Notes under the pieces: model-generated
Databases searched by the model: none
What the model was told of the DNA's origin: nothing
What the model saw: only the letters and a program-made list of their open reading frames with translations
Shown here: positions 1 to 64,000 of the stretch, piece after piece
Layout of the letters: each line of letters begins with the position of its first letter
Numbering within the stretch: the first letter of the stretch is position 1
Origin: a virus
DNA: 64,000 bases
Reading direction: 5' to 3' (one strand)
IMG/VR virus record: IMGVR_UViG_3300018954_000017
Coordinates: 2,216-66,215 of that record
Position numbers and translations under genes: made by a program

Positions 1-403
1 TAACCAAGGTACACTCCAGACCGGAGGCACACCTTCCGTATCTTGGACTCCTACTGCAAAAGGCGTGTATTCAATCACTGCAACAGCAACAGGATCTCAA
101 GGCGGGTCAACTACCAGTGCTGTTAAATCTATTCAAGCTTTTGATACAAAAGCTACTGGAGGTGGGGCTAGTGCTGCCGGAGCGTCTTTAGGGGCTGCAA
201 GTGCAGATTACATCTTGTATGACAACAATCAGTCTGCTGGGGGAAATGCTGCCACTATGAACTTGTTTGTGGGTGGGAGCCAAATAGGAGCATTCAACTT
301 CCCTGACGCGGCATATGTGGGCAAACCGTTTGCCTATTTCTATGCTGCAACTAATACGTTGTATACCAAAACGATAGCCGCAGGAACGGTCAATTTACCA
401 TAG
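1..403 (+). CDS. Virion/tail protein, 5' truncated by the window edge (Ig-like segment)
   Basis: Frame is open from base 2 through the tracked ORF 65..403; Thr/Gly/Ala-rich, GVYSITATATG is typical of Ig-like domains; first gene of the tail-fibre cluster. Confidence 0.55.
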   Translation, partial: NQGTLQTGGTPSVSWTPTAKGVYSITATATGSQGGSTTSAVKSIQAFDTKATGGGASAAGASLGAASADYILYDNNQSAGGNAATMNLFVGGSQIGAFNFPDAAYVGKPFAYFYAATNTLYTKTIAAGTVNLP

Positions 404-757
404 ATGGCAAACCTTACTAGTGGTATCCAAAGATACGGAACAAATTACACTCCTACCGTAGTGCCTTGTACAGGAAGCCCTTTTGATGTTGCTGGGACAA
501 CAATTTATATCTTGGATACTACAGGAGGATTAAAATCTTGGGCGTCAGGTAGAGCATCGTTTTTGAACAATTTAGGGGGTTCAAGTAAAGATGAGATCCC
601 TCCATACACCGCCTTTTTAGTTTTACCAGGAGGCACGATTGTGACAGATGATAGTAAGCTTTCGTTTGGCACACCGATAGTTGGTGCTACTGGTGGGATT
701 TTTATCGATGTACCAATAGAAGAAAATTTAAGAGCATTAGGAGTTTTTGAATCATGA
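404..757 (+). CDS. Hypothetical virion protein
   Basis: 117 aa, abuts upstream stop, ATGA overlap with the next gene. Confidence 0.6.
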   Translation: MANLTSGIQRYGTNYTPTVVPCTGSPFDVAGTTIYILDTTGGLKSWASGRASFLNNLGGSSKDEIPPYTAFLVLPGGTIVTDDSKLSFGTPIVGATGGIFIDVPIEENLRALGVFES

Positions 758-1194
758 GTATCTCAATTAACGGTCGCAAATATGCAGGATCTGGTGATGG
801 CACCACAACAGATTTGAAGCCTCGTCAGGATGTTGATCTTGTCTCATTCCCACCCACAAGTTTAGATGGCAACGGAAACCTTAAGGTGGCGACTGTTACT
901 CTTGCAACAATGGGAACATTTGCCGACAAAAGTGGCAGTACGAGCGCAACACCGAACACAGCCGCTCCTATTATGGCTGCAAATGCCAACCGGACGAGCT
1001 GGTATATTCAAAATATCAGTGATCAGCTCATAGTCTTGCTCTATGGTACTGTTGCCTTTAGGGTTTTGTATCCTGGACAGTCACATTATGTTGGTATTGC
1101 CGACATGAGAGATGTTGACAAGGGAATTATTAACTCGAAATGTGCAGTAGCTTCTGCATCCTTTTACGCGAACGATACTACGGCAGGAGCTTAA
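754..1194 (+). CDS. Hypothetical virion (tail-associated) protein
   Basis: 146 aa, beta-rich, translationally coupled within the cluster. Confidence 0.6.
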   Translation: MSISINGRKYAGSGDGTTTDLKPRQDVDLVSFPPTSLDGNGNLKVATVTLATMGTFADKSGSTSATPNTAAPIMAANANRTSWYIQNISDQLIVLLYGTVAFRVLYPGQSHYVGIADMRDVDKGIINSKCAVASASFYANDTTAGA

Positions 1195-1196
1195 TC

Positions 1197-4100
1197 ATGC
1201 CTTCAAATTTAACCGAAAGATCTCCTCTTGCTGTATCTTTTCAACAGTCTTTTCCTTATTTTTCTCAAAAGCATTTGGAGAAAGCTGTAACGGCAATTTC
1301 TTTAGCCTCTATTGATTTTCCTAGTTACAGTCCAATAGCAATTTTGCATCTTCTCAGACGGGGCAAGTTATGGGTTTCTTTACGAGAGTCTAAGGTTTAC
1401 AAAAGTAATGGGACTCCTGTTGTAGTAGATGGGATTTCTGATACCTCCTTCACACAAATACGTGACAGCATAAATAATACTTTGCTGACAGGTGTGGGCG
1501 GAGGTTGCAATATCTTTGACTATGCTTCAAAGATCAATGGCACGACATACAATGCTAATCTAAACTTTCTAGTAAATAGCACGTTTTCTTACATTTATGT
1601 TGGAGCTTCGTTTAGTGACTACGGCTATGAAACAACTAATCCTCTTCCTATTTATTTGCTGGGGGGATCTAGCACTACAGATTCGACTTACTTTAAGTTG
1701 GGTCTAACTGCCAAAAACGTTCTTGACGTAGGTATCTCAACTGCCGCTAAAGTAAGTGCGACTGTCACTATTGATACAAACGAACGCGACGAACCCTTCA
1801 TACTCAGTGGATCACTTTCAGACTCAAGTCTTAACATTTACAAAAACGAAACACTAGCTGGCTCTGTTGCTACAACAAGTAAAATAACAAGTTTTCCTGA
1901 TGCTCAGGTCTTTCCAAGGTGGTACGGATATTGCAACGATGTTTTTCTGGCGACTCCGGCTTACACGGATGCTGAATTACAAGTCGTACGAAGATTTTTC
2001 GCGTACTTCAACAGTTTTGAAAGATACAGACCCGATATTTACAAAACTTCTTCCTATCTAAAAGAAGCCAAGCAATACAATTTTCTGGGTGGCATAGGGA
2101 ATAATGCCAGTGATCTTCGCAAGTCTACACAATATAGCATCACCGGAATTAGTGCAGACAGTGATGGTAGTGGGAATTTGTATGGTACGGCTCCGTACAA
2201 TGAGCTTGGACGGGCTTTTATATTTAAAAATGGTGCAGTTGATAGATACTCGTATGGCAACTTCGGTGGCAGTGCAACTGCATCTGATGCTAATTATATT
2301 TATTATGCATACGGTAGTTTTGCTAACGGCACTATTACTTATGGAGTCATTAGAGTTTCTAAAACTACTAGATTGACTGTAGATTTTACCAGCGCTGGTA
2401 CAGTGATTCCTGTTTGTACTAAAACGGGAACAGGATTTGATTATCAGACCGCTATCACTGGTATGACAGTTAGCGGAACTGAACTTTTTGTAGTTGATCC
2501 TATCAATGCAAAGATTAAGGTATACGACACAACTACGGGGTCTTTCTTTAGGGACTGGACACCAGAAGCGGCACCTATACGAATTAGAAAGGATGCAACT
2601 GGTAATATTTGGTCTATACTCGCCAACGGTAAAGTTATAAGATACTCTCCTACTGGAGCAATTCAAAAAACTATTACAGGTTTATCTCAACCATCTGGGA
2701 TTGCAGTCAACGGAAACACCTTGTACGTTGCAACAAATGACCTGAAAACTATTAGGGTTTTTGATGTTTCGGTTGAACCATCTGTTCAAATCGGAACATT
2801 AGGAAAATCCCTATTTGACAGTTCTCGTTTGCCTGCTGATATTGGGCGATGTGCTCCCGGCTACTTTCGGTATATTACCGATATTGCTACAGACGGTACA
2901 AACCTCTACGTAGTTGACTGTAAGCCACTAGGAACAGATATCTTTATCGGCGTTCAAGTGACTTCATATTTACTTAGCAACTTTTCTATGAATTGGATGT
3001 GCTACGGTCACCTGTTCACGGAATCTGCGGGATTTGATGACGGAAACGTTCAAATAGTCTACGGTCGGACACACAAATATTCTATTAACCCTGGTGATAT
3101 CACCAGGAATGCAATAGTTGCTTGCACAATAAATTTGGACAAGTATCCAAATGACGAAAGAATTGAGGGATTTGGGAGTAATTCAGAAGTTGTAGCTTTA
3201 GCTGGCAGACGTTTTCTGATTACCAGAATTCAGCAAAAACTGTTAATGCATCGATTTAACCCAAGTACTGACGGTGAAGTCGCAATTCCTTGTGTAACTT
3301 TCGATTTCCAGAACAAAACATATTGGAAAGACTCTCAAGGGGATGGACTAAAAACTTTAGATGAAGTTTCTTCTATATCATTTCCAGTTGCAACAGACGC
3401 AACAGCAGAGTTTGCACTAGATGGCTATGGCAATATTATTGTCATTTACCCTTCTTCCGGGTGTTTACAACTAATTCGTCTCACTGGATTTGATTCTTTT
3501 GGTATTCCCGTTTATCGCATATCTCCTATAGACGTGATTCCGCTACCTGTAGGTGATTTTTCAGCAATTACACGAGTATTTCATCAACGAAATAAAAATT
3601 ATTTGTTTGTTGGTGGAAACAAAGTAGGTACTACCGGATCTGTTGATATCCGCTACATGGGAAACAAAGTTGTTAGGTATCTTTATGACGGGATAACCAT
3701 CAAAAAAGATACTGAGCTGGAACTGTACACAAACGCAAATTCACTAATATGTGACATTGCCGGATTTGACGATTATTTGTTTGTAGGTCATGTTCAAGAC
3801 TATTCATTCTTTTCGATAGAAGCGACCAGTCAATGGCGTCTTTATGATCTAAAACAGAAAAAATTACTAACAAAACTGAATGCAATCCCTACAAATTTAG
3901 ATCAGAGTTGGCTAGATATCAATCATCCATTTAATATATTACAAGCCACAAAAGACTCTTTTTACATTTTACAAGAGAGTGTAGCAGGGATATACAACAG
4001 TTTGTATTACCTTTCATATGCAGATGTGGTTTTTGATGCGGTTACTTTGGATTTTATTGCCCGAATAAAAACTCAAGGAACCGATGCTTCATTTGCTGCA

Positions 4101-4802
4101 TTATTTCCGACGATTGTTGCAATAGATCGATTTGTAAAAGGGTGCAAAGCAGACGGATTTTGGGACGCTTTTTTGCAAATTTATGTTGGAGTTGGAAGTA
4201 GTCTAAATGAGATTTTGGTTAGTCTCATTTATGACACTGTTCCAAGCAATATTGCTTTTAATTTTACTGCAAATGACTACTATCCCTTAAAGGGTTTACA
4301 GGGAGGTGCTTCTAAATATATCAATACAGGTTTGGCTATTAATAAATTAGCTGCAAATAATGGATTTATGAGCGCTTTTGTAAGTGCCAATACAAATCTA
4401 AACACTTATGGAATGATATTAGGACATAATGGGCTACCTAGATTGTATACTAGGTCAGACGGTGTTACTGGTTTTAGTTATAACAATATTCTGAATTTTG
4501 AAATAGCCACAGCCATCAACGGAGAACCAGGAGAAGGTTTGTATACGGCAAATGCTATTCCTGGTAGAAACACCTCCTGGAAAAACAAAAGATTGATTAG
4601 CAGTTTGACGGCAGTTCCAGACCCATTTACAATCACTCAGTCCTTATTCCTATATGCCCAAAATGGATTCGGAACTCCAAATGTTTATTTTGATGGTACT
4701 ATCTCATTTGCTGCTTTTGGAAAACGAGGACTTACTGATGCAGAAATGGCAAAGTATTATGATCGTGTCGTGGCTCTTCAAAAGGATTTAGGAAGAGCCT
4801 AA
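1197..4802 (+). CDS. Tail fibre / receptor-binding protein (LamG-like, NHL-type beta-propeller and C-terminal lectin-like regions)
   Basis: About 1200 aa; ATG 1197 with GGAG RBS preferred over the tracked 1140; propeller-like repeats (GIAVNGNTLYVA, DIATDGTNLYVVD). Confidence 0.65.
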   Translation: MPSNLTERSPLAVSFQQSFPYFSQKHLEKAVTAISLASIDFPSYSPIAILHLLRRGKLWVSLRESKVYKSNGTPVVVDGISDTSFTQIRDSINNTLLTGVGGGCNIFDYASKINGTTYNANLNFLVNSTFSYIYVGASFSDYGYETTNPLPIYLLGGSSTTDSTYFKLGLTAKNVLDVGISTAAKVSATVTIDTNERDEPFILSGSLSDSSLNIYKNETLAGSVATTSKITSFPDAQVFPRWYGYCNDVFLATPAYTDAELQVVRRFFAYFNSFERYRPDIYKTSSYLKEAKQYNFLGGIGNNASDLRKSTQYSITGISADSDGSGNLYGTAPYNELGRAFIFKNGAVDRYSYGNFGGSATASDANYIYYAYGSFANGTITYGVIRVSKTTRLTVDFTSAGTVIPVCTKTGTGFDYQTAITGMTVSGTELFVVDPINAKIKVYDTTTGSFFRDWTPEAAPIRIRKDATGNIWSILANGKVIRYSPTGAIQKTITGLSQPSGIAVNGNTLYVATNDLKTIRVFDVSVEPSVQIGTLGKSLFDSSRLPADIGRCAPGYFRYITDIATDGTNLYVVDCKPLGTDIFIGVQVTSYLLSNFSMNWMCYGHLFTESAGFDDGNVQIVYGRTHKYSINPGDITRNAIVACTINLDKYPNDERIEGFGSNSEVVALAGRRFLITRIQQKLLMHRFNPSTDGEVAIPCVTFDFQNKTYWKDSQGDGLKTLDEVSSISFPVATDATAEFALDGYGNIIVIYPSSGCLQLIRLTGFDSFGIPVYRISPIDVIPLPVGDFSAITRVFHQRNKNYLFVGGNKVGTTGSVDIRYMGNKVVRYLYDGITIKKDTELELYTNANSLICDIAGFDDYLFVGHVQDYSFFSIEATSQWRLYDLKQKKLLTKLNAIPTNLDQSWLDINHPFNILQATKDSFYILQESVAGIYNSLYYLSYADVVFDAVTLDFIARIKTQGTDASFAALFPTIVAIDRFVKGCKADGFWDAFLQIYVGVGSSLNEILVSLIYDTVPSNIAFNFTANDYYPLKGLQGGASKYINTGLAINKLAANNGFMSAFVSANTNLNTYGMILGHNGLPRLYTRSDGVTGFSYNNILNFEIATAINGEPGEGLYTANAIPGRNTSWKNKRLISSLTAVPDPFTITQSLFLYAQNGFGTPNVYFDGTISFAAFGKRGLTDAEMAKYYDRVVALQKDLGRA

Positions 4803-4805
4803 AAC

Positions 4806-4839
4806 TAACGGCTCTCAGTGATATATTTGGGAGCCGTTA
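4806..4839. terminator. Hairpin between convergent genes (likely bidirectional terminator)
   Basis: TAACGGCTC...GAGCCGTTA inverted repeat between the tail fibre and primase stops. Confidence 0.7.
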
Positions 4840-4841
4840 AA

Positions 4842-5684
4842 CTAAAAATTTAATTTTGTGTTTTTCATTTCATTTGCAACAGCCGACAAAAGCTCTACGT
4901 TAGCTTCATTTGCTTGCACCCAATCTGCTATGTCGAACCCTTCTTGAATATCACTCCAAATGCGCCGAGGATCGACTACAACTAGCTTAAACTTGTCTTT
5001 AGGTAACACTGGCAGGCTACAGACTTCCCAAAGTTTTTGCGCCTTCTTGAAACCTGGTATATCTAAGTCACTCCAGTAAACCATTCCGCGCACTCCTGCT
5101 GACTTTAGCTGCACAATAGTTGCCATAAGGTCTACCGGAGTCCACGAGGAACCTTGCCAAGTTATAGCAACAAGTCCAAGCAATCGCGCATACTCAACGC
5201 ACTTCTCTCCCTCAACACCAAGTATCCACTTCCCAGACGCTTGGTGTATTTCGTTAGCTCGATACGGTAGCCACAATTGCTTGCCTTTGCCACGAGTACC
5301 GTTGCAATAGGGTATTGTAAATTTGTTGTCACCTTCGTAGTAGCGGTGGACTCGACATGAGTTACTGTAGTCATACCAAGTCTCGTTAGCTAAGTCAGCT
5401 TGAACGGGTGACGAGAATGTTGCCAGATCAATTTCTTCGTCTATGAATGCAGGCTGAAACTTCTTGATTATTGTCGGTTTATATCGTCTGATTGCCGCCC
5501 CGGTGTCCCCCAGAGCCTCTCGAATATCAACACTAGGGCATTCAGTCGTCCAGCAACTATAGGCTCCTGTGGCTTTACTGATGGTCAATCGCTTGCCACT
5601 ACAGACGGGGCACTCGCAAGCGTATTCAGTTGGAAGGTCTGAAATAATTGTCAGTTGATCGAGATGATTGAGTATTGACCACAT
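4842..5684 (-). CDS. Primase-like protein (Zn finger + TOPRIM), no helicase domain
   Basis: CECPVC...CWTTEC zinc finger; VEGEKC, WSDLDIPG and GFDIADW TOPRIM motifs. Confidence 0.8.
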   Translation of the reverse strand: MWSILNHLDQLTIISDLPTEYACECPVCSGKRLTISKATGAYSCWTTECPSVDIREALGDTGAAIRRYKPTIIKKFQPAFIDEEIDLATFSSPVQADLANETWYDYSNSCRVHRYYEGDNKFTIPYCNGTRGKGKQLWLPYRANEIHQASGKWILGVEGEKCVEYARLLGLVAITWQGSSWTPVDLMATIVQLKSAGVRGMVYWSDLDIPGFKKAQKLWEVCSLPVLPKDKFKLVVVDPRRIWSDIQEGFDIADWVQANEANVELLSAVANEMKNTKLNF

Positions 5685-5872
5685 GAAGACTCCGGTGGCG
5701 ACGATAGGACAGCAGATGCACCTGAAGTCAGTCTAGCAGAGTTATCTTTTCCGGTCGATACGACGAGAAATTACACAGTATCCTTCATAAGTTCCACCTG
5801 ATTCCAGATGTTCACATAAAGCCTGTGATTGCACTCGACCATCATCTAAATTGAATTGTTGATCAGTAATCA

Positions 5873-6187
5873 TTACCAAGACTCCACCACTTTGTTGTTT
5901 CCATCAACCTTGCACCAATACGACCAGAGCGGATCTGTAAACGGTATTGATTGCATAAATGGCAAACTTTTGATATGACTCACCCAATCCAGTGGCACTC
6001 CCGGAAACACCAAGTCTGCCTCATCTCCCCAGACCTCTAAGTCGCCTTGTTCTAATGCTGCAATTTCCGCATCACTCAAGTCAAACTCTAGCCTGCCATA
6101 GCCACCACGAGTAACTACAGTAGCTTTGGAGCGATCTACATAGTAGCCACCAGATTGAGCCGGGATGAAAATAATCTTTGTTATCAC
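5873..6187 (-). CDS. Hypothetical protein
   Basis: 104 aa in co-oriented early gene run. Confidence 0.6.
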   Translation of the reverse strand: MITKIIFIPAQSGGYYVDRSKATVVTRGGYGRLEFDLSDAEIAALEQGDLEVWGDEADLVFPGVPLDWVSHIKSLPFMQSIPFTDPLWSYWCKVDGNNKVVESW

Positions 6188-6371
6188 ACTTCCTCCACTG
6201 TTCTTAGTATCCTTGCAATTGTCACTACAGCGTCAAATGTTTGCTTTAGCTCCCGCCAATTTTCATCTTCTCGATTGAATCGAGATTGAACTGTTCTCAT
6301 AGCTAAACTCTGGTTTGATTAACTTGAGTCTGACCATAGCAGCCAATGTATTCATGAGTTTCACGATAGTA

Positions 6372-6557
6372 CTACCGCCAATCGATAAACTCGTTAGCAA
6401 CATAGAGACTAACATGACCGTAACCAATGTCTATCAACTGTATGGCTTCAGTATCCTTCAATGATGCCCAAGGTATAACAGCGCCTAAAAGCTCAATTAC
6501 CTTGCCGCTCCAAACATTTGTGTAACCCCGCATCGCTACCTCCCTTTCAGTAGTCAT
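6372..6557 (-). CDS. Hypothetical protein
   Basis: 61 aa, co-oriented. Confidence 0.5.
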   Translation of the reverse strand: MTTEREVAMRGYTNVWSGKVIELLGAVIPWASLKDTEAIQLIDIGYGHVSLYVANEFIDWR

Positions 6558-6722
6558 AGCCCCAACACCTCAAACTCTGTATCTTCACCAACTTGCCCCT
6601 CAAATGTCAACAGGTACTGCTGCGGATACAACTCAATAAACATCGGTGTTACATCTGTTACCGTTAGTACCCCTTTGCCGCTAGCGTAAACTACGAGCAT
6701 TCCGGGTTTTAGGTCTTGCACT

Positions 6723-7064
6723 TTAACTTTCATGGTTTACTACTTCAAGTGATTTATAGTCGCTCCAAGTCATTCGCAGTTTGTATTCTGGCAGCTCTCT
6801 TGGATTTGAATAATTACGGAACTCTTTTCGTTTAAAACGAATCACAACACCTTTAGCCATTTGTGTATCTATGACACCGTATCCGGCAAGATAAAAATCG
6901 GCAAATGCAGGCAGTTGTGCTATAGCTTCAGCAGGAACTTGCACATGAGATCCGTCAAAATGTTCGTAACCTAAATTTTCAAAAACCTCAGAATCTATGA
7001 GGATTTCAACTTTTGCAGCTCGATCTAGGTTAAGCTGGTTAAAATTCAGTGGAGCTAAAATCAT
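6723..7064 (-). CDS. Hypothetical protein
   Basis: 113 aa, tightly packed, GAGGAG RBS. Confidence 0.6.
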   Translation of the reverse strand: MILAPLNFNQLNLDRAAKVEILIDSEVFENLGYEHFDGSHVQVPAEAIAQLPAFADFYLAGYGVIDTQMAKGVVIRFKRKEFRNYSNPRELPEYKLRMTWSDYKSLEVVNHES

Positions 7065-7067
7065 AAC

Positions 7068-7424
7068 TTACTCCTCGATAGTCCGCAATCTCAAAATATC
7101 TTGCGCTCCCCTCTTCCACAGACTCGCCCACCAATATTCCCAACTAGCCTCATTTTCGCAGACTTCGGGGCAACTTTCAATCCAATTGGTAATTTGAAAG
7201 CTCAACTGAATGAAATCATCAGTAGACCAAGTGCGACAAGTAGCTGACTCTAGCCACTTATGTTGAATGTCTTGGCAGATAGCTTGAACTTTTACCCCAG
7301 AGATCTTCGTCCGGACAGCGGGAAGTTCAATTTTAGTCAGACTAACATTGTAAACTTTGCCGTACATTGAGATGACGCTAATTGTTTGCAGCGCATCGTA
7401 CTGTCTTAGCATTTGAATTTTCAT
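7068..7424 (-). CDS. Hypothetical protein
   Basis: 118 aa, ATGA-coupled to upstream gene. Confidence 0.6.
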   Translation of the reverse strand: MKIQMLRQYDALQTISVISMYGKVYNVSLTKIELPAVRTKISGVKVQAICQDIQHKWLESATCRTWSTDDFIQLSFQITNWIESCPEVCENEASWEYWWASLWKRGAQDILRLRTIEE

Positions 7425-7618
7425 CGTAACTCCTTAGTATTCAAAAGCCGCCTATAGAAGCTGTGAGCATTGAGCAAGTCCCGCGTCGTCCCTGCAATGA
7501 TTCGTTGATCATGCAAAATTTCAATGGAACGCGACTGGACTTGGGCTATGAGCTTAAAATTATTGCTCACGGCTCCTAGCTGATAGCTCAGGGCTTGTAG
7601 GCGGCAGATTCTAGTCAA
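7421..7618 (-). CDS. Hypothetical protein
   Basis: 65 aa, co-oriented. Confidence 0.5.
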   Translation of the reverse strand: MTRICRLQALSYQLGAVSNNFKLIAQVQSRSIEILHDQRIIAGTTRDLLNAHSFYRRLLNTKELR

Positions 7619-7628
7619 TTACAGAGAG

Positions 7629-8069
7629 CTATTCAAAAGGGAAATCATCATCATCAATTTCACTTGCTTCAGTCTCCACCGTCTCTTGGCTGATGTTTGG
7701 GGTTTTTGTTGGGCTACCAAATGACTCAAGTCGGTTAATGGTGAATTCGGGCACGGTACGATTGCCTGCATCAGTAGCTACTTTATTCATTCGCAGACTA
7801 CCTTCCATGACGACCATAGCACCCTGTGGAATGCTATGGAGAGCATCAGCTACCTTTCCGAATGCAACGGCTTTGATGGTCGCGTTGGCGGCTTCCTTGG
7901 TGCGTTCCACGAATTGAACGTAAGTGGTGCAGATAGGTTTCTGATCTGATGAAGTGTAGCGAAGTTCAGGCTGCTGGATTAATGTTCCGTACAATGTGGC
8001 AGAGTTCATGACAATGTTTAGTAGGTAATGTTTACTATTGTGCGAGGTCAGGTTTAAGCTATTAGCCAT
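7629..8069 (-). CDS. ssb: Single-stranded DNA-binding protein, cyanobacterial second (Ycf41-like) type
   Basis: MNSATLYGTLIQQPELRYT...AFGKVA...VMEGSL OB-fold pattern, acidic DDDDFPF tail; real start may be ATG 8009. Confidence 0.8.
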   Translation of the reverse strand: MANSLNLTSHNSKHYLLNIVMNSATLYGTLIQQPELRYTSSDQKPICTTYVQFVERTKEAANATIKAVAFGKVADALHSIPQGAMVVMEGSLRMNKVATDAGNRTVPEFTINRLESFGSPTKTPNISQETVETEASEIDDDDFPFE

Positions 8070-8114
8070 GAGCCTTTAGAAGAATTAAAAGCTCATAGCC
8101 CACGGCTCACAGCT

Positions 8115-8456
8115 TTAATCTTCGTCGTCTGGAGCAGCATTTGTATCGCTACGGCTCCCCAACAGCTCAATCTCGTCAACATGAATGACTGCTCGTGACC
8201 GCTCTTGACCCGTTTGCTTGTCATTCCAACGGTCAAATTTAAGATGACCTTTGATAGCCACCTGTTTACCTTTGGTCACATAATTGGCGATCACTTCCGC
8301 TGTCTTCCCCCACGCTTCACAATTAAACCAATCGGGTGCATCATCTTTTTTGCGGCGATTGACAGCTAAAGTGAACTGGGACTTAACCGTGCCAGACTCA
8401 AAGTATTTGACATCTGGATCTCCACCGACGCGACCGACTAAAGTAACACTGTTCAT
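8115..8456 (-). CDS. ssb: Single-stranded DNA-binding protein
   Basis: MNSVTLVGRVGGDPDVKYFESG...DWFNCEAWGKTAEVIANYVTKGKQVAIKG is a canonical cyanobacterial-type SSB. Confidence 0.95.
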   Translation of the reverse strand: MNSVTLVGRVGGDPDVKYFESGTVKSQFTLAVNRRKKDDAPDWFNCEAWGKTAEVIANYVTKGKQVAIKGHLKFDRWNDKQTGQERSRAVIHVDEIELLGSRSDTNAAPDDED

Positions 8457-8815
8457 TTTTACATGCTCCTAAAGGTATTTCGGAATCTAACGCTGTTCCG
8501 AAGCAGCGCTTGTCTTCTATTGTAGGCTACTGAGGCATTGGCATTGATTCTTGGGCTGATTTTGCGGTTAGTTTATTCCCGTCTTACAAAGCATTTTTGA
8601 GTCTTGCAACTCACTCCTCAAGCTTAAATTTCCGTGTGCCCCACGGTATTTGTTACGAGTCTTTCCCAATGTGTGGAGTTGCTTCAAGCTCTGTCTCGCA
8701 CACAGATTTCAATTCTCTTACTTCGTTAAAGGGGAGTCAGACGAACTTGAACATCCTTTTAGGTGAAGTCTAACCCAATTACTCTTTTCATTCTAGTGTA
8801 CTGAGGCAGTAGGTG

Positions 8816-9118
8816 TCAAACTGAATAAAGTTTGTCGATTGTCTTACGCATTGCGAATGAAAATTTGAGTATTTCGCGAACTATCTTCTCTTCATCAAGA
8901 GTATCTCCCGCTTGGTCAATCTCGTCAAATGTTATTTCCAAGACGTAACGCAAGTTTAACAAGAGTGCTTCTACTACATCAGGTTTTGCCCAATTGTAGT
9001 CCATGTAGATTGTTGAACGGATGGCGCTGATTGATGCTTCTAAAACGTTTTCTGCTGTCGGCGGCAGATCACCCAATTCATCTTCCAACACTTTCAATGC
9101 TAATTCTTCTCGGTTCAT
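8816..9118 (-). CDS. Hypothetical protein
   Basis: 100 aa helical, ATGA-coupled. Confidence 0.6.
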   Translation of the reverse strand: MNREELALKVLEDELGDLPPTAENVLEASISAIRSTIYMDYNWAKPDVVEALLLNLRYVLEITFDEIDQAGDTLDEEKIVREILKFSFAMRKTIDKLYSV

Positions 9119-9447
9119 GAGTATTCTCCGTTAGATCTTAATGTTGTCGGTTCAACGAGTTTGAACAATGCGTCCTCCTCTAAATTTGTCACCGGATGCC
9201 GCCAGAACTGACCAGATCGCAAGTGAACGTCCATATCAATCCTCAATCCCTCAAACTGCCACAAAGTCTCAAACTTGAGAGGATTGTTAATCAACTCGGC
9301 TCGCAACAGTTGCCAAATTAACAAGTTGCAAGTTTCAACTACCGCATCATCCTCTGTCTCCAATGTCCGCATATGCCTTGCTACTGTCGCTTCTGCGTCA
9401 AAGTCGGACACAGGCGCGGCGTAACGGGTGAAGTTAATTGTTCGCAT
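9115..9447 (-). CDS. Hypothetical protein
   Basis: Tracked as 9115..9516; ATG 9447 preferred because it reduces the overlap with 9434..9724. Confidence 0.55.
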   Translation of the reverse strand: MRTINFTRYAAPVSDFDAEATVARHMRTLETEDDAVVETCNLLIWQLLRAELINNPLKFETLWQFEGLRIDMDVHLRSGQFWRHPVTNLEEDALFKLVEPTTLRSNGEYS

Positions 9448-9724
9448 CGGGTTTCTCAATCGGTTCAACTGACAAGACTGTGACATTATCATAGCCGCCT
9501 GGGTCATCTTCGGCAACTTCCGCCAACACTCGCTGCGTTGGTTTCTCTGGCTGAGTGTAGCAGTACAAGCTAAGTGTTTCCCAAACAGGATCTGTGTGGT
9601 AGTTGGTAATTTTCATTCCACATTTAGCTGTGATGCCAAGTTTTGGGCTAGGGATTAGGTAATAATAAACCCGAACGTAATCTTTGATTTCTTGCTGAAT
9701 CACCGCTTCGATCCTGGTTGTCAT
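9434..9724 (-). CDS. Hypothetical protein
   Basis: 96 aa, co-oriented. Confidence 0.6.
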   Translation of the reverse strand: MTTRIEAVIQQEIKDYVRVYYYLIPSPKLGITAKCGMKITNYHTDPVWETLSLYCYTQPEKPTQRVLAEVAEDDPGGYDNVTVLSVEPIEKPDANN

Positions 9725-9727
9725 TAG

Positions 9728-10207
9728 TCACTCCGGTGGGTTTTCAATTGTGAATCTTGCGATCGCTTCTGCAATAGCTTCGGCGCGTTTGAGCGAGTAG
9801 GATGTAGCAATGTCATTTGAATAATGCGGCACGTAAGCTAACGTCACTCCACGATAGTCACCAGGTTGAGGTTCAGAGAAGTTCTGAGAAATTACTGTGA
9901 TGCAGTTGGAATTTCTCTTAAACTCAATCCGCCCCGTATCCGTCACCTTATCCGTATTCTGCTCACGACGGTAGCTATTGATACGCATCAGTATCTCTAG
10001 CCCGTGTTCAGTTGTCAATAGCTCGTCAATGACCAGGCTGACCGCACCCTCGAATGTCTCACGGGCAATGAATTCGGTGTTTGGGTTGTTCGCTGATGCA
10101 GCGGTTAACGCACGGTATAATTGGTCTTCGCTATAGTCTTCAGCCGCATCGTACATATCAATGATTTCTTTACTCAGTTCATCGACTAACTTGAATCGCT
10201 CAACCAT
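9728..10207 (-). CDS. Hypothetical protein
   Basis: 159 aa acidic, GGAG-rich RBS. Confidence 0.65.
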   Translation of the reverse strand: MVERFKLVDELSKEIIDMYDAAEDYSEDQLYRALTAASANNPNTEFIARETFEGAVSLVIDELLTTEHGLEILMRINSYRREQNTDKVTDTGRIEFKRNSNCITVISQNFSEPQPGDYRGVTLAYVPHYSNDIATSYSLKRAEAIAEAIARFTIENPPE

Positions 10208-10299
10208 CGGCTCTCTCCCTTAACTCCCCTCAATCTAACTTACCCACCTTCCCTCGTCAATACCCACTAAGCAAGTGTTAGCGGTTGTGGACTTTGGCA

Positions 10300-10336
10300 A
10301 TCTACAGTAGATCAGGATTGCCAATTTACTGTAGAT
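10300..10336. promoter_or_regulatory. Pair of 13-bp palindromes (ATYTACWGTARAT), 24-bp spacing
   Basis: ATCTACAGTAGAT 10300-10312 and ATTTACTGTAGAT 10324-10336, just downstream of the initiator gene. Confidence 0.6.
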
Positions 10337-10358
10337 TGGGATTCTTGATTTGTACAAA

Positions 10359-11591
10359 TTAGAGTTTTGACCAAGGTATTACTCTAAGGTTCCCACAAGA
10401 CCTTCGGACACAAACACGGGGTTCCTCATCTTTGTCCCCGTCATGCCACAAATAATCTGTCACAAGGTCATCCAGCAACCCTTGAGGCACCTCATCACAC
10501 TCGGCTTCTGCTTTGTAACCCTCAACTATTGGATACAACTTGCCCCGTTCTAACTCTTTCTGAAACCTAGTCAGACTTTTGTGCCAGGAACCCTTCAAAA
10601 GCCCCGCTTCTGACAACCTATGCTTAACTGTTATATAGACCCGACTACATTCAGCAGGATCGGGAGCTATACGGGGCTGCAAGGTAGGTTCAAAGGGTGG
10701 CTCGTCGGATTGGGCGTCCCACGGGTCGGGCGGGTTTTGCGGGGCTTCTAGCGCGGGTTCGGCTGGCGAAATTTGCGCGGCGGAAATCGTATTTAATTGA
10801 CCACACTGATCCATTATCTTTTGCACGGGTATTTCATCTTCTCGTCTTCCGGGTTCACTAACTAGCCCGTGTTCTAGATTCTTTTTCGATGAATCGAAGT
10901 CAGTAAGGCTTGCCTCCGGATTCTCTTCACGAGTCAACTTAGCGTCGGGAGCCGGAGCAGACCCCGTAACCTTAGTGCAGGGGGCTAGCTCCGAGCAACC
11001 AGAGCGAGATATAGACGAAGAATCTTTTTGTAGATCTCGATCAGTCTCATTTAGTCTTATTAAGTCTAGAGGAGAATAAGAACCAGACAGGGAAAGGGTT
11101 TCGCTTTCGATAGCGTGTCTTTCCTGATCGATAGCGTGTCTTTCCTGATCGATAGCGTGTCTTTCCTGATCGATAGCGTGTCTTTCCTGACACGGTATTT
11201 CTTTTGGTTCCAAAGGTTCTGAATTCGACTGTGCATTGGTTTCGCCCTCTTGGGCTTTCCAATAATCCATCTCAGATCCATGCAAGTTCTTGACCATCCA
11301 GTGTTGGATTTTACGTCGATCACGTCCGTAATATTTCGGTTCAAACTCGAATAGTCCTTCATCTTCCAGCACCAGTCTCGCCCTTTTGAAGGAAGTTTCT
11401 TTTAAGTGGGTTTTAAGTGGTTTGAAATTTTCTCCGAACGGATCTGCCAACGATGCCTCAATCCACAATTTGATAACGCACTCGTTCTGCGTCAACAACC
11501 ACTCTCCATCATCTTCCGACATTTTTGCAAAGCGCTTGTTCAATCTTTTTGCTACACTTGACTTACTCATTGTATTAACCTTCAATGACAC
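10359..11591 (-). CDS. Putative replication initiator (lambda O-like layout: N-terminal HTH-like domain, internal iterons)
   Basis: 410 aa; four tandem RHAIDQE repeats in a low-complexity middle; lies between RHH regulators and the SSB/primase cluster; start may be ATG 11570. Confidence 0.6.
   Translation of the reverse strand: MSLKVNTMSKSSVAKRLNKRFAKMSEDDGEWLLTQNECVIKLWIEASLADPFGENFKPLKTHLKETSFKRARLVLEDEGLFEFEPKYYGRDRRKIQHWMVKNLHGSEMDYWKAQEGETNAQSNSEPLEPKEIPCQERHAIDQERHAIDQERHAIDQERHAIESETLSLSGSYSPLDLIRLNETDRDLQKDSSSISRSGCSELAPCTKVTGSAPAPDAKLTREENPEASLTDFDSSKKNLEHGLVSEPGRREDEIPVQKIMDQCGQLNTISAAQISPAEPALEAPQNPPDPWDAQSDEPPFEPTLQPRIAPDPAECSRVYITVKHRLSEAGLLKGSWHKSLTRFQKELERGKLYPIVEGYKAEAECDEVPQGLLDDLVTDYLWHDGDKDEEPRVCVRRSCGNLRVIPWSKL
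11107..11190. repeat. 4 x 21-bp perfect tandem repeat (iteron-like, candidate origin)
   Basis: TCGATAGCGTGTCTTTCCTGA x4 inside the initiator ORF. Confidence 0.95.
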
Positions 11592-11662
11592 TAGATTCGC
11601 CGTCGTCAGCCATTGCAGCTTGCGGCGGCTTTTGCTATGCTTATGATAGCAAAGATACCTAA

Positions 11663-11881
11663 TTGACTGCTATGAATTTTACATTAAGACTCCCTCCCAA
11701 TGAGGAAGCGATCATTAGTCACTATTGTGCGCTAACGGGGCGAACGAAGACTGACGTGATCAGAGAGTTTGTCCGGTCACTAGACCAAAAGAACTGGTTC
11801 CTTGAGGGTAATCAACAGCCTCTATCAGAGCCGCTTAAGCCGCAATCGTGGGACGAGTGGAGCGTTGACAATCTATGGTAA
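11663..11881 (+). CDS. CopG/ribbon-helix-helix regulator
   Basis: MNFTLRLPPNEEAIISHYCALTGRTKTDVIREFVRSL; divergent from the initiator gene. Confidence 0.75.
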   Translation: MTAMNFTLRLPPNEEAIISHYCALTGRTKTDVIREFVRSLDQKNWFLEGNQQPLSEPLKPQSWDEWSVDNLW

Positions 11882-11931
11882 TCGATTACCCGTTTTACCC
11901 AATCACAATGCTTGCAGATTAGGAATAAGTC

Positions 11932-12357
11932 ATGAAACGCACCCCAAACGACCAACCCCGTCGTCCTCGCACAGTCTACCTCACAGACGCCGCCTGGGAA
12001 GCTATAGAGGCAATGGGAGCACGAAAGGGTTACTCTCGGTCTGAAATGATTGAGCAGGCTGTGAGACAGAATGTGGCTATGTATGAGACTTTGCCAGCAG
12101 AAGTTGTTGCTGTCTTACGATCTCCCGAAGGATGGAAATTCACAGACTCTGGAAAGTTAATGGGTGCTTATCGAGGAATACGCATCCTTTTGCATTTTGA
12201 AGATTCTAATTGGGTAGCAAACTTTTTCTCTCCAGGTCACGATATGATTGTTGGTCATTCTTGTGAAGGTGACCTGATTACAAGTGTTGAGTATGTCCAA
12301 GATTATATCGACTCATTCTTGGATGATGACAAACTTCCATTCACCGACGATTTCTAA
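11932..12357 (+). CDS. RHH-domain regulator with C-terminal extension
   Basis: RTVYLTDAAWEAIEAMGARKGYSRSEMIEQAVR. Confidence 0.7.
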   Translation: MKRTPNDQPRRPRTVYLTDAAWEAIEAMGARKGYSRSEMIEQAVRQNVAMYETLPAEVVAVLRSPEGWKFTDSGKLMGAYRGIRILLHFEDSNWVANFFSPGHDMIVGHSCEGDLITSVEYVQDYIDSFLDDDKLPFTDDF

Positions 12358-12378
12358 AACTTAACAAAACATCCCTGC

Positions 12379-12437
12379 AACCTCCACGTTCCTTTCAGTC
12401 ACTGTAGTGAGCGAAGCGAACGTGGAGGTTTTCTTTT
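12379..12437 (+). terminator. Intrinsic terminator
   Basis: 12-bp stem AACCTCCACGTT/AACGTGGAGGTT followed by a T-rich tract. Confidence 0.7.
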
Positions 12438-12530
12438 GCTAGCCATAGTCTGACTATTGTGGGGCGAATGAGGGGGATGAGGCAGGGACTGAGAGGGGTT
12501 CTAGATACTATTTAAAATATTTTTGTTTCA

Positions 12531-12935
12531 AAACCGGACACCTGATCACAAAATCCGGACTGTCCGAAATCTCTACGTATGCGCCTCACTAAATGACACA
12601 TGGTGTACTTGGTGTCCGAATTCACTGTCCGGTTATTAAGCCAGTCCTATTGACTGTCCGAGTTTTACATTTCGCGGATTTTTACTGTCCGAATTCTAAA
12701 AATATGATAGACATCCACCAATTTGCTGTGGATAGCCATCAATATTTATCTGCCAGCGCCCAGTATTTCTAACAACTAATGACTGACTACTGAACACTCT
12801 ATTGCAATCTATTCTCAACAACTACCTTACTAAGTATTTATACCTGTCCGAATTTACTGTCCGGTTAGGTGTCCGGTTTTATCAAGCCTACTTATAGGCA
12901 CATTGTCACTGTCCGAATTTGTTGTCACAAGCAAA
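12531..12935. repeat. Dispersed non-coding element family B, copy 1 (TGTCCG-rich)
   Basis: Nine TGTCCG hexamers; 13-bp inverted repeat 12531-12543/12867-12879; colinear with 49236-49615. Confidence 0.85.
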
Positions 12936-12999
12936 AGTAATTCTTTAGCCTACAAATGCTCGACCAAAGTATTACTAAAGATGACTATAGTTGCCATAG

Positions 13000-13027
13000 A
13001 AAAGCCCTCTAGTTAACTCTAGAGGGC
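13000..13027 (-). terminator. Intrinsic terminator
   Basis: GCCCTCTAG/CTAGAGGGC stem with a T-tract on the minus strand. Confidence 0.7.
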
Positions 13028-13053
13028 GCGTGAGAGGCTTTAGGTAGCTGTTG

Positions 13054-13296
13054 TTAACGGTCGTCGTGTTGCGGGATTGTGAACCAACTGTTAAGCCATT
13101 TACCTAGTGCGGGATCTGCAAGTTTGACTGATTCATAACAATTGCTTGCCAATGAACTTGCAAGTTTTTCACCAAAGATTATGCCAGCCAAATCACAGAG
13201 TCTGGACATTTCCCTTTGGTCTTTAGCGAACACTGCGTCGATGAACTTATCAGTGAATTCATCCTCAGTCATCTCAATCGGTTGAAAGAATCTCAT
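13054..13296 (-). CDS. Hypothetical protein
   Basis: 80 aa followed by a terminator. Confidence 0.6.
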   Translation of the reverse strand: MRFFQPIEMTEDEFTDKFIDAVFAKDQREMSRLCDLAGIIFGEKLASSLASNCYESVKLADPALGKWLNSWFTIPQHDDR

Positions 13297-13593
13297 ACTC
13301 GCTCCAAATCCAACTCATCAATTATCTTACCAATCCTATCTGTCACTTCTTGCAAGATTGCTTCGCATACTAGATACTTCTTAAGTGTTACGAAGTAACC
13401 TTGCATCTCTCGTGCCAATTGCTGCCAACGTTCCGCTCGTGGTTTGACATTTGCTACTCAAGACAGCAGATGTTGCACTACATGAAAGGTTGCTTCGCAA
13501 CACTAAAGATGTTTGTTTAATCTTGCGAAGCAAGTTTGCACCTGAAGCACTACCTGCGGTTAACGGGTTTCTGGGTTTGATTGCGCCTGGAGT

Positions 13594-13974
13594 CTAAAAA
13601 TACTCAAATCCTTTGTTCAACAAAAGTTCTCTTGTGATATCTGGTGTGTGCTGAAGTTCTGCATATAGGGCTTCAGCCTCTTCTGTTTGATCTAGAGTGA
13701 AATCTTTGATGATACCGAGGTCGTCATTGCCCCAAGCTGCAACACGGACGAATGACGACGCGGGATTAGTATGAACGGTGCGACTTATTTTTAACTCCAC
13801 ATACTCTTCACCGTCCCAACTCCACGGTTTGGTGTCATCATAATACGCAGGACGATCTGCATTCATTCCGTACCGCTCATAGAATGTTGTGCCGTCTTCG
13901 TAGTAGTTGCCACACCACTGATCGGAAGTTTTGACGAAACAACTTTTTTGATAGCTTCCTTTTAAATCTAGCAT
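13594..13974 (-). CDS. Hypothetical phage protein
   Basis: 126 aa, GGAGG RBS. Confidence 0.65.
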   Translation of the reverse strand: MLDLKGSYQKSCFVKTSDQWCGNYYEDGTTFYERYGMNADRPAYYDDTKPWSWDGEEYVELKISRTVHTNPASSFVRVAAWGNDDLGIIKDFTLDQTEEAEALYAELQHTPDITRELLLNKGFEYF

Positions 13975-14033
13975 TTCATCCTCCGGTAATCAGTAAAACC
14001 TTTTTTGATAGCAAATGTGACCCTGAGTGAACT

Positions 14034-14294
14034 TTAATCATCTCTCATCCTTTCTAACCTAAATTGAGAAGACTCGTCTTGAGCAATGTAGTCGTCATTG
14101 GTTCGCTTCACAACAGCGATTACTTCGTCGGGCATATGCGGATCATACAGCCAATACTCGTTAGCTGTCAGAGTACCAAAGATTCGCTTTAGATGGCAAT
14201 GGTAGCTTGTGCTGTATCGCTCGCACCCGCTACTTTTGGGTGGCGTTGGATTTAGGTTGGCAAACGGGCAGTTGATTGCTTTACAAATGTTCAT
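14034..14294 (-). CDS. Small Cys/His-rich protein
   Basis: 86 aa with CxxxxC...CxxY...HCH. Confidence 0.6.
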   Translation of the reverse strand: MNICKAINCPFANLNPTPPKSSGCERYSTSYHCHLKRIFGTLTANEYWLYDPHMPDEVIAVVKRTNDDYIAQDESSQFRLERMRDD

Positions 14295-14596
14295 TTTAGT
14301 TCCCTAAATTACTGTCAGTGTGATTAGATTCGACCTCCACTATCATGTCATGAGCTAGCTGTTGATCCCAATAGAATCTCGCGTACCAAGGTTGCTTCGC
14401 AACACTTAACTTGTTTAATTGGTGACCGAAGTGAACTTGCATAGACCGAGAGAACCAACGGAGTAGATGGAACCAAGTTTAGTCATTCGAGTCGTTTGGT
14501 GGGTATCTACTAGTAATTTTACATTAAGCGAATGCGTGTGTCTACAGTATCCTAGACTCCCCTGGCAAGCTAACGTAGAGCTAAAGTCCACTTACA

Positions 14597-15472
14597 GTGA
14601 GTAAAACGAACGTGCCACCAAAGCCAGAGGAATATCGGTACATTCAGGGAAAATTTGGGAACGGAAAGATTCCGATGTGTGGGTGTAAGCGGGTCAAATG
14701 CCGCGATTGTGGGCGTCGGTTCCCGAAAGAAGAACACGAGCTAGACGATTGCCCCGATTGTGGGAAGGAACGATATTGTACGAATGCAAGAATCAAAGAT
14801 CCAAATAATCCTGGCAAGTGGTTACCTTGCTCGATCCACGGGGGAAAATCTTTTAAGTCTAGAGGAGCTGCTCATCCAAATTACAAGGATGGTAAATATA
14901 GCCGCCATATGCCTGCTAGACTCCTTGAAGCTTACGATCAATCTCGCAATGACCCAGACATTCTCTCACTTAACGAAGACATCTCACTCACGGAAGCTAG
15001 AGTTGCTGACGTACTCCAACGGGTAGACACCGCTGAGTCTGGCGCGATGTGGGATGAGTTGAGTAAGTTGGGGAAGGAGATTAAACTTGCTCGTAAGTCG
15101 GGCGATCCTGGTCTAGTCGAGGATCTGTTTGACGAGATGTTGAAGTTGATTGCTAAGGGTAAGGGCGATCGCGAGAACTGGCGGGAGATTGGCGACCTAC
15201 TCGAACGTAAGCGAAAACTCTCTGAGAGCCAGCTCAAGCTACTTGTGACGAAGCAAGAGTTCATTAGCCGACAACAGGCAGTCGTCCTCGTCAGTCATCT
15301 CGTAGAGGTCGTTAAGACTCATGTGACAGACTCTAACACCAAGAGGCGCATCATGGGCGGCATTAGTCAGCTAATGAACTTGCAAGAGGGACAGTCAATC
15401 TCAGAGATACCTGGATTGACCAGTTTTCAGGAGAAGAAGGTTGAAGTGGAAGAGTTTGATGACGACGATTAG
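14597..15472 (+). CDS. terS: Terminase small subunit-like protein (HGGxS motif, N-terminal Cys-rich domain)
   Basis: CSIHGGKS...G..HPNYKDGKYS followed by LSLNEDISLTEARV helices, a pattern typical of HGGxSTG-type TerS; lies far from the head module. Confidence 0.6.
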   Translation: MSKTNVPPKPEEYRYIQGKFGNGKIPMCGCKRVKCRDCGRRFPKEEHELDDCPDCGKERYCTNARIKDPNNPGKWLPCSIHGGKSFKSRGAAHPNYKDGKYSRHMPARLLEAYDQSRNDPDILSLNEDISLTEARVADVLQRVDTAESGAMWDELSKLGKEIKLARKSGDPGLVEDLFDEMLKLIAKGKGDRENWREIGDLLERKRKLSESQLKLLVTKQEFISRQQAVVLVSHLVEVVKTHVTDSNTKRRIMGGISQLMNLQEGQSISEIPGLTSFQEKKVEVEEFDDDD

Positions 15473-15762
15473 AGTGAAGCTAGGTAGCCTCTCAAAGCTT
15501 TTACTGCGCCTTGCAAGCTATCCCATTGAGTCAATTCTTCAGAATTCTCGTTATTTGTAGCTTCGGTGTAAAGTCCACCACTAATATCACCAAAGAGTTG
15601 CATATATACAATGGTTTTGCTTTTCATGTTAATTTGTTTGAGCAGTTCGCGCATTTGCCAAAGTTGCTCAAGCTCAAACCTTTCGGAATCGGATAGATTG
15701 TCTAACATCGTTGTATCCTTTATAGTTTTGCAGTAGATGCGCCCAAGTTTGCTATTGGTCAC
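15469..15762 (-). CDS. Hypothetical protein (paralogue of 15752 and 20704)
   Basis: Shares QLW...LFxDxSG...W..L..A...L..YL pattern; start may be ATG 15708. Confidence 0.55.
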   Translation of the reverse strand: MTNSKLGRIYCKTIKDTTMLDNLSDSERFELEQLWQMRELLKQINMKSKTIVYMQLFGDISGGLYTEATNNENSEELTQWDSLQGAVKALRGYLASL

Positions 15763-15961
15763 CTAAGTATTGCTTAAGCCTTTCGATGGCGTCGTCAAGA
15801 TTGCCCCAATCAACCAGCAAGGCGTAATTATCACCAATTAGAGAACCTGAACCATCTTCAAATAGAGTGATTTCAGGATAACTCATGCTGCACTGATTTT
15901 TAATTTGACAAAATAGTCGCCAGATTTGCACTAACTTCTCTTCATTCGCTGTCAGATTCAT
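15752..15961 (-). CDS. Hypothetical protein (paralogue family)
   Basis: 69 aa, KLVQIWRLF...LFEDGSG...W.NLDDAIERLKQYL. Confidence 0.6.
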   Translation of the reverse strand: MNLTANEEKLVQIWRLFCQIKNQCSMSYPEITLFEDGSGSLIGDNYALLVDWGNLDDAIERLKQYLGDQ

Positions 15962-16367
15962 GAGCCAGCTCCTCCTGTAATTTATCCATTTGTGGTTTCA
16001 ACGCCTCATGAACTTCTTCAGTCAACCCTAGCGCATCACAAGCTGACATTAGCTGACCGGGGGTGAAATCTCCTTGGTGACTACGGTAGTCACCGAAGAT
16101 GCTCTTGAGCTTATGGTAAGCTGTGGTTGCTACAGTATCTTCGTATAAGTCGCGGTCTGAGAGGTGGATACGGTACGATGCACCGTAACAGGTATCATGT
16201 AATAGATCTTCAAGTCGAAACCGTACATCTCGTGGAACTTCGGAAACCTCAAAATACTTGCGACCAACTGTGGTAACAGTGACCCATTGACACCGTTTAA
16301 CTCCTGCACCTTCAAACCGTAAATTGAGTCTCTCTAAGATAACTCTCTGACCAACTTCAAGTTTCAT
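15942..16367 (-). CDS. Hypothetical phage protein
   Basis: ATG 16367 directly follows the stop of the small peptide gene. Confidence 0.65.
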   Translation of the reverse strand: MKLEVGQRVILERLNLRFEGAGVKRCQWVTVTTVGRKYFEVSEVPRDVRFRLEDLLHDTCYGASYRIHLSDRDLYEDTVATTAYHKLKSIFGDYRSHQGDFTPGQLMSACDALGLTEEVHEALKPQMDKLQEELAHESDSE

Positions 16368-16368
16368 C

Positions 16369-16497
16369 TTACTCTCTCCCACATCCAGGTACGGGTGATT
16401 CAGTTCTTTGTGAGCATTCGTCGCTATTGTCAGCTATTGCGGACGGAATGACGGTCACCGCTATTAGGGCTAGTAAAGCTAGGCAAATAGTTTTCAT
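16369..16497 (-). CDS. 42-aa secreted peptide (signal peptide + 20-aa mature part), absent from the ORF track
   Basis: Hand translation MKTICLALLALIAVTVIPSAIADNSDECSQRTESPVPGCGRE; ATGA overlap upstream, next ATG 1 nt after the stop. Confidence 0.7.
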   Translation of the reverse strand: MKTICLALLALIAVTVIPSAIADNSDECSQRTESPVPGCGRE

Positions 16498-16625
16498 GCT
16501 TTCCTCTTCTTTAGTGCGTCTTTGGTGTCTACATCAATCATCTTATATCCCACGGCAGTGTTAATAACCTCTGCGACTACGATGATACTAACTAGAATTG
16601 CGATCGACTCTAATGTCTCTTTCAT
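16494..16625 (-). CDS. 43-aa single-TM protein, absent from the ORF track
   Basis: MKETLESIAILVSIIVVAEVINTAVG...; coupled to the peptide gene. Confidence 0.55.
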   Translation of the reverse strand: MKETLESIAILVSIIVVAEVINTAVGYKMIDVDTKDALKKRKA

Positions 16626-16676
16626 GTTACTTGCTCTGAAGGTTAGCGGTAGATGCTCCTGTAATCTATAGCCAGT

Positions 16677-16964
16677 CTACAGTTCGGCAAGGGCGGCGTC
16701 AACTGTGTCGAACCAATATTCAGAAAGCAACATGACCAAATTTCGACTGCCATCAGGTCGGTGTCCAATGATAGCAATGCATTCATCAGCAACATCGCCA
16801 TCAAATACTTCAACATCAGGAAACACCCGTCTGGTAATTGATGGCGATGTTGCTGATGCTCGTCTCCAAATCTCGTCAAACTTTTTTTGGTCACTATCGG
16901 AAATTACTGCACAGCCATAGAAAAACATTAGATCTCGCAATTGTTGCAATTCTTCTTTCATCAC
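16677..16964 (-). CDS. Hypothetical protein
   Basis: 95 aa, coupled. Confidence 0.6.
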   Translation of the reverse strand: MMKEELQQLRDLMFFYGCAVISDSDQKKFDEIWRRASATSPSITRRVFPDVEVFDGDVADECIAIIGHRPDGSRNLVMLLSEYWFDTVDAALAEL

Positions 16965-17332
16965 TCTCTCTCCACGTAAATTCCGTTGTGAGCTGTAACT
17001 AGCACTCGCGCGCCGGAGTAGACAGGAGCACCTGTAGTTTGGTCAACAAATGTTGCAAACTTGTAAGGGTTGTAAATCACCCAGCGAGCATTTTCTCTGT
17101 TAAAGATTCGGTCTACATCCAAGACCCAGGCGTAAGGCGTCTCAAATGCTTGCTCCAACATTCCTATAGTGAACGCATGAACATTCTTCTGCTGCTCTCG
17201 CAACACTCGCTGCTTGCCCGACTCTCGCACCCTAAATTCAACATCGGTCAATATTACTGCCTCAGCATGTTCGCTTCGCTCAACTCGTGCAGAAGATTTG
17301 TCTGTCATTTTGCGAACGATTGCGTAGCACAT
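16961..17332 (-). CDS. Conserved phage protein (KNVHA...YNPYK family)
   Basis: VEFRVRESGKQRVLREQQKNVHAF and VIYNPYK motifs recalled from widespread phage hypotheticals. Confidence 0.65.
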   Translation of the reverse strand: MCYAIVRKMTDKSSARVERSEHAEAVILTDVEFRVRESGKQRVLREQQKNVHAFTIGMLEQAFETPYAWVLDVDRIFNRENARWVIYNPYKFATFVDQTTGAPVYSGARVLVTAHNGIYVERE

Positions 17333-17461
17333 GACCTACGACGGCATTAGCTTGCATTAGGCTGAGACAATTGCGGCGAAGGTTGCGGTAGACGTAAATC
17401 TTCTTAGCTGGGTTGAGGGGTTTCATAAGGCTTTACTACAAGGTAAACATCTCCCTGTAAA

Positions 17462-17866
17462 TCATGGCTCACCTCTTGCGTCAATTACTTTGTCGTTCAA
17501 GTACTGCCGTAGTACACCGATGTCGGCTTCTGCAATCTCCTGTCCTTCATCCCAAGACCAAGTTGTACGACCATAATAGAGATCGTCTAGTTCGGTGTCG
17601 GGGTCGTTGGAACATCCACGCCAATAGATGATCTTTTCTTTGAAGGTCAAGTTAGCTTTGATGAGATCCCAAGGGTATTGATCAGACCGGATATCGTACA
17701 AGTCATTATCTTGTTCAGCATACTTGTAACTACTTGCCCTATTAGCTTTCAACCACTCGTAGACTTGTTCGTCATTTTCTGCAATCAGCAGACAATCAAT
17801 GCCACTTTTGGCATCTTTAGGACTGTAATGAGTCAGCGTTATTGTGTAGAGTTTCATTTTACGCAA
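17462..17866 (-). CDS. Conserved hypothetical phage protein
   Basis: 134 aa, DLYYGxTxWSW-type C-terminus. Confidence 0.65.
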   Translation of the reverse strand: MRKMKLYTITLTHYSPKDAKSGIDCLLIAENDEQVYEWLKANRASSYKYAEQDNDLYDIRSDQYPWDLIKANLTFKEKIIYWRGCSNDPDTELDDLYYGRTTWSWDEGQEIAEADIGVLRQYLNDKVIDARGEP

Positions 17867-18107
17867 GAGTTAGTTTTTCCCAATCCGTGAAAGCTACCTG
17901 ATGTTGTTGGGCAAGGACTATGAGTTGAGCCTGTGAAGTAGCTCTCACTCCAATACCTGAACCAACCAATGCTTCTGCTGCGACTAAAGTATCTGATGCT
18001 TGCACTGGCTTCTCAACACACGAGCCATTAGTGCTGAGGTAATAACGACCTAGTACGAGCCGTGTCGCATCCTGTGGTTCATTGGTCAACGAGTTCCAAA
18101 CTTTCAT
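17859..18107 (-). CDS. Hypothetical protein
   Basis: 82 aa, co-oriented. Confidence 0.55.
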   Translation of the reverse strand: MKVWNSLTNEPQDATRLVLGRYYLSTNGSCVEKPVQASDTLVAAEALVGSGIGVRATSQAQLIVLAQQHQVAFTDWEKLTLA

Positions 18108-18142
18108 TGTGTTGCACCCTGCAAAAAACTGTTTTCCCTAGT

Positions 18143-18412
18143 CTAACTTAGATCACTGGATTGCAATTGCTCCTCAGAATACCAACACCCTCGACCCTCA
18201 CCAAAGCTAATGAGATAGACCGCTTCATACGGTAGATGCTGTCGTAGTCTACGATCCCAGCGACGATTGAGCTGACCAGCCATTACCGTACCTTGAGATT
18301 GATATCCACCGAAACTGACCAAAACTTTATCAGGATAGTTGAATTTCATGTTCGCTTCGCTCAACCCGCTACTTATATTGTTTGTATTTCCGCGAACGTT
18401 AGCAACGCTCAT
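18143..18412 (-). CDS. Hypothetical protein
   Basis: 89 aa; real start may be internal (MKFNYP). Confidence 0.5.
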   Translation of the reverse strand: MSVANVRGNTNNISSGLSEANMKFNYPDKVLVSFGGYQSQGTVMAGQLNRRWDRRLRQHLPYEAVYLISFGEGRGCWYSEEQLQSSDLS

Positions 18413-18699
18413 GACGCCAATACCTCATCTAACCAATTGAACATTGAGTGGTTTTCGTTTGCCAATGCTGTTGCAATTGTATGACTACCGCCAGCTTTAG
18501 CTAATGCTAGTGTGACTCGTGCAGTGGATGCCAAATCCTTGATCATCTTTGTACTGTAACCTTGAGTGCGCGAGTTAACTATAGCCTGCCTGAGTGTTGC
18601 TATAGAGTCCTCTATTAAACTCCAGTGCGACTCTAAAGGAAATTCGTCAGTCTGTAGCACGAGTCGGTCTAATGTTGCTATTGCTTGTTCTACTTTCAT
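18409..18699 (-). CDS. Hypothetical protein
   Basis: 96 aa helical. Confidence 0.55.
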   Translation of the reverse strand: MKVEQAIATLDRLVLQTDEFPLESHWSLIEDSIATLRQAIVNSRTQGYSTKMIKDLASTARVTLALAKAGGSHTIATALANENHSMFNWLDEVLAS

Positions 18700-18780
18700 C
18701 CGGGTGTCCTGCTAATGTAATCACAGTTTAGTAGTTGCACCCGGAGATTAACCGGGAGACGTGGCAGTTATTGGGAGCGC

Positions 18781-19260
18781 CTACATCTTTTCCATGCCGA
18801 TCGCAAACAGTAGAGACTCTGTAACACTGCCCACTGCCGTTAGATAACCATGCAATCCTCTCGCTTGCTCTAGCTCGCGGGAGTAGTTAAAACGTAGTTC
18901 GTAACCCGTCGAATCTGACAGATGGACTGTGACAGTTACCAAATCTGCTTCTCGCATCGTCGTCAACACAACATCAAACAGCTTGTACTCAATCTCACCA
19001 TCATCATCCACTGACAACCCTTGAGTCATTTTAGGCTGCTCTAGTGGCTCAAGCTTGCCTATAGTGAGCCACTGCTTGAATATGGGGCAATCAAACAGAT
19101 ATTGTAATGTCTCATCGTGCCGACGAATGCCTGCGATAGTTCCTGTGTAACCAGATGTTGTGTGAACTGCGCTCTCACCGATTACAAATGCTGCGTGTGG
19201 AAGCCTCATGATTACTGCCTCAGTTATTGGTGGGTATTTACTATTGTGCGGTAGATGCAC
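18781..19260 (-). CDS. Hypothetical protein
   Basis: 159 aa, co-oriented. Confidence 0.55.
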   Translation of the reverse strand: MHLPHNSKYPPITEAVIMRLPHAAFVIGESAVHTTSGYTGTIAGIRRHDETLQYLFDCPIFKQWLTIGKLEPLEQPKMTQGLSVDDDGEIEYKLFDVVLTTMREADLVTVTVHLSDSTGYELRFNYSRELEQARGLHGYLTAVGSVTESLLFAIGMEKM

Positions 19261-19273
19261 TCTCGTGTCAAGT

Positions 19274-19606
19274 TTAGGTCAACTTTTGATTGTGGGAGTG
19301 AGGGCGATTTGCAATTACAACATTGCCTGTGTAATAAGGTTCATTCATGATAGCCTCTCCAGTTGCACAGATTATGTTGTACATTCGTTGACCACCATTT
19401 TTAATGTATGAGCCAACTATTTTGAGTTCCGATGACCATTGCTCATCTAAAGGAATTTCGTAGCCGTTTACGGTGTGAAGCCAGATTGAGTAAGTTCCAG
19501 ATGGCAACTCATCATAGTAGTCAACCTCTAGATCTTTTAAAACTCCGCCACAAGTCTCCCAGTCAAGTTTGACAGGTAAATCGTTCATAGTTTCACTCCA
19601 TCTCAA
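19274..19606 (-). CDS. Hypothetical protein
   Basis: 110 aa, co-oriented. Confidence 0.55.
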   Translation of the reverse strand: MRWSETMNDLPVKLDWETCGGVLKDLEVDYYDELPSGTYSIWLHTVNGYEIPLDEQWSSELKIVGSYIKNGGQRMYNIICATGEAIMNEPYYTGNVVIANRPHSHNQKLT

Positions 19607-19952
19607 ACCAAAAAGTGTTGACCGCTTTTATGCTAACTCCAGTCGTACTAAAGTCGCCATCGAAGCGAACGTGGACGATTTCTGAATCAGGATATGCATT
19701 AGCAAATGATGCCAACCCATATTTTGTATCTAACCGCAGCCCCTTACCCGTTCTAGATAATTCGTTCAGTCTTCTCAGTATTCGGTACGACTGATTTCCT
19801 TCAATTCCATCATACGCCGCCCGTAGCTCTTGCAAATGCTGCTGTAGCTCGCTAGCGGTCGCAGCTGTGAAGATTGGGTGATCGTGGTCAGTGGTGTACA
19901 TTAGAGATCCTCGAAATCTAGGATAATGGCGTCGAAAGCTAATTCGGAACAT
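19593..19952 (-). CDS. Hypothetical protein
   Basis: Real start probably internal (MYTTDH). Confidence 0.5.
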   Translation of the reverse strand: MFRISFRRHYPRFRGSLMYTTDHDHPIFTAATASELQQHLQELRAAYDGIEGNQSYRILRRLNELSRTGKGLRLDTKYGLASFANAYPDSEIVHVRFDGDFSTTGVSIKAVNTFWFEME

Positions 19953-20128
19953 ACCTCTAATGGCGGATAAGCATATGATTCACATATGGAACCGTTGTTA
20001 GAGAACGCTAATTTGAGGACGGTTACAGCTTGAAGTCGCTCAAATTTTTCTGTGTAGATGTTTGACCTGACTATTTGGGCTTTGGGCGGCATTTGTTGCA
20101 ATAACTCAATCAACTGTTCTGCGGTCAT
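19901..20128 (-). CDS. Hypothetical protein
   Basis: MTAEQLIELLQQMPPKAQIV N-terminus common in small phage proteins. Confidence 0.6.
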   Translation of the reverse strand: MTAEQLIELLQQMPPKAQIVRSNIYTEKFERLQAVTVLKLAFSNNGSICESYAYPPLEVCSELAFDAIILDFEDL

Positions 20129-20131
20129 TCG

Positions 20132-20704
20132 TTAACCCTTTTGTTTCTTAGGTTTACTATTGCGCGGCTTCGGTATGCGTTTGACCCAATTAATCTTGCA
20201 ACCAGCTTGCGGAACCTCTCGTGTCCAAATGTACCAGTCACAAGCCACCATGTCGCTATTGCCGTCGCCAGTGAACGACACTCTGGGACAAAAGATGATT
20301 TGCGCCATGTGGTTTTCATACTTCTGTAGCCAATCCTGTCTGTCAAAACAAGACTCAGTGATCGACTTGCGCATGAACAAAGCTATACCCTTATTGCAAC
20401 TCTCGAACATTTGTGGTAATGCTTCTGCTATGACATTGAAGGGTGGGTTTGTAATAATCCAGTCCACAGTGGACGGCGGGTTCCAAGTGCGTATGTCGCA
20501 ATGATAGTCGGCTTCTATATCTGGGTCAATGTCATTTGTCATCACTCGATATCCCGCAGATTCCAATGGCTTGGCGATCGCCCCATCACCCACAGCACAT
20601 TCGAGTATGGTGTCTGTCGTACTAATGCCAACCTGTTGGTTCTCTAGTAACCAGGTGGCTACTGTAGCGGGGCTGTAGTATGCGTCAAGTTTGCGACGTG
20701 ACAT
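20132..20704 (-). CDS. Orphan DNA N6-adenine methyltransferase
   Basis: DAYYSP, ILECAVGDGAI (SAM-binding) and IITNPPF catalytic motif. Confidence 0.85.
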   Translation of the reverse strand: MSRRKLDAYYSPATVATWLLENQQVGISTTDTILECAVGDGAIAKPLESAGYRVMTNDIDPDIEADYHCDIRTWNPPSTVDWIITNPPFNVIAEALPQMFESCNKGIALFMRKSITESCFDRQDWLQKYENHMAQIIFCPRVSFTGDGNSDMVACDWYIWTREVPQAGCKINWVKRIPKPRNSKPKKQKG

Positions 20705-20967
20705 CAGCTCATCTCCTGTAAATATACTGTCAAAACCTCGATGCCCTTGTCAAACGTGTCCCAGGTTACCTCTCGCGTTCCACAGGGAAACTCTAAATAG
20801 TCACCGTTGTCAATGTGATTGACCCATCCGTAGCCATCCTCTGATAGCTCAAGGGTACAATGTTCACGATTGTCGCCAACGGCTTGCAGTCGATTGAACA
20901 GGTGCCAGATCTCAAGCACCTTTGCTGAGGTTTCTGTGATTGTAACTGTCTTGTAATGATGTAGCAT
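20704..20967 (-). CDS. Hypothetical protein (paralogue of 15752)
   Basis: KVLEIWHLF...LSEDGYG...WDTFDKGIEVLTVYL. Confidence 0.6.
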   Translation of the reverse strand: MLHHYKTVTITETSAKVLEIWHLFNRLQAVGDNREHCTLELSEDGYGWVNHIDNGDYLEFPCGTREVTWDTFDKGIEVLTVYLQEMS

Positions 20968-20979
20968 TGCAACTCTCCT

Positions 20980-21198
20980 CTATAGATTGGGTATCCGGCT
21001 CTCTAGCCAAACCTCGAACTGCACACCTCGATACTCAACCACCACTGTACAATCCTCAGTCTTCCCGGTAGAGCGAAGTACCTCGCACCCTAACCAGTGA
21101 TCATTGTAGAGAGCTGCTGCCAACTTGCCAGCAGCAATGTAGTCTTCCGCAGTTAACTGTCGTATATCTGTCGAATAACACAAGCTCATAAGTCTCAC
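20980..21198 (-). CDS. Hypothetical protein
   Basis: 72 aa preceded by the early intergenic motif. Confidence 0.55.
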   Translation of the reverse strand: MRLMSLCYSTDIRQLTAEDYIAAGKLAAALYNDHWLGCEVLRSTGKTEDCTVVVEYRGVQFEVWLESRIPNL

Positions 21199-21232
21199 AG
21201 ATTAAGTTAATTGGTAGATGACCCTGACAACT

Positions 21233-21463
21233 TTAGTTTTCTGTGGGGTTGTTGAAGTTGACAAGATGCTCATACTGGTACTCGTATCCAGTTTTCGTTA
21301 CTTTCACCGAGTAGTTTCGAGTTGTCACATTGATGACTTTCGGTAACTCGATTAACCCTTTACGCTGCAACGCCCTCCACACATTGAGATTATGATGATG
21401 TACTGAGCAACCAGGGCTGATTGCGTCTGCTAATGCTATCTCTTGCACTTTCGTTAGCTTCAT
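21233..21463 (-). CDS. Small putative winged-helix protein
   Basis: MKLTKVQEIAL...WRALQRKGLIE. Confidence 0.55.
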   Translation of the reverse strand: MKLTKVQEIALADAISPGCSVHHHNLNVWRALQRKGLIELPKVINVTTRNYSVKVTKTGYEYQYEHLVNFNNPTEN

Positions 21464-21535
21464 TAGTTATCTCTGTTGGATGACTATAGATTGGCAGATG
21501 CGCCCGATTGCGGTCAAAGTTTGCTATCGCAAAAC

Positions 21536-21721
21536 TTAATAGCCTTTCTGAGCAATGTGTTCGATTTGTTCTAGTTCGTATTCCATCTGTCGGAGTCCGC
21601 GTTCTAAGGCTTCCTTGATGATTACGCTCTGGCGACGGTTTGTTTTAGCCATCAATCGCTCAATAGCCGCACCTGTGTCTGGGTAAATAGCTACAGCTTG
21701 TCGTGGAGTTCGATTTGCCAT
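21536..21721 (-). CDS. Ribbon-helix-helix regulator
   Basis: RQAVAIYPDTGAAIERLMAKTNRRQSVIIKEALERGL; divergent from the antirepressor-like gene. Confidence 0.7.
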   Translation of the reverse strand: MANRTPRQAVAIYPDTGAAIERLMAKTNRRQSVIIKEALERGLRQMEYELEQIEHIAQKGY

Positions 21722-21851
21722 TGTTTTTCTTATGTGTCGTAAATTCAGTGGTCACCAGCGGTTACCTTATGTTAACATGGGAGAAGCAGCTAGGTCAAGT
21801 CTGCGATGTCTAACCCTAGCTGCCCGTAACATCCACAATACCCATTCTATC

Positions 21852-22613
21852 ATGAGTAATCTTTCTGTCACATTGCCTGAGTCTACAATTGTTGGATTTC
21901 TGGAGTCTGAATACGAGTGTGCAGTTGATATTGAGTTGTTAGTAGGCATTGGTGTCTACAGCAGAAAAGACCATGCAGTTCGAGCATTGAAGAAAAACTT
22001 TGAAGAAGGTATTGACTTCTCCTCTTCAAAGGGGAGAGCAAGCCAGCAGGGAGTTTCAGCTACCTGTTACTTCTTAACCTCAGACTGCTTCAAGCAGATG
22101 TGTATGATGGCTGAAACAGAATTCGGTCGTGCAGTCCGCAAATACTACCTCGAAGTCGAACGTCGCTGGAAAGAGTCTCGCAAGACTTCTCAAGCACCCT
22201 ATCATTGGCAAAGGTTACAAACGTTCAGCGAGAAAACCGGACGGTTACCTGCGGGATACTTTTGCATCTTCCAAGAGATAACGCCATTGGTCAGAGATCT
22301 GGAGTCTTTAGGCTATCACCTCCCAGAGAATGCAATCATCGACTCTAGTATCGGCAAACGCTTCTGTGAACATTTGCGGAACGAATGCCAGATAGATCCG
22401 GATGTAGTGTGTAGAACTTACAAACATTGGTATCCAGGGCGGCGTTGGTCAGTAGATGCAAACCTGTATCCACTCAATCTCATCGGAGTTTTCCGGGAGT
22501 GGTTGGAATACCAGTACTATCACGAGTATCTCATTCCCTACTTCAAGGGTCGTCGTGACCCCAAAGCCCTCCAAGCCGCCTCTAGATTCCTCGGCTTACT
22601 TCCGTCACAATAG
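21852..22613 (+). CDS. Antirepressor-like N-terminal domain fused to a BstA-like C-terminal domain
   Basis: N: YSRKDHAVRALKKNFEEGIDF...YFLTSDCFKQMCMMAETEFGRAVRKYY; C: LPAGYFCIFQEI...DSSIG...YKHWYP...YP...GVFREWL; ATG 21852 preferred over the tracked 21732. Confidence 0.7.
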   Translation: MSNLSVTLPESTIVGFLESEYECAVDIELLVGIGVYSRKDHAVRALKKNFEEGIDFSSSKGRASQQGVSATCYFLTSDCFKQMCMMAETEFGRAVRKYYLEVERRWKESRKTSQAPYHWQRLQTFSEKTGRLPAGYFCIFQEITPLVRDLESLGYHLPENAIIDSSIGKRFCEHLRNECQIDPDVVCRTYKHWYPGRRWSVDANLYPLNLIGVFREWLEYQYYHEYLIPYFKGRRDPKALQAASRFLGLLPSQ

Positions 22614-22641
22614 ACTACTAATGTCGGTCTAGAGCTGTTTT

Positions 22642-22663
22642 AGCCCCGGTAGAGGGGCTTTTT
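22642..22663 (+). terminator. Intrinsic terminator
   Basis: AGCCCC-N6-GGGGCT followed by TTTT. Confidence 0.75.
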
Positions 22664-22706
22664 AATGCTCATAGCTCACGAAGCGTAGCGCAGTTACTCA
22701 TAGCTC

Positions 22707-23003
22707 TCATCCCCGACTCTTCCGTAACTCCTCCACCTCACTCCTAATCTCATCCAACATCACCCTCTGTTCCTCAATCCACAGAGCCAATGCCGCTATA
22801 GCATCCTCTTGAGTGCTATAGCAGTCTTCCGGGCGGAAGTAACGGACATTTGTGTCGAAGATGTAACCCGCCCGATTGATTGATTTGACGGTTGAGCTAA
22901 CGATTAACCGTTCGCAACACCTCCAATTGTCTAGCGAGTTGAGGTTGATAAAGAAAAATCTGTCGCCAGGTTTCAAACTAACCATTCCGCTTTCTCCTAA
23001 CAT
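22707..23003 (-). CDS. Hypothetical protein
   Basis: 98 aa. Confidence 0.55.
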   Translation of the reverse strand: MLGESGMVSLKPGDRFFFINLNSLDNWRCCERLIVSSTVKSINRAGYIFDTNVRYFRPEDCYSTQEDAIAALALWIEEQRVMLDEIRSEVEELRKSRG

Positions 23004-23043
23004 TAATTAGCCTAACTATAGCAGCTTTTGCTAACAATTGAAG

Positions 23044-23334
23044 CTAGTACTCTGCTATTACAGTTTCACCGAATTCTGCGCCGTTGTCCATGAACCAATC
23101 AGAAGCAATACAGTCGCCACGTTCGATAATAAGATCACCATCTTGCCAGAGAATTTGTCCGCCTTGATAATCTCTCATGAACTTGCACTCGCTCAGTCCG
23201 TAAACGTAAAACCTTCGCATATCACCCGGAAGGCACTCGTTGCAGACTTCTACAAACCGATTCCAGACATCTATCGGCATACCAGATCGAACATTGAAGT
23301 GCTTCATGGATTGGTAATACTGCTTAACCATCAC
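23044..23334 (-). CDS. Hypothetical protein
   Basis: 96 aa. Confidence 0.55.
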   Translation of the reverse strand: MMVKQYYQSMKHFNVRSGMPIDVWNRFVEVCNECLPGDMRRFYVYGLSECKFMRDYQGGQILWQDGDLIIERGDCIASDWFMDNGAEFGETVIAEY

Positions 23335-23769
23335 GCGTTTCCTCGCTCAACTTCCCCAATTGTAGCTCTAGCGTCACTCTGGCGTCAAACACGGTAAGTG
23401 GGGAATCTCGATTTACTGTAAATCTGGACTTCGACCGTACCTCTTTACCGTGAGAACCGTACCGTAGCAATCTAAAATCGTTGATGTGTAAGGATTTGAG
23501 GTTGTTTTTAGTCAAACTTTCCCACAATGTCGTATAGCTGTGAATCGCTCTAATGCCTACTATAGCGGCGTTTGAGACGATAAATCTGAATGATTTCGGT
23601 GATTTTAGGGCGAAAATTGCGATAGTTCTCTTTTGTATGAACCAATAAGCCAGAACGTAGACTGGGCGGTTATCTTAGCGAATTACTTGACAAACAGAAA
23701 ATCTGTGTTACCCTTAAGAATCTATATTTTATTATTCTTATAATTAAGTTAATTAACTAAGAATCCTCC

Positions 23770-24153
23770 GTTAATTCTTTTATTCGTTCCTCATAAAAGA
23801 ATTAACTACGGTGCGCTAATCGCGCAAGCTGGACGGTCAGGAGGATGATTGAGAAAGAATACGGATTGCTCACGCCTATACGACCAATCTAAGGGGTATT
23901 CGCTGCGCTCATGGGCAAAGCCTGACCTGACTTACCATCATCGTCTTAAAGATCTCGAATACGGGCTGGTCTGTTAACTCGGAAGACAGATACTTAAACT
24001 TCCCGTGCAGAAGATGCTGGATCGGTGTAGATCTTTTAAATACGATTTCGTCCCCGCTAAAATCGCCAAGAAGCTGCCCCAAATTCCGCGAACGTCCAAT
24101 CCTACCCGCGACCCCCTAAACCCGCCCTCCTGCCCCGTACAGCCGCCTCTGAG
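23770..24153 (+). repeat. Dispersed non-coding element family A, copy 1
   Basis: 23830-24153 aligns to 32730-33050, including a 58-nt block with one mismatch; preceded by hairpins and an AT-rich tract. Confidence 0.9.
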
Positions 24154-24302
24154 CTAACCCACACGCAACCCATCCACCCTACCTAACAGAGCTAGCCGCC
24201 CAACTAACGCAAAATCGTTGTTTGACCAGTTCGTCCCGAATATGACAAAGCCCTCGAAGGCGATAGGTGCTTTCGAGGGCTGTAGGAGGCTATTGGGTGA
24301 CT

Positions 24303-24557
24303 TTAGTCGTCCGATTCTAGTTCTAGATCGTGGTCGCTCACTGAACTCTCACAGGATTGTCGGTAACTCATTTCATCTAACCCTGCTTGGATTGCATCAA
24401 CCACCAAACATTTCGCGATGTCTTCAATGTCTAAATCCTCAGATAGTCCCAATTTCCGGCACAACTTTTTTAGTTCAGATTTAGTTTTGGGCAACGCTAA
24501 CGGAACACAAACTTCTACCAATCCATTCACTGTTACTTCTTGCATTTCTATCTCCAA
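24303..24557 (-). CDS. Hypothetical protein
   Basis: 84 aa. Confidence 0.5.
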   Translation of the reverse strand: MEIEMQEVTVNGLVEVCVPLALPKTKSELKKLCRKLGLSEDLDIEDIAKCLVVDAIQAGLDEMSYRQSCESSVSDHDLELESDD

Positions 24558-24642
24558 TCTTTTGCTTAGTTAATGTTAGCTAAAGTGGCTAATGATACAT
24601 CCGCTCTGCTCAATGTTTGCTTTGGTTGGTGTTAAGAGAACT

Positions 24643-24963
24643 CTACCACGAATGATCGATTAAGTAGTTTCCTTGGGGAAGGTAACCGTCGTAAACTAGA
24701 CGGGCGAGTATTGCGCCGATGTCACCCCAATATTCGGACTCAAGGTAGTTGACTATCATCAGGGCATTTTCCGTGTCATATCCGGCAAAAGAACCCTCAC
24801 CAAAGTCTGGCTGTTTGTCGTGGACTATCTCAAACAATCTCATGTCCCCATTATTACCGCCACAAAACATAAATATTTGCGGCAACCCGTAACAGTCTGT
24901 GATGAATCGACATAAGTCCGAACTATCCACACAGATCACCGTCTTACTCGTACTCTTTAGCAT
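24643..24963 (-). CDS. Hypothetical phage protein
   Basis: 106 aa, L..L...GYLP.GNYLI..SW C-terminus. Confidence 0.6.
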   Translation of the reverse strand: MLKSTSKTVICVDSSDLCRFITDCYGLPQIFMFCGGNNGDMRLFEIVHDKQPDFGEGSFAGYDTENALMIVNYLESEYWGDIGAILARLVYDGYLPQGNYLIDHSW

Positions 24964-25152
24964 CGATTGCTCCTATAGTTTGCGATTGAAGTGTTGCAAT
25001 AGCAACCTTTGACTGCGGTAGATGCGCCAATAGTTCGAGCCATTGAAGCTTTCGTTGATTTGTGCTAATCGATTGATTGCTCTTGTGAAGTCCATGTTAG
25101 CTTCGCTCACTATCTAAGGTTTACTTGTTGTTGCAGATGTCTTCGATAGTCG

Positions 25153-25374
25153 TCAAATGTTGGCTTCGGGTTCTGATAGGTAGGAGTCAGTCTGATGTAT
25201 TTCGTAATTGCCGCGATCGTCCACCCATTGACCTCGCGCAAATCTTCTTTCTTTCCACTGTGAACCCTTTCGTTGGTCTTTAGCCACTTCCAGTGTTGGA
25301 TACACACCCAACACCGTGAAAGACTCGTAATCATCCCACATTATCAAAACGAATAATTGTTGTAACATTGTCAT
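25153..25374 (-). CDS. Hypothetical protein
   Basis: 73 aa, VLGVYPTLEVAK. Confidence 0.6.
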   Translation of the reverse strand: MTMLQQLFVLIMWDDYESFTVLGVYPTLEVAKDQRKGSQWKERRFARGQWVDDRGNYEIHQTDSYLSEPEANI

Positions 25375-25407
25375 TCTCCTTTGGTTATTTCTGCTAACTT
25401 TTGCCGC

Positions 25408-25719
25408 TTAAGTTCCTTTAGACCGAGTTTTAATTCTTTTTCTGACCTGTATGATAGCTGACCTGATGCATCGCCATTGTGCGTTGTCGAAGTTGTCAGA
25501 ACCCAATTCTCCAAATTGCAACGAATAGTCCCAAGCTAAATCTGCAAAGTTTTCACAACGAATCTCTCCACCATCCTTAAACAAGTTATCAAGAAATGTA
25601 TTGAAGTTGTCAACCGAAATTCCAGCGAGACTTTTGTTTGCACTTGCTGCCTTGTCGATTAATGAGTCAGCCATGCGATCTGCTGTTTCACGCACGGTTA
25701 TCTTTAATTTGTTAGCCAT
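25408..25719 (-). CDS. Hypothetical protein
   Basis: 103 aa. Confidence 0.6.
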   Translation of the reverse strand: MANKLKITVRETADRMADSLIDKAASANKSLAGISVDNFNTFLDNLFKDGGEIRCENFADLAWDYSLQFGELGSDNFDNAQWRCIRSAIIQVRKRIKTRSKGT

Positions 25720-25756
25720 TTTATTTTTCTCAATTACGTTACTGTAGCCCTACATT

Positions 25757-25778
25757 AGCCGCTTTCGGGCGGCTTTTT
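25757..25778 (+). terminator. Intrinsic terminator oriented for the plus strand inside a minus-strand gene run
   Basis: AGCCGC-TTTCGG-GCGGCT followed by TTTT. Confidence 0.6.
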
Positions 25779-25781
25779 AAG

Positions 25782-25991
25782 TTACTGAGCTGTGTCGTTA
25801 CTTTTCACGAATGATTCTGTGAGGACGATGCCAGATGAGTCGTTGCTGAGTTTATTCTCAAACTCTATCAACTTTCTCATCAACTCGTAACTACCTGTCG
25901 GCGTTCCGTCAGAGTCTAGTCCATGAATACTGACTAAGTTGACTAGTCTTCTGTACTCTAATTTTGTCAATTTGATTGCTGGTAAACTCAT
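25782..25991 (-). CDS. Hypothetical protein
   Basis: 69 aa, GGAG RBS. Confidence 0.55.
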   Translation of the reverse strand: MSLPAIKLTKLEYRRLVNLVSIHGLDSDGTPTGSYELMRKLIEFENKLSNDSSGIVLTESFVKSNDTAQ

Positions 25992-26042
25992 GTTTCTCTC
26001 CGGTGACTTAAGTTTGCAGTAGATGACCCTAGCTGACTTTAG

Positions 26043-26456
26043 CTACAGGATATCCCAGCTAAAGTAACCGTAGACCAAGACCTCAGAGTCATTTACGTAC
26101 CAAACATTATCACCTTCACTCATCAGAGTGCCGTATTTCAATTGCCAGTCAGCAACCTCATCAATCACCAACTGTTCTAGCAGAACTGCTGCATCCTCAT
26201 CATTACTCGGTAGGATCGCCCATAACTCCTCGTATCCAGAGCCACCCAAGACTTCACTAGCTACCAATTGAGCCAACTCTCGTGAACTCATGCTGTCATA
26301 GTACTCCACAGTAATCAGTTGCTCGCCTTCGCGATTGTGGTGGTCAGTGAGGTAGTCGGGTGTGCAAATGTCGATGAAGTTGTAACGCAGATTGTAGTTG
26401 TTCATGAGTTTAATGGTTGTGATGGGTTTACTGTAGACGCTTCCTGACTCAATCAA
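26043..26456 (-). CDS. Hypothetical acidic protein
   Basis: Real start may be internal (MNNYNL). Confidence 0.55.
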   Translation of the reverse strand: MIESGSVYSKPITTIKLMNNYNLRYNFIDICTPDYLTDHHNREGEQLITVEYYDSMSSRELAQLVASEVLGGSGYEELWAILPSNDEDAAVLLEQLVIDEVADWQLKYGTLMSEGDNVWYVNDSEVLVYGYFSWDIL

Positions 26457-26849
26457 CTATAACAAGTGGGCATCCACGCGGTCAATCGTAACACCAGCCA
26501 GCGTATGTTGACTCATGTAGTCGAGGATCGCTCTCAGCTCTTGACGTGATGCAGAATTCTTCAACGTGTTGGCACGGTAGCTAATGATGCGACAGTTCGC
26601 TTGAGTGTAGCCCTTCGAGTTATCAACCCGATCCACTGAGGGAGCGTGTGGTAGGTCAGATCTGTCACAACCAACAGTGATGGGAATGTTGAGTACTGGG
26701 CAACGTTTAGGTAGGTTAGCCAGCAGCCACTCAGTTGTCAGGTCAAACTCTAATCCTAACTCTTGCGCTCGTTTGCGGCTTCTGTATAGCTGTAGCCGCG
26801 CCCACCCAGTGCGGGATTGTCTGTAGGATTTGGTTGTCATGGGTTGCAA
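26457..26849 (-). CDS. HNH/EndoVII-like endonuclease
   Basis: CPVLNIP...PSVDRVDNSKGYTQANCRIISYRANTLKN is a typical phage HNH-family signature. Confidence 0.8.
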   Translation of the reverse strand: MQPMTTKSYRQSRTGWARLQLYRSRKRAQELGLEFDLTTEWLLANLPKRCPVLNIPITVGCDRSDLPHAPSVDRVDNSKGYTQANCRIISYRANTLKNSASRQELRAILDYMSQHTLAGVTIDRVDAHLL

Positions 26850-26885
26850 TTGGTAACGTGTGGAGTAGATGCAACACTGATGACA

Positions 26886-27311
26886 TCAGTTAAGGCGATA
26901 GACGTAGTAGTTAGACCAATCTTTTTTCTTGATCTTAAGGATTCGAGCGATTTCTCGTGTATCATCCGAGTCAATCTCGTCCAACGTGTATTCTTCGCCA
27001 TTATAACTTGAGAGGAAATGACCCCGACTATCAGCACTGACTGCATCATGTACAAACTTTTTGAAGTCTGGAATGAGTTTGTGGAGCATAGGATTGGCAT
27101 CCTCATACTTTGACTGAATCACTTTGATAACATCAATATCGTCAATGATTGCGTGACTAGCAATAAAGTTTGACTCAAAGCTCCACACCGAATCGTGAAT
27201 GTATTTCTCAACTGCTGTATCTGCCTCATCATTAGTTCCTACCGCGTACTCACGATTACCTAAGCTAACCATTGTCATGCCGTAGAAGTCGTAGCCTAAT
27301 ATCTTGGTCAT
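26886..27311 (-). CDS. Conserved hypothetical phage protein
   Basis: EYAVGTNDEAD...AVSADSRGHFLSSYNGEE; has its own sigma70-like promoter. Confidence 0.7.
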   Translation of the reverse strand: MTKILGYDFYGMTMVSLGNREYAVGTNDEADTAVEKYIHDSVWSFESNFIASHAIIDDIDVIKVIQSKYEDANPMLHKLIPDFKKFVHDAVSADSRGHFLSSYNGEEYTLDEIDSDDTREIARILKIKKKDWSNYYVYRLN

Positions 27312-27335
27312 TTTTACATCCTCAGTTGTGAATCT

Positions 27336-27365
27336 ATTGTAACTTTAGCTAAACTATTGGGTCAA
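27336..27365 (-). promoter_or_regulatory. Sigma70-type promoter
   Basis: TTGACC-18 nt-TACAAT on the minus strand, about 25 nt upstream of ATG 27311. Confidence 0.6.
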
Positions 27366-27413
27366 AGCTTGCTATCGCAAGACTTAATTGCGGTAGATGC
27401 ACCGGATGATTGT

Positions 27414-27620
27414 TTACCGATACATCCCATACAATTCGTTCGCCCTCAGCCACTCGGCAGGCTCTAGGGAAACGTTCGCAGCTAATCCTAACAGAATGTT
27501 CTGATTGTTGTGGAGTTTGTAGACGTTGTCTAATGCTGCTTTGGCTTGCGATAGTTTCTGTGGCGCGATTGAGGCGAAGAATATCTCGGTTTGGATGTAG
27601 CGGTCGATTGTGTTGTTCAT
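27414..27620 (-). CDS. Hypothetical protein
   Basis: 68 aa flanked by the early intergenic motif. Confidence 0.6.
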   Translation of the reverse strand: MNNTIDRYIQTEIFFASIAPQKLSQAKAALDNVYKLHNNQNILLGLAANVSLEPAEWLRANELYGMYR

Positions 27621-27672
27621 GAGTTGAGGGTGTTGTTGTTTGCCAGCAAATGCGCCCTGATGTGGTCAATCG

Positions 27673-28071
27673 CTAGCTGAGATACACCTGACCATTGTCG
27701 CCTATATATGGCTCTCTCTCGCCAAATGAGTTAGCAGAGTCGGTTAACAGAGTGGCATAAGGCTCTTCATAATCACCATCCCAGAATCCGCAGCCATGAC
27801 TATTACGTGTTAACCAGAAGTCATGCATGATTGTGCTTAACTCGTGACCATTTTCTCGTAATGCGACAATTAGACTGTAATTACTTTGTATGAAATGTTC
27901 ACATTCAATCCGGTGGAACTGTAACGACTCAGTATCTACATCATCAAAGTCGTAATTGGCATCCAACGGCGCACCATTGTCATCTGTAGTTGACCATAGT
28001 GCGGTTGCTACGTACTGTTGGAATGCTTCGGAATCTAGAAGATTAACTGTTCTGTATGTTGAAACTACCAT
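27673..28071 (-). CDS. Conserved phage protein (HDFWLTRNxHGxGFWD family)
   Basis: YVATALWS...HDFWLTRNSHGCGFWDG motif. Confidence 0.75.
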   Translation of the reverse strand: MVVSTYRTVNLLDSEAFQQYVATALWSTTDDNGAPLDANYDFDDVDTESLQFHRIECEHFIQSNYSLIVALRENGHELSTIMHDFWLTRNSHGCGFWDGDYEEPYATLLTDSANSFGEREPYIGDNGQVYLS

Positions 28072-28125
28072 TGATAATGCCCGCGTGTTGGTTGACTCAA
28101 TTACAGCAAATGTACCCTGATACGG

Positions 28126-28515
28126 TCAATTGATTGGTTCCGCCCAGTACTCAGATTGCTCGAAGTCCATGTTGCTAGCATATTCGTCAGCAGCTTCCTG
28201 AGAGTCAAACTCTACGGTCTCGACAATCTCGGAACTGGAACCCGTTAGACACCAGATGTTGTACTGTTGCGGCTTTGGTCGGCTTGAGTCGGCTGATGGT
28301 TGCTCCGGGTAGAGCTGATAGCTAATGTTCAGGATGTGTTGAGAATCAACTATCAAGTCGCTGGGATGATAATCTGTAATTGCTTGAATCTCATTCCAAG
28401 TTGCTTCCTTCAGAGTGGCAATCGCTTCCCTCAAGTCATTCTGATGTTGCTCTTGTGGGTATGTGTTGCTTGAGAGCCAAGATTCTGCTAGTTGAATTGC
28501 GGTGATTAATTGCAT
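28126..28515 (-). CDS. Hypothetical protein
   Basis: 129 aa; its TGA stop overlaps the repeat. Confidence 0.6.
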   Translation of the reverse strand: MQLITAIQLAESWLSSNTYPQEQHQNDLREAIATLKEATWNEIQAITDYHPSDLIVDSQHILNISYQLYPEQPSADSSRPKPQQYNIWCLTGSSSEIVETVEFDSQEAADEYASNMDFEQSEYWAEPIN

Positions 28516-28585
28516 TTTGGGGTTCCTGTGTGGCGTTGGTTGGCTTCAGTTTGGCAGACGCACCCTGATGTGGTCAATTGTAGAG

Positions 28586-28783
28586 CTATTGCTGCTCAAA
28601 CTTTGCTACAAGTTTGTCATAGTACAGTTGAGCTTCGTAGTCATCCTCATCTTCGATATTTGATGTCATGCGACCTGGCTTGTAACTTGATTCCGACAAA
28701 AATTTGTATTGCCAAGACCATTGCCCAGTATGATGATTGTTGCAATACCAATATAAACCAACCAACTTGCTGAAAGTACTCAT
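28586..28783 (-). CDS. Hypothetical protein
   Basis: 65 aa between two repeat copies; LYWYC..HH.GQWS pattern. Confidence 0.6.
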   Translation of the reverse strand: MSTFSKLVGLYWYCNNHHTGQWSWQYKFLSESSYKPGRMTSNIEDEDDYEAQLYYDKLVAKFEQQ

Positions 28784-28994
28784 TACTTAATCCTCTGTTG
28801 CGTTTGTTGACTTTAGTCTGGCAGATGTACCCTGATGTGGTCAATTGCTTACTGTGGTGGCGTTAGGGGCAAACATGAATGATTATTCACATTTTGTCTA
28901 TAGATGCTGAGAGGTGCAAAATGTCTCTTATATGGGACATCCTCCTACAATTCCCCCTCCCAGACACCTATAGCAACCTACAGCCTCAGTAGCG

Positions 28995-29279
28995 TTACCT
29001 TAGAGAAGCTTTGGTGTGCTCTCGTCTGGCAATGGTAGTCATAAACCCTGCTAGTTCCCGGTCAGTAAGCCTTGTACAGCGGTAGCGATCTCTTACAAGC
29101 TCTCGAAACGATCGCCCGACAGAGGGGGCTACAGTGAGCTTTAGGTATAGTGTGGGAGGCACTTGTCTGTAATCGTATGCTGTGCCAGAGGTGAATACGA
29201 TTCTGAGGGTGTGAGATGGTACATCATAGGCGATGTACTGGATTGCGGTGGAATTTACGAACCTGTAGTGATTGAACAT
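28995..29279 (-). CDS. KTSC domain protein
   Basis: VNSTAIQYIAYD...LRIVFTSGTAYDYRQVP...APSVGRSFRELVRDRY. Confidence 0.85.
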   Translation of the reverse strand: MFNHYRFVNSTAIQYIAYDVPSHTLRIVFTSGTAYDYRQVPPTLYLKLTVAPSVGRSFRELVRDRYRCTRLTDRELAGFMTTIARREHTKASLR

Positions 29280-29364
29280 GATGTCTATTGCGTCCTATGC
29301 GAAAGGATTGAAGCCTTCTTGGATAGCATAAGCCAAACCATTGGCAGTAGATACACCCGACATC

Positions 29365-29775
29365 CTACAGTCTCATCAGTCCTGAAGTCATCTCTTGCTG
29401 TACTTTAGCAGCCAATTGCAAGGCTTTTGAGACTTTGGAGTCTAGACGTTCACGCTTATAGGATGCCTTTAGAGACTCGCGGATATCAGCTTTAGGATCA
29501 TGTGACATCAATTTCACTAGCTGTGCATCATGCAATGACACCCCATAGTAATCATAGCCAGCACCAGAACCATAGATGACCCTGAGAGTGCGTGTCTCGT
29601 GGTTGTAGAAGATTGCCTCTACTGAGGATGAACACTCACAACGTAAGACTGAAACTACTGTGGAGGATGCTTTCTTGGCTGTACGTGCGATACGTTTGTG
29701 GATTGCAGACATTGTGAAATACCTTTTATGTGTTGGTGTTGTGAATAATCTAACCTTTGGTAGATACAGTGTCAA
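29365..29775 (-). CDS. Divergent KTSC-like protein
   Basis: SSSVEAIFYNHETRTLRVIYGSGAGYDYYGVS; real start probably internal (MSAIHK). Confidence 0.65.
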   Translation of the reverse strand: MTLYLPKVRLFTTPTHKRYFTMSAIHKRIARTAKKASSTVVSVLRCECSSSVEAIFYNHETRTLRVIYGSGAGYDYYGVSLHDAQLVKLMSHDPKADIRESLKASYKRERLDSKVSKALQLAAKVQQEMTSGLMRL

Positions 29776-29947
29776 AGGCTGCTAAAGCAACACTTGAATC
29801 TAGAGAAGGATGAGTGACCAAACGAGACAGCCAGTAACGAACGTTGTCAGGAAACTCACTGTAAATCCTACAGTAAACAGGAATAATGCTTTCATGCGAA
29901 TACCTTGTGTGAATGATGTGGGAGTTACTCAGCTAACTTAGCCAATT

Positions 29948-30934
29948 TTACGCAGCTACGGCAAGTTTAGCAAGTTTAGCAAGTTTAGCAAGTTTAGCAT
30001 CTTTCCGGGCACGGGCAAGGTTAGATAGGTGGAGTTCCTTGATGGGGGTCTTGCTAGGGGATACTGTCACTTCGGCTATGTCCACGCCTTGGCTTCTGAA
30101 GTAGTCAGCACAGCCCTTGAGTAACGCCTCCCCAGTCGCGCCCTTGCCCCCAATGTTGCCTTGGAATAACCCTTGTGAGCGTAGAGCCTTGCACACCTGT
30201 TGCAGTTGACGATACTTCATCCCCTTGCACTCCTCCCACGATAGACCCTCAGGAAGGCTAATGATTTCTTGAGTCTTGGCTTTGGTCGCCTTGGGAGCCT
30301 TAGCAGGGCTAGCTGGTGCTACGTACGCAGAGTTGAGGATGTGGTGAGCTAATGCAGCTTTGATGAGGGTGCTAGCAGATTTACCTGTGATACCTGTATG
30401 TAGAGCATGATGATTTAACGCTTGAGCAGCTTGCACCAACTCCCTCCGTGACATTGCCTCTAGAGCCTCTATTGAAGCGATAGTGGGCATAGGTAGCTTT
30501 GGGGTCTTAGGCGCTTTAGATGCCTTGGATGACTCAGGCTCATCAACTGTAGCGTCAGGCTTGCTTTTGATAACCTCTGTTGCTGTAGTACCCGCAGCAA
30601 TTATCTCACCATTAACAAAAGGCGCTGCTGACATTGTGGCTATGTTTTCGTCAGGAGTATTTAGTTTGACAAGATCTAGAAAGTCTTTAGAATTCTTGAC
30701 TTGTTGCACAATCTTGAACACACCTCGTAGCTTTGCCTGTTCAGCGATAAGAGCTAAAGCCGCTTGAGTAGAACTATTGGTTGACTTGAGATACTCTTGG
30801 ATACTGAGAACTAGGTCATCAATCAGTTTGTTATTGAATCTGTAATCCATCAGGACATTTTCAATTACATCTAGCACTCTGACATCCATTGCGGCGGCGA
30901 TCTCAGGTGTGACTGTGGCGACTGTAGTTGTCAT
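29948..30934 (-). CDS. Ala/Lys-rich protein with two Rho-N/SAP-like helical modules (putative DNA/RNA binding)
   Basis: LEAMSRRELVQAAQAL and CKGMKYRQLQQVCKAL modules, PAK/PKT linkers, C-terminal AKL repeats. Confidence 0.6.
   Translation of the reverse strand: MTTTVATVTPEIAAAMDVRVLDVIENVLMDYRFNNKLIDDLVLSIQEYLKSTNSSTQAALALIAEQAKLRGVFKIVQQVKNSKDFLDLVKLNTPDENIATMSAAPFVNGEIIAAGTTATEVIKSKPDATVDEPESSKASKAPKTPKLPMPTIASIEALEAMSRRELVQAAQALNHHALHTGITGKSASTLIKAALAHHILNSAYVAPASPAKAPKATKAKTQEIISLPEGLSWEECKGMKYRQLQQVCKALRSQGLFQGNIGGKGATGEALLKGCADYFRSQGVDIAEVTVSPSKTPIKELHLSNLARARKDAKLAKLAKLAKLAVAA
29961..29996. repeat. 4 x 9-bp tandem repeat (AKL)
   Basis: GCAAGTTTA x4. Confidence 0.9.
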
Positions 30935-31408
30935 TTGCTTAACTCCTGTGGGCTGATGTGTCTAATCTAACTGAGTGGCTATCGACTGTCAAGAGTTTTC
31001 TGAAGAATCTTTTGAAACTACTGTAACCCTTGCGTTGCCGTCGTTCCTTACCCCTGATGTCTCTATTATGGCATGGTGGCTACCCACTGGTCATGAGTAT
31101 ATATGCCTAATTGAGAAATTGCTTCTGATTGGCGTCTCCTCTCCCGCATTCTTTTTAAACAAAGGAAAGAGGTTAGCACGGGGATCGGTAGATGTCTATA
31201 AGTACTTGTGCTTACAGTTGTTTGTTTTCGACCAACTAATAACACAAATTACGTCACCAGGCTGCGTCCCCCTAATCTACACCACACAAAATTTTGAACA
31301 ATACTTGGTCTATAGCTGAGGATGTAAGTCATAAAATACTAACACACCCTACAGACCTACTAATTCGGTATAATAATCAATATTGAACTTAGTTAGTAGG
31401 TAACTCCA

Positions 31409-31720
31409 ATGTCTAACAGAAGCTTACCAAAGCCACTAGGGCTATCAAGAGTCATGCCACATGATGTAGTCTTCGATCATTACCTATCTGAAGATGAGAG
31501 ACGAGAGCGAACATTAGCAGCATTTGCCTGGGTCGAAAGCAAACTGGAGCTGTTCATGCCACTATCGCCAATGCAACAGGTCAGTCTAAAGAAGATATTG
31601 TCAGCAGTCCGCCGCAGTGATGCTATTGCTGCTGAAGTTGCTATTGCAGAGCTGATATATCTAGAGGAGCCAGTCAAGAAGGGATGGAATAAGTTTGGAG
31701 TGGGTGAAGGAGAAGTCTAG
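31409..31720 (+). CDS. Hypothetical protein
   Basis: 103 aa on the plus strand. Confidence 0.55.
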   Translation: MSNRSLPKPLGLSRVMPHDVVFDHYLSEDERRERTLAAFAWVESKLELFMPLSPMQQVSLKKILSAVRRSDAIAAEVAIAELIYLEEPVKKGWNKFGVGEGEV

Positions 31721-31953
31721 TCAGGAATGTACTCCACAAAGTATTCATACAAATCGAGATTGAGTGGATGTTGTAATTGAGACTCCACGAATCTTACCTG
31801 CTCACTAGTTTCAACAGGATAGGCATCATACATGGGATTGTCTGACTCAATATTGAACAACCTTTGAAGATCGGACAGTGTTACCACTTTTAAAGGTGAC
31901 GAACCAATTAAACCATCGCAATCTTTCTCAAACCAAATCACTGTAGGAATCAT
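31717..31953 (-). CDS. Small acidic protein, immunity-protein-like
   Basis: WFEK...LIG...L...LQRLF...DNPMYDAYPV...LDLYEYFVE pattern recalled from proteins next to polymorphic toxins; unverified. Confidence 0.5.
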   Translation of the reverse strand: MIPTVIWFEKDCDGLIGSSPLKVVTLSDLQRLFNIESDNPMYDAYPVETSEQVRFVESQLQHPLNLDLYEYFVEYIPD

Positions 31954-32020
31954 TTGCGTCTCCAGAAAAACTAAAGTCTACTATTGTCATTATAGAAACT
32001 GAGGCAGTAAGATAGTCAAA

Positions 32021-32404
32021 TTGCGGATTGAACTGCAACAACAATCCGCAATAATCCAAGTAATTATGGTGAATATTACGATTATGCCAGAAAACAAAAG
32101 GTACGCAAAGATGCACAGAACAATTTCTTTAGAAGACTTGAGATGGCTAAAGACACAAGAGCCTTGCGTAAAAGAATTATGGATTGACTGTGTAATAGCG
32201 GAGGGATTCGGAGACAGATTTGTTGATGTTGAGACAGACTTGAGCGAAAAGTCATTCCGCAAAGCGAAGAAAGCCCTTGAGTCACGGTTCTTTGAATTTC
32301 AGGCAAATCTAGAACTGAGTGCCGCTGGAAGAGGGGTGATTACAGGATGGAAAGTTCGGAACGTCCACGGTACACGCAACAGGAAATACTGGTCTGAAGA
32401 ATAG
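32021..32404 (+). CDS. Stand-alone paralogue of the initiator N-terminal domain
   Basis: NKRYAKM...WLKTQEPCVKELWI...FGDRF...LSEKSFRKAK...FFEF...WKVRNVHG...YW aligns to aa ~18-113 of 10359..11591; real start probably ATG 32085. Confidence 0.8.
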   Translation: MRIELQQQSAIIQVIMVNITIMPENKRYAKMHRTISLEDLRWLKTQEPCVKELWIDCVIAEGFGDRFVDVETDLSEKSFRKAKKALESRFFEFQANLELSAAGRGVITGWKVRNVHGTRNRKYWSEE

Positions 32405-32427
32405 AGCTAAGTCGAATATTGGAGTTT

Positions 32428-32453
32428 AAGCAGGCTTTCGGGTCTGCTTTTTT
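32428..32453 (+). terminator. Intrinsic terminator
   Basis: AAGCAGGC-TTTCGG-GTCTGCTT followed by TTTT. Confidence 0.75.
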
Positions 32454-32476
32454 ATGTAGGTAAATAGGGATTCCTC

Positions 32477-33050
32477 ATTTACTGTAAATCGGGAAAGCCA
32501 ATCTACTGTAAATTGAGCCATGGGAACTCAGCCGATTTCACGGGAAGCAAAAAAGTTCTCATGGTAAAAGATTCCAGAGGAGAGAGCCGGAATTCTTTAA
32601 CAGTAAGCATTTTCGCGGCTCTCATGACTTATTCATGATCTAATACATGATCTAAGATCTATCACTCCGGTTATTTACTACTCACTTCGTTCGTTGTAAA
32701 TAACCTCCGTGACGCAACAAGTTGCGAGTTGGACAGTCAGGAGGATGATTGAGAAAGAAAGAATTGCTCACGCCTCTACGACCAATCTAAAGGGTGTTCG
32801 CTGCGCTCACGGGCAAAGCCTGACCTGACTTACCATCATCGTCTTACAGATCTAGAACACGGGCTAGTCACTACGAACGAAGATGAACACTTAAACTTCC
32901 CGTGCAGAAGATGCTGGATAGGTGTAGATCTTTTAAATACGATTTCGCCCCCACTAAAATCGCCAAGAAGCCGCCCCGAATTTCGCGAACGTCCAATCCT
33001 ACCCGCGACCCACTAAACCCGCCTTGCTGCCCCGTACAGCCACTCCTGAG
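32477..33050 (+). repeat. Dispersed non-coding element family A, copy 2
   Basis: Palindrome pair 32477/32501, GATC-rich AT tract, two hairpins, conserved core, C-rich tail. Confidence 0.9.
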
Positions 33051-33167
33051 AGAACGCGCACCCTGCCTATCTACCTCGACTTACATGTGCAACTTCTAGA
33101 CTAACGATTTTGCGTCAATCTAGCCTCGTGCTACAATGATGATTAAGAATTCGACAGAGGAGTGCAA

Positions 33168-33236
33168 ATGTTAGATTTTGTGTTGCTACTGATTTGGTTA
33201 GGGTTTCTGTTGTGGCTAGTAAGCTTGGCGTGGTGA
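33168..33236 (+). CDS. 22-aa hydrophobic peptide
   Basis: MLDFVLLLIWLGFLLWLVSLAW; GAGGAG RBS and TGnTACAAT promoter upstream. Confidence 0.5.
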   Translation: MLDFVLLLIWLGFLLWLVSLAW

Positions 33237-33239
33237 GAT

Positions 33240-33326
33240 ATGATGATTGACTTGTTTTTGATTACGTTGTGGTTTATGTTTTTGACTTGGGCACTAATGC
33301 CACCAGAAGATGATTGAGGAGATTTA
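33240..33326 (+). CDS. 28-aa hydrophobic peptide
   Basis: MMIDLFLITLWFMFLTWALMHQKMIEEI; similar to the preceding peptide. Confidence 0.45.
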
Positions 33327-33429
33327 AGAAGACAATATTGGTGGAATTTACCAAAACTACAGGATTAATTAATTGTGCTATTCTCATTATTAGGCACAGC
33401 CTAGGGATTGTCGTTATGACTGTCGTAAA

Positions 33430-33466
33430 CAAAAGAAGCACCAGAGATAATCTAGTGCTTCTTTTG
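33430..33466. terminator. Bidirectional terminator
   Basis: CAAAAGAAGCAC/GTGCTTCTTTTG 12-bp stem between convergent units. Confidence 0.75.
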
Positions 33467-33482
33467 CGTATCTGTTGTCAAG

Positions 33483-34052
33483 CTAATGTCTTGAGTATTT
33501 TATCAGGTCGTCTAGATTGCGGTGTAAATCTTCGATGGTGAAATTGTTATTTAGAGGAAACACTTGATTGCCGTGGTTCCATAACATTTCTCGAATCTGC
33601 GTGTAGTGTTCATCGGAGGTTTCCTTTTTAGCAGAATCCCGATGCAGACTAAACACAACCAGTTGATGATCGCCTGCGTCTCGAATGTCTACCAATGCCT
33701 CAACCTCTTGTATGTTACGGAGACTGACAACGCAAACATCCTGGTACGAGAGCAGTTTTGGCATATGCGCTTGCATCGCCAACGTACTCCGCCCCGGCAT
33801 CCACTCCTTGTAGAAGTGGTAAAGAGCGATCATGTACTCTTGCATACTCTTGTTCTCATTGGTAGGCACTGGCGCGTTTTTGCCTTCTATGGTGTCGAGA
33901 AAGCCTTCTGGGAATCCGCAAAGTTTTTCCTCGAAGCGTTTCATGAATCCAATTGGATGGTAATGATGAATGTTGTATTTGGATTCTAGGTAGTTAGCAA
34001 CTTCAGTTTTCCCTTCGCCAGTCCTACCATGTGCGACATAGATTATAGCCAC
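33483..34052 (-). CDS. Deoxynucleoside monophosphate kinase
   Basis: N-terminal P-loop GRTGEGKT; VCVVSLRNIQE and H..E C-terminal motifs of phage dNMP kinases. Confidence 0.75.
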   Translation of the reverse strand: MAIIYVAHGRTGEGKTEVANYLESKYNIHHYHPIGFMKRFEEKLCGFPEGFLDTIEGKNAPVPTNENKSMQEYMIALYHFYKEWMPGRSTLAMQAHMPKLLSYQDVCVVSLRNIQEVEALVDIRDAGDHQLVVFSLHRDSAKKETSDEHYTQIREMLWNHGNQVFPLNNNFTIEDLHRNLDDLIKYSRH

Positions 34053-34585
34053 GAAGATTCTCCCTTAAGTGCTTCAACTGAGTAAAAAACGGGAATACCT
34101 AGTTTTTGGGCGAAAGCTCGTTCTTCGGTCGCTCCTGATGACTTTTGCCACTCTGGCATCATGAGGATGTAGTCGCATTGACGAAGGATATCTAGATCAC
34201 CTTGAAGAAACATTTCTGGCGTCCCTCCAAATCTGTCCATCAACATTCCGTTAGTGTGAGGACAGATAGCTGCAAAACCTGCAATCCAGACTTGGCGCGA
34301 TATGTTCCAAGCTTTGTAAATATTAATCAGCTCACCAATGACTGACGGAAGCCAGCGAGAGCCGCGCCAACGGTATGCTCCTGCGACGTAAACTGTTTTC
34401 ATGTTGCTTGTACCTTTTACTCTCTCAATGGTATCAAAAAGTTCAATGGGAATTGATTGTTTGGAGCCGACGATGTACATCTCTCCATTAATAAGTTGGG
34501 CGGGTTTGATTTGTTGCCTCGGATCTTCTTTAAATTTAACCCAATAGAACTCATGATTTCTCATTTGTCTCATCCTTTTTGTCAA
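34043..34585 (-). CDS. DUF4406/DUF1937-like protein (nucleoside deoxyribosyltransferase-like fold) with an N-terminal extension
   Basis: VYVAGAYR...ICPHTN...DLDILRQCDYILMMPEWQKSSGATEERAFAQKLGIPVFY. Confidence 0.8.
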   Translation of the reverse strand: MTKRMRQMRNHEFYWVKFKEDPRQQIKPAQLINGEMYIVGSKQSIPIELFDTIERVKGTSNMKTVYVAGAYRWRGSRWLPSVIGELINIYKAWNISRQVWIAGFAAICPHTNGMLMDRFGGTPEMFLQGDLDILRQCDYILMMPEWQKSSGATEERAFAQKLGIPVFYSVEALKGESSWL

Positions 34586-34772
34586 AATTTCCAGAGATCA
34601 ATTTGAACTTAGTCTTTGGCTCGAAGAACAGCATTAGGACGCCAGTGCCCTGTATCTGCCCCGGTAGGAATTCAGTAGTGAACAGTCTGTACTCTTTGCC
34701 GAGCTTGATACATACGGCTTCAATGGCATCTGGATATGTGCTATCAGGGTGTTGGATTGTGATGACTTTCAT
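34551..34772 (-). CDS. Hypothetical protein
   Basis: 73 aa, coupled. Confidence 0.55.
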   Translation of the reverse strand: MKVITIQHPDSTYPDAIEAVCIKLGKEYRLFTTEFLPGQIQGTGVLMLFFEPKTKFKLISGNFDKKDETNEKS

Positions 34773-35167
34773 ACATTACATGGGTGAGGAAACTCAATGT
34801 CTTTGTAATACTTTACCCTTTGCCTTTCAACAGCAATAACAAACCACTCTGGCAAATCATAATGCTGTTGTATCTCCAGCAACTCTTCGTGTCCCATCCA
34901 GCCTTTTGCCCGACTGTCAGCGTATTGTTTGATGTGGAAGTTTAAAGAAGCTTTAGCCGCAACTGTCTGCACGAGTTCGCTTTTGTTGGCTATGGCAAAT
35001 AGTTTACCATGAGTGTCGAATTGAAAGAATGCTTGTTTGATGTCAATATCCCCTAAAGGTTCTAACCACGGGCGATTTTTTAGCACATCAAATGGCGCGA
35101 ACGTAAAGTCGTAGCGGAGACGATAATACAACTCGAAGTCCTCCTCGAATCTTTTTGAGTATTTCAA
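34769..35167 (-). CDS. Hypothetical phage protein
   Basis: 132 aa, coupled. Confidence 0.6.
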   Translation of the reverse strand: MKYSKRFEEDFELYYRLRYDFTFAPFDVLKNRPWLEPLGDIDIKQAFFQFDTHGKLFAIANKSELVQTVAAKASLNFHIKQYADSRAKGWMGHEELLEIQQHYDLPEWFVIAVERQRVKYYKDIEFPHPCNV

Positions 35168-35808
35168 GTGGCATTCTCCCTTTTCTGGAAATAGTACTGT
35201 CTCACATACTCTTCCAAATCTTTTTTCAGCACGGATATATCTGGTCGTTGGATTACCTTTGCAATCTCATCTAGTTTGCTTGCCTGCTTTTGCTCTCCAA
35301 GACCATAGTAGTGATGCAGTAGAGTGACTATGTCGCGCTGTTCTTTGTCAACGAGTCGAGCCGCATCTTTCCCCATTAACACAAACTTATTCATCAATTG
35401 CTGCTGAAGAAAATCAACAAACTCAACTGTCTGCAAAACAATTTCGGACGGTAGTTCCTTTTGCCGCTTTAGTGCGAGCACTTGTCTGGCGGCAGGACAG
35501 CTTTCGTTGCCACAGTATTGATGTCTTTCAGCCTTTAAGTTGCTTCCCCAAAACTTTACTTGGTTATTACAAACACCATGTAGTTCTGGATCGTAGATGT
35601 TACCAGAGCAACGACAGTACCAAGTGCTATGCGCTTGCTGGTTTCCGGCATCGCCAACTACTGTGAGAGCGCCAAAGGTTTGTCCTACAAGATTGTCTCG
35701 CTTGGGTTGTCCGCGTCTAGACAGATTAATGCGACGTTCCTGCTCTAAGATAATGTCGGCAAGAACGTCTTTATCGAGTAGTAGTAGTTCGTCTTTAGAA
35801 TACCCCAT
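35164..35808 (-). CDS. Protein with a homing-endonuclease-associated Cys domain but no visible nuclease domain
   Basis: DNLVGQTFGALTVVG...WYCRC...NLK...YCG. Confidence 0.6.
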   Translation of the reverse strand: MGYSKDELLLLDKDVLADIILEQERRINLSRRGQPKRDNLVGQTFGALTVVGDAGNQQAHSTWYCRCSGNIYDPELHGVCNNQVKFWGSNLKAERHQYCGNESCPAARQVLALKRQKELPSEIVLQTVEFVDFLQQQLMNKFVLMGKDAARLVDKEQRDIVTLLHHYYGLGEQKQASKLDEIAKVIQRPDISVLKKDLEEYVRQYYFQKRENAT

Positions 35809-35850
35809 TTGTTTGCTGAATGGTAAGTGTCTATTATAACACGTACTGCC

Positions 35851-36111
35851 TCAGTAGGCATTGTATTCTAAAACATAAGCATCAGGATAGAACACCTTAC
35901 AGAATGCTCTAGATTGAGTGACGGCTTGCGCTAATGTGTCTTCGTATCTGAAGATAGCTATTGTGCACTTTTGCCCCAATAGCCGCCTGTAAATGACAAC
36001 TTCTAGAGCGCTCATGTCAATGCGACTATAGAGCTTTGTAGTTTTCCGCTTCAAAAAGTATTCACGAATTTTCTTTTCTGCGCAACAAGAACGAGCTTTC
36101 CCCATTAACAA
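35851..36111 (-). CDS. Hypothetical protein
   Basis: 86 aa. Confidence 0.45.
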   Translation of the reverse strand: MLMGKARSCCAEKKIREYFLKRKTTKLYSRIDMSALEVVIYRRLLGQKCTIAIFRYEDTLAQAVTQSRAFCKVFYPDAYVLEYNAY

Positions 36112-36446
36112 TCTCGGTCACCCATGCCAAACATTTGTCGAAGATGAGACTCAACAGTTGCTTTAAAGTCTTCTTCTTCTTCCCAGGGGTCGTCATTTTC
36201 TAACTTTTGTTTACCTAAAGCCTTCTTGTGGGACTTCAATTCTTTGGCAAATTCTTTAGATGCTTCATCAGCAAGAAATTGTCGAACATCATGCAACTTC
36301 TGTAGCGCCTGTCCAATATATGCCCCCGTACAAATTAACGGGGTCTGGTCACTGCTTTCAAATGCTGCTGTGTTTAAATCTTCTATAGCGGCACTGATGT
36401 TGCGATCAATCTGCTCTGCCTGTTCGTCTGTTAGCTTAATCATCAA
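36105..36446 (-). CDS. Hypothetical protein
   Basis: 113 aa, GGAGAGA RBS. Confidence 0.6.
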   Translation of the reverse strand: MMIKLTDEQAEQIDRNISAAIEDLNTAAFESSDQTPLICTGAYIGQALQKLHDVRQFLADEASKEFAKELKSHKKALGKQKLENDDPWEEEEDFKATVESHLRQMFGMGDRDC

Positions 36447-36517
36447 TCTCTCCTTGTTGAATAATCCACCAAATCATGAGTACAAATCCTGTAACTATCA
36501 ATGCTATAGTCATTTTG

Positions 36518-37021
36518 TCAAAATTTTACTCTCTCTTCAATTTCAGTCCAGTTGTCTTCTTTCAATTTAGTCAAGTCGGAGTTTAAGCCTTTGAGTTGAC
36601 TGAAGCTTTCATAGCCGCCCTCTGGTTGTCTCGATAGAATCTTCTGTGCGTAGCCATCGCCAATCCCAGGCATCTCTAGCAACTGAGGTTTGCTGAGGAT
36701 GGGCAGACGCTCTTCGGGTGAAACGGGGTCGGGCAACACGTCGATCTTTGGTGTGTCGAATACGGGCAGAGGTTCGCCATTGCGACGGGAGTCTACCACT
36801 TGGAAGCCTTCGAGTTCAGAGGTTTTTGCGGGTTCACGGAGGAGAAGTTCAATGGTTTCGTTTTCGTATAGAAACTGAAAGATTGGATGTTTGTGGAGAG
36901 CCTCAACATCTTCGTCAGGAATGTTGAGGTTAATTCCGGGCATAACGAACAGCGTTTTCTGTTGTTTGCCGAGCATGTAGTTGAAAGTGTAGCCGGAGCC
37001 GTTGTTGCGAATGGATGCCAT
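36518..37021 (-). CDS. Post-capsid protein with a C-terminal helix-hairpin-helix motif
   Basis: LLEMPGIGDGYAQKILSRQPEGGYESFSQL (ComEA-like HhH); N-terminus resembles genes that follow DUF2184 capsids. Confidence 0.7.
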   Translation of the reverse strand: MASIRNNGSGYTFNYMLGKQQKTLFVMPGINLNIPDEDVEALHKHPIFQFLYENETIELLLREPAKTSELEGFQVVDSRRNGEPLPVFDTPKIDVLPDPVSPEERLPILSKPQLLEMPGIGDGYAQKILSRQPEGGYESFSQLKGLNSDLTKLKEDNWTEIEERVKF

Positions 37022-37132
37022 AGTTTGCTTTTGTTGACTGGGGTTTATAGAAGAAAGTATAATGTAGGACGAGGGGTTAGTGCTTACGATTCACCCCTCG
37101 ACTTGAACAGATCACTTATGGAGATAAGCAAT

Positions 37133-38080
37133 ATGTCTATTCTAGACTATAATTTTGGAATTGAGTTCAATCCGGAAACACATATCTTAGGTGACCTGTG
37201 TTCTTTGCGACACAGGTATCAAGGTTTAGATTTCAGTTTGCGTTTGAAAAAGACAAACCAATGTTGTTTCTGTAAGCGTGAGTATAGACAGAAGAAAGAC
37301 GAAACAGTGCATCCTGAGCGCGTTGCTCGTAAAAAAGAGTTTCATCAAAAAAAAGATAAGCCAGTTTCGGCAGAACGTTTTCCATTTAATCCTCAAAGTC
37401 ATCAGTTAGGTAACCTTTGCAAAGAACGTCACAATTATGACAGTACAGGGAAGACACTTCGCAAGAAAACAAAAAATGGACTAGGTGGCAATTGTATAGC
37501 GTGTGAACGAGAGCAATATCAGGCTAAAGCTGATTTGCGTATTGCAGAACAGCATAAAACGCAACCGTATGTCAAGCACTGCAAATGTGACAGTTGTCAG
37601 GTTGAGTTGAAGCGAAGAGCAGATCAAAGGTTGATTGCTCAAAAAATTACGACTAAAGCTTGGTTAGAAAGAAACCCAGATTATCACAAAGACTGGCAGA
37701 AAACAGGAAAAGGATTGGAATATCGAAGAGAAAAAGATAAATTGAGACACGCCAGGAAAAGAAAACCAGGTGGTTCTCGCTATTCTCCTGTAGAATGGCA
37801 AGAAAGAAAAGCATTGTTTGACAACAAATGTGTCTATTGTGGTAGTAGTAGTCACATCACTTTAGAGCACGTTATTCCGTTGTGTGATGACAGAGGATTT
37901 GATAGAATCACGAACATCGTTCCGGCTTGTTGGGAATGCAACTGTAAGTCTAAACGTGACAAAAGAATGGCTGACTGGTATCCGCAGCAACCATTCTTCA
38001 CGATACAGAGGTTTGAGAAATTGATGTCTGCTTTGGGAGAGGCAGAGATCGACGCTGTGCTTTCCGATCTAGACCTTTAA
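37133..38080 (+). mobile_element. Free-standing HNH (homing-type) endonuclease, antisense within the head operon
   Basis: CVYCG...TLEHVIP...NIVPACWECN core; two N-terminal LGxLC..RH.Y...CxxC modules; ATG 37133 with GGAG RBS. Confidence 0.85.
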
Positions 38081-38084
38081 AAGG

Positions 38085-39014
38085 TTACAAACCCTCATAC
38101 ATTCTTATTGACATGAACTTCAAAGGTACGATTCCGCCTGTACGTGCGCGACAGACCACTCGATTAGAGAATGTTACTTCCTGGGGTGGTCTCTGTTCAA
38201 AATCGAGCGGAATCTCGTAACGGATCTTGTTTACGTTCTTCTGATACGCGATCATCAGGTCACTACCACCAGTTCCAGCTCCGCTCAACATCTCGCAAGG
38301 CAAAATTTCCTTAATACCAGACGGGTTTGCTCGTTGGGTTTCAAGGATGAACTTCAGCAGAGTGTTATCGGTATTCGCTGGAAACACTAGTTCGCTAATG
38401 CGGTCGTATTGAGCCTGGGGTATCAGTAGAATCTCAGGTTTTTCAATACTCCGGGTAGCTTGGCGCATTCGGGTCAGGAAGCTAGTAATCTCAAGATACA
38501 GTTGATCAGCGGTTTTGTGAATCCATCGCGTACTATTGGTGCCACCGTTGCTATTGCCGTTATTGGGCGCAGTCTCGCGTGTCACGTTGGGAAGATTGAA
38601 TAATCCAAGTAGACCATTCTCAGCAGCACCCACATAACCCAAACGATCTAAACCTTCCTCAATGACCCGACGAGCAGTAATTGCCAGTTCAGCGGAGATA
38701 TTGACTCCAGCGTACTGAGCTGCTTCAAGGTCTTCGAGAGTAATTTCGTAACCGTCAACCAGTGTGCGAATGATGCCCATTTTTTTCTGGACATAGTTAT
38801 TGACCAACGGAACATCTTGAGCGCCATTAGAAAGGATTTTAGCCTCACCGACCGCTGTCATGAGCGTGTAGCTGAATGTCTCTGCTCGGTAGTCAACCTG
38901 ATTGGTAATCGGAACCAACATGCCATTGGACATCATGAGGTCTGGAAACTCCTCTTTAACGACCAAGTTCATGACATATTCTAATTGGTCACGAAAGAAA
39001 ATACTGTTAGGCAT
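38085..39014 (-). CDS. Major capsid protein (DUF2184 / encapsulin-like HK97 fold)
   Basis: FRDQLEY, GEAKI, G...GLLGLFNLPNV, C..RTGG.....P motifs; 309 aa; position after the decoration gene. Confidence 0.9.
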   Translation of the reverse strand: MPNSIFFRDQLEYVMNLVVKEEFPDLMMSNGMLVPITNQVDYRAETFSYTLMTAVGEAKILSNGAQDVPLVNNYVQKKMGIIRTLVDGYEITLEDLEAAQYAGVNISAELAITARRVIEEGLDRLGYVGAAENGLLGLFNLPNVTRETAPNNGNSNGGTNSTRWIHKTADQLYLEITSFLTRMRQATRSIEKPEILLIPQAQYDRISELVFPANTDNTLLKFILETQRANPSGIKEILPCEMLSGAGTGGSDLMIAYQKNVNKIRYEIPLDFEQRPPQEVTFSNRVVCRARTGGIVPLKFMSIRMYEGL

Positions 39015-39030
39015 TTGTTATATCAGTTCC

Positions 39031-39573
39031 TTATAGTTTCAAGTCGAGAATAGCCAGACCTGCTGCGTTGGTTTTCTCAAACCATTGTGCGTTAGCAAGT
39101 GGCAGCGTTTCACCAGCAACAGCAGCACTACGGAAGTTGCCCAATTGCAAAACACCTGTGCCAGGAGCAAAGCGAACGTGGACAGGCAGGTTGCGGTCTA
39201 CTGGGGTTTCGCTATAGACGTAAATTTTCCCGACTTTTCTCGTAGGAATTGAGTACTTGGCAGGATAGTTCGTGGAAAGGTTGTCGGTAGTTTCGTAGAA
39301 GTAACTGGGTTCCCCAGTCACCTGTGGTGTACGATAGCGCAGTACGGCTACACCCAAGATAACATCAGTAGCAGCAGTCGGCAGTTTGACAGTAGGACGA
39401 CCTGTAGTGTCGGCACCCCCAGCGTATGCGAGAGCCTGACCGTATTCGATAGGGACTGTGGAAATAGTTGTGATATCTTCAGTACCATGTTCTACACCAA
39501 ACAGCATCCCCTTAAGGGCTTTAGCGTGGTAGTAGTTGTAGTCTGAAGTTACGTATTGACTTGCACCAGCCAT
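39031..39573 (-). CDS. Capsid decoration/cement protein
   Basis: 180 aa between scaffold and MCP; IEYGQAL, GVAV, G.I.V motifs. Confidence 0.75.
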   Translation of the reverse strand: MAGASQYVTSDYNYYHAKALKGMLFGVEHGTEDITTISTVPIEYGQALAYAGGADTTGRPTVKLPTAATDVILGVAVLRYRTPQVTGEPSYFYETTDNLSTNYPAKYSIPTRKVGKIYVYSETPVDRNLPVHVRFAPGTGVLQLGNFRSAAVAGETLPLANAQWFEKTNAAGLAILDLKL

Positions 39574-39585
39574 TAATTGTCTCCT

Positions 39586-40389
39586 TTATTTGTTTGAGTA
39601 GGCGGAAGGCAGCTTGCGCTCTTTTCTCGCCTTCATGGTGGGCGAGTCTTCTTTGGGTGTGAAAGAACCCTTCTTGTCTCCAGCATCCAACGTCAAACCT
39701 CGATTCTGTTCGATAGCAGCAGCAAGCTGTTGTGAACCTTCGTCAGCTTTAGTGGGCGCGGGAGCATCGGCTACAGTTGGCTTGAGAGCAAGATACAGGT
39801 GTTCAACAAACATGTCGCGTTCGTCACCAGAGCTGTCAATGCGAGCCTTAGCTTCTGCGGGTAGCGTTGCAATGGTCTTGAGATACTGAGCCTTGTAGTC
39901 AAGGGGGCTTAGACCGAAATCTGGCTCAAATGCTGAGTCAACTTTCTTGAGGGCGGGAGTCACTTCAGATACAACAGACAGAAACTCTTTGCAGTAAGAC
40001 TTTACTTCATCTGAGTCCATCTTTGGCTTACCTTTGCCTTTCTTCGGTTTGCCATCTTCACCCATTTCTTCTTCAATATCTTCGTCCGGCTTCTTGCTGT
40101 GGGCGTTTTTCAGCTCGGCATCTTTTGCATCCAATTTAGTCTGTAGCGCGACAATGTCAGCATCAGCCTGAACTTTAGCGGCATTAGCAGTACTTAGGGA
40201 GGCTTGAGCTTCTGAGAGTTGAGAATCCAGGGTGGTACGTGCAGTTTCTGCGGCATCCAATCGGGTTTTGTAATCTGAGAGTTCAATGGCTAGAGAGTCG
40301 TATTTGCTCAACTGTGTTTCGATAGCACTTCCGAGTGCTGCATCGTCTAATTGAAATACGCTGTTGCCAAGTTTAATGGCTTGTGGCAT
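39586..40389 (-). CDS. Capsid scaffolding protein
   Basis: Coiled-coil, Ala/Lys/Asp-rich, repeated [RK]xD motifs; corresponds to the part often fused C-terminal to DUF2213. Confidence 0.7.
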   Translation of the reverse strand: MPQAIKLGNSVFQLDDAALGSAIETQLSKYDSLAIELSDYKTRLDAAETARTTLDSQLSEAQASLSTANAAKVQADADIVALQTKLDAKDAELKNAHSKKPDEDIEEEMGEDGKPKKGKGKPKMDSDEVKSYCKEFLSVVSEVTPALKKVDSAFEPDFGLSPLDYKAQYLKTIATLPAEAKARIDSSGDERDMFVEHLYLALKPTVADAPAPTKADEGSQQLAAAIEQNRGLTLDAGDKKGSFTPKEDSPTMKARKERKLPSAYSNK

Positions 40390-40419
40390 AGTTTATGCAA
40401 GCATGAGTGAATGAGTGAT

Positions 40420-40440
40420 TAAGTGTTGCGAAGCAACCTT
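40420..40440 (-). promoter_or_regulatory. 21-bp motif shared with the terS upstream region (candidate late regulatory site)
   Basis: AAGGTTGCTTCGCAACACTTA is identical at 14388-14408 (+); a 19-nt match occurs at 13486. Confidence 0.55.
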
Positions 40441-40544
40441 TCGTATGGGTTCTTCGATTTAAAGCTCGAAGATACGGTACATTTATGAGTGGACTATTCT
40501 AGGCTACGGAATTCTACAGCAAACTAATGTGGTATTTGTACGCA

Positions 40545-40748
40545 TTAGTCTACAATTGCTGCTGAGTAGTTTGATTTCAAGCGTTCAGTTACGGACTTCA
40601 AAAACTCTACGTTATTCAAATCTGGCTCATTCCACTGAAGACTAGCCAATAGTTGTCCAATTTCTTCTGCTCCCTCTAGCTGCACATGATCGTCAATAGC
40701 TTCTGCTGTTCCTATTGATCCGCCGTCTTTATAAATCTCAATCTTCAT
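40545..40748 (-). CDS. Small acidic protein coupled to the kinase gene (candidate immunity/partner)
   Basis: 67 aa, ATGA overlap with the kinase stop. Confidence 0.6.
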   Translation of the reverse strand: MKIEIYKDGGSIGTAEAIDDHVQLEGAEEIGQLLASLQWNEPDLNNVEFLKSVTERLKSNYSAAIVD

Positions 40749-41689
40749 AGTCTGAATAATTCTCCATAAGTAGTTTTACCGGGAACATAGGTTTTCTCGA
40801 TGTGGTTAAGTCTGCGACGTACAATGGGATCGTTACCGGATGCTTCAATAATTTTGTCTTTATTGTCGAGCATGTTTTTGACTGGTTTTTCTGATATGAT
40901 CCGCTCTTTAGTTTCTTTACGAGCAAACAACATGTCGTCTATATGAAAGCCAATATCTAAATCATCATTACGACGTAAGAAATTATTTTTACGTTGTCGG
41001 TCTTTGATTTTTTTGGGGTCGCCAAGAGCTATGTAGAATGTGTTGACGGGATTGTATTTAAGCGGGTCAGAACTTTTTTGTCCTGTTGTGAAGTACCGAT
41101 TTCCAAAGCTCAACTCATTATCAATTAATTTCACTTGTCCGCTTTGGGTTACGAATGTATTCCCCATGTGTCGATCGCTTTGATCTATCACATAGTCATA
41201 TAACAACGCTTTTTCGGCTGTCTCTTTGTCATAGAACAATTTGCGTTCTTTCTGCTCCCTACTGACTTCTTTTCCTAAATATGGTGACACAGCGTATGTT
41301 TCCCCATTAATTTTGTATTGTTTGATGGGAACAACGTTATCACCAAGACCCATTGCTTCGCCAATTTTGTACGCCTTCTCTTCTGCTCGAAATTCCGAAG
41401 CCTTCATCCCCCCTTTGACAAAGTATTTTTTGCCATCAATTTCAATGGTACCAATGTTGGCTCCATTTTTGCTCTTTAGACCAAGATTAGTGATTTGAGC
41501 ATTAGAAACTTTAGTCTCATCAGGTAAACTATTGTTAACTTTAGAGTCACTAGTTGCTTTACTACTACCTCCTCCCCCAGAACTCCAGCGACCTGTACGA
41601 TCGCGAGGCTGACGAGGGTTGTAATCTAAATGAAGATCAGGGTGGTTTAATAAAAATGAGGCACAATTGAGAAGATTAAAACCGTCCAC
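40745..41689 (-). CDS. PI3/4-kinase-like (HipA/CtkA-type) kinase with an N-terminal NPxQPR motif
   Basis: KKYFVK, E..AY.I, DYVIDQSDRHMGN, VKLIDNELSF; GTG 41689 directly after the protease stop preferred over the tracked 41731. Confidence 0.85.
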   Translation of the reverse strand: MDGFNLLNCASFLLNHPDLHLDYNPRQPRDRTGRWSSGGGGSSKATSDSKVNNSLPDETKVSNAQITNLGLKSKNGANIGTIEIDGKKYFVKGGMKASEFRAEEKAYKIGEAMGLGDNVVPIKQYKINGETYAVSPYLGKEVSREQKERKLFYDKETAEKALLYDYVIDQSDRHMGNTFVTQSGQVKLIDNELSFGNRYFTTGQKSSDPLKYNPVNTFYIALGDPKKIKDRQRKNNFLRRNDDLDIGFHIDDMLFARKETKERIISEKPVKNMLDNKDKIIEASGNDPIVRRRLNHIEKTYVPGKTTYGELFRL

Positions 41690-41690
41690 A

Positions 41691-42353
41691 TTAGACCCCC
41701 AAAAGAATACTGGCAGCTTGTATGAAATCAAACAGCGGTTTGGGTGGGACTAAAGCTAGATCTTGTACTTCAATAGTTGATTGCTGTTCCGCAAACTCTT
41801 CGTCACTATCGAATCTAACTCTTGCATTCCGACCCGCTCGTGCAAAGTCAACAATTGCCAAGTGATTGTACCTAATGTTACGCTGTCGCTTATCGTAAGT
41901 GAGCTGCTCACCTTCATCATTAGTCCAGGTGCCCGACTCATCTGTTACGTCGCAATCGTAGCCACAGGATAACTCTCGCATACCTTTAGCTATTACAGCG
42001 TCGATACCGTCCTTCTTTTGAAGGTTGAGTTTGACACGAATGTACGGGTTGACCAATGCATCAATATCATCCCCTACAACTCCAACTCCGTATTGATTAA
42101 AATTGCCAGGAGTCACCCGCACTGGAGGGTGTTTGACAGTAAGCGGAACTCCAGCCAGTGTGTGGAGTGAGTCTTCGTTCAGCACATCTTCTGGGTGCCG
42201 AAGTTCACGAATGATTTTACCAGAGGTGCGATCGCGATACTCGAAGACGCCGACTCTAGTAGCAATACCATCGAGCCGAAGGTGACCTTGGTGAGCTTTA
42301 AAGGGCTTATGTAGCGATTGAATAATTGTGCCGTTGTCAAATCTAAATGTCAT
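41691..42353 (-). CDS. DUF2213 capsid maturation protease
   Basis: GIATRVGVFEY, P.T..HPP, RELSCGY, QRNIRYNHLAIV..ARAG..AR...D. Confidence 0.9.
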   Translation of the reverse strand: MTFRFDNGTIIQSLHKPFKAHQGHLRLDGIATRVGVFEYRDRTSGKIIRELRHPEDVLNEDSLHTLAGVPLTVKHPPVRVTPGNFNQYGVGVVGDDIDALVNPYIRVKLNLQKKDGIDAVIAKGMRELSCGYDCDVTDESGTWTNDEGEQLTYDKRQRNIRYNHLAIVDFARAGRNARVRFDSDEEFAEQQSTIEVQDLALVPPKPLFDFIQAASILLGV

Positions 42354-42356
42354 TGA

Positions 42357-42548
42357 TTATACAGTGCCTAATAGTAAACGAGATGCAAATGCTAGAGTTG
42401 GTTGAGGGAAACTTAAAGTACGTCGTTCGATTTCATCTTCTGAAAGATCTGAAGCGTATAAATCAAGAATCTTATTTACATCGTCAAAACTGATATTCTT
42501 TTCAGCACACATTTTTTTTACGATTTCTGTACTTGTCAGTTTGCTCAT
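42357..42548 (-). CDS. Small protein, paralogue of 48524..48718
   Basis: DV..ILDLY.S..EDEI..R....P.P..A...L.L shared with 48524. Confidence 0.65.
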   Translation of the reverse strand: MSKLTSTEIVKKMCAEKNISFDDVNKILDLYASDLSEDEIERRTLSFPQPTLAFASRLLLGTV

Positions 42549-43372
42549 GTTTTCTTTTGTTTTCTATAGTTTTCTGCGGTTTGCCTGTACTCACTTGCAG
42601 CTTCTTCGGCTTCTTCTTCGGTGATACGTAAATCGAATTCTTCTTCTCTAACCCTTTTCATGTCAGGTTCAAGCTTTCCGTTTTTCACGACTGCATATTG
42701 ATACCCCCCAGCCTCCCCACCAGAAGGTCTGCTGAATTTTGCTATTCTTTCGTAAGCGTATGCTCTGACTGCACCATATTCATCGCTGTCATCGGTATAT
42801 GCAGAGGTTTGATACTGTTCTCCATCTTCTCTACGGGAAGCATCATATTGAAGTATCTTGGCAATTTTGATGGAGATACGATTACTTTCTTCTGAACTGA
42901 TCTTGTCATCTTTGTCAAAACTGTCGTTAATGCTAAAATCAACAACTTTAGATTTGCCGTCACCTACGGGTAATATACTGACATCTAGTTTGTTGTTCTC
43001 TTTTGTAGTGTGACTGTATGCAAAACCACCACGACCCAGATCTGTTTCTTCAACATCTTTTAATTTGGGCTTAGATTCCTCTAGTTTGACTTTGTTTGCT
43101 TCCTCTTCAAGTTTTCGGGCGTGTGCTCGACCAATTGCACTATTAGGATCAAATAGCTGCTCAGATCCATTGCGGTTCTCGGCACCACTTTCAACCCACC
43201 TGCCGTCCCCACCTCGACTTTGGTTTGGATTGTACCCAGATCTCCGAGCACTTGATGAAGAGGGCGATGCACTAGATCCACCACTCTCTCCAGACGATCT
43301 ACTTCGTGTGGTGTCAGTTTTAAATTGATCAAATAGTATTGATGCGCTAGTCAATAAATCATTCATGTACAT
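42545..43372 (-). CDS. Head-module protein with an NPxQSR motif and an uncharacterised C-terminal domain
   Basis: Ser/Gly linker, YNPNQSRGGDGRW, then a globular domain (VDFSIN...RAYAYER). Confidence 0.75.
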   Translation of the reverse strand: MYMNDLLTSASILFDQFKTDTTRSRSSGESGGSSASPSSSSARRSGYNPNQSRGGDGRWVESGAENRNGSEQLFDPNSAIGRAHARKLEEEANKVKLEESKPKLKDVEETDLGRGGFAYSHTTKENNKLDVSILPVGDGKSKVVDFSINDSFDKDDKISSEESNRISIKIAKILQYDASRREDGEQYQTSAYTDDSDEYGAVRAYAYERIAKFSRPSGGEAGGYQYAVVKNGKLEPDMKRVREEEFDLRITEEEAEEAASEYRQTAENYRKQKKT

Positions 43373-43411
43373 ATCTGACTGTTAATGCTAAACTAGCAAC
43401 AGAAAGTACTT

Positions 43412-43717
43412 TTGATTTACGTAAAACACCATAGTTTACTAGAGTTACATATGTTCGTAGATATAATTGACAATGTGATAACAACAACATTGGGTGAGCA
43501 AGTCGAGGAAGTGTCTATGGGATTGCTGTTAAATGTGAACGGGCAGGAGCAAGGCATTCCTGTTCGGGAACTAACTGACATTTACCTAGACAACGAAGAT
43601 ATAAGTCAAGCGACTAAGTTGTATGTTACTTACCAAGATCAGGAATACGAATTCAAAGTACCTGAACAGGATACGGCTGACTGGCAGTATTTAGAACATT
43701 TAATCGAATTAGAATAG
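43412..43717 (+). CDS. Small acidic protein convergent with and abutting the portal gene
   Basis: Strongly D/E-rich; stop at 43717 abuts the portal stop at 43718; start may be ATG 43451. Confidence 0.7.
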   Translation: MIYVKHHSLLELHMFVDIIDNVITTTLGEQVEEVSMGLLLNVNGQEQGIPVRELTDIYLDNEDISQATKLYVTYQDQEYEFKVPEQDTADWQYLEHLIELE

Positions 43718-46700
43718 TTATTCTAGAGTTTTCCTTAAGTCCTTCAGATAATCTGAATACTTTGTAGCTTTCCCATGTGCTTGTTCCCAGAGTTCTTTAG
43801 CTTTCTCTGGACTCAAATTACCGTCACGTATACGTCTATTGATTTCATTTGCAGCAACAAAACTATAGCGGCGATAGTATTCTCTCCAAAAGGTTGGTCT
43901 AAAAGTTTGATTAAACCAATCACGTCCACCATCGCCATCTTTAGGAATACCAAAACGTTTCATGTCACCTGTGTCAGGATGAATACCTTTCGGATGGTTT
44001 GCTCCATATAACGGAGAAGGTGCGGCATGAACTCCTTCTGCTAAAATAACTAATCGTCTGTCGGCTTTATTCTCTAGACTGATTGCGTAACCATTAATTT
44101 TGTTCGCGGGATCTGGTTGCAATAGATTCCTCATGCCATCTTTAGCCTGCTGTAGTGTCATTGCTCCAGACTTTAACCCATCATTAATCTCATCAAATCT
44201 GGCTTTGCTCCATTGGTGAACATGATGGATCTGCATTTTGCCATAGTCTCCGGGTCTATTGCCGGATCTGACTAAATCTTTATCTACTTTTCCGTGGAAT
44301 GTCGGTTTCCAGTCGGGCACGGTTGGTTGATTGCTTTTGTCTTCAACTAAACTCATTGTTGTAACAAGTCCACCAAACACTTGTTCATTTGTCATTTCTC
44401 GAAGTTTAGGGTAGTAGCTAGGAACTCCATCAACTCGTTCTCCCAGAATCTCTATACCATTCTTATGTTGATTTAGAGTCAGCTCTTTCCCTTCATGCTC
44501 AATTCTGTATTCAAAGTTTTTATTAGTCTTAAATTTAAAACTTGCTTCAAACTTTTTGTCTTCTGAATTTTGCCAAATTTCTACTTTACCGTCAACGCTG
44601 ATTTCAAAGCTGTCACTCTTGACAACCTTTCGCAACGTTGGTAATCGTTTGCGTTTAATAGCGTTTTCAACTGTAGCTTCGGCTTTCTTTTGTATCTTTT
44701 GGTTTACAGCCGGATCTATGACAGGATCAATAGGTTTGGGTGGTTCCGGTGGTAACTGCAATTCTGGTTTCGGAGGTTCCACAACAGGTTTCCCTGGTTG
44801 GCGTTTGCTCCCTTTAGCAAGCTTATATTTATAGATTTTTTCGAGTTTAGCTTGAGCAGTCTTTTCAGGATAAGGATCTGAGTTTGTTTGGTCTAGCTCC
44901 TGTTGTGCCCTTTTGCGACTGATCCCAACATCGCGCCAACGTCCAAACCTGTCTCGTGGTTGAAGTGGATTAAATTTACTTTTGCTTTTAGCAGTAGGTG
45001 TAGAAGCGACCGTACTTGAGCTGGACTCTGGTGCGGTTTCTAGTTTTTTTTTACCAATGCGGTCTTGACGAAATTCTACCTCATCCCGACGATATCGGTA
45101 ATGTCGCAACTCTTCCGGGGTTAAGTCATTCACCAACCCCATGAACTCTGGGGGCATATGTTGCAAATACAGATCAATTGCAGCTTTTGCATCGTCGCAA
45201 CCCAAGATTATTTTTGTTTCATCTAGCATCTTGCGTTCAAGCGGGTCATCGGCATTCGCTTTAAGTTGGTAGATTTCAAATATCTTTCCAACTGGCTTTT
45301 CCCCATTGCATAGAGCTTGATGGAATTCTGGGGTGGCATAGAAATCTAGAGGCTCATTATCATGACCTGTATGCTTCTGAATATAGCCATAGACCCCCTG
45401 CATTCTTCGGTTATGACGGACATCTCCTGGCAAGTATTCAATAGCTAGCGTTCGATCGCCCCAACGTAACTTCTGCTTGGCAGCAGCATCTCTGCGTTCA
45501 TAAGAGTCAGTCCTTCGATTCTCCGCCATTCGATCGCGATCACTTTCTTGAGCCAACATTTCGGCATTGTTGCCGCCATCGCCGCCTGTGTCTGCTATAG
45601 CTGCTTGCCCCATTTTGGTTCCGACATCAACGCCTGTTTGAGCTGCACCAGACTTCGCACCCATGTTCTCGCCAGTTGGAGCGGCTGTCGGTTTGCCTGC
45701 AAGTACGGGCAATAAGAATTCTGGGTCATCTTTCTTACTCCACAGAGTTTTATCAATTGCGGGATCAAGTACAGTTTCCATTGAGTAATCTGGGGAACCA
45801 AAGCGGTTCTTGCGTATCTCAAGGGGATGAAGTACTCCAATCATTCGATAGACTTGATCTGTGCGAGCTTGAGTTTGCCTGAGTTTTGCTTCAGTTTCAA
45901 GGTCAAGCCTTAGTGACGAACGAGTGCTTAAGCGCCAACCTTCCGGGATTTTACCTTTAGTTATCCCTTTCTTACTAATTAGACACAGCCGAGCAAGAAC
46001 TTTAGTTGGTTTAAGCCAATTATGGCGCTGAAAGCTTTCCAGGGCGTCAGCGTAGTCATATTTCTCTGATTGACCACTAGTGTTACCTTGGCTGCCTTCG
46101 CCCCAAAGTTTTGTATGGGGAATACCAGACTCTGCTGTCAGTAGCGCCTTTAGTCGGTCAACAATGTCCCCTACGCCCCCATAATTACGTTGAACAAATC
46201 CGGCGTCTTCAGTTTCCGCATCCATAGCCAAACCTTTGTTGTAGCTCATGCCCATTTGGATAGCCAAGAAGCGACGAATAATTTGATCGGATTGTCCTTT
46301 GAGAATTAAGTCAGCAAGACCTTTGAGTTTGTAGGTGAATACGCTGTAGTCTTGAATCATCCCAGAGCTAGCCATGACACCCTGCATATAGCTGCCAAAA
46401 GCTACCAAAATAGATTGAAGTACGCTAAGGTCTTCCCCGTGGTTCTCATGTAGCATCCAGCCATATAGCTTGCGTCCCGAAAATTTGAGAACGCGAGACT
46501 TGTGAATTCGCATTTGGTTCAAGGGAATCTTTTGTTCATCCTTGAGCCGTTTGTTAAGCTCCCACAAGCCAATAAGGTCGTAGTATTCCGGTTCCACTAA
46601 AGAGTAACCACCCAGCTCTGTGCCCCATACGGATGGTCGCAACTCATACGAAGAAAGAACTTTTAGCTCTACGATCTCTTCCAGATTCTCTTCGTCTAAT

Positions 46701-47086
46701 GGCTCATCTGCTTTACGTCCATCATTAGCGAAGATGACAATGTATGCGTTCCGATGCAAGCGAGCGAGCACTGAAGCTTCCACCAGTTTTTCGTGGAGAC
46801 TCAATTTGTCTTCCAAATAGTTGGTAATTTCTTGAGGGGCTGTGGTATCTTTGCCGAGATTGAGAGAGTACCATTCAACCGGAGAATCTTCGGGTAGTAG
46901 CGCTACTATTTTTTGAACAAGCCCGGAAGTCTTGAAGAGGGCGGAACACTCTTCCCTGCTAATGTTGGCAGCTTGTAAGTTGACTTCAAAGTTCAGGCTT
47001 TTATCTCGAAGAGTCCCCGCGCCTGTACTCATGTTGTACAAGCCAGCATATGCGTCCAGTAGCGCCCCGTCTTCTCTATAACTCAT
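43718..47086 (-). CDS. Portal protein (DUF1073-like) fused to an InPase domain and an LHH-like HNH/EndoVII nuclease domain
   Basis: aa ~1-450 portal (IHKSRVLKF, QDYSVFTYKLKGL, GIPHTKLWG, GQSE..DY); aa ~536-662 InPase (IEY.PG..R...M...YGYI...G.D..PLD, DE.KIILG); aa 705-717 FNPLQPRDRFGRW; C-terminal QIHHVHQ...LAEGVH...NH...R.WF...R..FW. Confidence 0.85.
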   Translation of the reverse strand: MSYREDGALLDAYAGLYNMSTGAGTLRDKSLNFEVNLQAANISREECSALFKTSGLVQKIVALLPEDSPVEWYSLNLGKDTTAPQEITNYLEDKLSLHEKLVEASVLARLHRNAYIVIFANDGRKADEPLDEENLEEIVELKVLSSYELRPSVWGTELGGYSLVEPEYYDLIGLWELNKRLKDEQKIPLNQMRIHKSRVLKFSGRKLYGWMLHENHGEDLSVLQSILVAFGSYMQGVMASSGMIQDYSVFTYKLKGLADLILKGQSDQIIRRFLAIQMGMSYNKGLAMDAETEDAGFVQRNYGGVGDIVDRLKALLTAESGIPHTKLWGEGSQGNTSGQSEKYDYADALESFQRHNWLKPTKVLARLCLISKKGITKGKIPEGWRLSTRSSLRLDLETEAKLRQTQARTDQVYRMIGVLHPLEIRKNRFGSPDYSMETVLDPAIDKTLWSKKDDPEFLLPVLAGKPTAAPTGENMGAKSGAAQTGVDVGTKMGQAAIADTGGDGGNNAEMLAQESDRDRMAENRRTDSYERRDAAAKQKLRWGDRTLAIEYLPGDVRHNRRMQGVYGYIQKHTGHDNEPLDFYATPEFHQALCNGEKPVGKIFEIYQLKANADDPLERKMLDETKIILGCDDAKAAIDLYLQHMPPEFMGLVNDLTPEELRHYRYRRDEVEFRQDRIGKKKLETAPESSSSTVASTPTAKSKSKFNPLQPRDRFGRWRDVGISRKRAQQELDQTNSDPYPEKTAQAKLEKIYKYKLAKGSKRQPGKPVVEPPKPELQLPPEPPKPIDPVIDPAVNQKIQKKAEATVENAIKRKRLPTLRKVVKSDSFEISVDGKVEIWQNSEDKKFEASFKFKTNKNFEYRIEHEGKELTLNQHKNGIEILGERVDGVPSYYPKLREMTNEQVFGGLVTTMSLVEDKSNQPTVPDWKPTFHGKVDKDLVRSGNRPGDYGKMQIHHVHQWSKARFDEINDGLKSGAMTLQQAKDGMRNLLQPDPANKINGYAISLENKADRRLVILAEGVHAAPSPLYGANHPKGIHPDTGDMKRFGIPKDGDGGRDWFNQTFRPTFWREYYRRYSFVAANEINRRIRDGNLSPEKAKELWEQAHGKATKYSDYLKDLRKTLE

Positions 47087-47104
47087 ACTGCTTTAGCGGT
47101 TGTT

Positions 47105-47590
47105 TCATATGACAAATGCTGACATAGCTAATGCTCCACCGCCGCCTTTGCAGCCACAGAGTTCGTTAAGCGCTTCAATTGCTGTGAATCCTGGAGGGAC
47201 AATGAGCGGGGTGCTAAGGTCGAGGCCAAGTTGAAGATTTAGATATGTTTCGATTGGTTTTGCTTGTCCCGTAAACGTGATCCCTTGTTCAGCTTTTGAT
47301 AGTGCCTGAATTTCTAGATTTGTTTGTAACCGTCTAGCTGCCACGTAGTAAGTTCTGTAGGTTATTCCAGCAGCGAAAGCCGCTAACTCATCCTCAGAAT
47401 ACAACGGATTTGCCACCGAACTCATCAGACTTGTTGCTTCAAAAGCCGCCTTGGCTGTCAAGTTAATGCCAGCAGAAACTTGCAACAGATCGCTAATGAA
47501 CTCTACATCTGTTTCTTCGGGTGCATCTGCTAGTACTTGGACTTTGGCTATAGCTTGAGCTAGTGTGAGCGGTTGTGGCATTGGCAACAC
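47105..47590 (-). CDS. Putative head-tail adaptor / head completion protein
   Basis: L.VSAG...YRTYYVAA..LQ...GITFTG pattern; first gene of the head module; start may be ATG 47581. Confidence 0.55.
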   Translation of the reverse strand: MLPMPQPLTLAQAIAKVQVLADAPEETDVEFISDLLQVSAGINLTAKAAFEATSLMSSVANPLYSEDELAAFAAGITYRTYYVAARRLQTNLEIQALSKAEQGITFTGQAKPIETYLNLQLGLDLSTPLIVPPGFTAIEALNELCGCKGGGGALAMSAFVI

Positions 47591-47662
47591 AAGTATATTC
47601 TTACACTCATACTACGGAGACTTGAGTGTTAAAGTGTGTGCGTTCACCCACACTAGATCACT

Positions 47663-48082
47663 ATGGCTTCTTTTACATACGTTAGCAATCGTAAAACTAT
47701 TGAAAAGCAGTTGGATGCCGCATTTGATTCAACTATTGAGTACTACTTCAAAGCACTGAGGGCAGTCATCAATATTAGTCGTGGCTGGTCAGGATTTCAA
47801 AAGAACCCTTTTCGCTCGATCGTGGATACTGGAGAATTCCGTGACTCCCAAGGCAAAGAGAAGCTGGGTCGAATGGCATGGAATATTTTTTGGCTAGCGG
47901 AATACTCGATCTTTATACGCTATGGCGGCACAACCCCGCAGAACGTCTCCTTCCCTGGTCGCAACTTCGAGGAGATCGCCCTCCAGGAAGTCGATTTAAC
48001 CGAATTCTTCATCAAAGCATTTCAAGCCAAAGGTAATCTGAATGTTTCCGGTGTTGTCTTGATGAGCGGTCAGGAGCTATAG
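47663..48082 (+). CDS. HK97 gp10-like neck protein
   Basis: RSIVDTGEFRDS, W.AEYS....YG, PGRNF motifs. Confidence 0.7.
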   Translation: MASFTYVSNRKTIEKQLDAAFDSTIEYYFKALRAVINISRGWSGFQKNPFRSIVDTGEFRDSQGKEKLGRMAWNIFWLAEYSIFIRYGGTTPQNVSFPGRNFEEIALQEVDLTEFFIKAFQAKGNLNVSGVVLMSGQEL

Positions 48083-48139
48083 CCAACAATAGCTTGCACT
48101 AGCAACGTAAGTCCGGTTTCTAGTAAAGAGACAAACCCG

Positions 48140-48470
48140 ATTCACAGTAAATTGGGAAAGCCAATTTACTTATATACATAGATGATCTATTCATATATAA
48201 AATCTAACTATCTCGCGTAAACGCTCGAACACAGATAGCTGATTGAGTATAAGTAAAGAATCAACGGCGACCTTACTCTTGCTCAATGAATTTGGAGATC
48301 TACTTAACGGGCTAGTGATTCCGAACGAAGAAGAGCAGACTTGTACCCGTTCCTAGATGATGGATCTGTGAGGTAATAAAGATAAGCCCCAAAAATCGCC
48401 TGCAACCCGCCGCAGCACCGCAACCACCTCACACTACCTTGACCTACCTCAACACCTGCTCCTGCCCCCC
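48140..48470 (+). repeat. Dispersed non-coding element family A, copy 3 (divergent)
   Basis: Palindrome-like sites 48140/48164; AGATCTA...ACGGGCTAGT...CGAACGAAGA core; AAAATCGCC; C-rich tail. Confidence 0.7.
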
Positions 48471-48523
48471 TAGCCTTACTTAAGCCAACGTTTGCTACAA
48501 TAGTCGTTTTAGGAGCGACGGAC

Positions 48524-48718
48524 ATGAGTCATAACAGTCAATTGTCTTTGAAAGAGTTATCTGAATTGAAGGGGGCAAAGTATCAAGATGTGTTGGACTT
48601 GCTGGAGTTGTACGATTCCATGTCACCAGAGGAAGAGATACTCAACCGAATTGCTACTTACCCCATGCCAGCTAGAGCGCTTGTTGCCGAACTCATATTA
48701 CCTCAAGTTAGCGAGTAA
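48524..48718 (+). CDS. Small protein, paralogue of 42357..42548
   Basis: AGGAG RBS and TGnTACAAT promoter (48493-48501); sequence similarity to 42357. Confidence 0.65.
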   Translation: MSHNSQLSLKELSELKGAKYQDVLDLLELYDSMSPEEEILNRIATYPMPARALVAELILPQVSE

Positions 48719-48780
48719 CCACTTAAGCAGCAAAAGCTTATTGAAGCGAGTATAGATATATTCTGTACTCGCTTTTACGT

Positions 48781-49221
48781 ATGTATTTTGCTACGACGAA
48801 ACAATTTAGAGATTATTTATTTAAACTGCTTCAGCCCTACATTGGCAGCGCAAGATTGGCTGGAGGAGCTGTTGTGCCTGCCATTTTTGTTGGAGAACCT
48901 CCTATTGATACTCGCGTGACCGGAATGGAAGTGTCGCTGCCCAAAGACTCTAGCGGCAACAGTCAAGGGTTAACGGGCGGCATTGCTCCAACCAACAAGT
49001 TTGAATTCAGACTCATTCAACATCCAGGCAGTGACTTCTTAAGCCAAGCTAAAGACACAGTAGTCTCACATATGACTCCGATAGATTACAGGTTCGTTGC
49101 GGCTGCTAGGGCACCAGCAGGGCAGAAAGAAGAACAGCTAACTTTAGACCAATATGTATTTAGTTTTAGTCGTAGTGCTTTAGTTTTACTGCCATTCAGG
49201 CAAGCTTTAACTACTATTTGA
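48781..49221 (+). CDS. Putative tail terminator/completion protein
   Basis: 146 aa between the neck and tail tube genes; PAIFVG.PP...VTGMEV motif. Confidence 0.5.
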   Translation: MYFATTKQFRDYLFKLLQPYIGSARLAGGAVVPAIFVGEPPIDTRVTGMEVSLPKDSSGNSQGLTGGIAPTNKFEFRLIQHPGSDFLSQAKDTVVSHMTPIDYRFVAAARAPAGQKEEQLTLDQYVFSFSRSALVLLPFRQALTTI

Positions 49222-49235
49222 AATTTGCTCGTTTC

Positions 49236-49615
49236 AAACCCGGACACCTGATCATCAAATCCGGACTGTCCGAGTTTCCACACCAATATGACATAAAGTA
49301 AAACTACATGTACGTAGCTGTCCGATTTACTGTCCGATTATTAAGAACTCATTGTTGACTGATGCAGCCGCTTCGCTCACTGTCCGATTTCTGAAAACGT
49401 GGTGGGTATCTGTCAAATTTGTGTGGATAGCCATCAGCTTTCAGGTATCGGCTCTCAGTTTTTATAACAACTGATCCCTCATTACTGATAGCTCTATTGC
49501 AATCTATTCTCAATAACCCGTTAACTAAGTATAAATACTTGTCCGAATTTACTGTCCGATTAGGTGTCTGGTTTTTCTAGTACAAATGTTCTAGTGTCCG
49601 AATTTGTTATCACGA
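49236..49615. repeat. Dispersed non-coding element family B, copy 2
   Basis: Seven TGTCCG; exact 22-mer CTCTATTGCAATCTATTCTCAA and TGTGGATAGCCATCA shared with copy 1. Confidence 0.85.
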
Positions 49616-49812
49616 CCGCAAATAATTTCTATACTCATCCATCAACTTTAAGCTATTAATAAAAACTACTTCTATGGATTCACAGTATTCTTACGCAAAA
49701 CAATTATTGGCAAATGTCTACTGTTAAAAAGTACATGTACTTGTAAAACCATGAGCTACGAACCATGAGTTTTTACAGCAAATATTTGCCCCTCCTATAG
49801 AAAGTTTTAAAA

Positions 49813-50697
49813 ATGGCTCAACAAGCAATTTGTCTTGATCTACTTGAATCAACTGGAACTCAGCTATTTGCTGGACTCGTACCAGTCGGCAGTTGTGTTC
49901 CTACCCCCTACACGGTTTCATTAGGCGCAGCTATTGCAATTGGCGACGAGACTGCAACTGTTACAGCTCTTCCTGTCGCCTTACCTCGTGGTAACAGACT
50001 GTCTTTTAGTCAACTAGTTACAGTGACTACAAGTGCAGCCGTGACCCCTGGCGCTACTACTATTGCTGTAACAGCCTTAGGTTCAGCAATTCCTGCAAGC
50101 ACAACCCTCAAATTTGGCAACATCACAGTTCAAACGACTGCCGCATCTGCGCTTGGTGCAACTTCTTTGGTGGTCAACCCTGTTCCTGCTGCGATCGCGA
50201 GTGGAGCAACCGCTACATATCGTCCTAATCCTGTGACGATTGTTTTAGCCGCTGATGCTCCGGCAGCTGCAACAACAATTACCATTGATCCTGCTCCAGC
50301 CATTGTTGGTACTGGTTTGACCGCTGTAACGTATGCTCTACTAGAGCTGTTGGGTGGTGAGTCTGCTCCCTTCCAAGGTTCAACAGAGCTAAACCAGGTT
50401 ACCCTGTTAAACTCTGGTGGTTGGATGTCCAAGTCTGCATCTCAATCGCAGTACAACTTCAGCTGGACTGGTTACATTCCGGAAAATTCAACCGCTGCTG
50501 CTGGCTATCGTCTGCTAAAGAATGCTTGGTTCAACAAGCGTTATCTTTACGTTGAGCGATACATGGCAAACGGCGAAATGACGGGTGGAACGGTTATTAT
50601 CACTGCCTTCTCTGACCAAGTTCAAGGTGCAGGGTATGTTCAATACCAGTGTACCTTTGAAGGTCATGAAGCGCCTGTGTACACGTTTGCTGGCTAA
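49813..50697 (+). CDS. Major tail (tube) protein with inserted Ala/Thr-rich beta repeats
   Basis: Upstream of chaperone and tape measure genes; GGW.......Y.FSW.GY and G.VIIT.FS tube motifs. Confidence 0.8.
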   Translation: MAQQAICLDLLESTGTQLFAGLVPVGSCVPTPYTVSLGAAIAIGDETATVTALPVALPRGNRLSFSQLVTVTTSAAVTPGATTIAVTALGSAIPASTTLKFGNITVQTTAASALGATSLVVNPVPAAIASGATATYRPNPVTIVLAADAPAAATTITIDPAPAIVGTGLTAVTYALLELLGGESAPFQGSTELNQVTLLNSGGWMSKSASQSQYNFSWTGYIPENSTAAAGYRLLKNAWFNKRYLYVERYMANGEMTGGTVIITAFSDQVQGAGYVQYQCTFEGHEAPVYTFAG

Positions 50698-50705
50698 AGA
50701 AACTC

Positions 50706-50993
50706 ATGAAGTTGCTAAAGGGCACTAGAGTTACTGATACACAATCTCAAACAGCTCCAAAACATTTAGGGAGTGTTGATAGATTGATTTTGGTCAACTG
50801 TAGTGTCCGGGGCAACGAATTGACGGCTGGTTATTTTTATTGCGACAGAGGACTACAGGCTGGCAATTACAAACTTCAGTCAGACAATGGTCGCACATTC
50901 GTAGTCAAGTTGCCCGATCAAGCTGTTAATTTGCCAGGGATCGGGCAGCAATTCAATTATCCATTTGAGATTTTAGAGGAGATCATTTCATGA
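50706..50993 (+). CDS. Hypothetical tail-module protein
   Basis: 95 aa, ATGA-coupled to the chaperone. Confidence 0.6.
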   Translation: MKLLKGTRVTDTQSQTAPKHLGSVDRLILVNCSVRGNELTAGYFYCDRGLQAGNYKLQSDNGRTFVVKLPDQAVNLPGIGQQFNYPFEILEEIIS

Positions 50994-51679
50994 AGAGATT
51001 ACCATTTGTCGTAAAACCTAAAACTTCGTTTGAAATTGTAGGTAACGAAGATGTAGGTCAAATTAAGTTATTAAAAGTTAAGGGTCGTCTTGCAGCAGAA
51101 CGTGTTGAGTTGGATGAAGAAGAATTCCGTCAGACGCGCCTACAGTTGGATATTCTTAAGCTTGCTCGTGACATTGCTAATGCAGAAGGAATGAGCGTAG
51201 AAGACGGGTTCAGTCTACTACAAAGCTTCAATTTAAGTGATCCTGTTCTTTCCAAATACCTTGATCCTGTTTCTGATTTACTAGAGCGGCAATTAGCGCT
51301 AATGAAAGCACAAGACCAAGCGGTCACATCTGTTATTAGGCATCGCATTGTGCATGTGGATGATGAGGGTAACGATTTGTTGGACGAAAAAGGGAAGCAT
51401 GTTATTGGGATGGATGAATGGGATATTCCAGACACTCAGACACTAACAGATCCTTTAATCAACGCAATTTACGCTTTTTATATTAAAGAGTTGAATGGCG
51501 GGAAAGACAGTGAAGATGATGATGAACTAGAGGAAAAAAAAGCTACAACGAGCAAATCGAAGAACTTGAAAAAATCCAACTTACAGACTGGGGAGACATC
51601 TATTGGCGAATCCAGTCCTATAGAATCAGAGACGAGAGATTTAACTCCGACAACTTTGGAAGACAACCCGACTGGTTAA
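50990..51679 (+). CDS. Tail assembly chaperone (G-like)
   Basis: Position between tube and TMP; LPF.VKPK N-terminus; slippery A AAA AAA near the C-terminus. Confidence 0.75.
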   Translation: MKRLPFVVKPKTSFEIVGNEDVGQIKLLKVKGRLAAERVELDEEEFRQTRLQLDILKLARDIANAEGMSVEDGFSLLQSFNLSDPVLSKYLDPVSDLLERQLALMKAQDQAVTSVIRHRIVHVDDEGNDLLDEKGKHVIGMDEWDIPDTQTLTDPLINAIYAFYIKELNGGKDSEDDDELEEKKATTSKSKNLKKSNLQTGETSIGESSPIESETRDLTPTTLEDNPTG

Positions 51680-51993
51680 TCTTTCAAGCAATTGAATCAT
51701 TTGAGCGGGAGAAAAGAGATATAGCAAATGCCAATAGCTTTACTACCGCTGTATTCGCTTCTGGAGTGTTCAACGGTTTTGCGGGAAGGGATGCAGAAAA
51801 ATGTGAATTCATTGACTTATTGCCATTCTCTGCCGACATTAAAGATAACAAAGGTGATCGTAAACTTAATGAACCGACAAAGGAAACAGCCAAGGTCTTC
51901 CTAGAGCTAATGGAAAAGCAGCTATTGCCACCGCAAGTAGTAGCTCAAGCGTTCAAAGCTAAAATTATCGAACGATTACAAGCAATAGTGTAA
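51541..51993 (+). CDS. Tail assembly chaperone T-like extension reached by -1 frameshift
   Basis: The -1 frame is open 51526-51993 (DWGDIYWRIQSY...) with no ATG before the tracked GTG 51766; slip site 51535-51541. Confidence 0.8.
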   Translation, partial: SYNEQIEELEKIQLTDWGDIYWRIQSYRIRDERFNSDNFGRQPDWLIFQAIESFEREKRDIANANSFTTAVFASGVFNGFAGRDAEKCEFIDLLPFSADIKDNKGDRKLNEPTKETAKVFLELMEKQLLPPQVVAQAFKAKIIERLQAIV

Positions 51994-51997
51994 ACCC

Positions 51998-52189
51998 ATG
52001 ATTCTACATGAACAAGATCCAATGCTTTCTGCTCTTATTGAGGGTATTGTAACTGGTATTTTAGCCACAATCCGAGAATTAAAGCTTGGGAATGAAAAGG
52101 AGATTGTTACTCAGGTATTAAAAAATCAACAAGAGTTGAGCCTGTCTGATATTGAGTATTGGGTTAATTGGTTCGGATTAAAAGATTAA
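51998..52189 (+). CDS. Small hypothetical protein
   Basis: 63 aa between chaperone and TMP. Confidence 0.55.
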   Translation: MILHEQDPMLSALIEGIVTGILATIRELKLGNEKEIVTQVLKNQQELSLSDIEYWVNWFGLKD

Positions 52190-52190
52190 T

Positions 52191-55100
52191 ATGGCTTTAG
52201 GTGGATCTGCATTAGGTACTTTAACTTTATATATCAAGGCAGATACTTCTAGCCTTGATCAAAGTTTGTCGTCTCTTGAAAGGAGAATAGCTGGATTTGC
52301 TGGTCGCGCCAGTAAACTGGGTGCAACTGGATTACAGTTGCACCCAACTGTAGACGACAGCGAACTAACAAGCCTTAACGAACACCTTAGCATAAAGCAA
52401 AAACACTTTAGTCAAGTTGGAAGTTATTTTGCTGCCAATCCTCTAACACCAAAAGTAAATCTCAAGGATTTACAAAAATTATCTGTTGAATACGACAATA
52501 TTGAGGCGAAAGCTAAAAAAAATCAAACTCGCGTTAATATGTCTGCTTCTATGGGCAATGCCAACAATGCCGTACAGCAGATTAGGACACCAGGTAGAGC
52601 TGCTAATGTTATTAACGTTGAAATAAAGAATGCAAGTATTGTTAGTTTGTCTAACTCAATTGCATTAGCAATACGGAAAAGTAACAAAGAGACGGCAAAA
52701 GAAATAGCCAAAGCGCAACGTCCCAATGCCCTTCAACGTGTTATAGGTTTTGGTGGAGATATTCTTAAATCCACTGTACAAGGTGTGGCTTCTGGTGTGT
52801 CTTCTCGTGCAGCAAAAGGTATTCTTGGGGGTGTCGAGAAAAAAGCTGGCATTAGTATTGCTGATGCAGCAGAAAACGCCACATTTAAACTGCTAACCAC
52901 AGTAGAAGATGTTTATAATTTTATATTTAAACGAAGAGTCTATAATCAACGCAAAGCCGATGAGATTGTAGCAAAATTAAAGACAGAAGAGACAGAAGCC
53001 GAAGCTGCCAAAGCTCCTCAAAAAGCAGCAAAAGGAACTGCTGTAACTTCAGAAGACGCAACAAAGCGTAAAGAAGTTAGAAAGAGACGAATACATAGCA
53101 AAAGAGCAAACGATGCCACTCAACTTTTTGAAGAAATAGACTTAAACGAAGACATAGCAAAATCAGAAGAAGGCATAAGTGAAGCAAAAGAATACCTTCA
53201 GCGTATTATTGCGTTAAAAAAACGGTTTTCTTCTGACCTGGATCAAGTCCCTAAAGATCTAAGTGAGCAGGCAGAAAAATATTTAAAGGCTATAGAAGAA
53301 TACGAAAATTATTTGTCTGAAATTGCTGGAATTAAAAAAAAGCAACAACCATCAAATATTAAGCAGACAAATAATAAAGAAGTTCTAAACAAACTTCGTA
53401 ATCGTCAAAAACAACCTGTTTCAAATCAACCCAAACCCGCTCAAAGTCAAAGAGAACAAAAGAGAGCGTCACAACAGCAAAATTACTTCAATAATCGTAT
53501 CGATGATGCTGATAAATTTTTTAATCAGATAGATCAAGTATTATCGGTATCAAAAAAAGAACCTATAGCAAAAACTGCGACTATAGGTTTGTTGACTCAA
53601 GTAAAATTACTGAAGAAGCGATTTGAAGATAGTTTAAACAATATCCCCGAAGAGTTTCAAGAGAAAACAAAAGAATACCTAAGCTTGCTAATAGAAACAG
53701 AGGCAGAGCTTAAGAACACATTAAACACTCAAAATTCCCAAAATGTTATCAGTAAATTAAATCAGCCACAAAATATTGAGAACAAAGCATCTCAATCTCA
53801 ACAGCCACTACGAAGCTTTAAGATTGATCAAGAGTCTGGTATATTAGATCAATCACAACAACCTCGTACCGGATCTGACAATTTACAGGAAAACTATAAG
53901 CGCATAGTTGCCGCGTCAGCCAAGGTTAGTGGACTCAAGTTAGACACATCTAGAATCCCCAATCTGAAAGTAGATAACAAGGCGTTAACTAAAATTACAG
54001 TTGACTACAAGAAACTACTTGCAGTTAACCCTACCGAAAAGCTTTTAGAAGCTATCGAAAAAGAAGATGCAGTAACACTTAAAGAACTTATTTCTCGAAA
54101 TAAAGAGTATGGAGAAGCAGTTAAAATTACAACGGGTAGAGCTTCTTATACTCCCCGAAGTAATACGATTACAATAACTTCTGCCCTAGAAGAACTTTTT
54201 TCACTTAGCTCTGAACAATTAGAGAAATTTGCTGAAAAATATCCTGAGTCTATTCAAAAATACACTGAAGATTTGATTCATGAAATAAAGCACTCATTCC
54301 AGTTTGATTTTGGAAAAATATCTTATGGGGATTTGGCAACAGGTAAGATTAAATCTCCTACCATGACTAAGTTTGAAAACACAAATAAGTATGCACAAAA
54401 ATATGGAGAAGCCTCTGCTGCTGCTCCTTATTACAAGCAAGTAGCAAAACAAATGCCTCCGGGGTACTTAAAAGTAATTCGTGACACAGAAGCTGATGCC
54501 GCAAATTTTGAGTCAAGGTGGTCTGACGTACTCAATAGTTTTTTTAAGGCTGCAAATACCTCTTTAAACAAAATAGAAGAAGTAAGTAACGATGTAGGTG
54601 ACGCTGCGAAATCGACAGGTGAAGAGGGGTTGCAGTCTTTCAGATTAGATGTACCTTTATCAAGTGGTAGGACAACAACCGGAGATGATGATGTTGACAG
54701 ATTGTTAAACGAAATCCATTCCCTCAGAGAGGGCATCAACTCCCCCAGTCCAAGTGGTGGTGCAGGAGGAGGGTCGTCTCAATCGATGGATGATTTTATT
54801 AACGAAATTAATGAATTGCGTGAAAGTATCCGCAGTCTTCCTGATCTAGATGTAGATATTGATACTTCTAATCTTACTCTTTTGGAGCGCATCCTGTTAA
54901 ACATAAGAGAAGATATGGAGTATGTCAACAATGGAGGCACGTTAAAGGGGCAATATATTAGAGGATCGGCGCGGGATTTGGGAATTAAAATGACTGCTGG
55001 TCAAGCAGAAAAAATTGCAAAAGATGGAGGAGACTCTAACAAATTAATTGACGACATAGACCGAGGTCTTAACATTACAGGAGATGCATTAAAGGGGAAC

Positions 55101-58100
55101 TGGGGAAATGTATTTGTCAGTTTGATAGACGAAATAGATGCTTTCACAGATACTGCCCTCGACAAATTTGCCGATTTTGTAGAAAAGATTCCGGGTGGAG
55201 AAGCTTTTGCTAAACTTATTCGAGGATCTAAGCAGCTCAAAAGTGTGGCAGTCAGCATCTTTGGACTCCAAATGGCTTTTGATGCTCTTTCACAAACTAA
55301 ACAATGGCTAGATAGTTTTGATGAAGTTTTTGTAGACGCAGCCGTTGAATGGGAAAAATTTGAAAAGATAATTGGTTTCTCTAGCAAAACGTTCAATCAA
55401 GCGCAAACCAATATTAAATTTGTAAGAGACGAAGCAGTTAGGTTGCGTACAGACTTAAAGCAATCTATGCAAGGCTTCAGTCAGCTTTCGGCAGCATCTA
55501 TCGATACAGGCATGGAAGGAGAAGGGACTAAGCAGTTATTCTCCGCAGTAAACCAAGCTAGCTCAACTTACGGGTTAGACGCCGAAGGTCAGAGTCGAGT
55601 CTACTCAGCTTTAGGTCAGGTAATCTCAAAAAATACTGTATCAAGCGAAGAACTAAAGCAACAACTTGGAGAAATTTTACCAGGATCTTTCCAAATTGCG
55701 GCACGAGCGGCTGGGAAAACAACACAAGAATTTCAGTCTTTATTAGAGACTGGGCAGATTCTAGCCGAAGATTTCCTACCCAAATTTGCCCAACAATTGT
55801 CAGCAGAAACCGCTGTGGGTGTAGCGGGTGCTGCCCAAAGTGCTCAAGGTGCCACTAGCAGATTATCTACAGCAATGACTGAGTTGCAAGTCTCAATCGG
55901 AAGATTTGGGATGGATGAACGCAACATGTTTCTCAATGTTTATGCTTCTGGGCTAGAACTTTTGCAAAAAAACGCAACTCTCGTTAGCTACACGTTAACA
56001 TCAATTTTGACGGGTGCGGTTATTACTTTCCTTGAAGCCTTAAAGAAGATGTCAGGGAGACTGATGTCAGCGGCGGCTGGATTTTTAGCTACAAGACTGG
56101 GGATAACTTCATTGGCAGTTGCTCTAAAAAAACTTGGAGAAACAGGAGCTAATGCTTTCAAAAGTTTCTTGATTTGGACGGCAATAGGCGATATCTTTCA
56201 AATGTTAAAATCTGGGTTTTCCGACTCATCAGGAAAATCAAGAGATTTTGCAAACACTACAACAAATTCATTTAAAGAAGTTCAGAAATCTGTAGCTGAA
56301 GCTAGAGGAGAATTAGATAAATATTATGCATCTCAGGGCAAAAAAAACCCAGATGCCCCGAACCAAAAGAAACGTGGACAAGACAGCATCATTGACGAAG
56401 CTCCTATATTGAGTTGGGTTCTACCTAAAGAAATTGAGAAAGACGACAATATCTTCAACCAATTCAGATTTAAAGCACGACAAACTGTTGCTAGTGCAAT
56501 GGATGGTTTAGGAACTTTGACAAATCCAGGTGCTGCGTTTGAATCTGTCCGAAAAGGCGATCGCACGTTAATGCCTACTTATGCTAACAAAAAGTTCCAA
56601 GATCAAAAGAGAAGTACAACAGAAATATTAGGGAACAGCGCTAACACAATTAAAGCTACGGATTCAGCTTTAAATGACAATGAACTTAAAAAGGTAAAAG
56701 AGTACGACGAAAAATTACGTCAAATTCAAATTAAACGTCGAGGATTAGTCCAAATTAATCCTGGTGACAAACAAGGACTGTCCGTTTTAAAACGTGAAGA
56801 AGAGTTAGTACTCAAAGATCGCCAAAAGGCATACAAACCACTAGCAGCTACGCAAGCTTCTAACCAGCAAGTGATTCAAGCTTTAGAGTCAGAAGTTGAA
56901 GTATATAAAGAAAAAATAGCTCAAGCAGAATCTGATTTTGGAAATGCAACAAAAAACAAAGATAAATTAGATATACAAGCTCGATTAGATTACTACAAAA
57001 ATACTTTGCCACAGTTGGAAGGCGCATTAAAGAAAACACAAGATGCACAAGACGCCTTTTCTAAATCTATTGGAGAGTCTGTTGACAAATTCGCATTACT
57101 ACAGAAACAACTGCAAAATGTTGCCGATAGATTTGCAGATGTAAGCGATCGCATTCAAATGATTGGTAACAGTGCTAAGACGGACTTGTCACAAGCTGTC
57201 ATCAATGGAGAGATGACACCAGGACAAGCAGAAGCTGGCAAACAAGCAATTGACAGAGACATTTTAGAAGAACAGTTAAAACGAAAGAAAGGGTCTATCA
57301 ACGAGTATAAAGGTTTACTTTTTGGTGCAGATGCTCAGGCAATTCTCGAGTCGCGAGGAATCAAAGATATTCAAGATGTCGGGCAAGCTCAACTTGGTAC
57401 TTTGGCGAGCAAGGCTAAAGACGGCACTCCTGAAAAAGAAGTGTTCACTCGGCTTCAGGATATGAAGAAAATGGAACTTGAAGCATCAGATCTTCAAGTT
57501 CAACTTTCCGCAGTGCAAGAACAAGCCGCACAGCAAATACGCGAGTCCAACAAACAAATTGCCGATTACTTCCGCGACGTTTCCCGCCAAGCAGCAGAAT
57601 TAGGTTTGAGTACAAAAGAAGCTCAAGCTCAGATTGCAATGCAACAGCAAAAAAACAAGCTTAAGTCAGCACTACAAGGTTTTCAAGACAACTTCTTTAG
57701 TTCGTTTGTTGATTCGCTCATTGAGGGGATGGATTCTCTCAACGAGCCAATAATGGCAAGCATTGAACGGGAACGAGAAGTCACTGCTGCCAACAACTCA
57801 AAACAAGACAGAGATCGTCAAACAGCTGACATATACAAATCACTTCCACTGCAAACTGAAGGAATTAAACTTGATTTTTCGGCTATTGACTCAGCTCCGG
57901 TCAAACAACTCGAAGACAGCTTAAAGAAATCAGCAGAAGCCAGCAAAAACGTCACTACAGCATCTAAAGCAACGGGAGTAGCGATTAGAGATTCTTCAAA
58001 AGAAGCAAGCGGCTTAGGTGACAAGGTTGAAGATGTTGCTAGTGGGATCAATAATATTGAGACTGCGACTGGAAGTGTGACAACAGCATTACAAGATAAT

Positions 58101-61100
58101 GTTACGGCAGCACAAAATGTTGACTCTCAGCTACAGCTCAATAGAGATACAGTAGATAGCAATCGCATGGCTGTAGAAGAGGTCAATGCCGCTGTAGTAA
58201 CTCAATCCGGTAACATCTATGATGCTGCAATAGCAACTGAGCAATCCACGCAGACTACCAATATTCTACAGCAAGCATGGAATGGCGTATCCAACTGGGT
58301 GGTGAGTGTAGCCAGTCAGACTTGGGATTGGTTTAAAGGAATTGCTCAGAACATCCCCTTCCTGACTCAAATAGGAGACATGATTGGCGGGTGGAGCAAA
58401 AATCTCCAAGATCTGATTGCCAAAACTTGGGAGTGGATCAAAGGATTAGGAGACAATATTCCATTTTTGCAACAAATTGGAAGTACTGTTGGCGGTTGGG
58501 GAAACGCTGTGGGTGGTGCAGTTCAAGGTGCCGCACAACAAGGTGGAAACTTGTGGAACCAAGGAGTTGGAGCAGCAAGAGGATTACTTGGTATGGGTGA
58601 AGGAGTTGGAAAAGTTGGTAAATTTAATATTGTAGAGAGTGTTGGTGGGTCTGTTCAAACTGTTAAGAGTTATAAAGACCTTGAAAAACATCATCCTTCA
58701 TCGGGAAGAGAGTATGGTCGTAATTACGAGACTGTTGACGGCAAACTGGAGGAAGTTCGTTACACACAAGATAAACGAACATTAATCAAGAAAGATTTTG
58801 TTCTAGAAAAGGGTGGTAGTGCAAATGTAGATATCCCTGCTTTTGCTGCTGGCTATATTAAGCGCCTCAATGATGCGGTAAACACAGTGCAAATATATGC
58901 TGACAAAGAAATGACTAAATTGGTTGGTCAATCTTTGCACATGAGCAGTGTTCCTGTCAAAACAGGAGATTATGTACGTTATGGTCAATCAATAGGCAAA
59001 CAATCTGATACTGGATCACCCGGTTCTGTTCACGCACACATTGAAATGGAATTAGATCGTTTCAAGCAATACGTAGCAGATTTAAGTGACGGCACTTTTG
59101 AAGGCACCAAAGGAAAAGTACAAGAGCATGCGCTTGGTGACGGTCACAATCACTTTGGCGAAGAAGATCTTAAAAAAGCCAATCAAGGTGCCGCCGGAGC
59201 AATGGGCGGGTCTGCTCAAAAAATGCTTGCATCTATGGGTGGTGGCAACCAAAGTCTATCAATGGGTATTGGTCGAGCACCAAGAGGTGGCAGTGTCGCA
59301 TCAGCAGAACGTGTGCAGTCAGATAAGTCTGGAGCAATGGCACTCGTTGCAACAGCTAAACGATTGGGACTGAAGCCAGAAGAATTTACAGCGTTAATGA
59401 GCTGGGAATCTGGCGGCACCTTAAACCCTAATGTTATTGGAGGTGACGGAAATCAATATAAAGGTCTAATTCAATTTAGTCCAGACAACCAAGCGAAATA
59501 TGGAACTTCAAAGCAACAATCTATAGCACAACAAATCCCTTCAATCGAACAATATTTAAAAGATCGAGGATTTAAGCCTGGACAACACGACATCCGTCAT
59601 GCGTATTCCGCTGTATTGGCTGGAAATGCGTCAGAAAGATATTGGGGCAGTAGTGACAGCAATGGAACTAATGTTCGGAATGCTGCGCCAAAATTTCAAA
59701 AAGGCGATCATTATAACCGAGCAATACAATTCCTTCGTGATAGTGGAGTAGACGCAAATTCAGTCAATGCAAGTTTTGGAAATCAACCCAGTAGTATGGA
59801 ATCACCTGCAATAACTACTCCTACTCCTACTCCAATGATTGCACCTGTGCCTTTCGCTTCTTTAAGAGGCGCTAGCTACAGCGGCACTAGCGTGGATGTT
59901 GGCAAGTTGAATGCTGCTCAATCTGAAAGCGAAAAGATTCGCAAGCAGCAAGAGCAACAAGCGATCGCCAAAGAAAGAGCTAGAGTTGAGCAAGCTGGCG
60001 TAGAAGGGAAGCAGCGACAAAAACAGAGACTTGAGCAACTACGGCAAAGCATTCGTGATACTGAAGGGGATCGCATTCAATCTACTCGTCAATTCAGAGA
60101 CTTGGGATTAGATATTGGCATTCAAACACCAGACAAGGAATCCCAAAGAAAAATCACGGGAGTAGGCGACACATATGATGATTTAGAACGAGACTTGACC
60201 GAAAAGATTCGGAAAACTACTGCTGGTCGGGATCAAGCAAAAGCGACTCTAGGCAAATTGTCGTCCCCAGATTATGTCCCTCAACCAGGACAAGATGTTG
60301 CTAAAGATGTTGAAGCCACAAAGGCTGCGATTGCTCAAGCAGAGAAATATTTGGGTGATTTAACCAAAATTCAAGGTGACCTCAAAACACAACCGCCTCG
60401 CCGCGCTGCGCGGCCAGAAGAGCAGGCTGCTCGCGAGAAGAAACTGAGACAACAACAAGAGAAATTTGCGACTGAAGAAATTAGCATATCTGTTCTAGAA
60501 GCCGAAGCTCAAAGACTCAACGATTTGAAAGGTCGTGGGGTTCGGGATCAAGGTGTAGAAAATCTGCCAAAGCTTGAGGCGACTATAACTGCACGGAAGG
60601 AAGAACTTCAGTTACAACAGAAACTTACAGAAATTGACGAGAATGCGCGGAAAAATGGCACAGATAAAGCTGTAGTAGATGAACAGAAGAAGGGGTTAAA
60701 CGAAAGACTAACAATTGTTAAGAAAACGATTGATGAAAATCGCAAATACGCTGAGACGATTGCTGGACGTGAAAACGATAAACGAAGCCGTGAGCAAAAC
60801 ACTGAGTTAGCTCGTGGAGAATTGGCAGTTTTGAAACAGCGACTGGAAGCAGCTCAAGCTATTGGTCAAATAAACCCATTGGCACCAGAAGCTTTAGGCA
60901 TTCCTGAGATGGAAAAAACTATTGCTCTCAAAGAAGCAGAACTCACTCTCAGCGAACAAATAGCAGGCATTGAAGACAAACGCTTCAGTAAAGAGCTAAC
61001 GGATGCCGCTGCCGACAAACGTATTGCCGATCTAAAGACTGAGAACGGACAGTTAGTTGACAATATCAACAAACGTGCTGAACGTGCAACCAAAGAGCAA

Positions 61101-62882
61101 GAGTTCGCTCGTCGTCGTGCTGCTTTGGAAAACAAGAATCAAGATATTGAAGTCGGAGGTTCAGTCACCGAAGCTCTTGCCAAGAATATAGAGTACGGGC
61201 GCTCCAAAGGCAGTCCAATAGCAATGCGTTTTGATATTCAAAAAGCGCAAGTTGAAGCTAGTCTTGAGAGAAGTCTTCTAGATATGGACGAGCTAGAAGC
61301 TAGTGGTAAAAGGTCTAAAGAAGCGGTAGATGCCCTAAGAGCGGCATACAAACAGTTAGCGGAAGTTAGCTTAGACAATCTTAAGGTCGAGCAACAGCGA
61401 GCGACTGAAGACCAAATCATGGAAATTGCAGGTCGCGTAAACAGCTCTCGCAATGGCGTATTGACTGGTAAAGCTGATTTATTGTCGAGTATGGGGCTAG
61501 ATACTCAGGCAAAAGAATATAAAAAAGTCGCTGCAATAAACGATCAAAAACAATCTTATTCTCAGGAGTCTTTAAATCTTGAGCGTTTCATTGCTCAAAT
61601 GAATATGTCAAATGAGGGAGCACTTGAACTTAGAGCTAACTTGAGTGCTGTCAATGAAATGAAAATGGAGCAAATTCAAGCTGAATTTTCAACAATGAAT
61701 GAGTTGATGACTGGGGTTCAGAGCACATTTGAGTCAGCTTTCACATCAATTCTGGACGGCAGTAAAACAATTGGAGAAGCTGCTATGGACTTCCTAAAGG
61801 GCATTGGCAGTCAGTTGGCGTCTATGGCATCCAAAATGATAACAGACGAACTGTTCGGCAAAATAATGGGCAAAGGAAACAAGAAGGATGCAGAAAAAGA
61901 AGCTGGTCTGATTGGCAAAGGTGGCATCTTAGGAAGTTTGACGGGTGGAGGTGATAATCCATTGGGTCAATACAATCTAGCGAACCCCATGCCAGTTATG
62001 GTAACCAACGCAGGGGCTTTGGGTAGTGCAACTGGAATTTTAGGTGGCGAAGGTTCTGGAGGGGGATTTTTAGATAGTTTGTTAGGCACTGGTAGCATCT
62101 TTGGCGGAGACACCAAAGTCAATCCAATGTCCGTAAGAATCGCTTCTGCTGACAATGGCGTCTTTGACTCAATCACTCAAGGGATTGGGGGTTTATTTGG
62201 CGGCGGTGGCAGTGGTGGAGGACTAGGAACTATCGTTAGCTCTATCTTCTCTGGTATCGGAGGGGGCGGCGGCTCTGCTGGTGGAGGCGGTGGTGGCTTT
62301 GGACTCAGCGGATTGCTAGATATCGGTATGAATATCTTCGGCGGACTATTCAACGCTGGGGGCACAGTGGGAGACAAAGCTCACATACAGGCTTATGCTC
62401 GCGGTGGCAGCGTTAGAGGCTGTGGTTGTCGTGCTTGTACTTTTGCCAAAGGTGGCTCATTATCCCAGGGTGGATTAGAAGAGAGTGTCGAAAATGCTAT
62501 GAGACGCGAGCGATCGATGTCGGGACGTGAACCAGTATTGCTAGTTGCTAATAAGGGAGAATTTATAATCCCGGCACCTGTTGCCAGTCGCTTGAACAAC
62601 AGAGAAAAAGCCTATCTTCTTGGCAAATCTATGGCACCTTCAAACTCTGTAGCTAACTATAGTCGCGGTGGCATGATTGGCGCAAATGTCGGAAATTCTA
62701 TTGCGAATAATGTTACCAATAACATGAATAAATCAACGAGCTATAGGGGTGGCGACATCACTTATAATGAAGCGGGTGGTGGCATAAACGAATCTGAAGC
62801 ACGACGTTTGGATGCAGCAATTACAGCCAAAACGATGGAAATACTCCAACAGCAAAAAAGACCTAGAGGTTTGTTGTATTAA
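52191..62882 (+). CDS. Tape measure protein with metallopeptidase-like, M23-like and lysozyme/SLT-like domains
   Basis: 3563 aa; tape-measure domain (ALGQVISKNTVSSEELKQQLGEILPG); HEIKH at 54279; M23-like ...LH...V..GD.V..GQ.IG....TG....HAHIE at ~58790-59050; WESGG...GLIQF at ~59340-59760. Confidence 0.92.
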   Translation: MALGGSALGTLTLYIKADTSSLDQSLSSLERRIAGFAGRASKLGATGLQLHPTVDDSELTSLNEHLSIKQKHFSQVGSYFAANPLTPKVNLKDLQKLSVEYDNIEAKAKKNQTRVNMSASMGNANNAVQQIRTPGRAANVINVEIKNASIVSLSNSIALAIRKSNKETAKEIAKAQRPNALQRVIGFGGDILKSTVQGVASGVSSRAAKGILGGVEKKAGISIADAAENATFKLLTTVEDVYNFIFKRRVYNQRKADEIVAKLKTEETEAEAAKAPQKAAKGTAVTSEDATKRKEVRKRRIHSKRANDATQLFEEIDLNEDIAKSEEGISEAKEYLQRIIALKKRFSSDLDQVPKDLSEQAEKYLKAIEEYENYLSEIAGIKKKQQPSNIKQTNNKEVLNKLRNRQKQPVSNQPKPAQSQREQKRASQQQNYFNNRIDDADKFFNQIDQVLSVSKKEPIAKTATIGLLTQVKLLKKRFEDSLNNIPEEFQEKTKEYLSLLIETEAELKNTLNTQNSQNVISKLNQPQNIENKASQSQQPLRSFKIDQESGILDQSQQPRTGSDNLQENYKRIVAASAKVSGLKLDTSRIPNLKVDNKALTKITVDYKKLLAVNPTEKLLEAIEKEDAVTLKELISRNKEYGEAVKITTGRASYTPRSNTITITSALEELFSLSSEQLEKFAEKYPESIQKYTEDLIHEIKHSFQFDFGKISYGDLATGKIKSPTMTKFENTNKYAQKYGEASAAAPYYKQVAKQMPPGYLKVIRDTEADAANFESRWSDVLNSFFKAANTSLNKIEEVSNDVGDAAKSTGEEGLQSFRLDVPLSSGRTTTGDDDVDRLLNEIHSLREGINSPSPSGGAGGGSSQSMDDFINEINELRESIRSLPDLDVDIDTSNLTLLERILLNIREDMEYVNNGGTLKGQYIRGSARDLGIKMTAGQAEKIAKDGGDSNKLIDDIDRGLNITGDALKGNWGNVFVSLIDEIDAFTDTALDKFADFVEKIPGGEAFAKLIRGSKQLKSVAVSIFGLQMAFDALSQTKQWLDSFDEVFVDAAVEWEKFEKIIGFSSKTFNQAQTNIKFVRDEAVRLRTDLKQSMQGFSQLSAASIDTGMEGEGTKQLFSAVNQASSTYGLDAEGQSRVYSALGQVISKNTVSSEELKQQLGEILPGSFQIAARAAGKTTQEFQSLLETGQILAEDFLPKFAQQLSAETAVGVAGAAQSAQGATSRLSTAMTELQVSIGRFGMDERNMFLNVYASGLELLQKNATLVSYTLTSILTGAVITFLEALKKMSGRLMSAAAGFLATRLGITSLAVALKKLGETGANAFKSFLIWTAIGDIFQMLKSGFSDSSGKSRDFANTTTNSFKEVQKSVAEARGELDKYYASQGKKNPDAPNQKKRGQDSIIDEAPILSWVLPKEIEKDDNIFNQFRFKARQTVASAMDGLGTLTNPGAAFESVRKGDRTLMPTYANKKFQDQKRSTTEILGNSANTIKATDSALNDNELKKVKEYDEKLRQIQIKRRGLVQINPGDKQGLSVLKREEELVLKDRQKAYKPLAATQASNQQVIQALESEVEVYKEKIAQAESDFGNATKNKDKLDIQARLDYYKNTLPQLEGALKKTQDAQDAFSKSIGESVDKFALLQKQLQNVADRFADVSDRIQMIGNSAKTDLSQAVINGEMTPGQAEAGKQAIDRDILEEQLKRKKGSINEYKGLLFGADAQAILESRGIKDIQDVGQAQLGTLASKAKDGTPEKEVFTRLQDMKKMELEASDLQVQLSAVQEQAAQQIRESNKQIADYFRDVSRQAAELGLSTKEAQAQIAMQQQKNKLKSALQGFQDNFFSSFVDSLIEGMDSLNEPIMASIEREREVTAANNSKQDRDRQTADIYKSLPLQTEGIKLDFSAIDSAPVKQLEDSLKKSAEASKNVTTASKATGVAIRDSSKEASGLGDKVEDVASGINNIETATGSVTTALQDNVTAAQNVDSQLQLNRDTVDSNRMAVEEVNAAVVTQSGNIYDAAIATEQSTQTTNILQQAWNGVSNWVVSVASQTWDWFKGIAQNIPFLTQIGDMIGGWSKNLQDLIAKTWEWIKGLGDNIPFLQQIGSTVGGWGNAVGGAVQGAAQQGGNLWNQGVGAARGLLGMGEGVGKVGKFNIVESVGGSVQTVKSYKDLEKHHPSSGREYGRNYETVDGKLEEVRYTQDKRTLIKKDFVLEKGGSANVDIPAFAAGYIKRLNDAVNTVQIYADKEMTKLVGQSLHMSSVPVKTGDYVRYGQSIGKQSDTGSPGSVHAHIEMELDRFKQYVADLSDGTFEGTKGKVQEHALGDGHNHFGEEDLKKANQGAAGAMGGSAQKMLASMGGGNQSLSMGIGRAPRGGSVASAERVQSDKSGAMALVATAKRLGLKPEEFTALMSWESGGTLNPNVIGGDGNQYKGLIQFSPDNQAKYGTSKQQSIAQQIPSIEQYLKDRGFKPGQHDIRHAYSAVLAGNASERYWGSSDSNGTNVRNAAPKFQKGDHYNRAIQFLRDSGVDANSVNASFGNQPSSMESPAITTPTPTPMIAPVPFASLRGASYSGTSVDVGKLNAAQSESEKIRKQQEQQAIAKERARVEQAGVEGKQRQKQRLEQLRQSIRDTEGDRIQSTRQFRDLGLDIGIQTPDKESQRKITGVGDTYDDLERDLTEKIRKTTAGRDQAKATLGKLSSPDYVPQPGQDVAKDVEATKAAIAQAEKYLGDLTKIQGDLKTQPPRRAARPEEQAAREKKLRQQQEKFATEEISISVLEAEAQRLNDLKGRGVRDQGVENLPKLEATITARKEELQLQQKLTEIDENARKNGTDKAVVDEQKKGLNERLTIVKKTIDENRKYAETIAGRENDKRSREQNTELARGELAVLKQRLEAAQAIGQINPLAPEALGIPEMEKTIALKEAELTLSEQIAGIEDKRFSKELTDAAADKRIADLKTENGQLVDNINKRAERATKEQEFARRRAALENKNQDIEVGGSVTEALAKNIEYGRSKGSPIAMRFDIQKAQVEASLERSLLDMDELEASGKRSKEAVDALRAAYKQLAEVSLDNLKVEQQRATEDQIMEIAGRVNSSRNGVLTGKADLLSSMGLDTQAKEYKKVAAINDQKQSYSQESLNLERFIAQMNMSNEGALELRANLSAVNEMKMEQIQAEFSTMNELMTGVQSTFESAFTSILDGSKTIGEAAMDFLKGIGSQLASMASKMITDELFGKIMGKGNKKDAEKEAGLIGKGGILGSLTGGGDNPLGQYNLANPMPVMVTNAGALGSATGILGGEGSGGGFLDSLLGTGSIFGGDTKVNPMSVRIASADNGVFDSITQGIGGLFGGGGSGGGLGTIVSSIFSGIGGGGGSAGGGGGGFGLSGLLDIGMNIFGGLFNAGGTVGDKAHIQAYARGGSVRGCGCRACTFAKGGSLSQGGLEESVENAMRRERSMSGREPVLLVANKGEFIIPAPVASRLNNREKAYLLGKSMAPSNSVANYSRGGMIGANVGNSIANNVTNNMNKSTSYRGGDITYNEAGGGINESEARRLDAAITAKTMEILQQQKRPRGLLY

Positions 62883-63693
62883 CCAATTTGTTTCTAAAAC
62901 GATAAGGAGCAATTCCTAGTTCTCTCCGTTTTTTACTTACTGTAGTTCCCGAACAACCAATCATCTTACCGATATTGTCATCTGGATGTTTACCTAAAAG
63001 TTCTAAATCTGATTGAGTCCAATTAAAAAGCCTGAACGTGCCACCAAAACCAATTATTCCCAGTGCATTCCTTTTCCGAGTGATGACTGCCTCACAGTGT
63101 TTGATGATCTTAGATAGTTTAGCATCTGACATGGTTCCAAGCATTGCAAGTTCTTCGTTAGTCCATTTTTCTTCTACATATTTAGGCAATTTTAATTGTT
63201 TTTTGAACCTGTTCGCAGTTTGACCACTACACCCCATTTTAGTAGCCATCTCTACAGTAGACATTCTATAGGAGACGAAAACAGATTCGCGTTTAAACTT
63301 CGTACAATCTTCAAATTTTTCGACCATTTTAGGTCGTTTATATGACGGGATATTTAACTGTCTACGTTTTTTGTACACGGCATACTCCGAAACTCCCAGT
63401 TGTTTTGCGACTTGTATGTCTGGAACAGTGCCGAGCATCTTCAGTGTTTCCGATTTAGCTTCCCATATTGAATCATATTCTGATAACACGTTCATTGCTA
63501 CCAGCTTCTTAAATAGCTCATGCTCGTCACAATTCAAAAGGTCTGACAAATAACTGTAAAGTTCTGGATTTATGTGCGATCTGGAGCGACTGTTACATGG
63601 ATCAATCAAAAGTCTTTTCCTGGTTTTCCGTACAAACATCAATGATCTTCCAGACAATCTTGCAATCAGACAATCTTGCAATGTAAGTGTCAA
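62863..63693 (-). pseudogene. 3' part of a frameshifted GIY-YIG gene: tandem HTH-like repeats
   Basis: Three W....L.[ML]LG...D..[VLI]....G.S...V..KR..L.I modules; joins the upstream ORF if one 16-bp copy is removed. Confidence 0.7.
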
Positions 63694-64000
63694 GCATATG
63701 ACCTAGAAGTGGTTGATATACCTTCAACCAGTTTTTATCTAACCCCATAAGATCAGAACCTGTAGATGGTTTAATCATGTTATATAAGGTTATCCCGGCA
63801 TTTCGGTATTGATTTATTAAGATGTCTTCGGTTTGTGCAATCAAAACAGGATCGTCTGTCTTAGTACATGCTACTGCTTCTATTGCAGTTTTTAGTCCCA
63901 TTGACTTCAATTGAGCCATATACGCACCTTTGTTAGTCAAACGAGATCTCGCGTCTTTTTCGTGACCTCGAAGTCGAGTGTTAAGACTTCTTGTTGTTCT
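63602..64000 (-). pseudogene. 5' part of a GIY-YIG-like endonuclease (truncated by the window edge), frameshifted by a 16-bp duplication
   Basis: Frame open from 64000: RTTRSLNTRLRGH...L.SMGLK..IE...E..LI..YR..G..LYN; CAGACAATCTTGCAAT x2 at 63651-63682. Confidence 0.7.

Follow-up and report, generated by a model that had tools for sequence, protein, structure and literature searches.

A structured module of about 350 nt is repeated through the genome of a large, Nostoc-type cyanophage, within initiator-like genes as well as at gene-free sites, and what is conserved in it is nucleic acid, not protein. We give about even chances to the reading that cassettes of a replication-origin type form a family here, with this module as their constant arm. 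The main rival to this reading is a promoter followed by a structured leader RNA.

A sequence-only reading of the window (the whole 64,000-nt stretch analyzed) had described the sense strand of an open reading frame, called an initiator, as colinear with three non-coding stretches. Self-BLAST confirms this: 32724-33075 and 23824-24178 are 86.5% identical over 355 nt (E 7e-117), and each of them aligns with 10764-10911 of the minus strand (74-74.5%, E 2e-15 and 1e-11). The fourth copy (48259-48459), which is without the 5' third of the module, is below the reach of BLAST and was found with the family profile (nhmmer E 1e-35). The exact 18-mer reported at 10861-10878 (reverse complement) and 32851-32868 is also present. 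The total of four copies was an under-count: the whole 104-kb virus record contains eight. Two more are on a 38.7-kb sister contig, IMGVR_UViG_3300018954_000006, which appears to close the phage circle (about 143 kb joined). Three of these ten copies are coding, forming the linker of paralogous genes, and seven are free and non-coding. All are co-oriented with the downstream gene and most stand at the heads of gene clusters. Copy A tops an operon with two SSB genes, and copy D is upstream of an O-like gene and DnaB; the 387-aa neighbor of DnaB in this genome has a weak match to an O-like PHROG (E 6e-4).

Table 1. Module copies and associated features (window positions unless marked as genome positions).
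Feature	Position	Strand	Evidence or remark
SSB genes in operon of 410-aa ORF	8115-8456 and 7629-8069		
ATTTAC-N-GTAAAT-type palindrome pair	10324..10358	-	just past 410-aa stop codon; site type that precedes free copies
410-aa ORF, host of copy A	10359..11591	-	ORF list; first gene of leftward SSB operon
Module copy A	10681..11038	-	nhmmer; read as disordered linker
Copy A C-rich tail with CCAATCCGAC	10704-10713	-	
Copy A TAAATACGATTT	10784-10795	-	
Copy A helix II	10816-10879	-	
Copy A helix I	10942-11006	-	
AT-rich tract between iterons and module A	11020..11079	-	GC 30-33% vs ~47% locally
Four tandem 21-bp iterons, unit GGAAAGACACGCTATCGATCA	11107..11190	-	translated ERHAIDQ x4; unique to 410-aa gene
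Perfect ATTTACTGTAAAT palindrome	23411..23423	.	~340 nt upstream of copy F
Free copy F, non-coding	23748..24178	+	self-BLAST, nhmmer
Copy F helix II	23952-24015	+	
Copy F TAAATACGATTT	24037-24048	+	
Copy F CCAATCCTAC	24096-24105	+	
127-aa ORF, winged-helix N-domain only	32021..32404	+	47% identity to paralogue B, E 2e-23
Terminator-like hairpin after 127-aa ORF	32428-32449		
Two 24-bp-period iterons with palindrome ATTTAC-T-GTAAAT	32477..32513	+	upstream of copy G
Free copy G, non-coding	32649..33075	+	self-BLAST, nhmmer
Copy G helix II	32850-32912	+	
Copy G TAAATACGATTT	32934-32945	+	
Copy G CCAATCCTAC	32993-33002	+	
TGCTACAAT -10-like element	33129-33137		downstream of copy G
24-bp iterons and AT-rich tract upstream of copy H	48117..48219	+	palindrome 48140-48152; GC of AT-rich tract (48140-48219) 22-28%
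Free copy H, partial, without helix I	48259..48470	+	nhmmer; C-rich tail
Copy H helix II with compensatory A-T pair	48298-48358	+	
TGCTACAAT -10-like element before tail-gene operon	48493-48501		downstream of copy H
Module copy	genome 1-391		outside the four copies of the sequence-only reading
Module copy	genome 67699-68032		within second, 393-aa paralogue
Module copy	genome 90271-90645	-	
Module copy	genome 101395-101760		

The 410-aa protein that hosts copy A shares one five-part layout with the other two coding-copy paralogues: an N-terminal winged-helix domain, in-gene iterons, an AT-rich tract, the module, and a C-terminal domain. Its N-domain is predicted to be a winged helix (pLDDT 81), with generic and weak structural matches, the best of them to the winged helices of ORC/Cdc6, TFE, Fur, and MarR (Z 5-6.7), and a weak match to DnaD-N; a Foldseek search with this domain gave no match below E 0.1. 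The model of the C-terminal domain (pLDDT 66) is too poor for a structure search. Pfam and PHROG searches with the protein and its paralogues found no family, including no replication family and no homology to known initiators (Phage_rep_O, replisome organizer, DnaD-like), and the earlier name of initiator was not upheld. A wider family of 198 representatives is present on Nostocales plasmids and phages; several representatives have 21-bp-period in-gene repeats right behind the winged-helix domain. In an IMG/VR search only close relatives carried the module or protein. Searches of 50,697 phage records with the module (blastn) and the N-domain (tblastn) gave no match, and no hit came from scanning metagenome contigs and 185,579 species genomes by pattern.

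Repeats, an AT-rich tract, hairpins, and a C-rich tail follow one another in every copy, in the order proposed from the letters alone, and the GATC-rich character once attached to that order is weak (5.7 GATC per kb in modules vs 3.4 genome-wide). In the constant half, a hairpin of ~60 nt has the invariant loop CACTAAGGTT; a second stem (CACGGG/CCCGTG) and conserved boxes are also present, as is the C-rich tail, in which GC is 55-70% with a strong excess of C on the sense strand. The free copies follow 24-bp iterons (ATTTAC-T-GTAAAT) and an AT-rich tract, and a 57-nt insert is common to them only. In place of the 5' part, copy F has an AT-rich hairpin of 17 bp that is its own (from 23768) and a short GC hairpin, and the iteron region upstream of copy H contains a motif, CTAACTATCTCGC, common to copies C and D and the relative phage. 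None of the free copies is open in any frame of either strand, each frame having 3-15 stops of all three kinds, in agreement with the frame-breaking indels and stops first reported. A small ORF was rejected because of these stops in every frame, and stop-codon recoding because they mix TAA, TAG, and TGA.

Analysis of codon positions points in the same direction. Third positions differ most in the N-domain (0.60 vs 0.34) and in the C-domain (0.41 vs 0.19-0.28). Over the ~120 codons of the in-gene module this bias is absent: the three positions differ to about the same extent (p1, p2, and p3 all 0.03-0.15), and there are more non-synonymous than synonymous changes. Along with the absence of open frames and the covariation of the hairpins, this shows that the nucleic acid is the conserved entity, as had been suggested. 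Two hairpins bear compensatory changes. In helix II, 93% of cells are paired and three pairs have changed on both sides, values reached by 0-1 of 500 shuffles, with the sequences all coming from one narrow phage lineage so that the covariation represents few independent events. Column-wise covariation was dropped for helix I because two subfamilies pair in slipped register; it was analyzed by folding energies (-24 to -32 kcal/mol, z -3 to -4.5) and arm-swap chimeras. Its arms differ between subfamilies yet remain complementary; exchanging arms in a chimera costs up to 10 kcal/mol. A G-quadruplex or i-motif in the tail was seen by eye in copy F alone and is not conserved, and a diversity-generating retroelement with template and variable repeats was set aside, as the alignment differences include indels and all base types. 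A tRNA scan of the window found none.

These observations bear on the suggestion that the free copies are functionless, decaying relics of duplicated initiator genes, kept alike by gene conversion. Stretches of coding frame are kept in them (1-2 stops per ~85 codons), copy G retains an N-domain ORF upstream, and the tail has decayed to 38-61% identity. Furthermore, the only difference between copy A and an orthologue 97% identical to it is a patch of 20 columns that agrees with other copies, and the copies exchange patches by gene conversion. However, conservation is very uneven within the free copies (iterons and AT-rich tract 95-100%, helix I 97%, tail as low as ~40%), their own helix I sequence is still complementary, and the 57-nt insert is theirs only. 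About 3 kb of junk is rarely kept by phage genomes, and the combination of in-gene and free copies persists in a relative, G003, despite a module diverged beyond BLAST. We regard simple decay as improbable.

The iterons vary together with the domain predicted to bind them. Copy A has four of 21 bp within its gene, other repeat sets occur in B, B08/B10, and X1c, and iteron type tracks N-domain type in eight of eight homologues, with C-domains reshuffled. For example, L17 joins a B-type N-domain to an A-type C-domain. The module is the crossover point of this shuffling of DNA-binding and C-terminal domains. It could be proposed that it is primarily a homology cassette or mobile repeat, with recombination as its effect, that serves domain swaps and the spread of copies to new sites. 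The reshuffling across the module is consistent with this, as are the homology with L008, which stops right at the edge of the module, the breaks of the assembly at its copies, and a non-homologous DnaD-like N-domain on the same chassis in G003. Such events are expected at any long repeat, however, and may be a consequence rather than a function; transposases, integrases, and homing nucleases are not linked to the copies, and the fixed-loop hairpins are left unexplained. A purely recombinational role is held at low odds. The iterons of A, B, and X1c are confined to their own genes in this genome, so that the free copies are not decoys for the full-length proteins, as had been considered.

The complete relative G003 (147.7 kb) contains its own diverged module family, beyond BLAST detection from the module studied here, in the same layout, with three in-gene copies and three free copies that contain in-frame stops. 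Its 455-aa protein P0166 is assigned by PHROG to DnaD-like and replication initiation families (E 4e-26 and 2e-15), and the gene adjoins a large ORF called DnaB. Within the P0166 gene are a copy of the module and four 22-bp iterons (GACCGGATCAAATTG), and these iterons recur at the three free copies. G003 is an independent replicate of the layout and in this respect counts in favor of the origin reading. By position, after the tape-measure gene, a coding copy in the present phage matches a free copy of G003.

The origin reading would explain the two halves of the cassette as follows. A variable specificity half comes first, with tandem sites for a DNA-binding protein and then an AT-rich tract that would unwind; a constant half of ~350 nt, bearing the hairpins, comes second. 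At three copies the cassette would lie within the gene of its own iteron-binding protein, with the module translated as a disordered linker. At the other seven the coding frame would have been lost, leaving the cassette alone behind 24-bp iterons bound by a phage protein acting in trans. This protein could be the paralogue next to copy G that consists of the N-domain only, or the O-like protein encoded next to DnaB. The cassettes may be origins or origin-derived sites (secondary origins, or sites of the SPP1 oriR kind where forks are arrested and restarted), and the hairpins may act after unwinding or transcription, as helicase-loading or priming signals. The replication context fits, with the SSB operon at copy A, the O-like gene and DnaB at copy D, and the DnaD-like initiator in G003. 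This context counts in favor of origins, together with the common layout, the covariation in cis of iterons and N-domains, the codon test, helices I and II, the uneven conservation, the like build of the wider family, and the precedents of lambda and SPP1.

Other considerations count against it. Ten origins in ~143 kb is many, the 410-aa family has no homology to known initiators and its fold matches are generic (Z below 7), and the free copies share no iterons with the full-length paralogues here. Gene conversion alone can keep copies alike. Furthermore, the best-conserved stretch of the free copies resembles an operator and -10 (TAAAAT) leading into the module; this likeness and the co-orientation of the copies fit an RNA leader equally well. 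The repeats would then be operators, the AT-rich tract a promoter, and the module a transcribed structured leader or ncRNA. Its hairpins would work as RNA, for example to antiterminate, to direct processing, or to stabilize the transcript, or as a leader that binds protein where transcription units begin. The operator pair and TAAAAT region are 95-100% identical in C, D, and X1nc, within the ORF of copy B a TTGAAA-17-TATAAT site precedes the module by 26 nt, most copies head gene clusters, helix I has G-T pairs on the sense strand only, and conserved loops on stems that covary are a usual mark of RNA. Against this, the Rfam 15 covariance models gave no match at the gathering score on either strand of the 64-kb window, and wobble pairs in helix II (3 vs 5 cells) favor neither strand. 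A promoter ahead of every copy was rejected, since A, B08, B10, and L19 have no such site before the module. Behind the module, G, H, and D each have a -10-like element of their own, so that the downstream gene need not use the module as a leader, and neither the in-gene iterons covarying with the DNA-binding domain nor the DnaD-like initiator of G003 is explained. The leader is rather unlikely on this balance, and the origin reading is preferred. The earlier proposal that origin-like cassettes are dispersed through the genome stands in its cassette order, nucleic-acid constraint, and replication context, and falls in its initiator homology and decoy role. More tentatively, the ~10 cassettes might form a multi-site replication network with four swappable pairs of site and domain, in which the constant hairpin module would be an undescribed helicase-loading or priming signal, single-stranded as DNA or RNA, so strongly conserved that it overrides the protein code.

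Essentially nothing is known of replication origins in large cyanophages or of the initiators of plasmids in Nostocales, and this locus is a testable candidate for both. It provides a defined module in cis, a set of ~200 winged-helix proteins that lack annotation and have in-gene iterons, and a clear natural case of a nucleic-acid signal dominating a reading frame. It also indicates that binding specificity can be exchanged as a unit, DNA-binding domain with iterons, while the chassis stays constant, and that this extends to domains without homology. Should the free copies fire or arrest forks, this phage would offer a viral model of multi-origin control and a possible source of origin parts for Nostoc genetics.

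Several known systems have related features. Single-strand initiation or primosome assembly signals are found beside plasmid origins, such as the G-site of R1 and ssiA of pAMbeta1. Like the module, these are conserved hairpins shortly downstream of the region of initiator binding and unwinding, and they come into use only when the DNA is single-stranded; no likeness in sequence between them and the module is known. In lambdoid phages, ori-lambda sits in the middle of gene O (PMC7466680). The coding copies are similar in that iterons and then an AT-rich tract lie mid-gene in the sequence for a protein whose N-terminal domain is predicted to bind them, this putative origin DNA is read through as a linker between domains, and N-domain and iterons change in step, with an exchangeable C-terminal half. 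They differ in that the phage family has no sequence or profile homology to Phage_rep_O, a further conserved hairpin module of 250-350 nt follows the AT-rich tract, and there are three such genes per genome along with seven gene-free copies. In SPP1, oriL is inside gene 38 and a free oriR, believed to arrest forks and thereby switch the mode of replication, is among the late genes (PMC6316719, PMC3485210). The arrangement of an in-gene origin and a similarly built free copy (direct repeats, AT-rich tract) among structural genes is shared, and G003, where the iterons of the initiator gene recur at the three free copies, fits it. In the present phage the iterons of the free copies differ from those of the full-length genes. 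There are ten copies with four types of binding site, compared with two copies of one type in SPP1, and the common part is a long structured module rather than repeats alone.

Copies of the module, a hairpin-bearing element of ~350 nt, occur both inside genes and as free, non-coding DNA. The sequence-only reading had recognized four; these stand, and a search of the whole record (104,255 bp in IMG/VR, of which the window covers bases 2216-66215) brings the total to eight. Copy A lies within a 410-aa ORF and copy B within its 393-aa paralogue, and the remaining six of the eight are intergenic with no open frame on either strand. The underlying alignments were reproduced by self-BLAST: copies F and G share 86.5% identity over 355 nt (window 23824-24178 against 32724-33075), each is ~74% identical to the 410-aa ORF at 10764-10911 on the minus strand, and the 18-mer reported as shared was found in place. 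With the sister contig G001, which carries X1c (coding) and X1nc (free), the totals rise to three coding and seven free copies. A strong GC hairpin (GCCCTCGAA ... TTCGAGGGC), which could be a two-way terminator, is located in the gap separating free copy F from convergent minus-strand genes.

Module copies and other features (genome, whole record; L008, L009 and L010, related contigs)
Feature	Sequence	Coordinates	Strand	Remarks
Copy E	genome	1-391		free; whole-record search
Copy A	window	10681-11038	minus	inside 410-aa ORF
Copy F	window	23748-24178		free
Copy G	window	32649-33075		free
Copy H	window	48259-48470		partial, free
Copy B	genome	67699-68032		inside 393-aa ORF
Copy D	genome	90271-90645	minus	free
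Copy C	genome	101395-101760		free
GC hairpin	window	24243-24280
BstA-type paralogue	window	21732-22613	plus	~1.1 kb upstream of module F
BstA-type paralogue	genome	89197-90063	minus	immediately downstream of module D
N-domain-only ORF	L008	2986-3315	minus
N-domain-only ORF	L010	9545-9874	plus
N-domain-only ORF	L009	1730-2071	plus
Second repeat family	window	12506-12942
Second repeat family	window	49212-49627
Second repeat family	G001	35221-35629
Winged-helix family, example plasmid locus	NC_010631.1	282184-283665

All copies share one order: tandem repeats of protein-binding type, an AT-rich tract (22-33% GC), the module, and a C-rich, G-poor tail with CCAATCCNAC. The module comprises helix I, a ~60-nt hairpin whose loop CACTAAGGTT is fixed and which folds at -24 to -32 kcal/mol (z -3 to -4.5 against shuffles), the box CTGACYTGACTTACCATCATCG, helix II (AGATCT, then CACGGG ... 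CCCGTG, then AGATG), and a further element, GGATC...TAAATACGATTTCG. A 57-nt insert containing two TTGCTCAC repeats is present in free copies E, C, D and X1nc and absent from coding copies; other hairpins take the place of helix I in copies F and G, and copy H is without it. Among the codons for RSGRSESAP in the related contigs L025 and L026, synonymous positions are the same throughout the initial 18 nt of the helix I region (CGCTCTGGTYGYTCGGAG), at an N-domain identity between the genes of only ~45%; the inner stem is remade there as two short hairpins.

In a codon alignment of seven coding copies, third positions differ most in the N-domain (0.60 vs 0.34) and in the C-domain (0.41 vs 0.19-0.28), a pattern that indicates protein-like change in these flanking domains. 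Within the module, differences are equal and low at all three codon positions (0.03-0.15), and in its core non-synonymous codon changes (0.23) exceed synonymous ones (0.04). This test bears out the earlier claim that conservation acts on nucleic acid rather than protein. In helix II, 93% of cells are paired, against 35-50% in slid controls; three pairs, in copies H, D and L19 (from a related contig), have both sides changed, and among 500 shuffles just 0-1 equalled the observed values. At several positions of helix I the two subfamilies, coding and free, are different, yet the arms remain complementary in each, and exchanging arms between subfamilies costs up to 10 kcal/mol. The covariation has real support, but few independent events lie behind it because all sequences come from one lineage. 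Along the unit, free copies C, D and X1nc are 95-100% identical in iterons and AT-rich tract, 97% in helix I, 59-84% in the core and 38-61% in the tail, an uneven profile of a kind that neutral relics would not give.

Similarity between copies is raised by gene conversion. Over 1.2 kb, gene A differs from an orthologue on a JGI contig in just 20 columns, all in one module-core patch, and at 14-15 of these the orthologue has the state of other copies, free copy F included. N-domain type tracks in-gene iteron type in all eight homologues and C-domain types are recombined, with the module as the conserved joint. Homology between the record and related contig L008 stops at the module edge. The N-domain is modelled as a winged-helix fold, and structure searches gave matches to generic winged helices only. 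A profile search places it in an unannotated family of 198 cluster representatives from Nostocales plasmids and phage-like contigs, several of which translate 21-bp-period repeats directly after the domain (e.g. ESHFVTA x4, GNELPPI x5). On Nostoc, Trichormus and Calothrix plasmids the family occupies up to 9 places per plasmid, all annotated hypothetical, and the multi-copy habit may extend to these host plasmids. Iterons from A, B and X1c are confined to the gene that bears them. Free copies instead carry 24-bp-period iterons with the palindrome ATTTAC-T-GTAAAT, and A and X1c have the same sites 3' of their stop codons. One candidate binder is a 127-aa N-domain-only paralogue with its own terminator, encoded immediately upstream of copy G. 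Stand-alone ORFs of this kind (109-113 aa) also occur immediately 5' of a full-length paralogue in three relatives.

The genome encodes a portal, major capsid protein, HNH nuclease, two SSBs, DnaB, Ro60, RNA ligase and a tape-measure-like 3563-aa ORF. Across the whole genome, HIP1 (GCGATCGC) is 13-fold enriched (12 observed vs 0.9 expected), GGCC is avoided (2 vs 237) and GGATCC is absent (0 vs 19), the last two pointing to restriction-site avoidance. Together with the plasmid distribution of the winged-helix family, these biases make a cyanobacterial host, and a Nostocales cyanophage, likely. Among 50,697 deposited phage records there was no close relative (capsid protein identity at most 30% to any), and public scans did not find the lineage elsewhere. 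G001 (IMGVR_UViG_3300018954_000006, 38.7 kb) shares nearly nothing with the record, repeats aside. Reverse-complemented, it has a 146-nt overlap (99% identity) with the right end of the record, and a G001 end falls within the upstream portion of a module copy, just where the record begins on the left with copy E. The two are most probably one circular map of ~143 kb, split by the assembler at repeat copies, and comparable in length to the complete relative G003 (IMGVR_UViG_3300035686_000003, 147.7 kb). A second dispersed family of ~430 nt, 71-78% identical between copies and unrelated to the module, lies within gene-poor gaps.

G003 has four winged-helix paralogues and its own dispersed repeat family, for which neither BLAST nor the module profile gave a link to the module described here; the two share the short motifs CTAACTATCTCGC and TTGCTCACGC. 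Two of its in-gene copies are in winged-helix gene linkers and one is in the 455-aa P0166, whose N-domain is unrelated to that of the winged-helix proteins (hhalign probability 0.4%). PHROG matches of this N-domain are 'DnaD-like helicase loader' at E 4e-26 and 'replication initiation protein' at E 2e-15. Four 22-bp-period iterons in the P0166 gene, GACCGGATCAAATTG, recur three per copy at three free copies. All three G003 free copies have in-frame stops, and one follows the tape-measure gene, the neighbourhood of coding copy B in this virus. The layout has thus outlasted divergence of the sequence, and G003 serves as an independent replicate.

Gene A heads an operon containing two SSB genes and is divergent from a ribbon-helix-helix gene. 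Copy D lies upstream of, in order, a BstA/AntA-like gene, a 387-aa gene and DnaB; the 387-aa product weakly matches an O-like PHROG and is 43% identical to P0166. Two paralogous proteins, one encoded near module F and one beside module D, match BstA abortive-infection / antirepressor PHROGs (E 1e-24 and 8e-28).

Origin-type cassettes are the best-supported reading; in these, specificity would be exchangeable and one structured arm constant. The main rival, a cassette of operator, promoter and leader RNA, draws on an invariant TAAAAT element that free copies share and that is directed into the module, on a near-consensus promoter immediately 5' of the module in copy B, and on the orientation of all copies, which is that of the downstream gene. 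Four coding copies are without such a promoter, however, and in copies G, H and D, -10-like elements of their own lie 3' of the module. The two readings are not exclusive, being compatible if transcription activates origins. The constant arm might act as a signal for helicase loading or priming, or as a transcript. There are precedents for origin-type cassettes in ori-lambda, located in gene O (PMC7466680), and in SPP1 oriL and oriR, the latter lying among late genes and thought to stall forks and switch replication mode (PMC6316719, PMC3485210). The layout in G003 reproduces the arrangement in SPP1, with initiator iterons within the gene and again at free sites.

Follow-up and report, generated by a model that had tools for sequence, protein, structure and literature searches.

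Why should three otherwise unrelated proteins, encoded together in one phage head module, carry the same 13-residue motif? The locus lies in a 64,000-nucleotide stretch (the window) of the 104,255-bp IMG/VR virus record IMGVR_UViG_3300018954_000017. A first-pass annotation of the window had read it as a polymorphic effector-immunity system, in which interchangeable domains follow the motif without a MuF carrier and small adjoining genes provide immunity. Among the proteins inside phage heads are enzymes with a role at the very start of infection, and how these are chosen and released is understood in T4 and a few other models. A peptide common to hundreds of unrelated cargo modules, and independent of both the carrier protein and the head protease family, would give a direct handle on cargo choice and release. 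We favor, at about an even chance, the possibility that the three proteins are a phage-head cargo set with two-part loading, in which an incorporation element is followed by a universal header, the shared motif.

The motif and its head module

A degenerate DNA pattern for [YF]NPxQ[PS]RxxxGRW matched three minus-strand sites (41604-41623, 43215-43234 and 44955-44974), where 0.08 matches were expected and three were reached in 0 of 100 shuffles; a six-frame protein regular expression gave the same three sites and none in 30 shuffles. The three copies that had been reported are thus confirmed, all on the minus strand: copy 1, FNPLQPRDRFGRW, at 44936-44974 (portal aa 705-717); copy 2, YNPNQSRGGDGRW, at 43196-43234 (aa 47-59 of a 275-aa protein); and copy 3, YNPRQPRDRTGRW, at 41585-41623 (in a kinase-like protein). 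A relaxed pattern found these sites alone in the whole 104,255-bp record, where the motif is confined to the head module. The DNA copies differ at most synonymous positions, which indicates conservation at the protein level, and on the same grounds we rejected the idea that the motif is a DNA-level recombination sequence.

Head genes run in the order portal, protease, scaffold, cement and major capsid protein, as they do in relatives (Pfam, PHROG). The part of the module that follows the cargo genes (38085..40389, minus strand) encodes a scaffold-like coiled-coil protein (39586-40389), a cement protein (39031-39573) and the major capsid protein (38085-39014), each assigned by Pfam/PHROG and each in a position that is kept in relatives. 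GC content is lower in the cargo segments (0.38-0.42) than in the core head genes (0.45-0.51). The source virus is uncultured and cyanophage-like. Among 50,697 phage records neither the region (megablast) nor the kinase ORF (tblastn) had a match, which leaves no close cultured relative, and the best matches to the portal N-terminal domain, at about 31-32% identity, are in Synechococcus phage S-CBS4 and Aphanizomenon phage CL131.

The MuF domain (PF04233) had no match in the 104-kb record (estimated to be 87% complete), in agreement with the first-pass annotation. Carriers of other kinds do exist: the portal is one, and each free-standing cargo protein has a leader helix at its N-terminus, which the first-pass annotation had not linked to the array.

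Three putative cargo proteins and their small neighbours

As had been proposed, the motif is followed in the three cargo proteins by three enzyme-like modules that are unrelated to each other. None of these domains matched any of 158 motif-bearing proteins in a phmmer comparison.

The portal polyprotein (1122 aa; 43718..47086, minus strand; Pfam and PHROG matches, translation) consists, in order, of Phage_portal_3 (aa 47-411, nt 45854-46948; Pfam), InPase (aa 536-662, nt 45101-45481; Pfam), a linker rich in Ser, Thr and Lys, the motif, a second linker that is basic and rich in Pro, and, at the C-terminus, a 283-aa cargo domain (aa 840-1122, 43721..44569, minus strand; AF2, family alignment). 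AF2 models this last domain with a pLDDT of 96.3, and its family has 58 cluster representatives in 1.84 billion proteins. His954, His955, Arg1010, His1020 and His1031 are invariant in the family alignment, and a conserved IHH closes a strand (AF2, alignment). An LHH/HNH-EndoVII nuclease (PF14411) would be expected to pass the Pfam threshold and to have a beta-beta-alpha-metal core with a catalytic His. Pfam gave no match above threshold for the tip of the window protein; among 46 family members, LHH matched below threshold in 7 (best E 5e-4) and GH-E in 2. Searches of the PDB (Foldseek and VIA-align wide) and of AFDB clusters returned no usable fold match. The earlier LHH label can therefore be kept only as a candidate one, and we describe the portal tip as a candidate His-Me (LHH-like) nuclease in a fold without a match. 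A kinase assignment was considered for the tip and rejected, since no Asp or Lys position is invariant across the family; the Foldseek enrichment for kinases was weak (TM about 0.1). Within the first ~33 residues, 34 of 55 family representatives have the header form R[DG]xxG[RKQ][FWY] (e.g. MAFNDLHPRGSGGRF), and in these proteins the header travels with the domain. In one case (L177) a homologue of the nuclease-like gene lies in a cyanobacterial chromosome with no head genes close by.

Abutting the portal stop on the opposite, plus strand is a very acidic 88-aa gene (43451..43717; pI about 4), for which the ATG at 43451 is the likelier start and matches relatives. It is a suggestive candidate for an inhibitor or immunity protein of the nuclease-like domain, and this is the one module for which the proposed immunity role has some appeal: a small, very acidic ORF adjoins the nuclease-like module in 8 of the 10 contexts that we inspected. 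The 88-aa gene is kept in related contigs L163 and L165 and absent in L168, where no small ORF adjoins the nuclease-like gene, and profile-profile comparison found no homology between the 88-aa family and the acidic ORFs downstream of distant homologues (probability 0.4%).

The 275-aa protein (42545..43372, minus strand; eight homologues, alignment, AF2) begins with a leader helix (nt 43328-43360) and a Ser/Gly spacer, which are followed by the motif, a helix and a GNAT-fold domain (aa 102-236, nt 42665-43069; structure comparison). Five motif residues (Q, R, G, G and W) do not vary in the family alignment. In the AF2 model the motif forms a small beta-hairpin (pLDDT about 62) between flanks (aa 1-46 and 63-71) with pLDDT <50, which bears out the claim that the motif sits in a flexible linker. 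The domain labelled unknown in the first-pass annotation has, with moderate support, GNAT topology. The best 50 VIA-align matches to the model were without exception GNAT-fold chains or close relatives of these (Z 6.5-7.5, rmsd about 3-4.4 A, 92-134 residues aligned), and Foldseek gave a probability of up to 0.90 (E 0.016); Pfam gave no GNAT match. We call this support moderate because Z is below 8 and the pLDDT of the model is 71. The stop of the 275-aa gene is overlapped by a translationally coupled 63-aa gene (42357..42548, minus strand), the product of which has a C-terminal tail, FASRLLLGTV, that resembles the protease tail described below.

The adjacent DUF2213 (Pa193_gp24) prohead protease-like protein (220 aa; 41691..42353, minus strand) was identified by Pfam (3e-33) and by phrog_530 (1e-49, covering the N-terminal half alone of a 390-position profile). 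It ends in a hydrophobic tail, LFDFIQAASILLGV (nt 41694-41735), that is kept in four relatives; no related loci were found with the protease as the query. One base past its stop is GTG 41689, the likeliest start of the kinase-like cargo protein (314 aa; 40745..41689, minus strand), and this start places the motif at aa 23-35. A leader helix, DGFNLLNCASFLLN (nt 41645-41686), precedes the motif in this protein, and a run of Gly and Ser separates the motif from a PI3/4K/HipA-like core. But for one stop codon, the protease would carry the kinase cargo. A frameshift joining the two is unsupported, as the junction reads TAA, one base, GTG and no slippery run is evident by eye; two genes is the simpler reading. 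A G-rich stretch lies upstream of this junction.

We regard the kinase as a weak call. The Pfam matches to PI3_PI4_kinase (E 4.6e-4; 20.6 bits, below the cut-off of 27.1) and HipA_2 (E 0.04) both fall short of the cut-off, and the Atlas neighbours of the ORF are PI3_PI4/HipA_2 clusters. Its translation includes DRHMGN and IDNELSF, which we take to be the catalytic loop (DRHxxN) and the metal-binding Asp (DFG-like) of PI3/4K/HipA kinases. No homologue other than the ORF itself was found in 5.8 billion clusters. The kinase stop is overlapped by a 67-aa acidic gene (40545..40748, minus strand; pI 4.3). Small genes of 63-101 aa had been assigned to all three cargo genes; the 67-aa and 63-aa genes do overlap the stops of their neighbours, while the plus-strand gene is likelier to be 88 aa.

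Close relatives and distant phages

Five distinct related head modules have the same portal C-terminal domain, a GNAT-like protein and a 63-68-aa gene. These are close relatives. Full-length portal identity, C-terminal tip included, is 69%, and in L163 the portal has the motif, FNPNQTRGKNGRW, at the same place as copy 1. In the window, L163 and L165 the C-terminal module is fused to the portal. In L166 and L168, by contrast, the portal ends at aa 670-671 and the module is an overlapping 447-aa gene that starts MDDFLLDAWxLxQQFxLD, followed by a spacer and GYDPxQERGxxGRW. There is, then, fission/fusion at the portal/cargo boundary across related contigs, and in the fused form the helix is gone and the motif kept. 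Split and fused versions of one cargo gene amount to a natural experiment that separates the loading element from the header. The bipartite leader, a DFLxxAxxL helix plus the motif, is common to the 447-aa family, the 275-aa family and the kinase; the conserved protease tail fits the helix pattern too, a likeness of ~10 residues in few sequences.

The same comparison bears on whether the locus is a polymorphic MuF-type toxin-immunity array, with tips often swapped and small neighbours serving as cognate immunity. Across phages the modules behind the motif are very diverse, and the kinase + 67-aa cassette, present in this phage alone, is missing between protease and scaffold in L163-L169. The acidic ORFs beside the nuclease-like gene point the same way, although the sets are not demonstrably homologous and L168 does without one. 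Against this reading, three elements do not vary in any close relative: the GNAT-like protein, the tip of the portal and the 63-aa gene (the last downstream of the 275-family gene in L163, L165, L166 and L168). The 63-aa gene also has a paralogue at 48524-48718, away from any cargo gene, and its conservation, this paralogue and its protease-like tail argue against the cognate immunity role that had been given to it. The first-pass annotation had named invariant C-terminal domains in homologous phages as grounds for abandoning its proposal; at this distance two of the three modules are invariant, and the kinase cassette varies. Since the other modules and their small neighbours are conserved and the cassette alone varies, the effector-immunity reading is only partly supported: polymorphism is real across distant phages but for the most part not seen among close relatives. 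As an account of the whole locus we consider it highly improbable.

Beyond this lineage, the strict DNA pattern occurs in at least 82 IMG/VR and at least 78 GTDB stretches, against an estimate of about 0.02 chance matches in IMG/VR. Among the matches listed, the motif is preceded by Phage_Mu_F (13+6), Peptidase_S78 and four portal families (Phage_portal, Portal_3, Portal_Mu and P23-45), and it is followed by Zeta toxin, ART, PBECR, CdiA RNase and EC869-like toxin, as well as by NUDIX, Acb1, 2H, SAM lyase and PI3/4K modules. The IMG/VR and GTDB motif stretches listed showed no conjugation markers. The sequence after the motif is 101-350 aa long in 89 of 129 occurrences among those listed, and polyproteins in L055, L070 and L144 have one motif copy per module; position and size thus fit one module per header. 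Several motif ORFs begin M-x-FNP. In L038 the DUF2213 protease is itself fused to a header and poly-Gly, and the identical motif neighbours at least four prohead-protease families (DUF2213, Mu-like_Pro, S78 and S78_2). Judged from these sequences, effector proteins associated with phage heads have the motif as a general feature, and it marks module boundaries, as the first-pass annotation had suggested for the head proteins of the window.

No solved structure with the motif, and no significant match of any kind, came out of PDB profile searches with its strict and general forms. Full-text searches outside subscription journals turned up no published description. Split versus fused cargo, the domain identities and the pattern of variability are new here.

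Proposed loading and release, and known head cargo

Given that hundreds of toxin-like modules from unrelated phages are headed by the motif, it is probably a label of proteins carried within the capsid. Under the two-part model, cargo would be built into the procapsid and probably delivered to the host with the DNA. The first part would be a lineage-specific incorporation element, either fusion to a head-interior protein (portal-InPase here, MuF or prohead protease in other phages) or a short N-terminal amphipathic helix. The DFLxxAxxL helix, being like the tail of the lineage's own DUF2213 protease, may dock on the same procapsid site. There is precedent for head-interior docking of this kind in Pa193, where the C-terminal region of the DUF2213 protein binds the capsid interior (PMC11456595). 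The second part would be a universal header, [FYW][ND]Pxx(Q/K)xPR[DG]xxGR[WF], usually followed by a Gly-rich run, that stays with the cargo whatever the carrier. We envisage that, as the head matures, the polypeptide is cut immediately before the header, which would then form the start of the mature cargo. Once the cargo is incorporated, the header would serve in recognition, hand-over or exit. The cargo here would comprise the candidate His-Me nuclease-like domain, the GNAT-fold protein and the PI3/4K/HipA-like kinase, the last having arrived as a two-gene cassette; their presumed enzyme activities come from weak matches.

The header-first proteins have no separate incorporation element, and the header might therefore be the loading signal, with the helix redundant. 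Stated fully, the motif would be a capsid-targeting signal that binds a conserved procapsid site, comparable to the T4 capsid-targeting sequence or the encapsulin cargo-loading peptide, and the helix would be accessory or unrelated. That many free-standing proteins start directly with the motif and no other leader, and that the motif is, among the matches listed, seen in head-gene contexts alone, is in keeping with this. We nevertheless consider it unlikely: (i) the motif persists in fusions to portal, MuF and protease, which have no need of a loading signal; (ii) it occurs once per module in polyproteins; (iii) the same 13-mer is found with at least four portal, at least four protease and different capsid families, which leaves no obviously conserved receptor; and (iv) this lineage adds a helix common to the protease tail.

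A second alternative is that the motif is a prohead protease recognition site, at which polyproteins are cut into modules, with no further role. It does sit at module boundaries, once per module, and between leader and cargo in this lineage, and T4 gp21 processing of internal proteins offers a parallel. The 13 conserved residues, on the other hand, go far beyond the needs of known prohead protease sites, the identical motif occurs with DUF2213, Mu gpI-like, S78 and XkdF-type proteases, and at the extreme N-terminus of free-standing proteins, where it is also kept, cutting would free nothing. A role limited to cleavage is decidedly unlikely in our view. Asn-Pro self-cleavage at the motif was also considered, and thought unlikely as the general motif form is often without Asn-Pro.

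A bolder possibility, which we think rather unlikely, is that the 13-residue header is a universal, carrier-independent address or exit label, the partner of which might be the packaged DNA or a conserved ejection step. A partner that all these phages have would explain how such a header could function alongside unrelated portals, proteases and capsids. A separate alternative makes the header a nucleic-acid anchor, an Arg/Gly/aromatic hairpin that ties cargo to the packaged genome and leaves with the DNA. DNA is the single partner common to all these phages, the motif is a beta-hairpin in the AF2 model, and PRGxxGRF resembles the GXGGRF loop that serves in DNA recognition by NF-YA/HapB (PMC12101057). 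The likeness is short, however, and the PDB profile match to HapB PRGPGGRF is statistically insignificant (E 0.78). In addition, the strict motif has Asp at the NF-YA Gly position, and cargo enters procapsids ahead of the DNA. We think an anchoring role very unlikely.

Were the header a universal label, it would suffice, together with a short lineage-specific helix, for any protein to be loaded into the capsid and delivered. Confirmation of the two-part model would mean that cargo, anti-defence and toxin genes of uncultured phages could be predicted from sequence by means of the header, which might also be put to use as a capsid-loading tag.

The T4 internal proteins IPI-III and Alt have a capsid-targeting sequence that is removed by the gp21 prohead protease, and these proteins end up in the head and are injected. 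The likeness to the present system is a short N-terminal leader on otherwise unrelated proteins, here the 275-aa family, the 447-aa family and the kinase. The two leaders show no similarity in sequence, and the one here has two parts, of which the helix is lineage-specific and the 13-mer universal. Fusions contain the universal part as well, as do phages whose head proteases are unrelated; where gp21 removes the T4 leader, cleavage is here a prediction of the model. Short targeting tails are also known from the HK97 protease and from encapsulin cargo-loading peptides. In Pa193 gp24, as here, a DUF2213 protein has a short terminal helix, although in our lineage it is reused at the cargo N-terminus, is much shorter than the Pa193 helix-turn-helix and would dock by analogy (PMC11456595).

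Phage-type polyvalent proteins likewise have effector-type domains fused to a head-interior carrier in the portal-terminase module. In the study describing them (Iyer, Burroughs, Anand, de Souza and Aravind 2017, PMC5512222), a portal-InPase fusion (BcepF1.124) is cited, such fusions are read as packaged polyvalent proteins, GNAT and NUDIX domains are linked to InPase, and packaging and injection are predicted; a term search of it gave no description of a header motif or leader helix. The portal here resembles these proteins in that it joins Portal_3, InPase and a C-terminal domain in one polypeptide and is encoded in the head module. It differs in that part of the cargo is encoded by separate leader-tagged genes and in that the portal tip has no Pfam family above threshold.

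The polymorphic MuF toxins of temperate phages are head proteins with variable toxin-like C-terminal domains, in many cases followed by a small gene, and a term search of the paper on them (Jamet et al. 2017, PMC5576092) gave no mention of a motif, linker or cleavage. The present record differs in its lack of a MuF domain and in showing little tip swapping among close relatives, where the portal tip and the GNAT-like protein are conserved and the kinase cassette alone varies. The two systems nevertheless have the header in common, as the same motif is found in many MuF proteins.

The motif copies and the head-module layout

The first-pass annotation read this region as an array of interchangeable effector domains, placed behind a shared [YF]NPxQ[PS]RxxxGRW motif without a MuF carrier and accompanied by small genes acting as cognate immunity. 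The three motif copies were recovered on the minus strand as annotated (41585-41623, 43196-43234 and 44936-44974): a degenerate DNA pattern matched three times against 0.08 expected, a six-frame protein regular expression returned these sites and matched nothing in shuffled sequence, and a relaxed pattern found no further site in the whole 104,255-bp IMG/VR record. It was also borne out that a MuF carrier is missing, as no MuF domain was detectable anywhere in that record. Most synonymous positions differ among the three DNA copies and, therefore, selection acts on the peptide.

The 1122-aa portal contains Phage_portal_3 (aa 47-411) and InPase (aa 536-662) domains, followed by a Ser/Thr/Lys-rich linker, the motif (aa 705-717), a basic, Pro-rich linker and the C-terminal domain, or portal tip. 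An acidic antisense gene abuts the portal stop; judging from relatives it probably starts at ATG 43451 and encodes 88 aa. Then come the 275-aa protein (motif at aa 47-59), a 63-aa gene in translational coupling with it and a 220-aa DUF2213 protease-like protein whose match to PHROG 530 is confined to the N-terminal half of that profile. The 314-aa kinase-like ORF (motif at aa 23-35) has a GTG start one base past the protease stop, its own stop is overlapped by a 67-aa gene, and the scaffold, cement and major capsid genes lie beyond. Within 38000-47500, GC content is 0.38-0.42 in the cargo segments (kinase cassette, 275-aa gene and portal C-terminal part) versus 0.45-0.51 in the core head genes. 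Immediately next to the major capsid gene, on the other strand, lies a 397-aa ORF (36887-38080, plus strand) in which an HNH endonuclease domain is recognised (E 1.5e-5); an HNH gene occupies the corresponding position in the related contig L163. A single 3563-aa ORF (52191-62882, plus strand) lies downstream of the neck/tail genes.

A proposed header on diverse cargo modules

A strict DNA pattern for [FY]NPxQPRDxxGRW was found in at least 82 stretches in IMG/VR, where we estimate about 0.02 chance matches, and in at least 78 in GTDB genomes. Among the matches listed, Phage_Mu_F (13+6 members), four portal families and Peptidase_S78 lie N-terminal to the motif, while Zeta toxin, ADP-ribosyltransferases, PBECR nucleases, a CdiA-type RNase, an EC869-like toxin, NUDIX, Acb1, 2H phosphoesterase, SAM lyase and a PI3/4-kinase lie C-terminal to it; the modules behind the motif are very diverse across distant phages. 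No conjugation markers were seen around the loci listed from either collection. The 147 distinct occurrences among these matches show a Lys/Glu-Ala preference upstream, with no other conservation, and a Gly-rich run downstream, and in 89 of 129 occurrences listed the motif is followed by 101-350 residues, about one module. Some copies directly follow the start codon (M-x-FNP...), others separate two domains, and a single polyprotein may have several. A search of full-text literature for the motif strings returned no description of it, nor did term searches of PMC5512222 and PMC5576092.

There is a split counterpart to the fused portal. In two contigs with homologues of the 275-aa protein (L166 and L168) the portal stops at aa 670-671, exactly at the onset of the window portal's linker, and an overlapping gene of 447 aa encodes the C-terminal module separately; it begins with MDDFLLDAWxLxQQFxLD, a spacer and GYDPxQERGxxGRW. 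The same architecture is found at the N-termini of the 275-family (MxDFLxSAxILFDQFKxD ... GYNPNQxRGxDGRW) and of the kinase (DGFNLLNCASFLLN ... YNPRQPRDRTGRW). The leader-helix pattern, which has 3 true matches in the window versus 0.5 expected, also fits the tail conserved at the protease C-terminus (LFDF[IM]xAAxxLL). The DUF2213 protein of the related Pbunavirus Pa193 binds the inside of the capsid through its C-terminal part (PMC11456595), which makes docking a plausible role for the protease tail. The portal-fused module retains the motif but is missing the helix. Our reading of these sequences is that incorporation would be supplied either by the helix or by fusion to a head protein, and that the motif would have a separate role required in both forms.

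We favor a model in which the motif is a universal header that would be kept on the cargo, with a lineage-specific incorporation element in front that would be removed by a cut upstream of the header, as this reading suits all of the observed anatomy. That the motif is purely a protease site fits poorly with its 13 conserved residues, its retention at the very N-terminal end of free-standing proteins and its occurrence with four protease families; prohead-protease genes downstream of the motif ORFs, among the matches listed, are DUF2213 (six), Mu-like_Pro (four), S78 (four) and S78_2 (two). A pure loading signal likewise fits poorly, given that the motif is kept in fusions and that there is one copy per module. 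The protease and kinase arrangement in the window has a fused counterpart at L038:3810-4907 (minus strand), where a DUF2213 protease continues into the header variant YNSNQPKDSKGRF and then into long poly-Gly runs and another module. One lead to a possible partner of the header is that PRGxxGRF resembles the GXGGRF DNA-recognition loop of NF-YA/HapB, a resemblance without statistical significance. QPRDASGRF also occurs at residues 83-91 of PDB 9RKU chain Af, a 454-aa trimeric protein of the phage 7-7-1 baseplate core (profile E 0.87), which may be chance.

The three candidate cargo domains

The portal tip has 58 cluster representatives among 1.84 billion proteins, most of them free-standing (350-570 aa) and encoded after a portal-like gene wherever context is visible. 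R[DG]xxG[RKQ][FWY] occurs within the first ~33 residues in 34 of 55 representatives (for example, MAFNDLHPRGSGGRF and FNPDKHPRGYRGRF), by which the motif generalises to [FWY][ND]xx[KQ][HP]PR[GD]xxGR[FW]; as judged from these sequences, the header moves together with the domain. The annotated "LHH-like nuclease" is backed by sub-threshold LHH matches in 7 of 46 family members (GH-E in 2 of 46), but neither PDB nor AFDB offers a convincing fold match to the AF2 model (pLDDT 96.3). The family has an invariant IHH where a strand ends, together with two invariant His and one Arg, and the tip is a candidate His-Me nuclease whose fold is otherwise unmatched. One homologue (L177:6001-7697), which has a KHPRDTHGRF header at its N-terminus and is followed by an acidic 66-aa ORF, lies in an 11.4-Mb cyanobacterial chromosome; it adjoins an ISL3 transposase and has no head gene within 6 kb.

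The domain of the 275-aa protein previously labelled unknown can be reassigned with moderate support: in the AF2 model (pLDDT 71) residues 102-236 have a GNAT fold. The top 50 VIA-align matches are all GNAT-fold or closely related chains (Z 6.5-7.5), AcrVA5 and Mu Mom included, and Foldseek probability reaches 0.90. The modelled leader is disordered except for helix 5-15, and the motif forms a small hairpin. For the annotated kinase, Atlas neighbours are consistent and DRHMGN and IDNELSF are readable in the translation, although Pfam matches fall below threshold.

Small neighbour genes and close relatives

Cognate immunity is not the role we would assign to the 63-aa gene. It is conserved in all relatives, and the paralogous 63-64-aa proteins at 42357-42548 (minus strand, coupled to the GNAT-like gene) and 48524-48718 (plus strand, within the neck or tail genes) each have a hydrophobic C-terminal tail resembling that of the DUF2213 protease. 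A head component or further cargo would fit better. Very acidic ORFs (pI ~4) adjoin the nuclease-like gene in antisense in the window, L163 and L165, and downstream in five contexts of distant portal-tip homologues (L170, L171, L175, L176 and L177); L168 has none next to this gene, and the two sets have no demonstrable homology. That they are inhibitors of the nuclease-like module is suggestive only.

The 275-aa protein has eight homologues. In contigs L163-L169, which encode such homologues, the order portal-InPase, 275-family, 64-68-aa gene, DUF2213 protease, scaffold, cement and MCP is syntenic and the protease-scaffold interval is always empty, and, therefore, the kinase and 67-aa cassette is an insertion peculiar to the window; no homologue of it was found in 5.8 billion clusters. 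The L163 portal is 69% identical to that of the window over its full length, C-terminal domain included, and conservation among relatives extends to the antisense 88-aa gene and to the 275- and 63-68-aa families. Two of the three modules are invariant among close relatives, where only the kinase cassette differs, which weakens the reading as an interchangeable array at that distance, although diversity across distant phages is very large. The closest cultured portals are those of cyanophages (~31-32% identity), which is consistent with, but not proof of, a cyanobacterial host. In L166 a 108-aa ORF (5185-5511) upstream of the 243-aa GNAT-like gene is, by eye from the translation, a copy of the 275-family C-terminal half and may be a partial tandem duplication.
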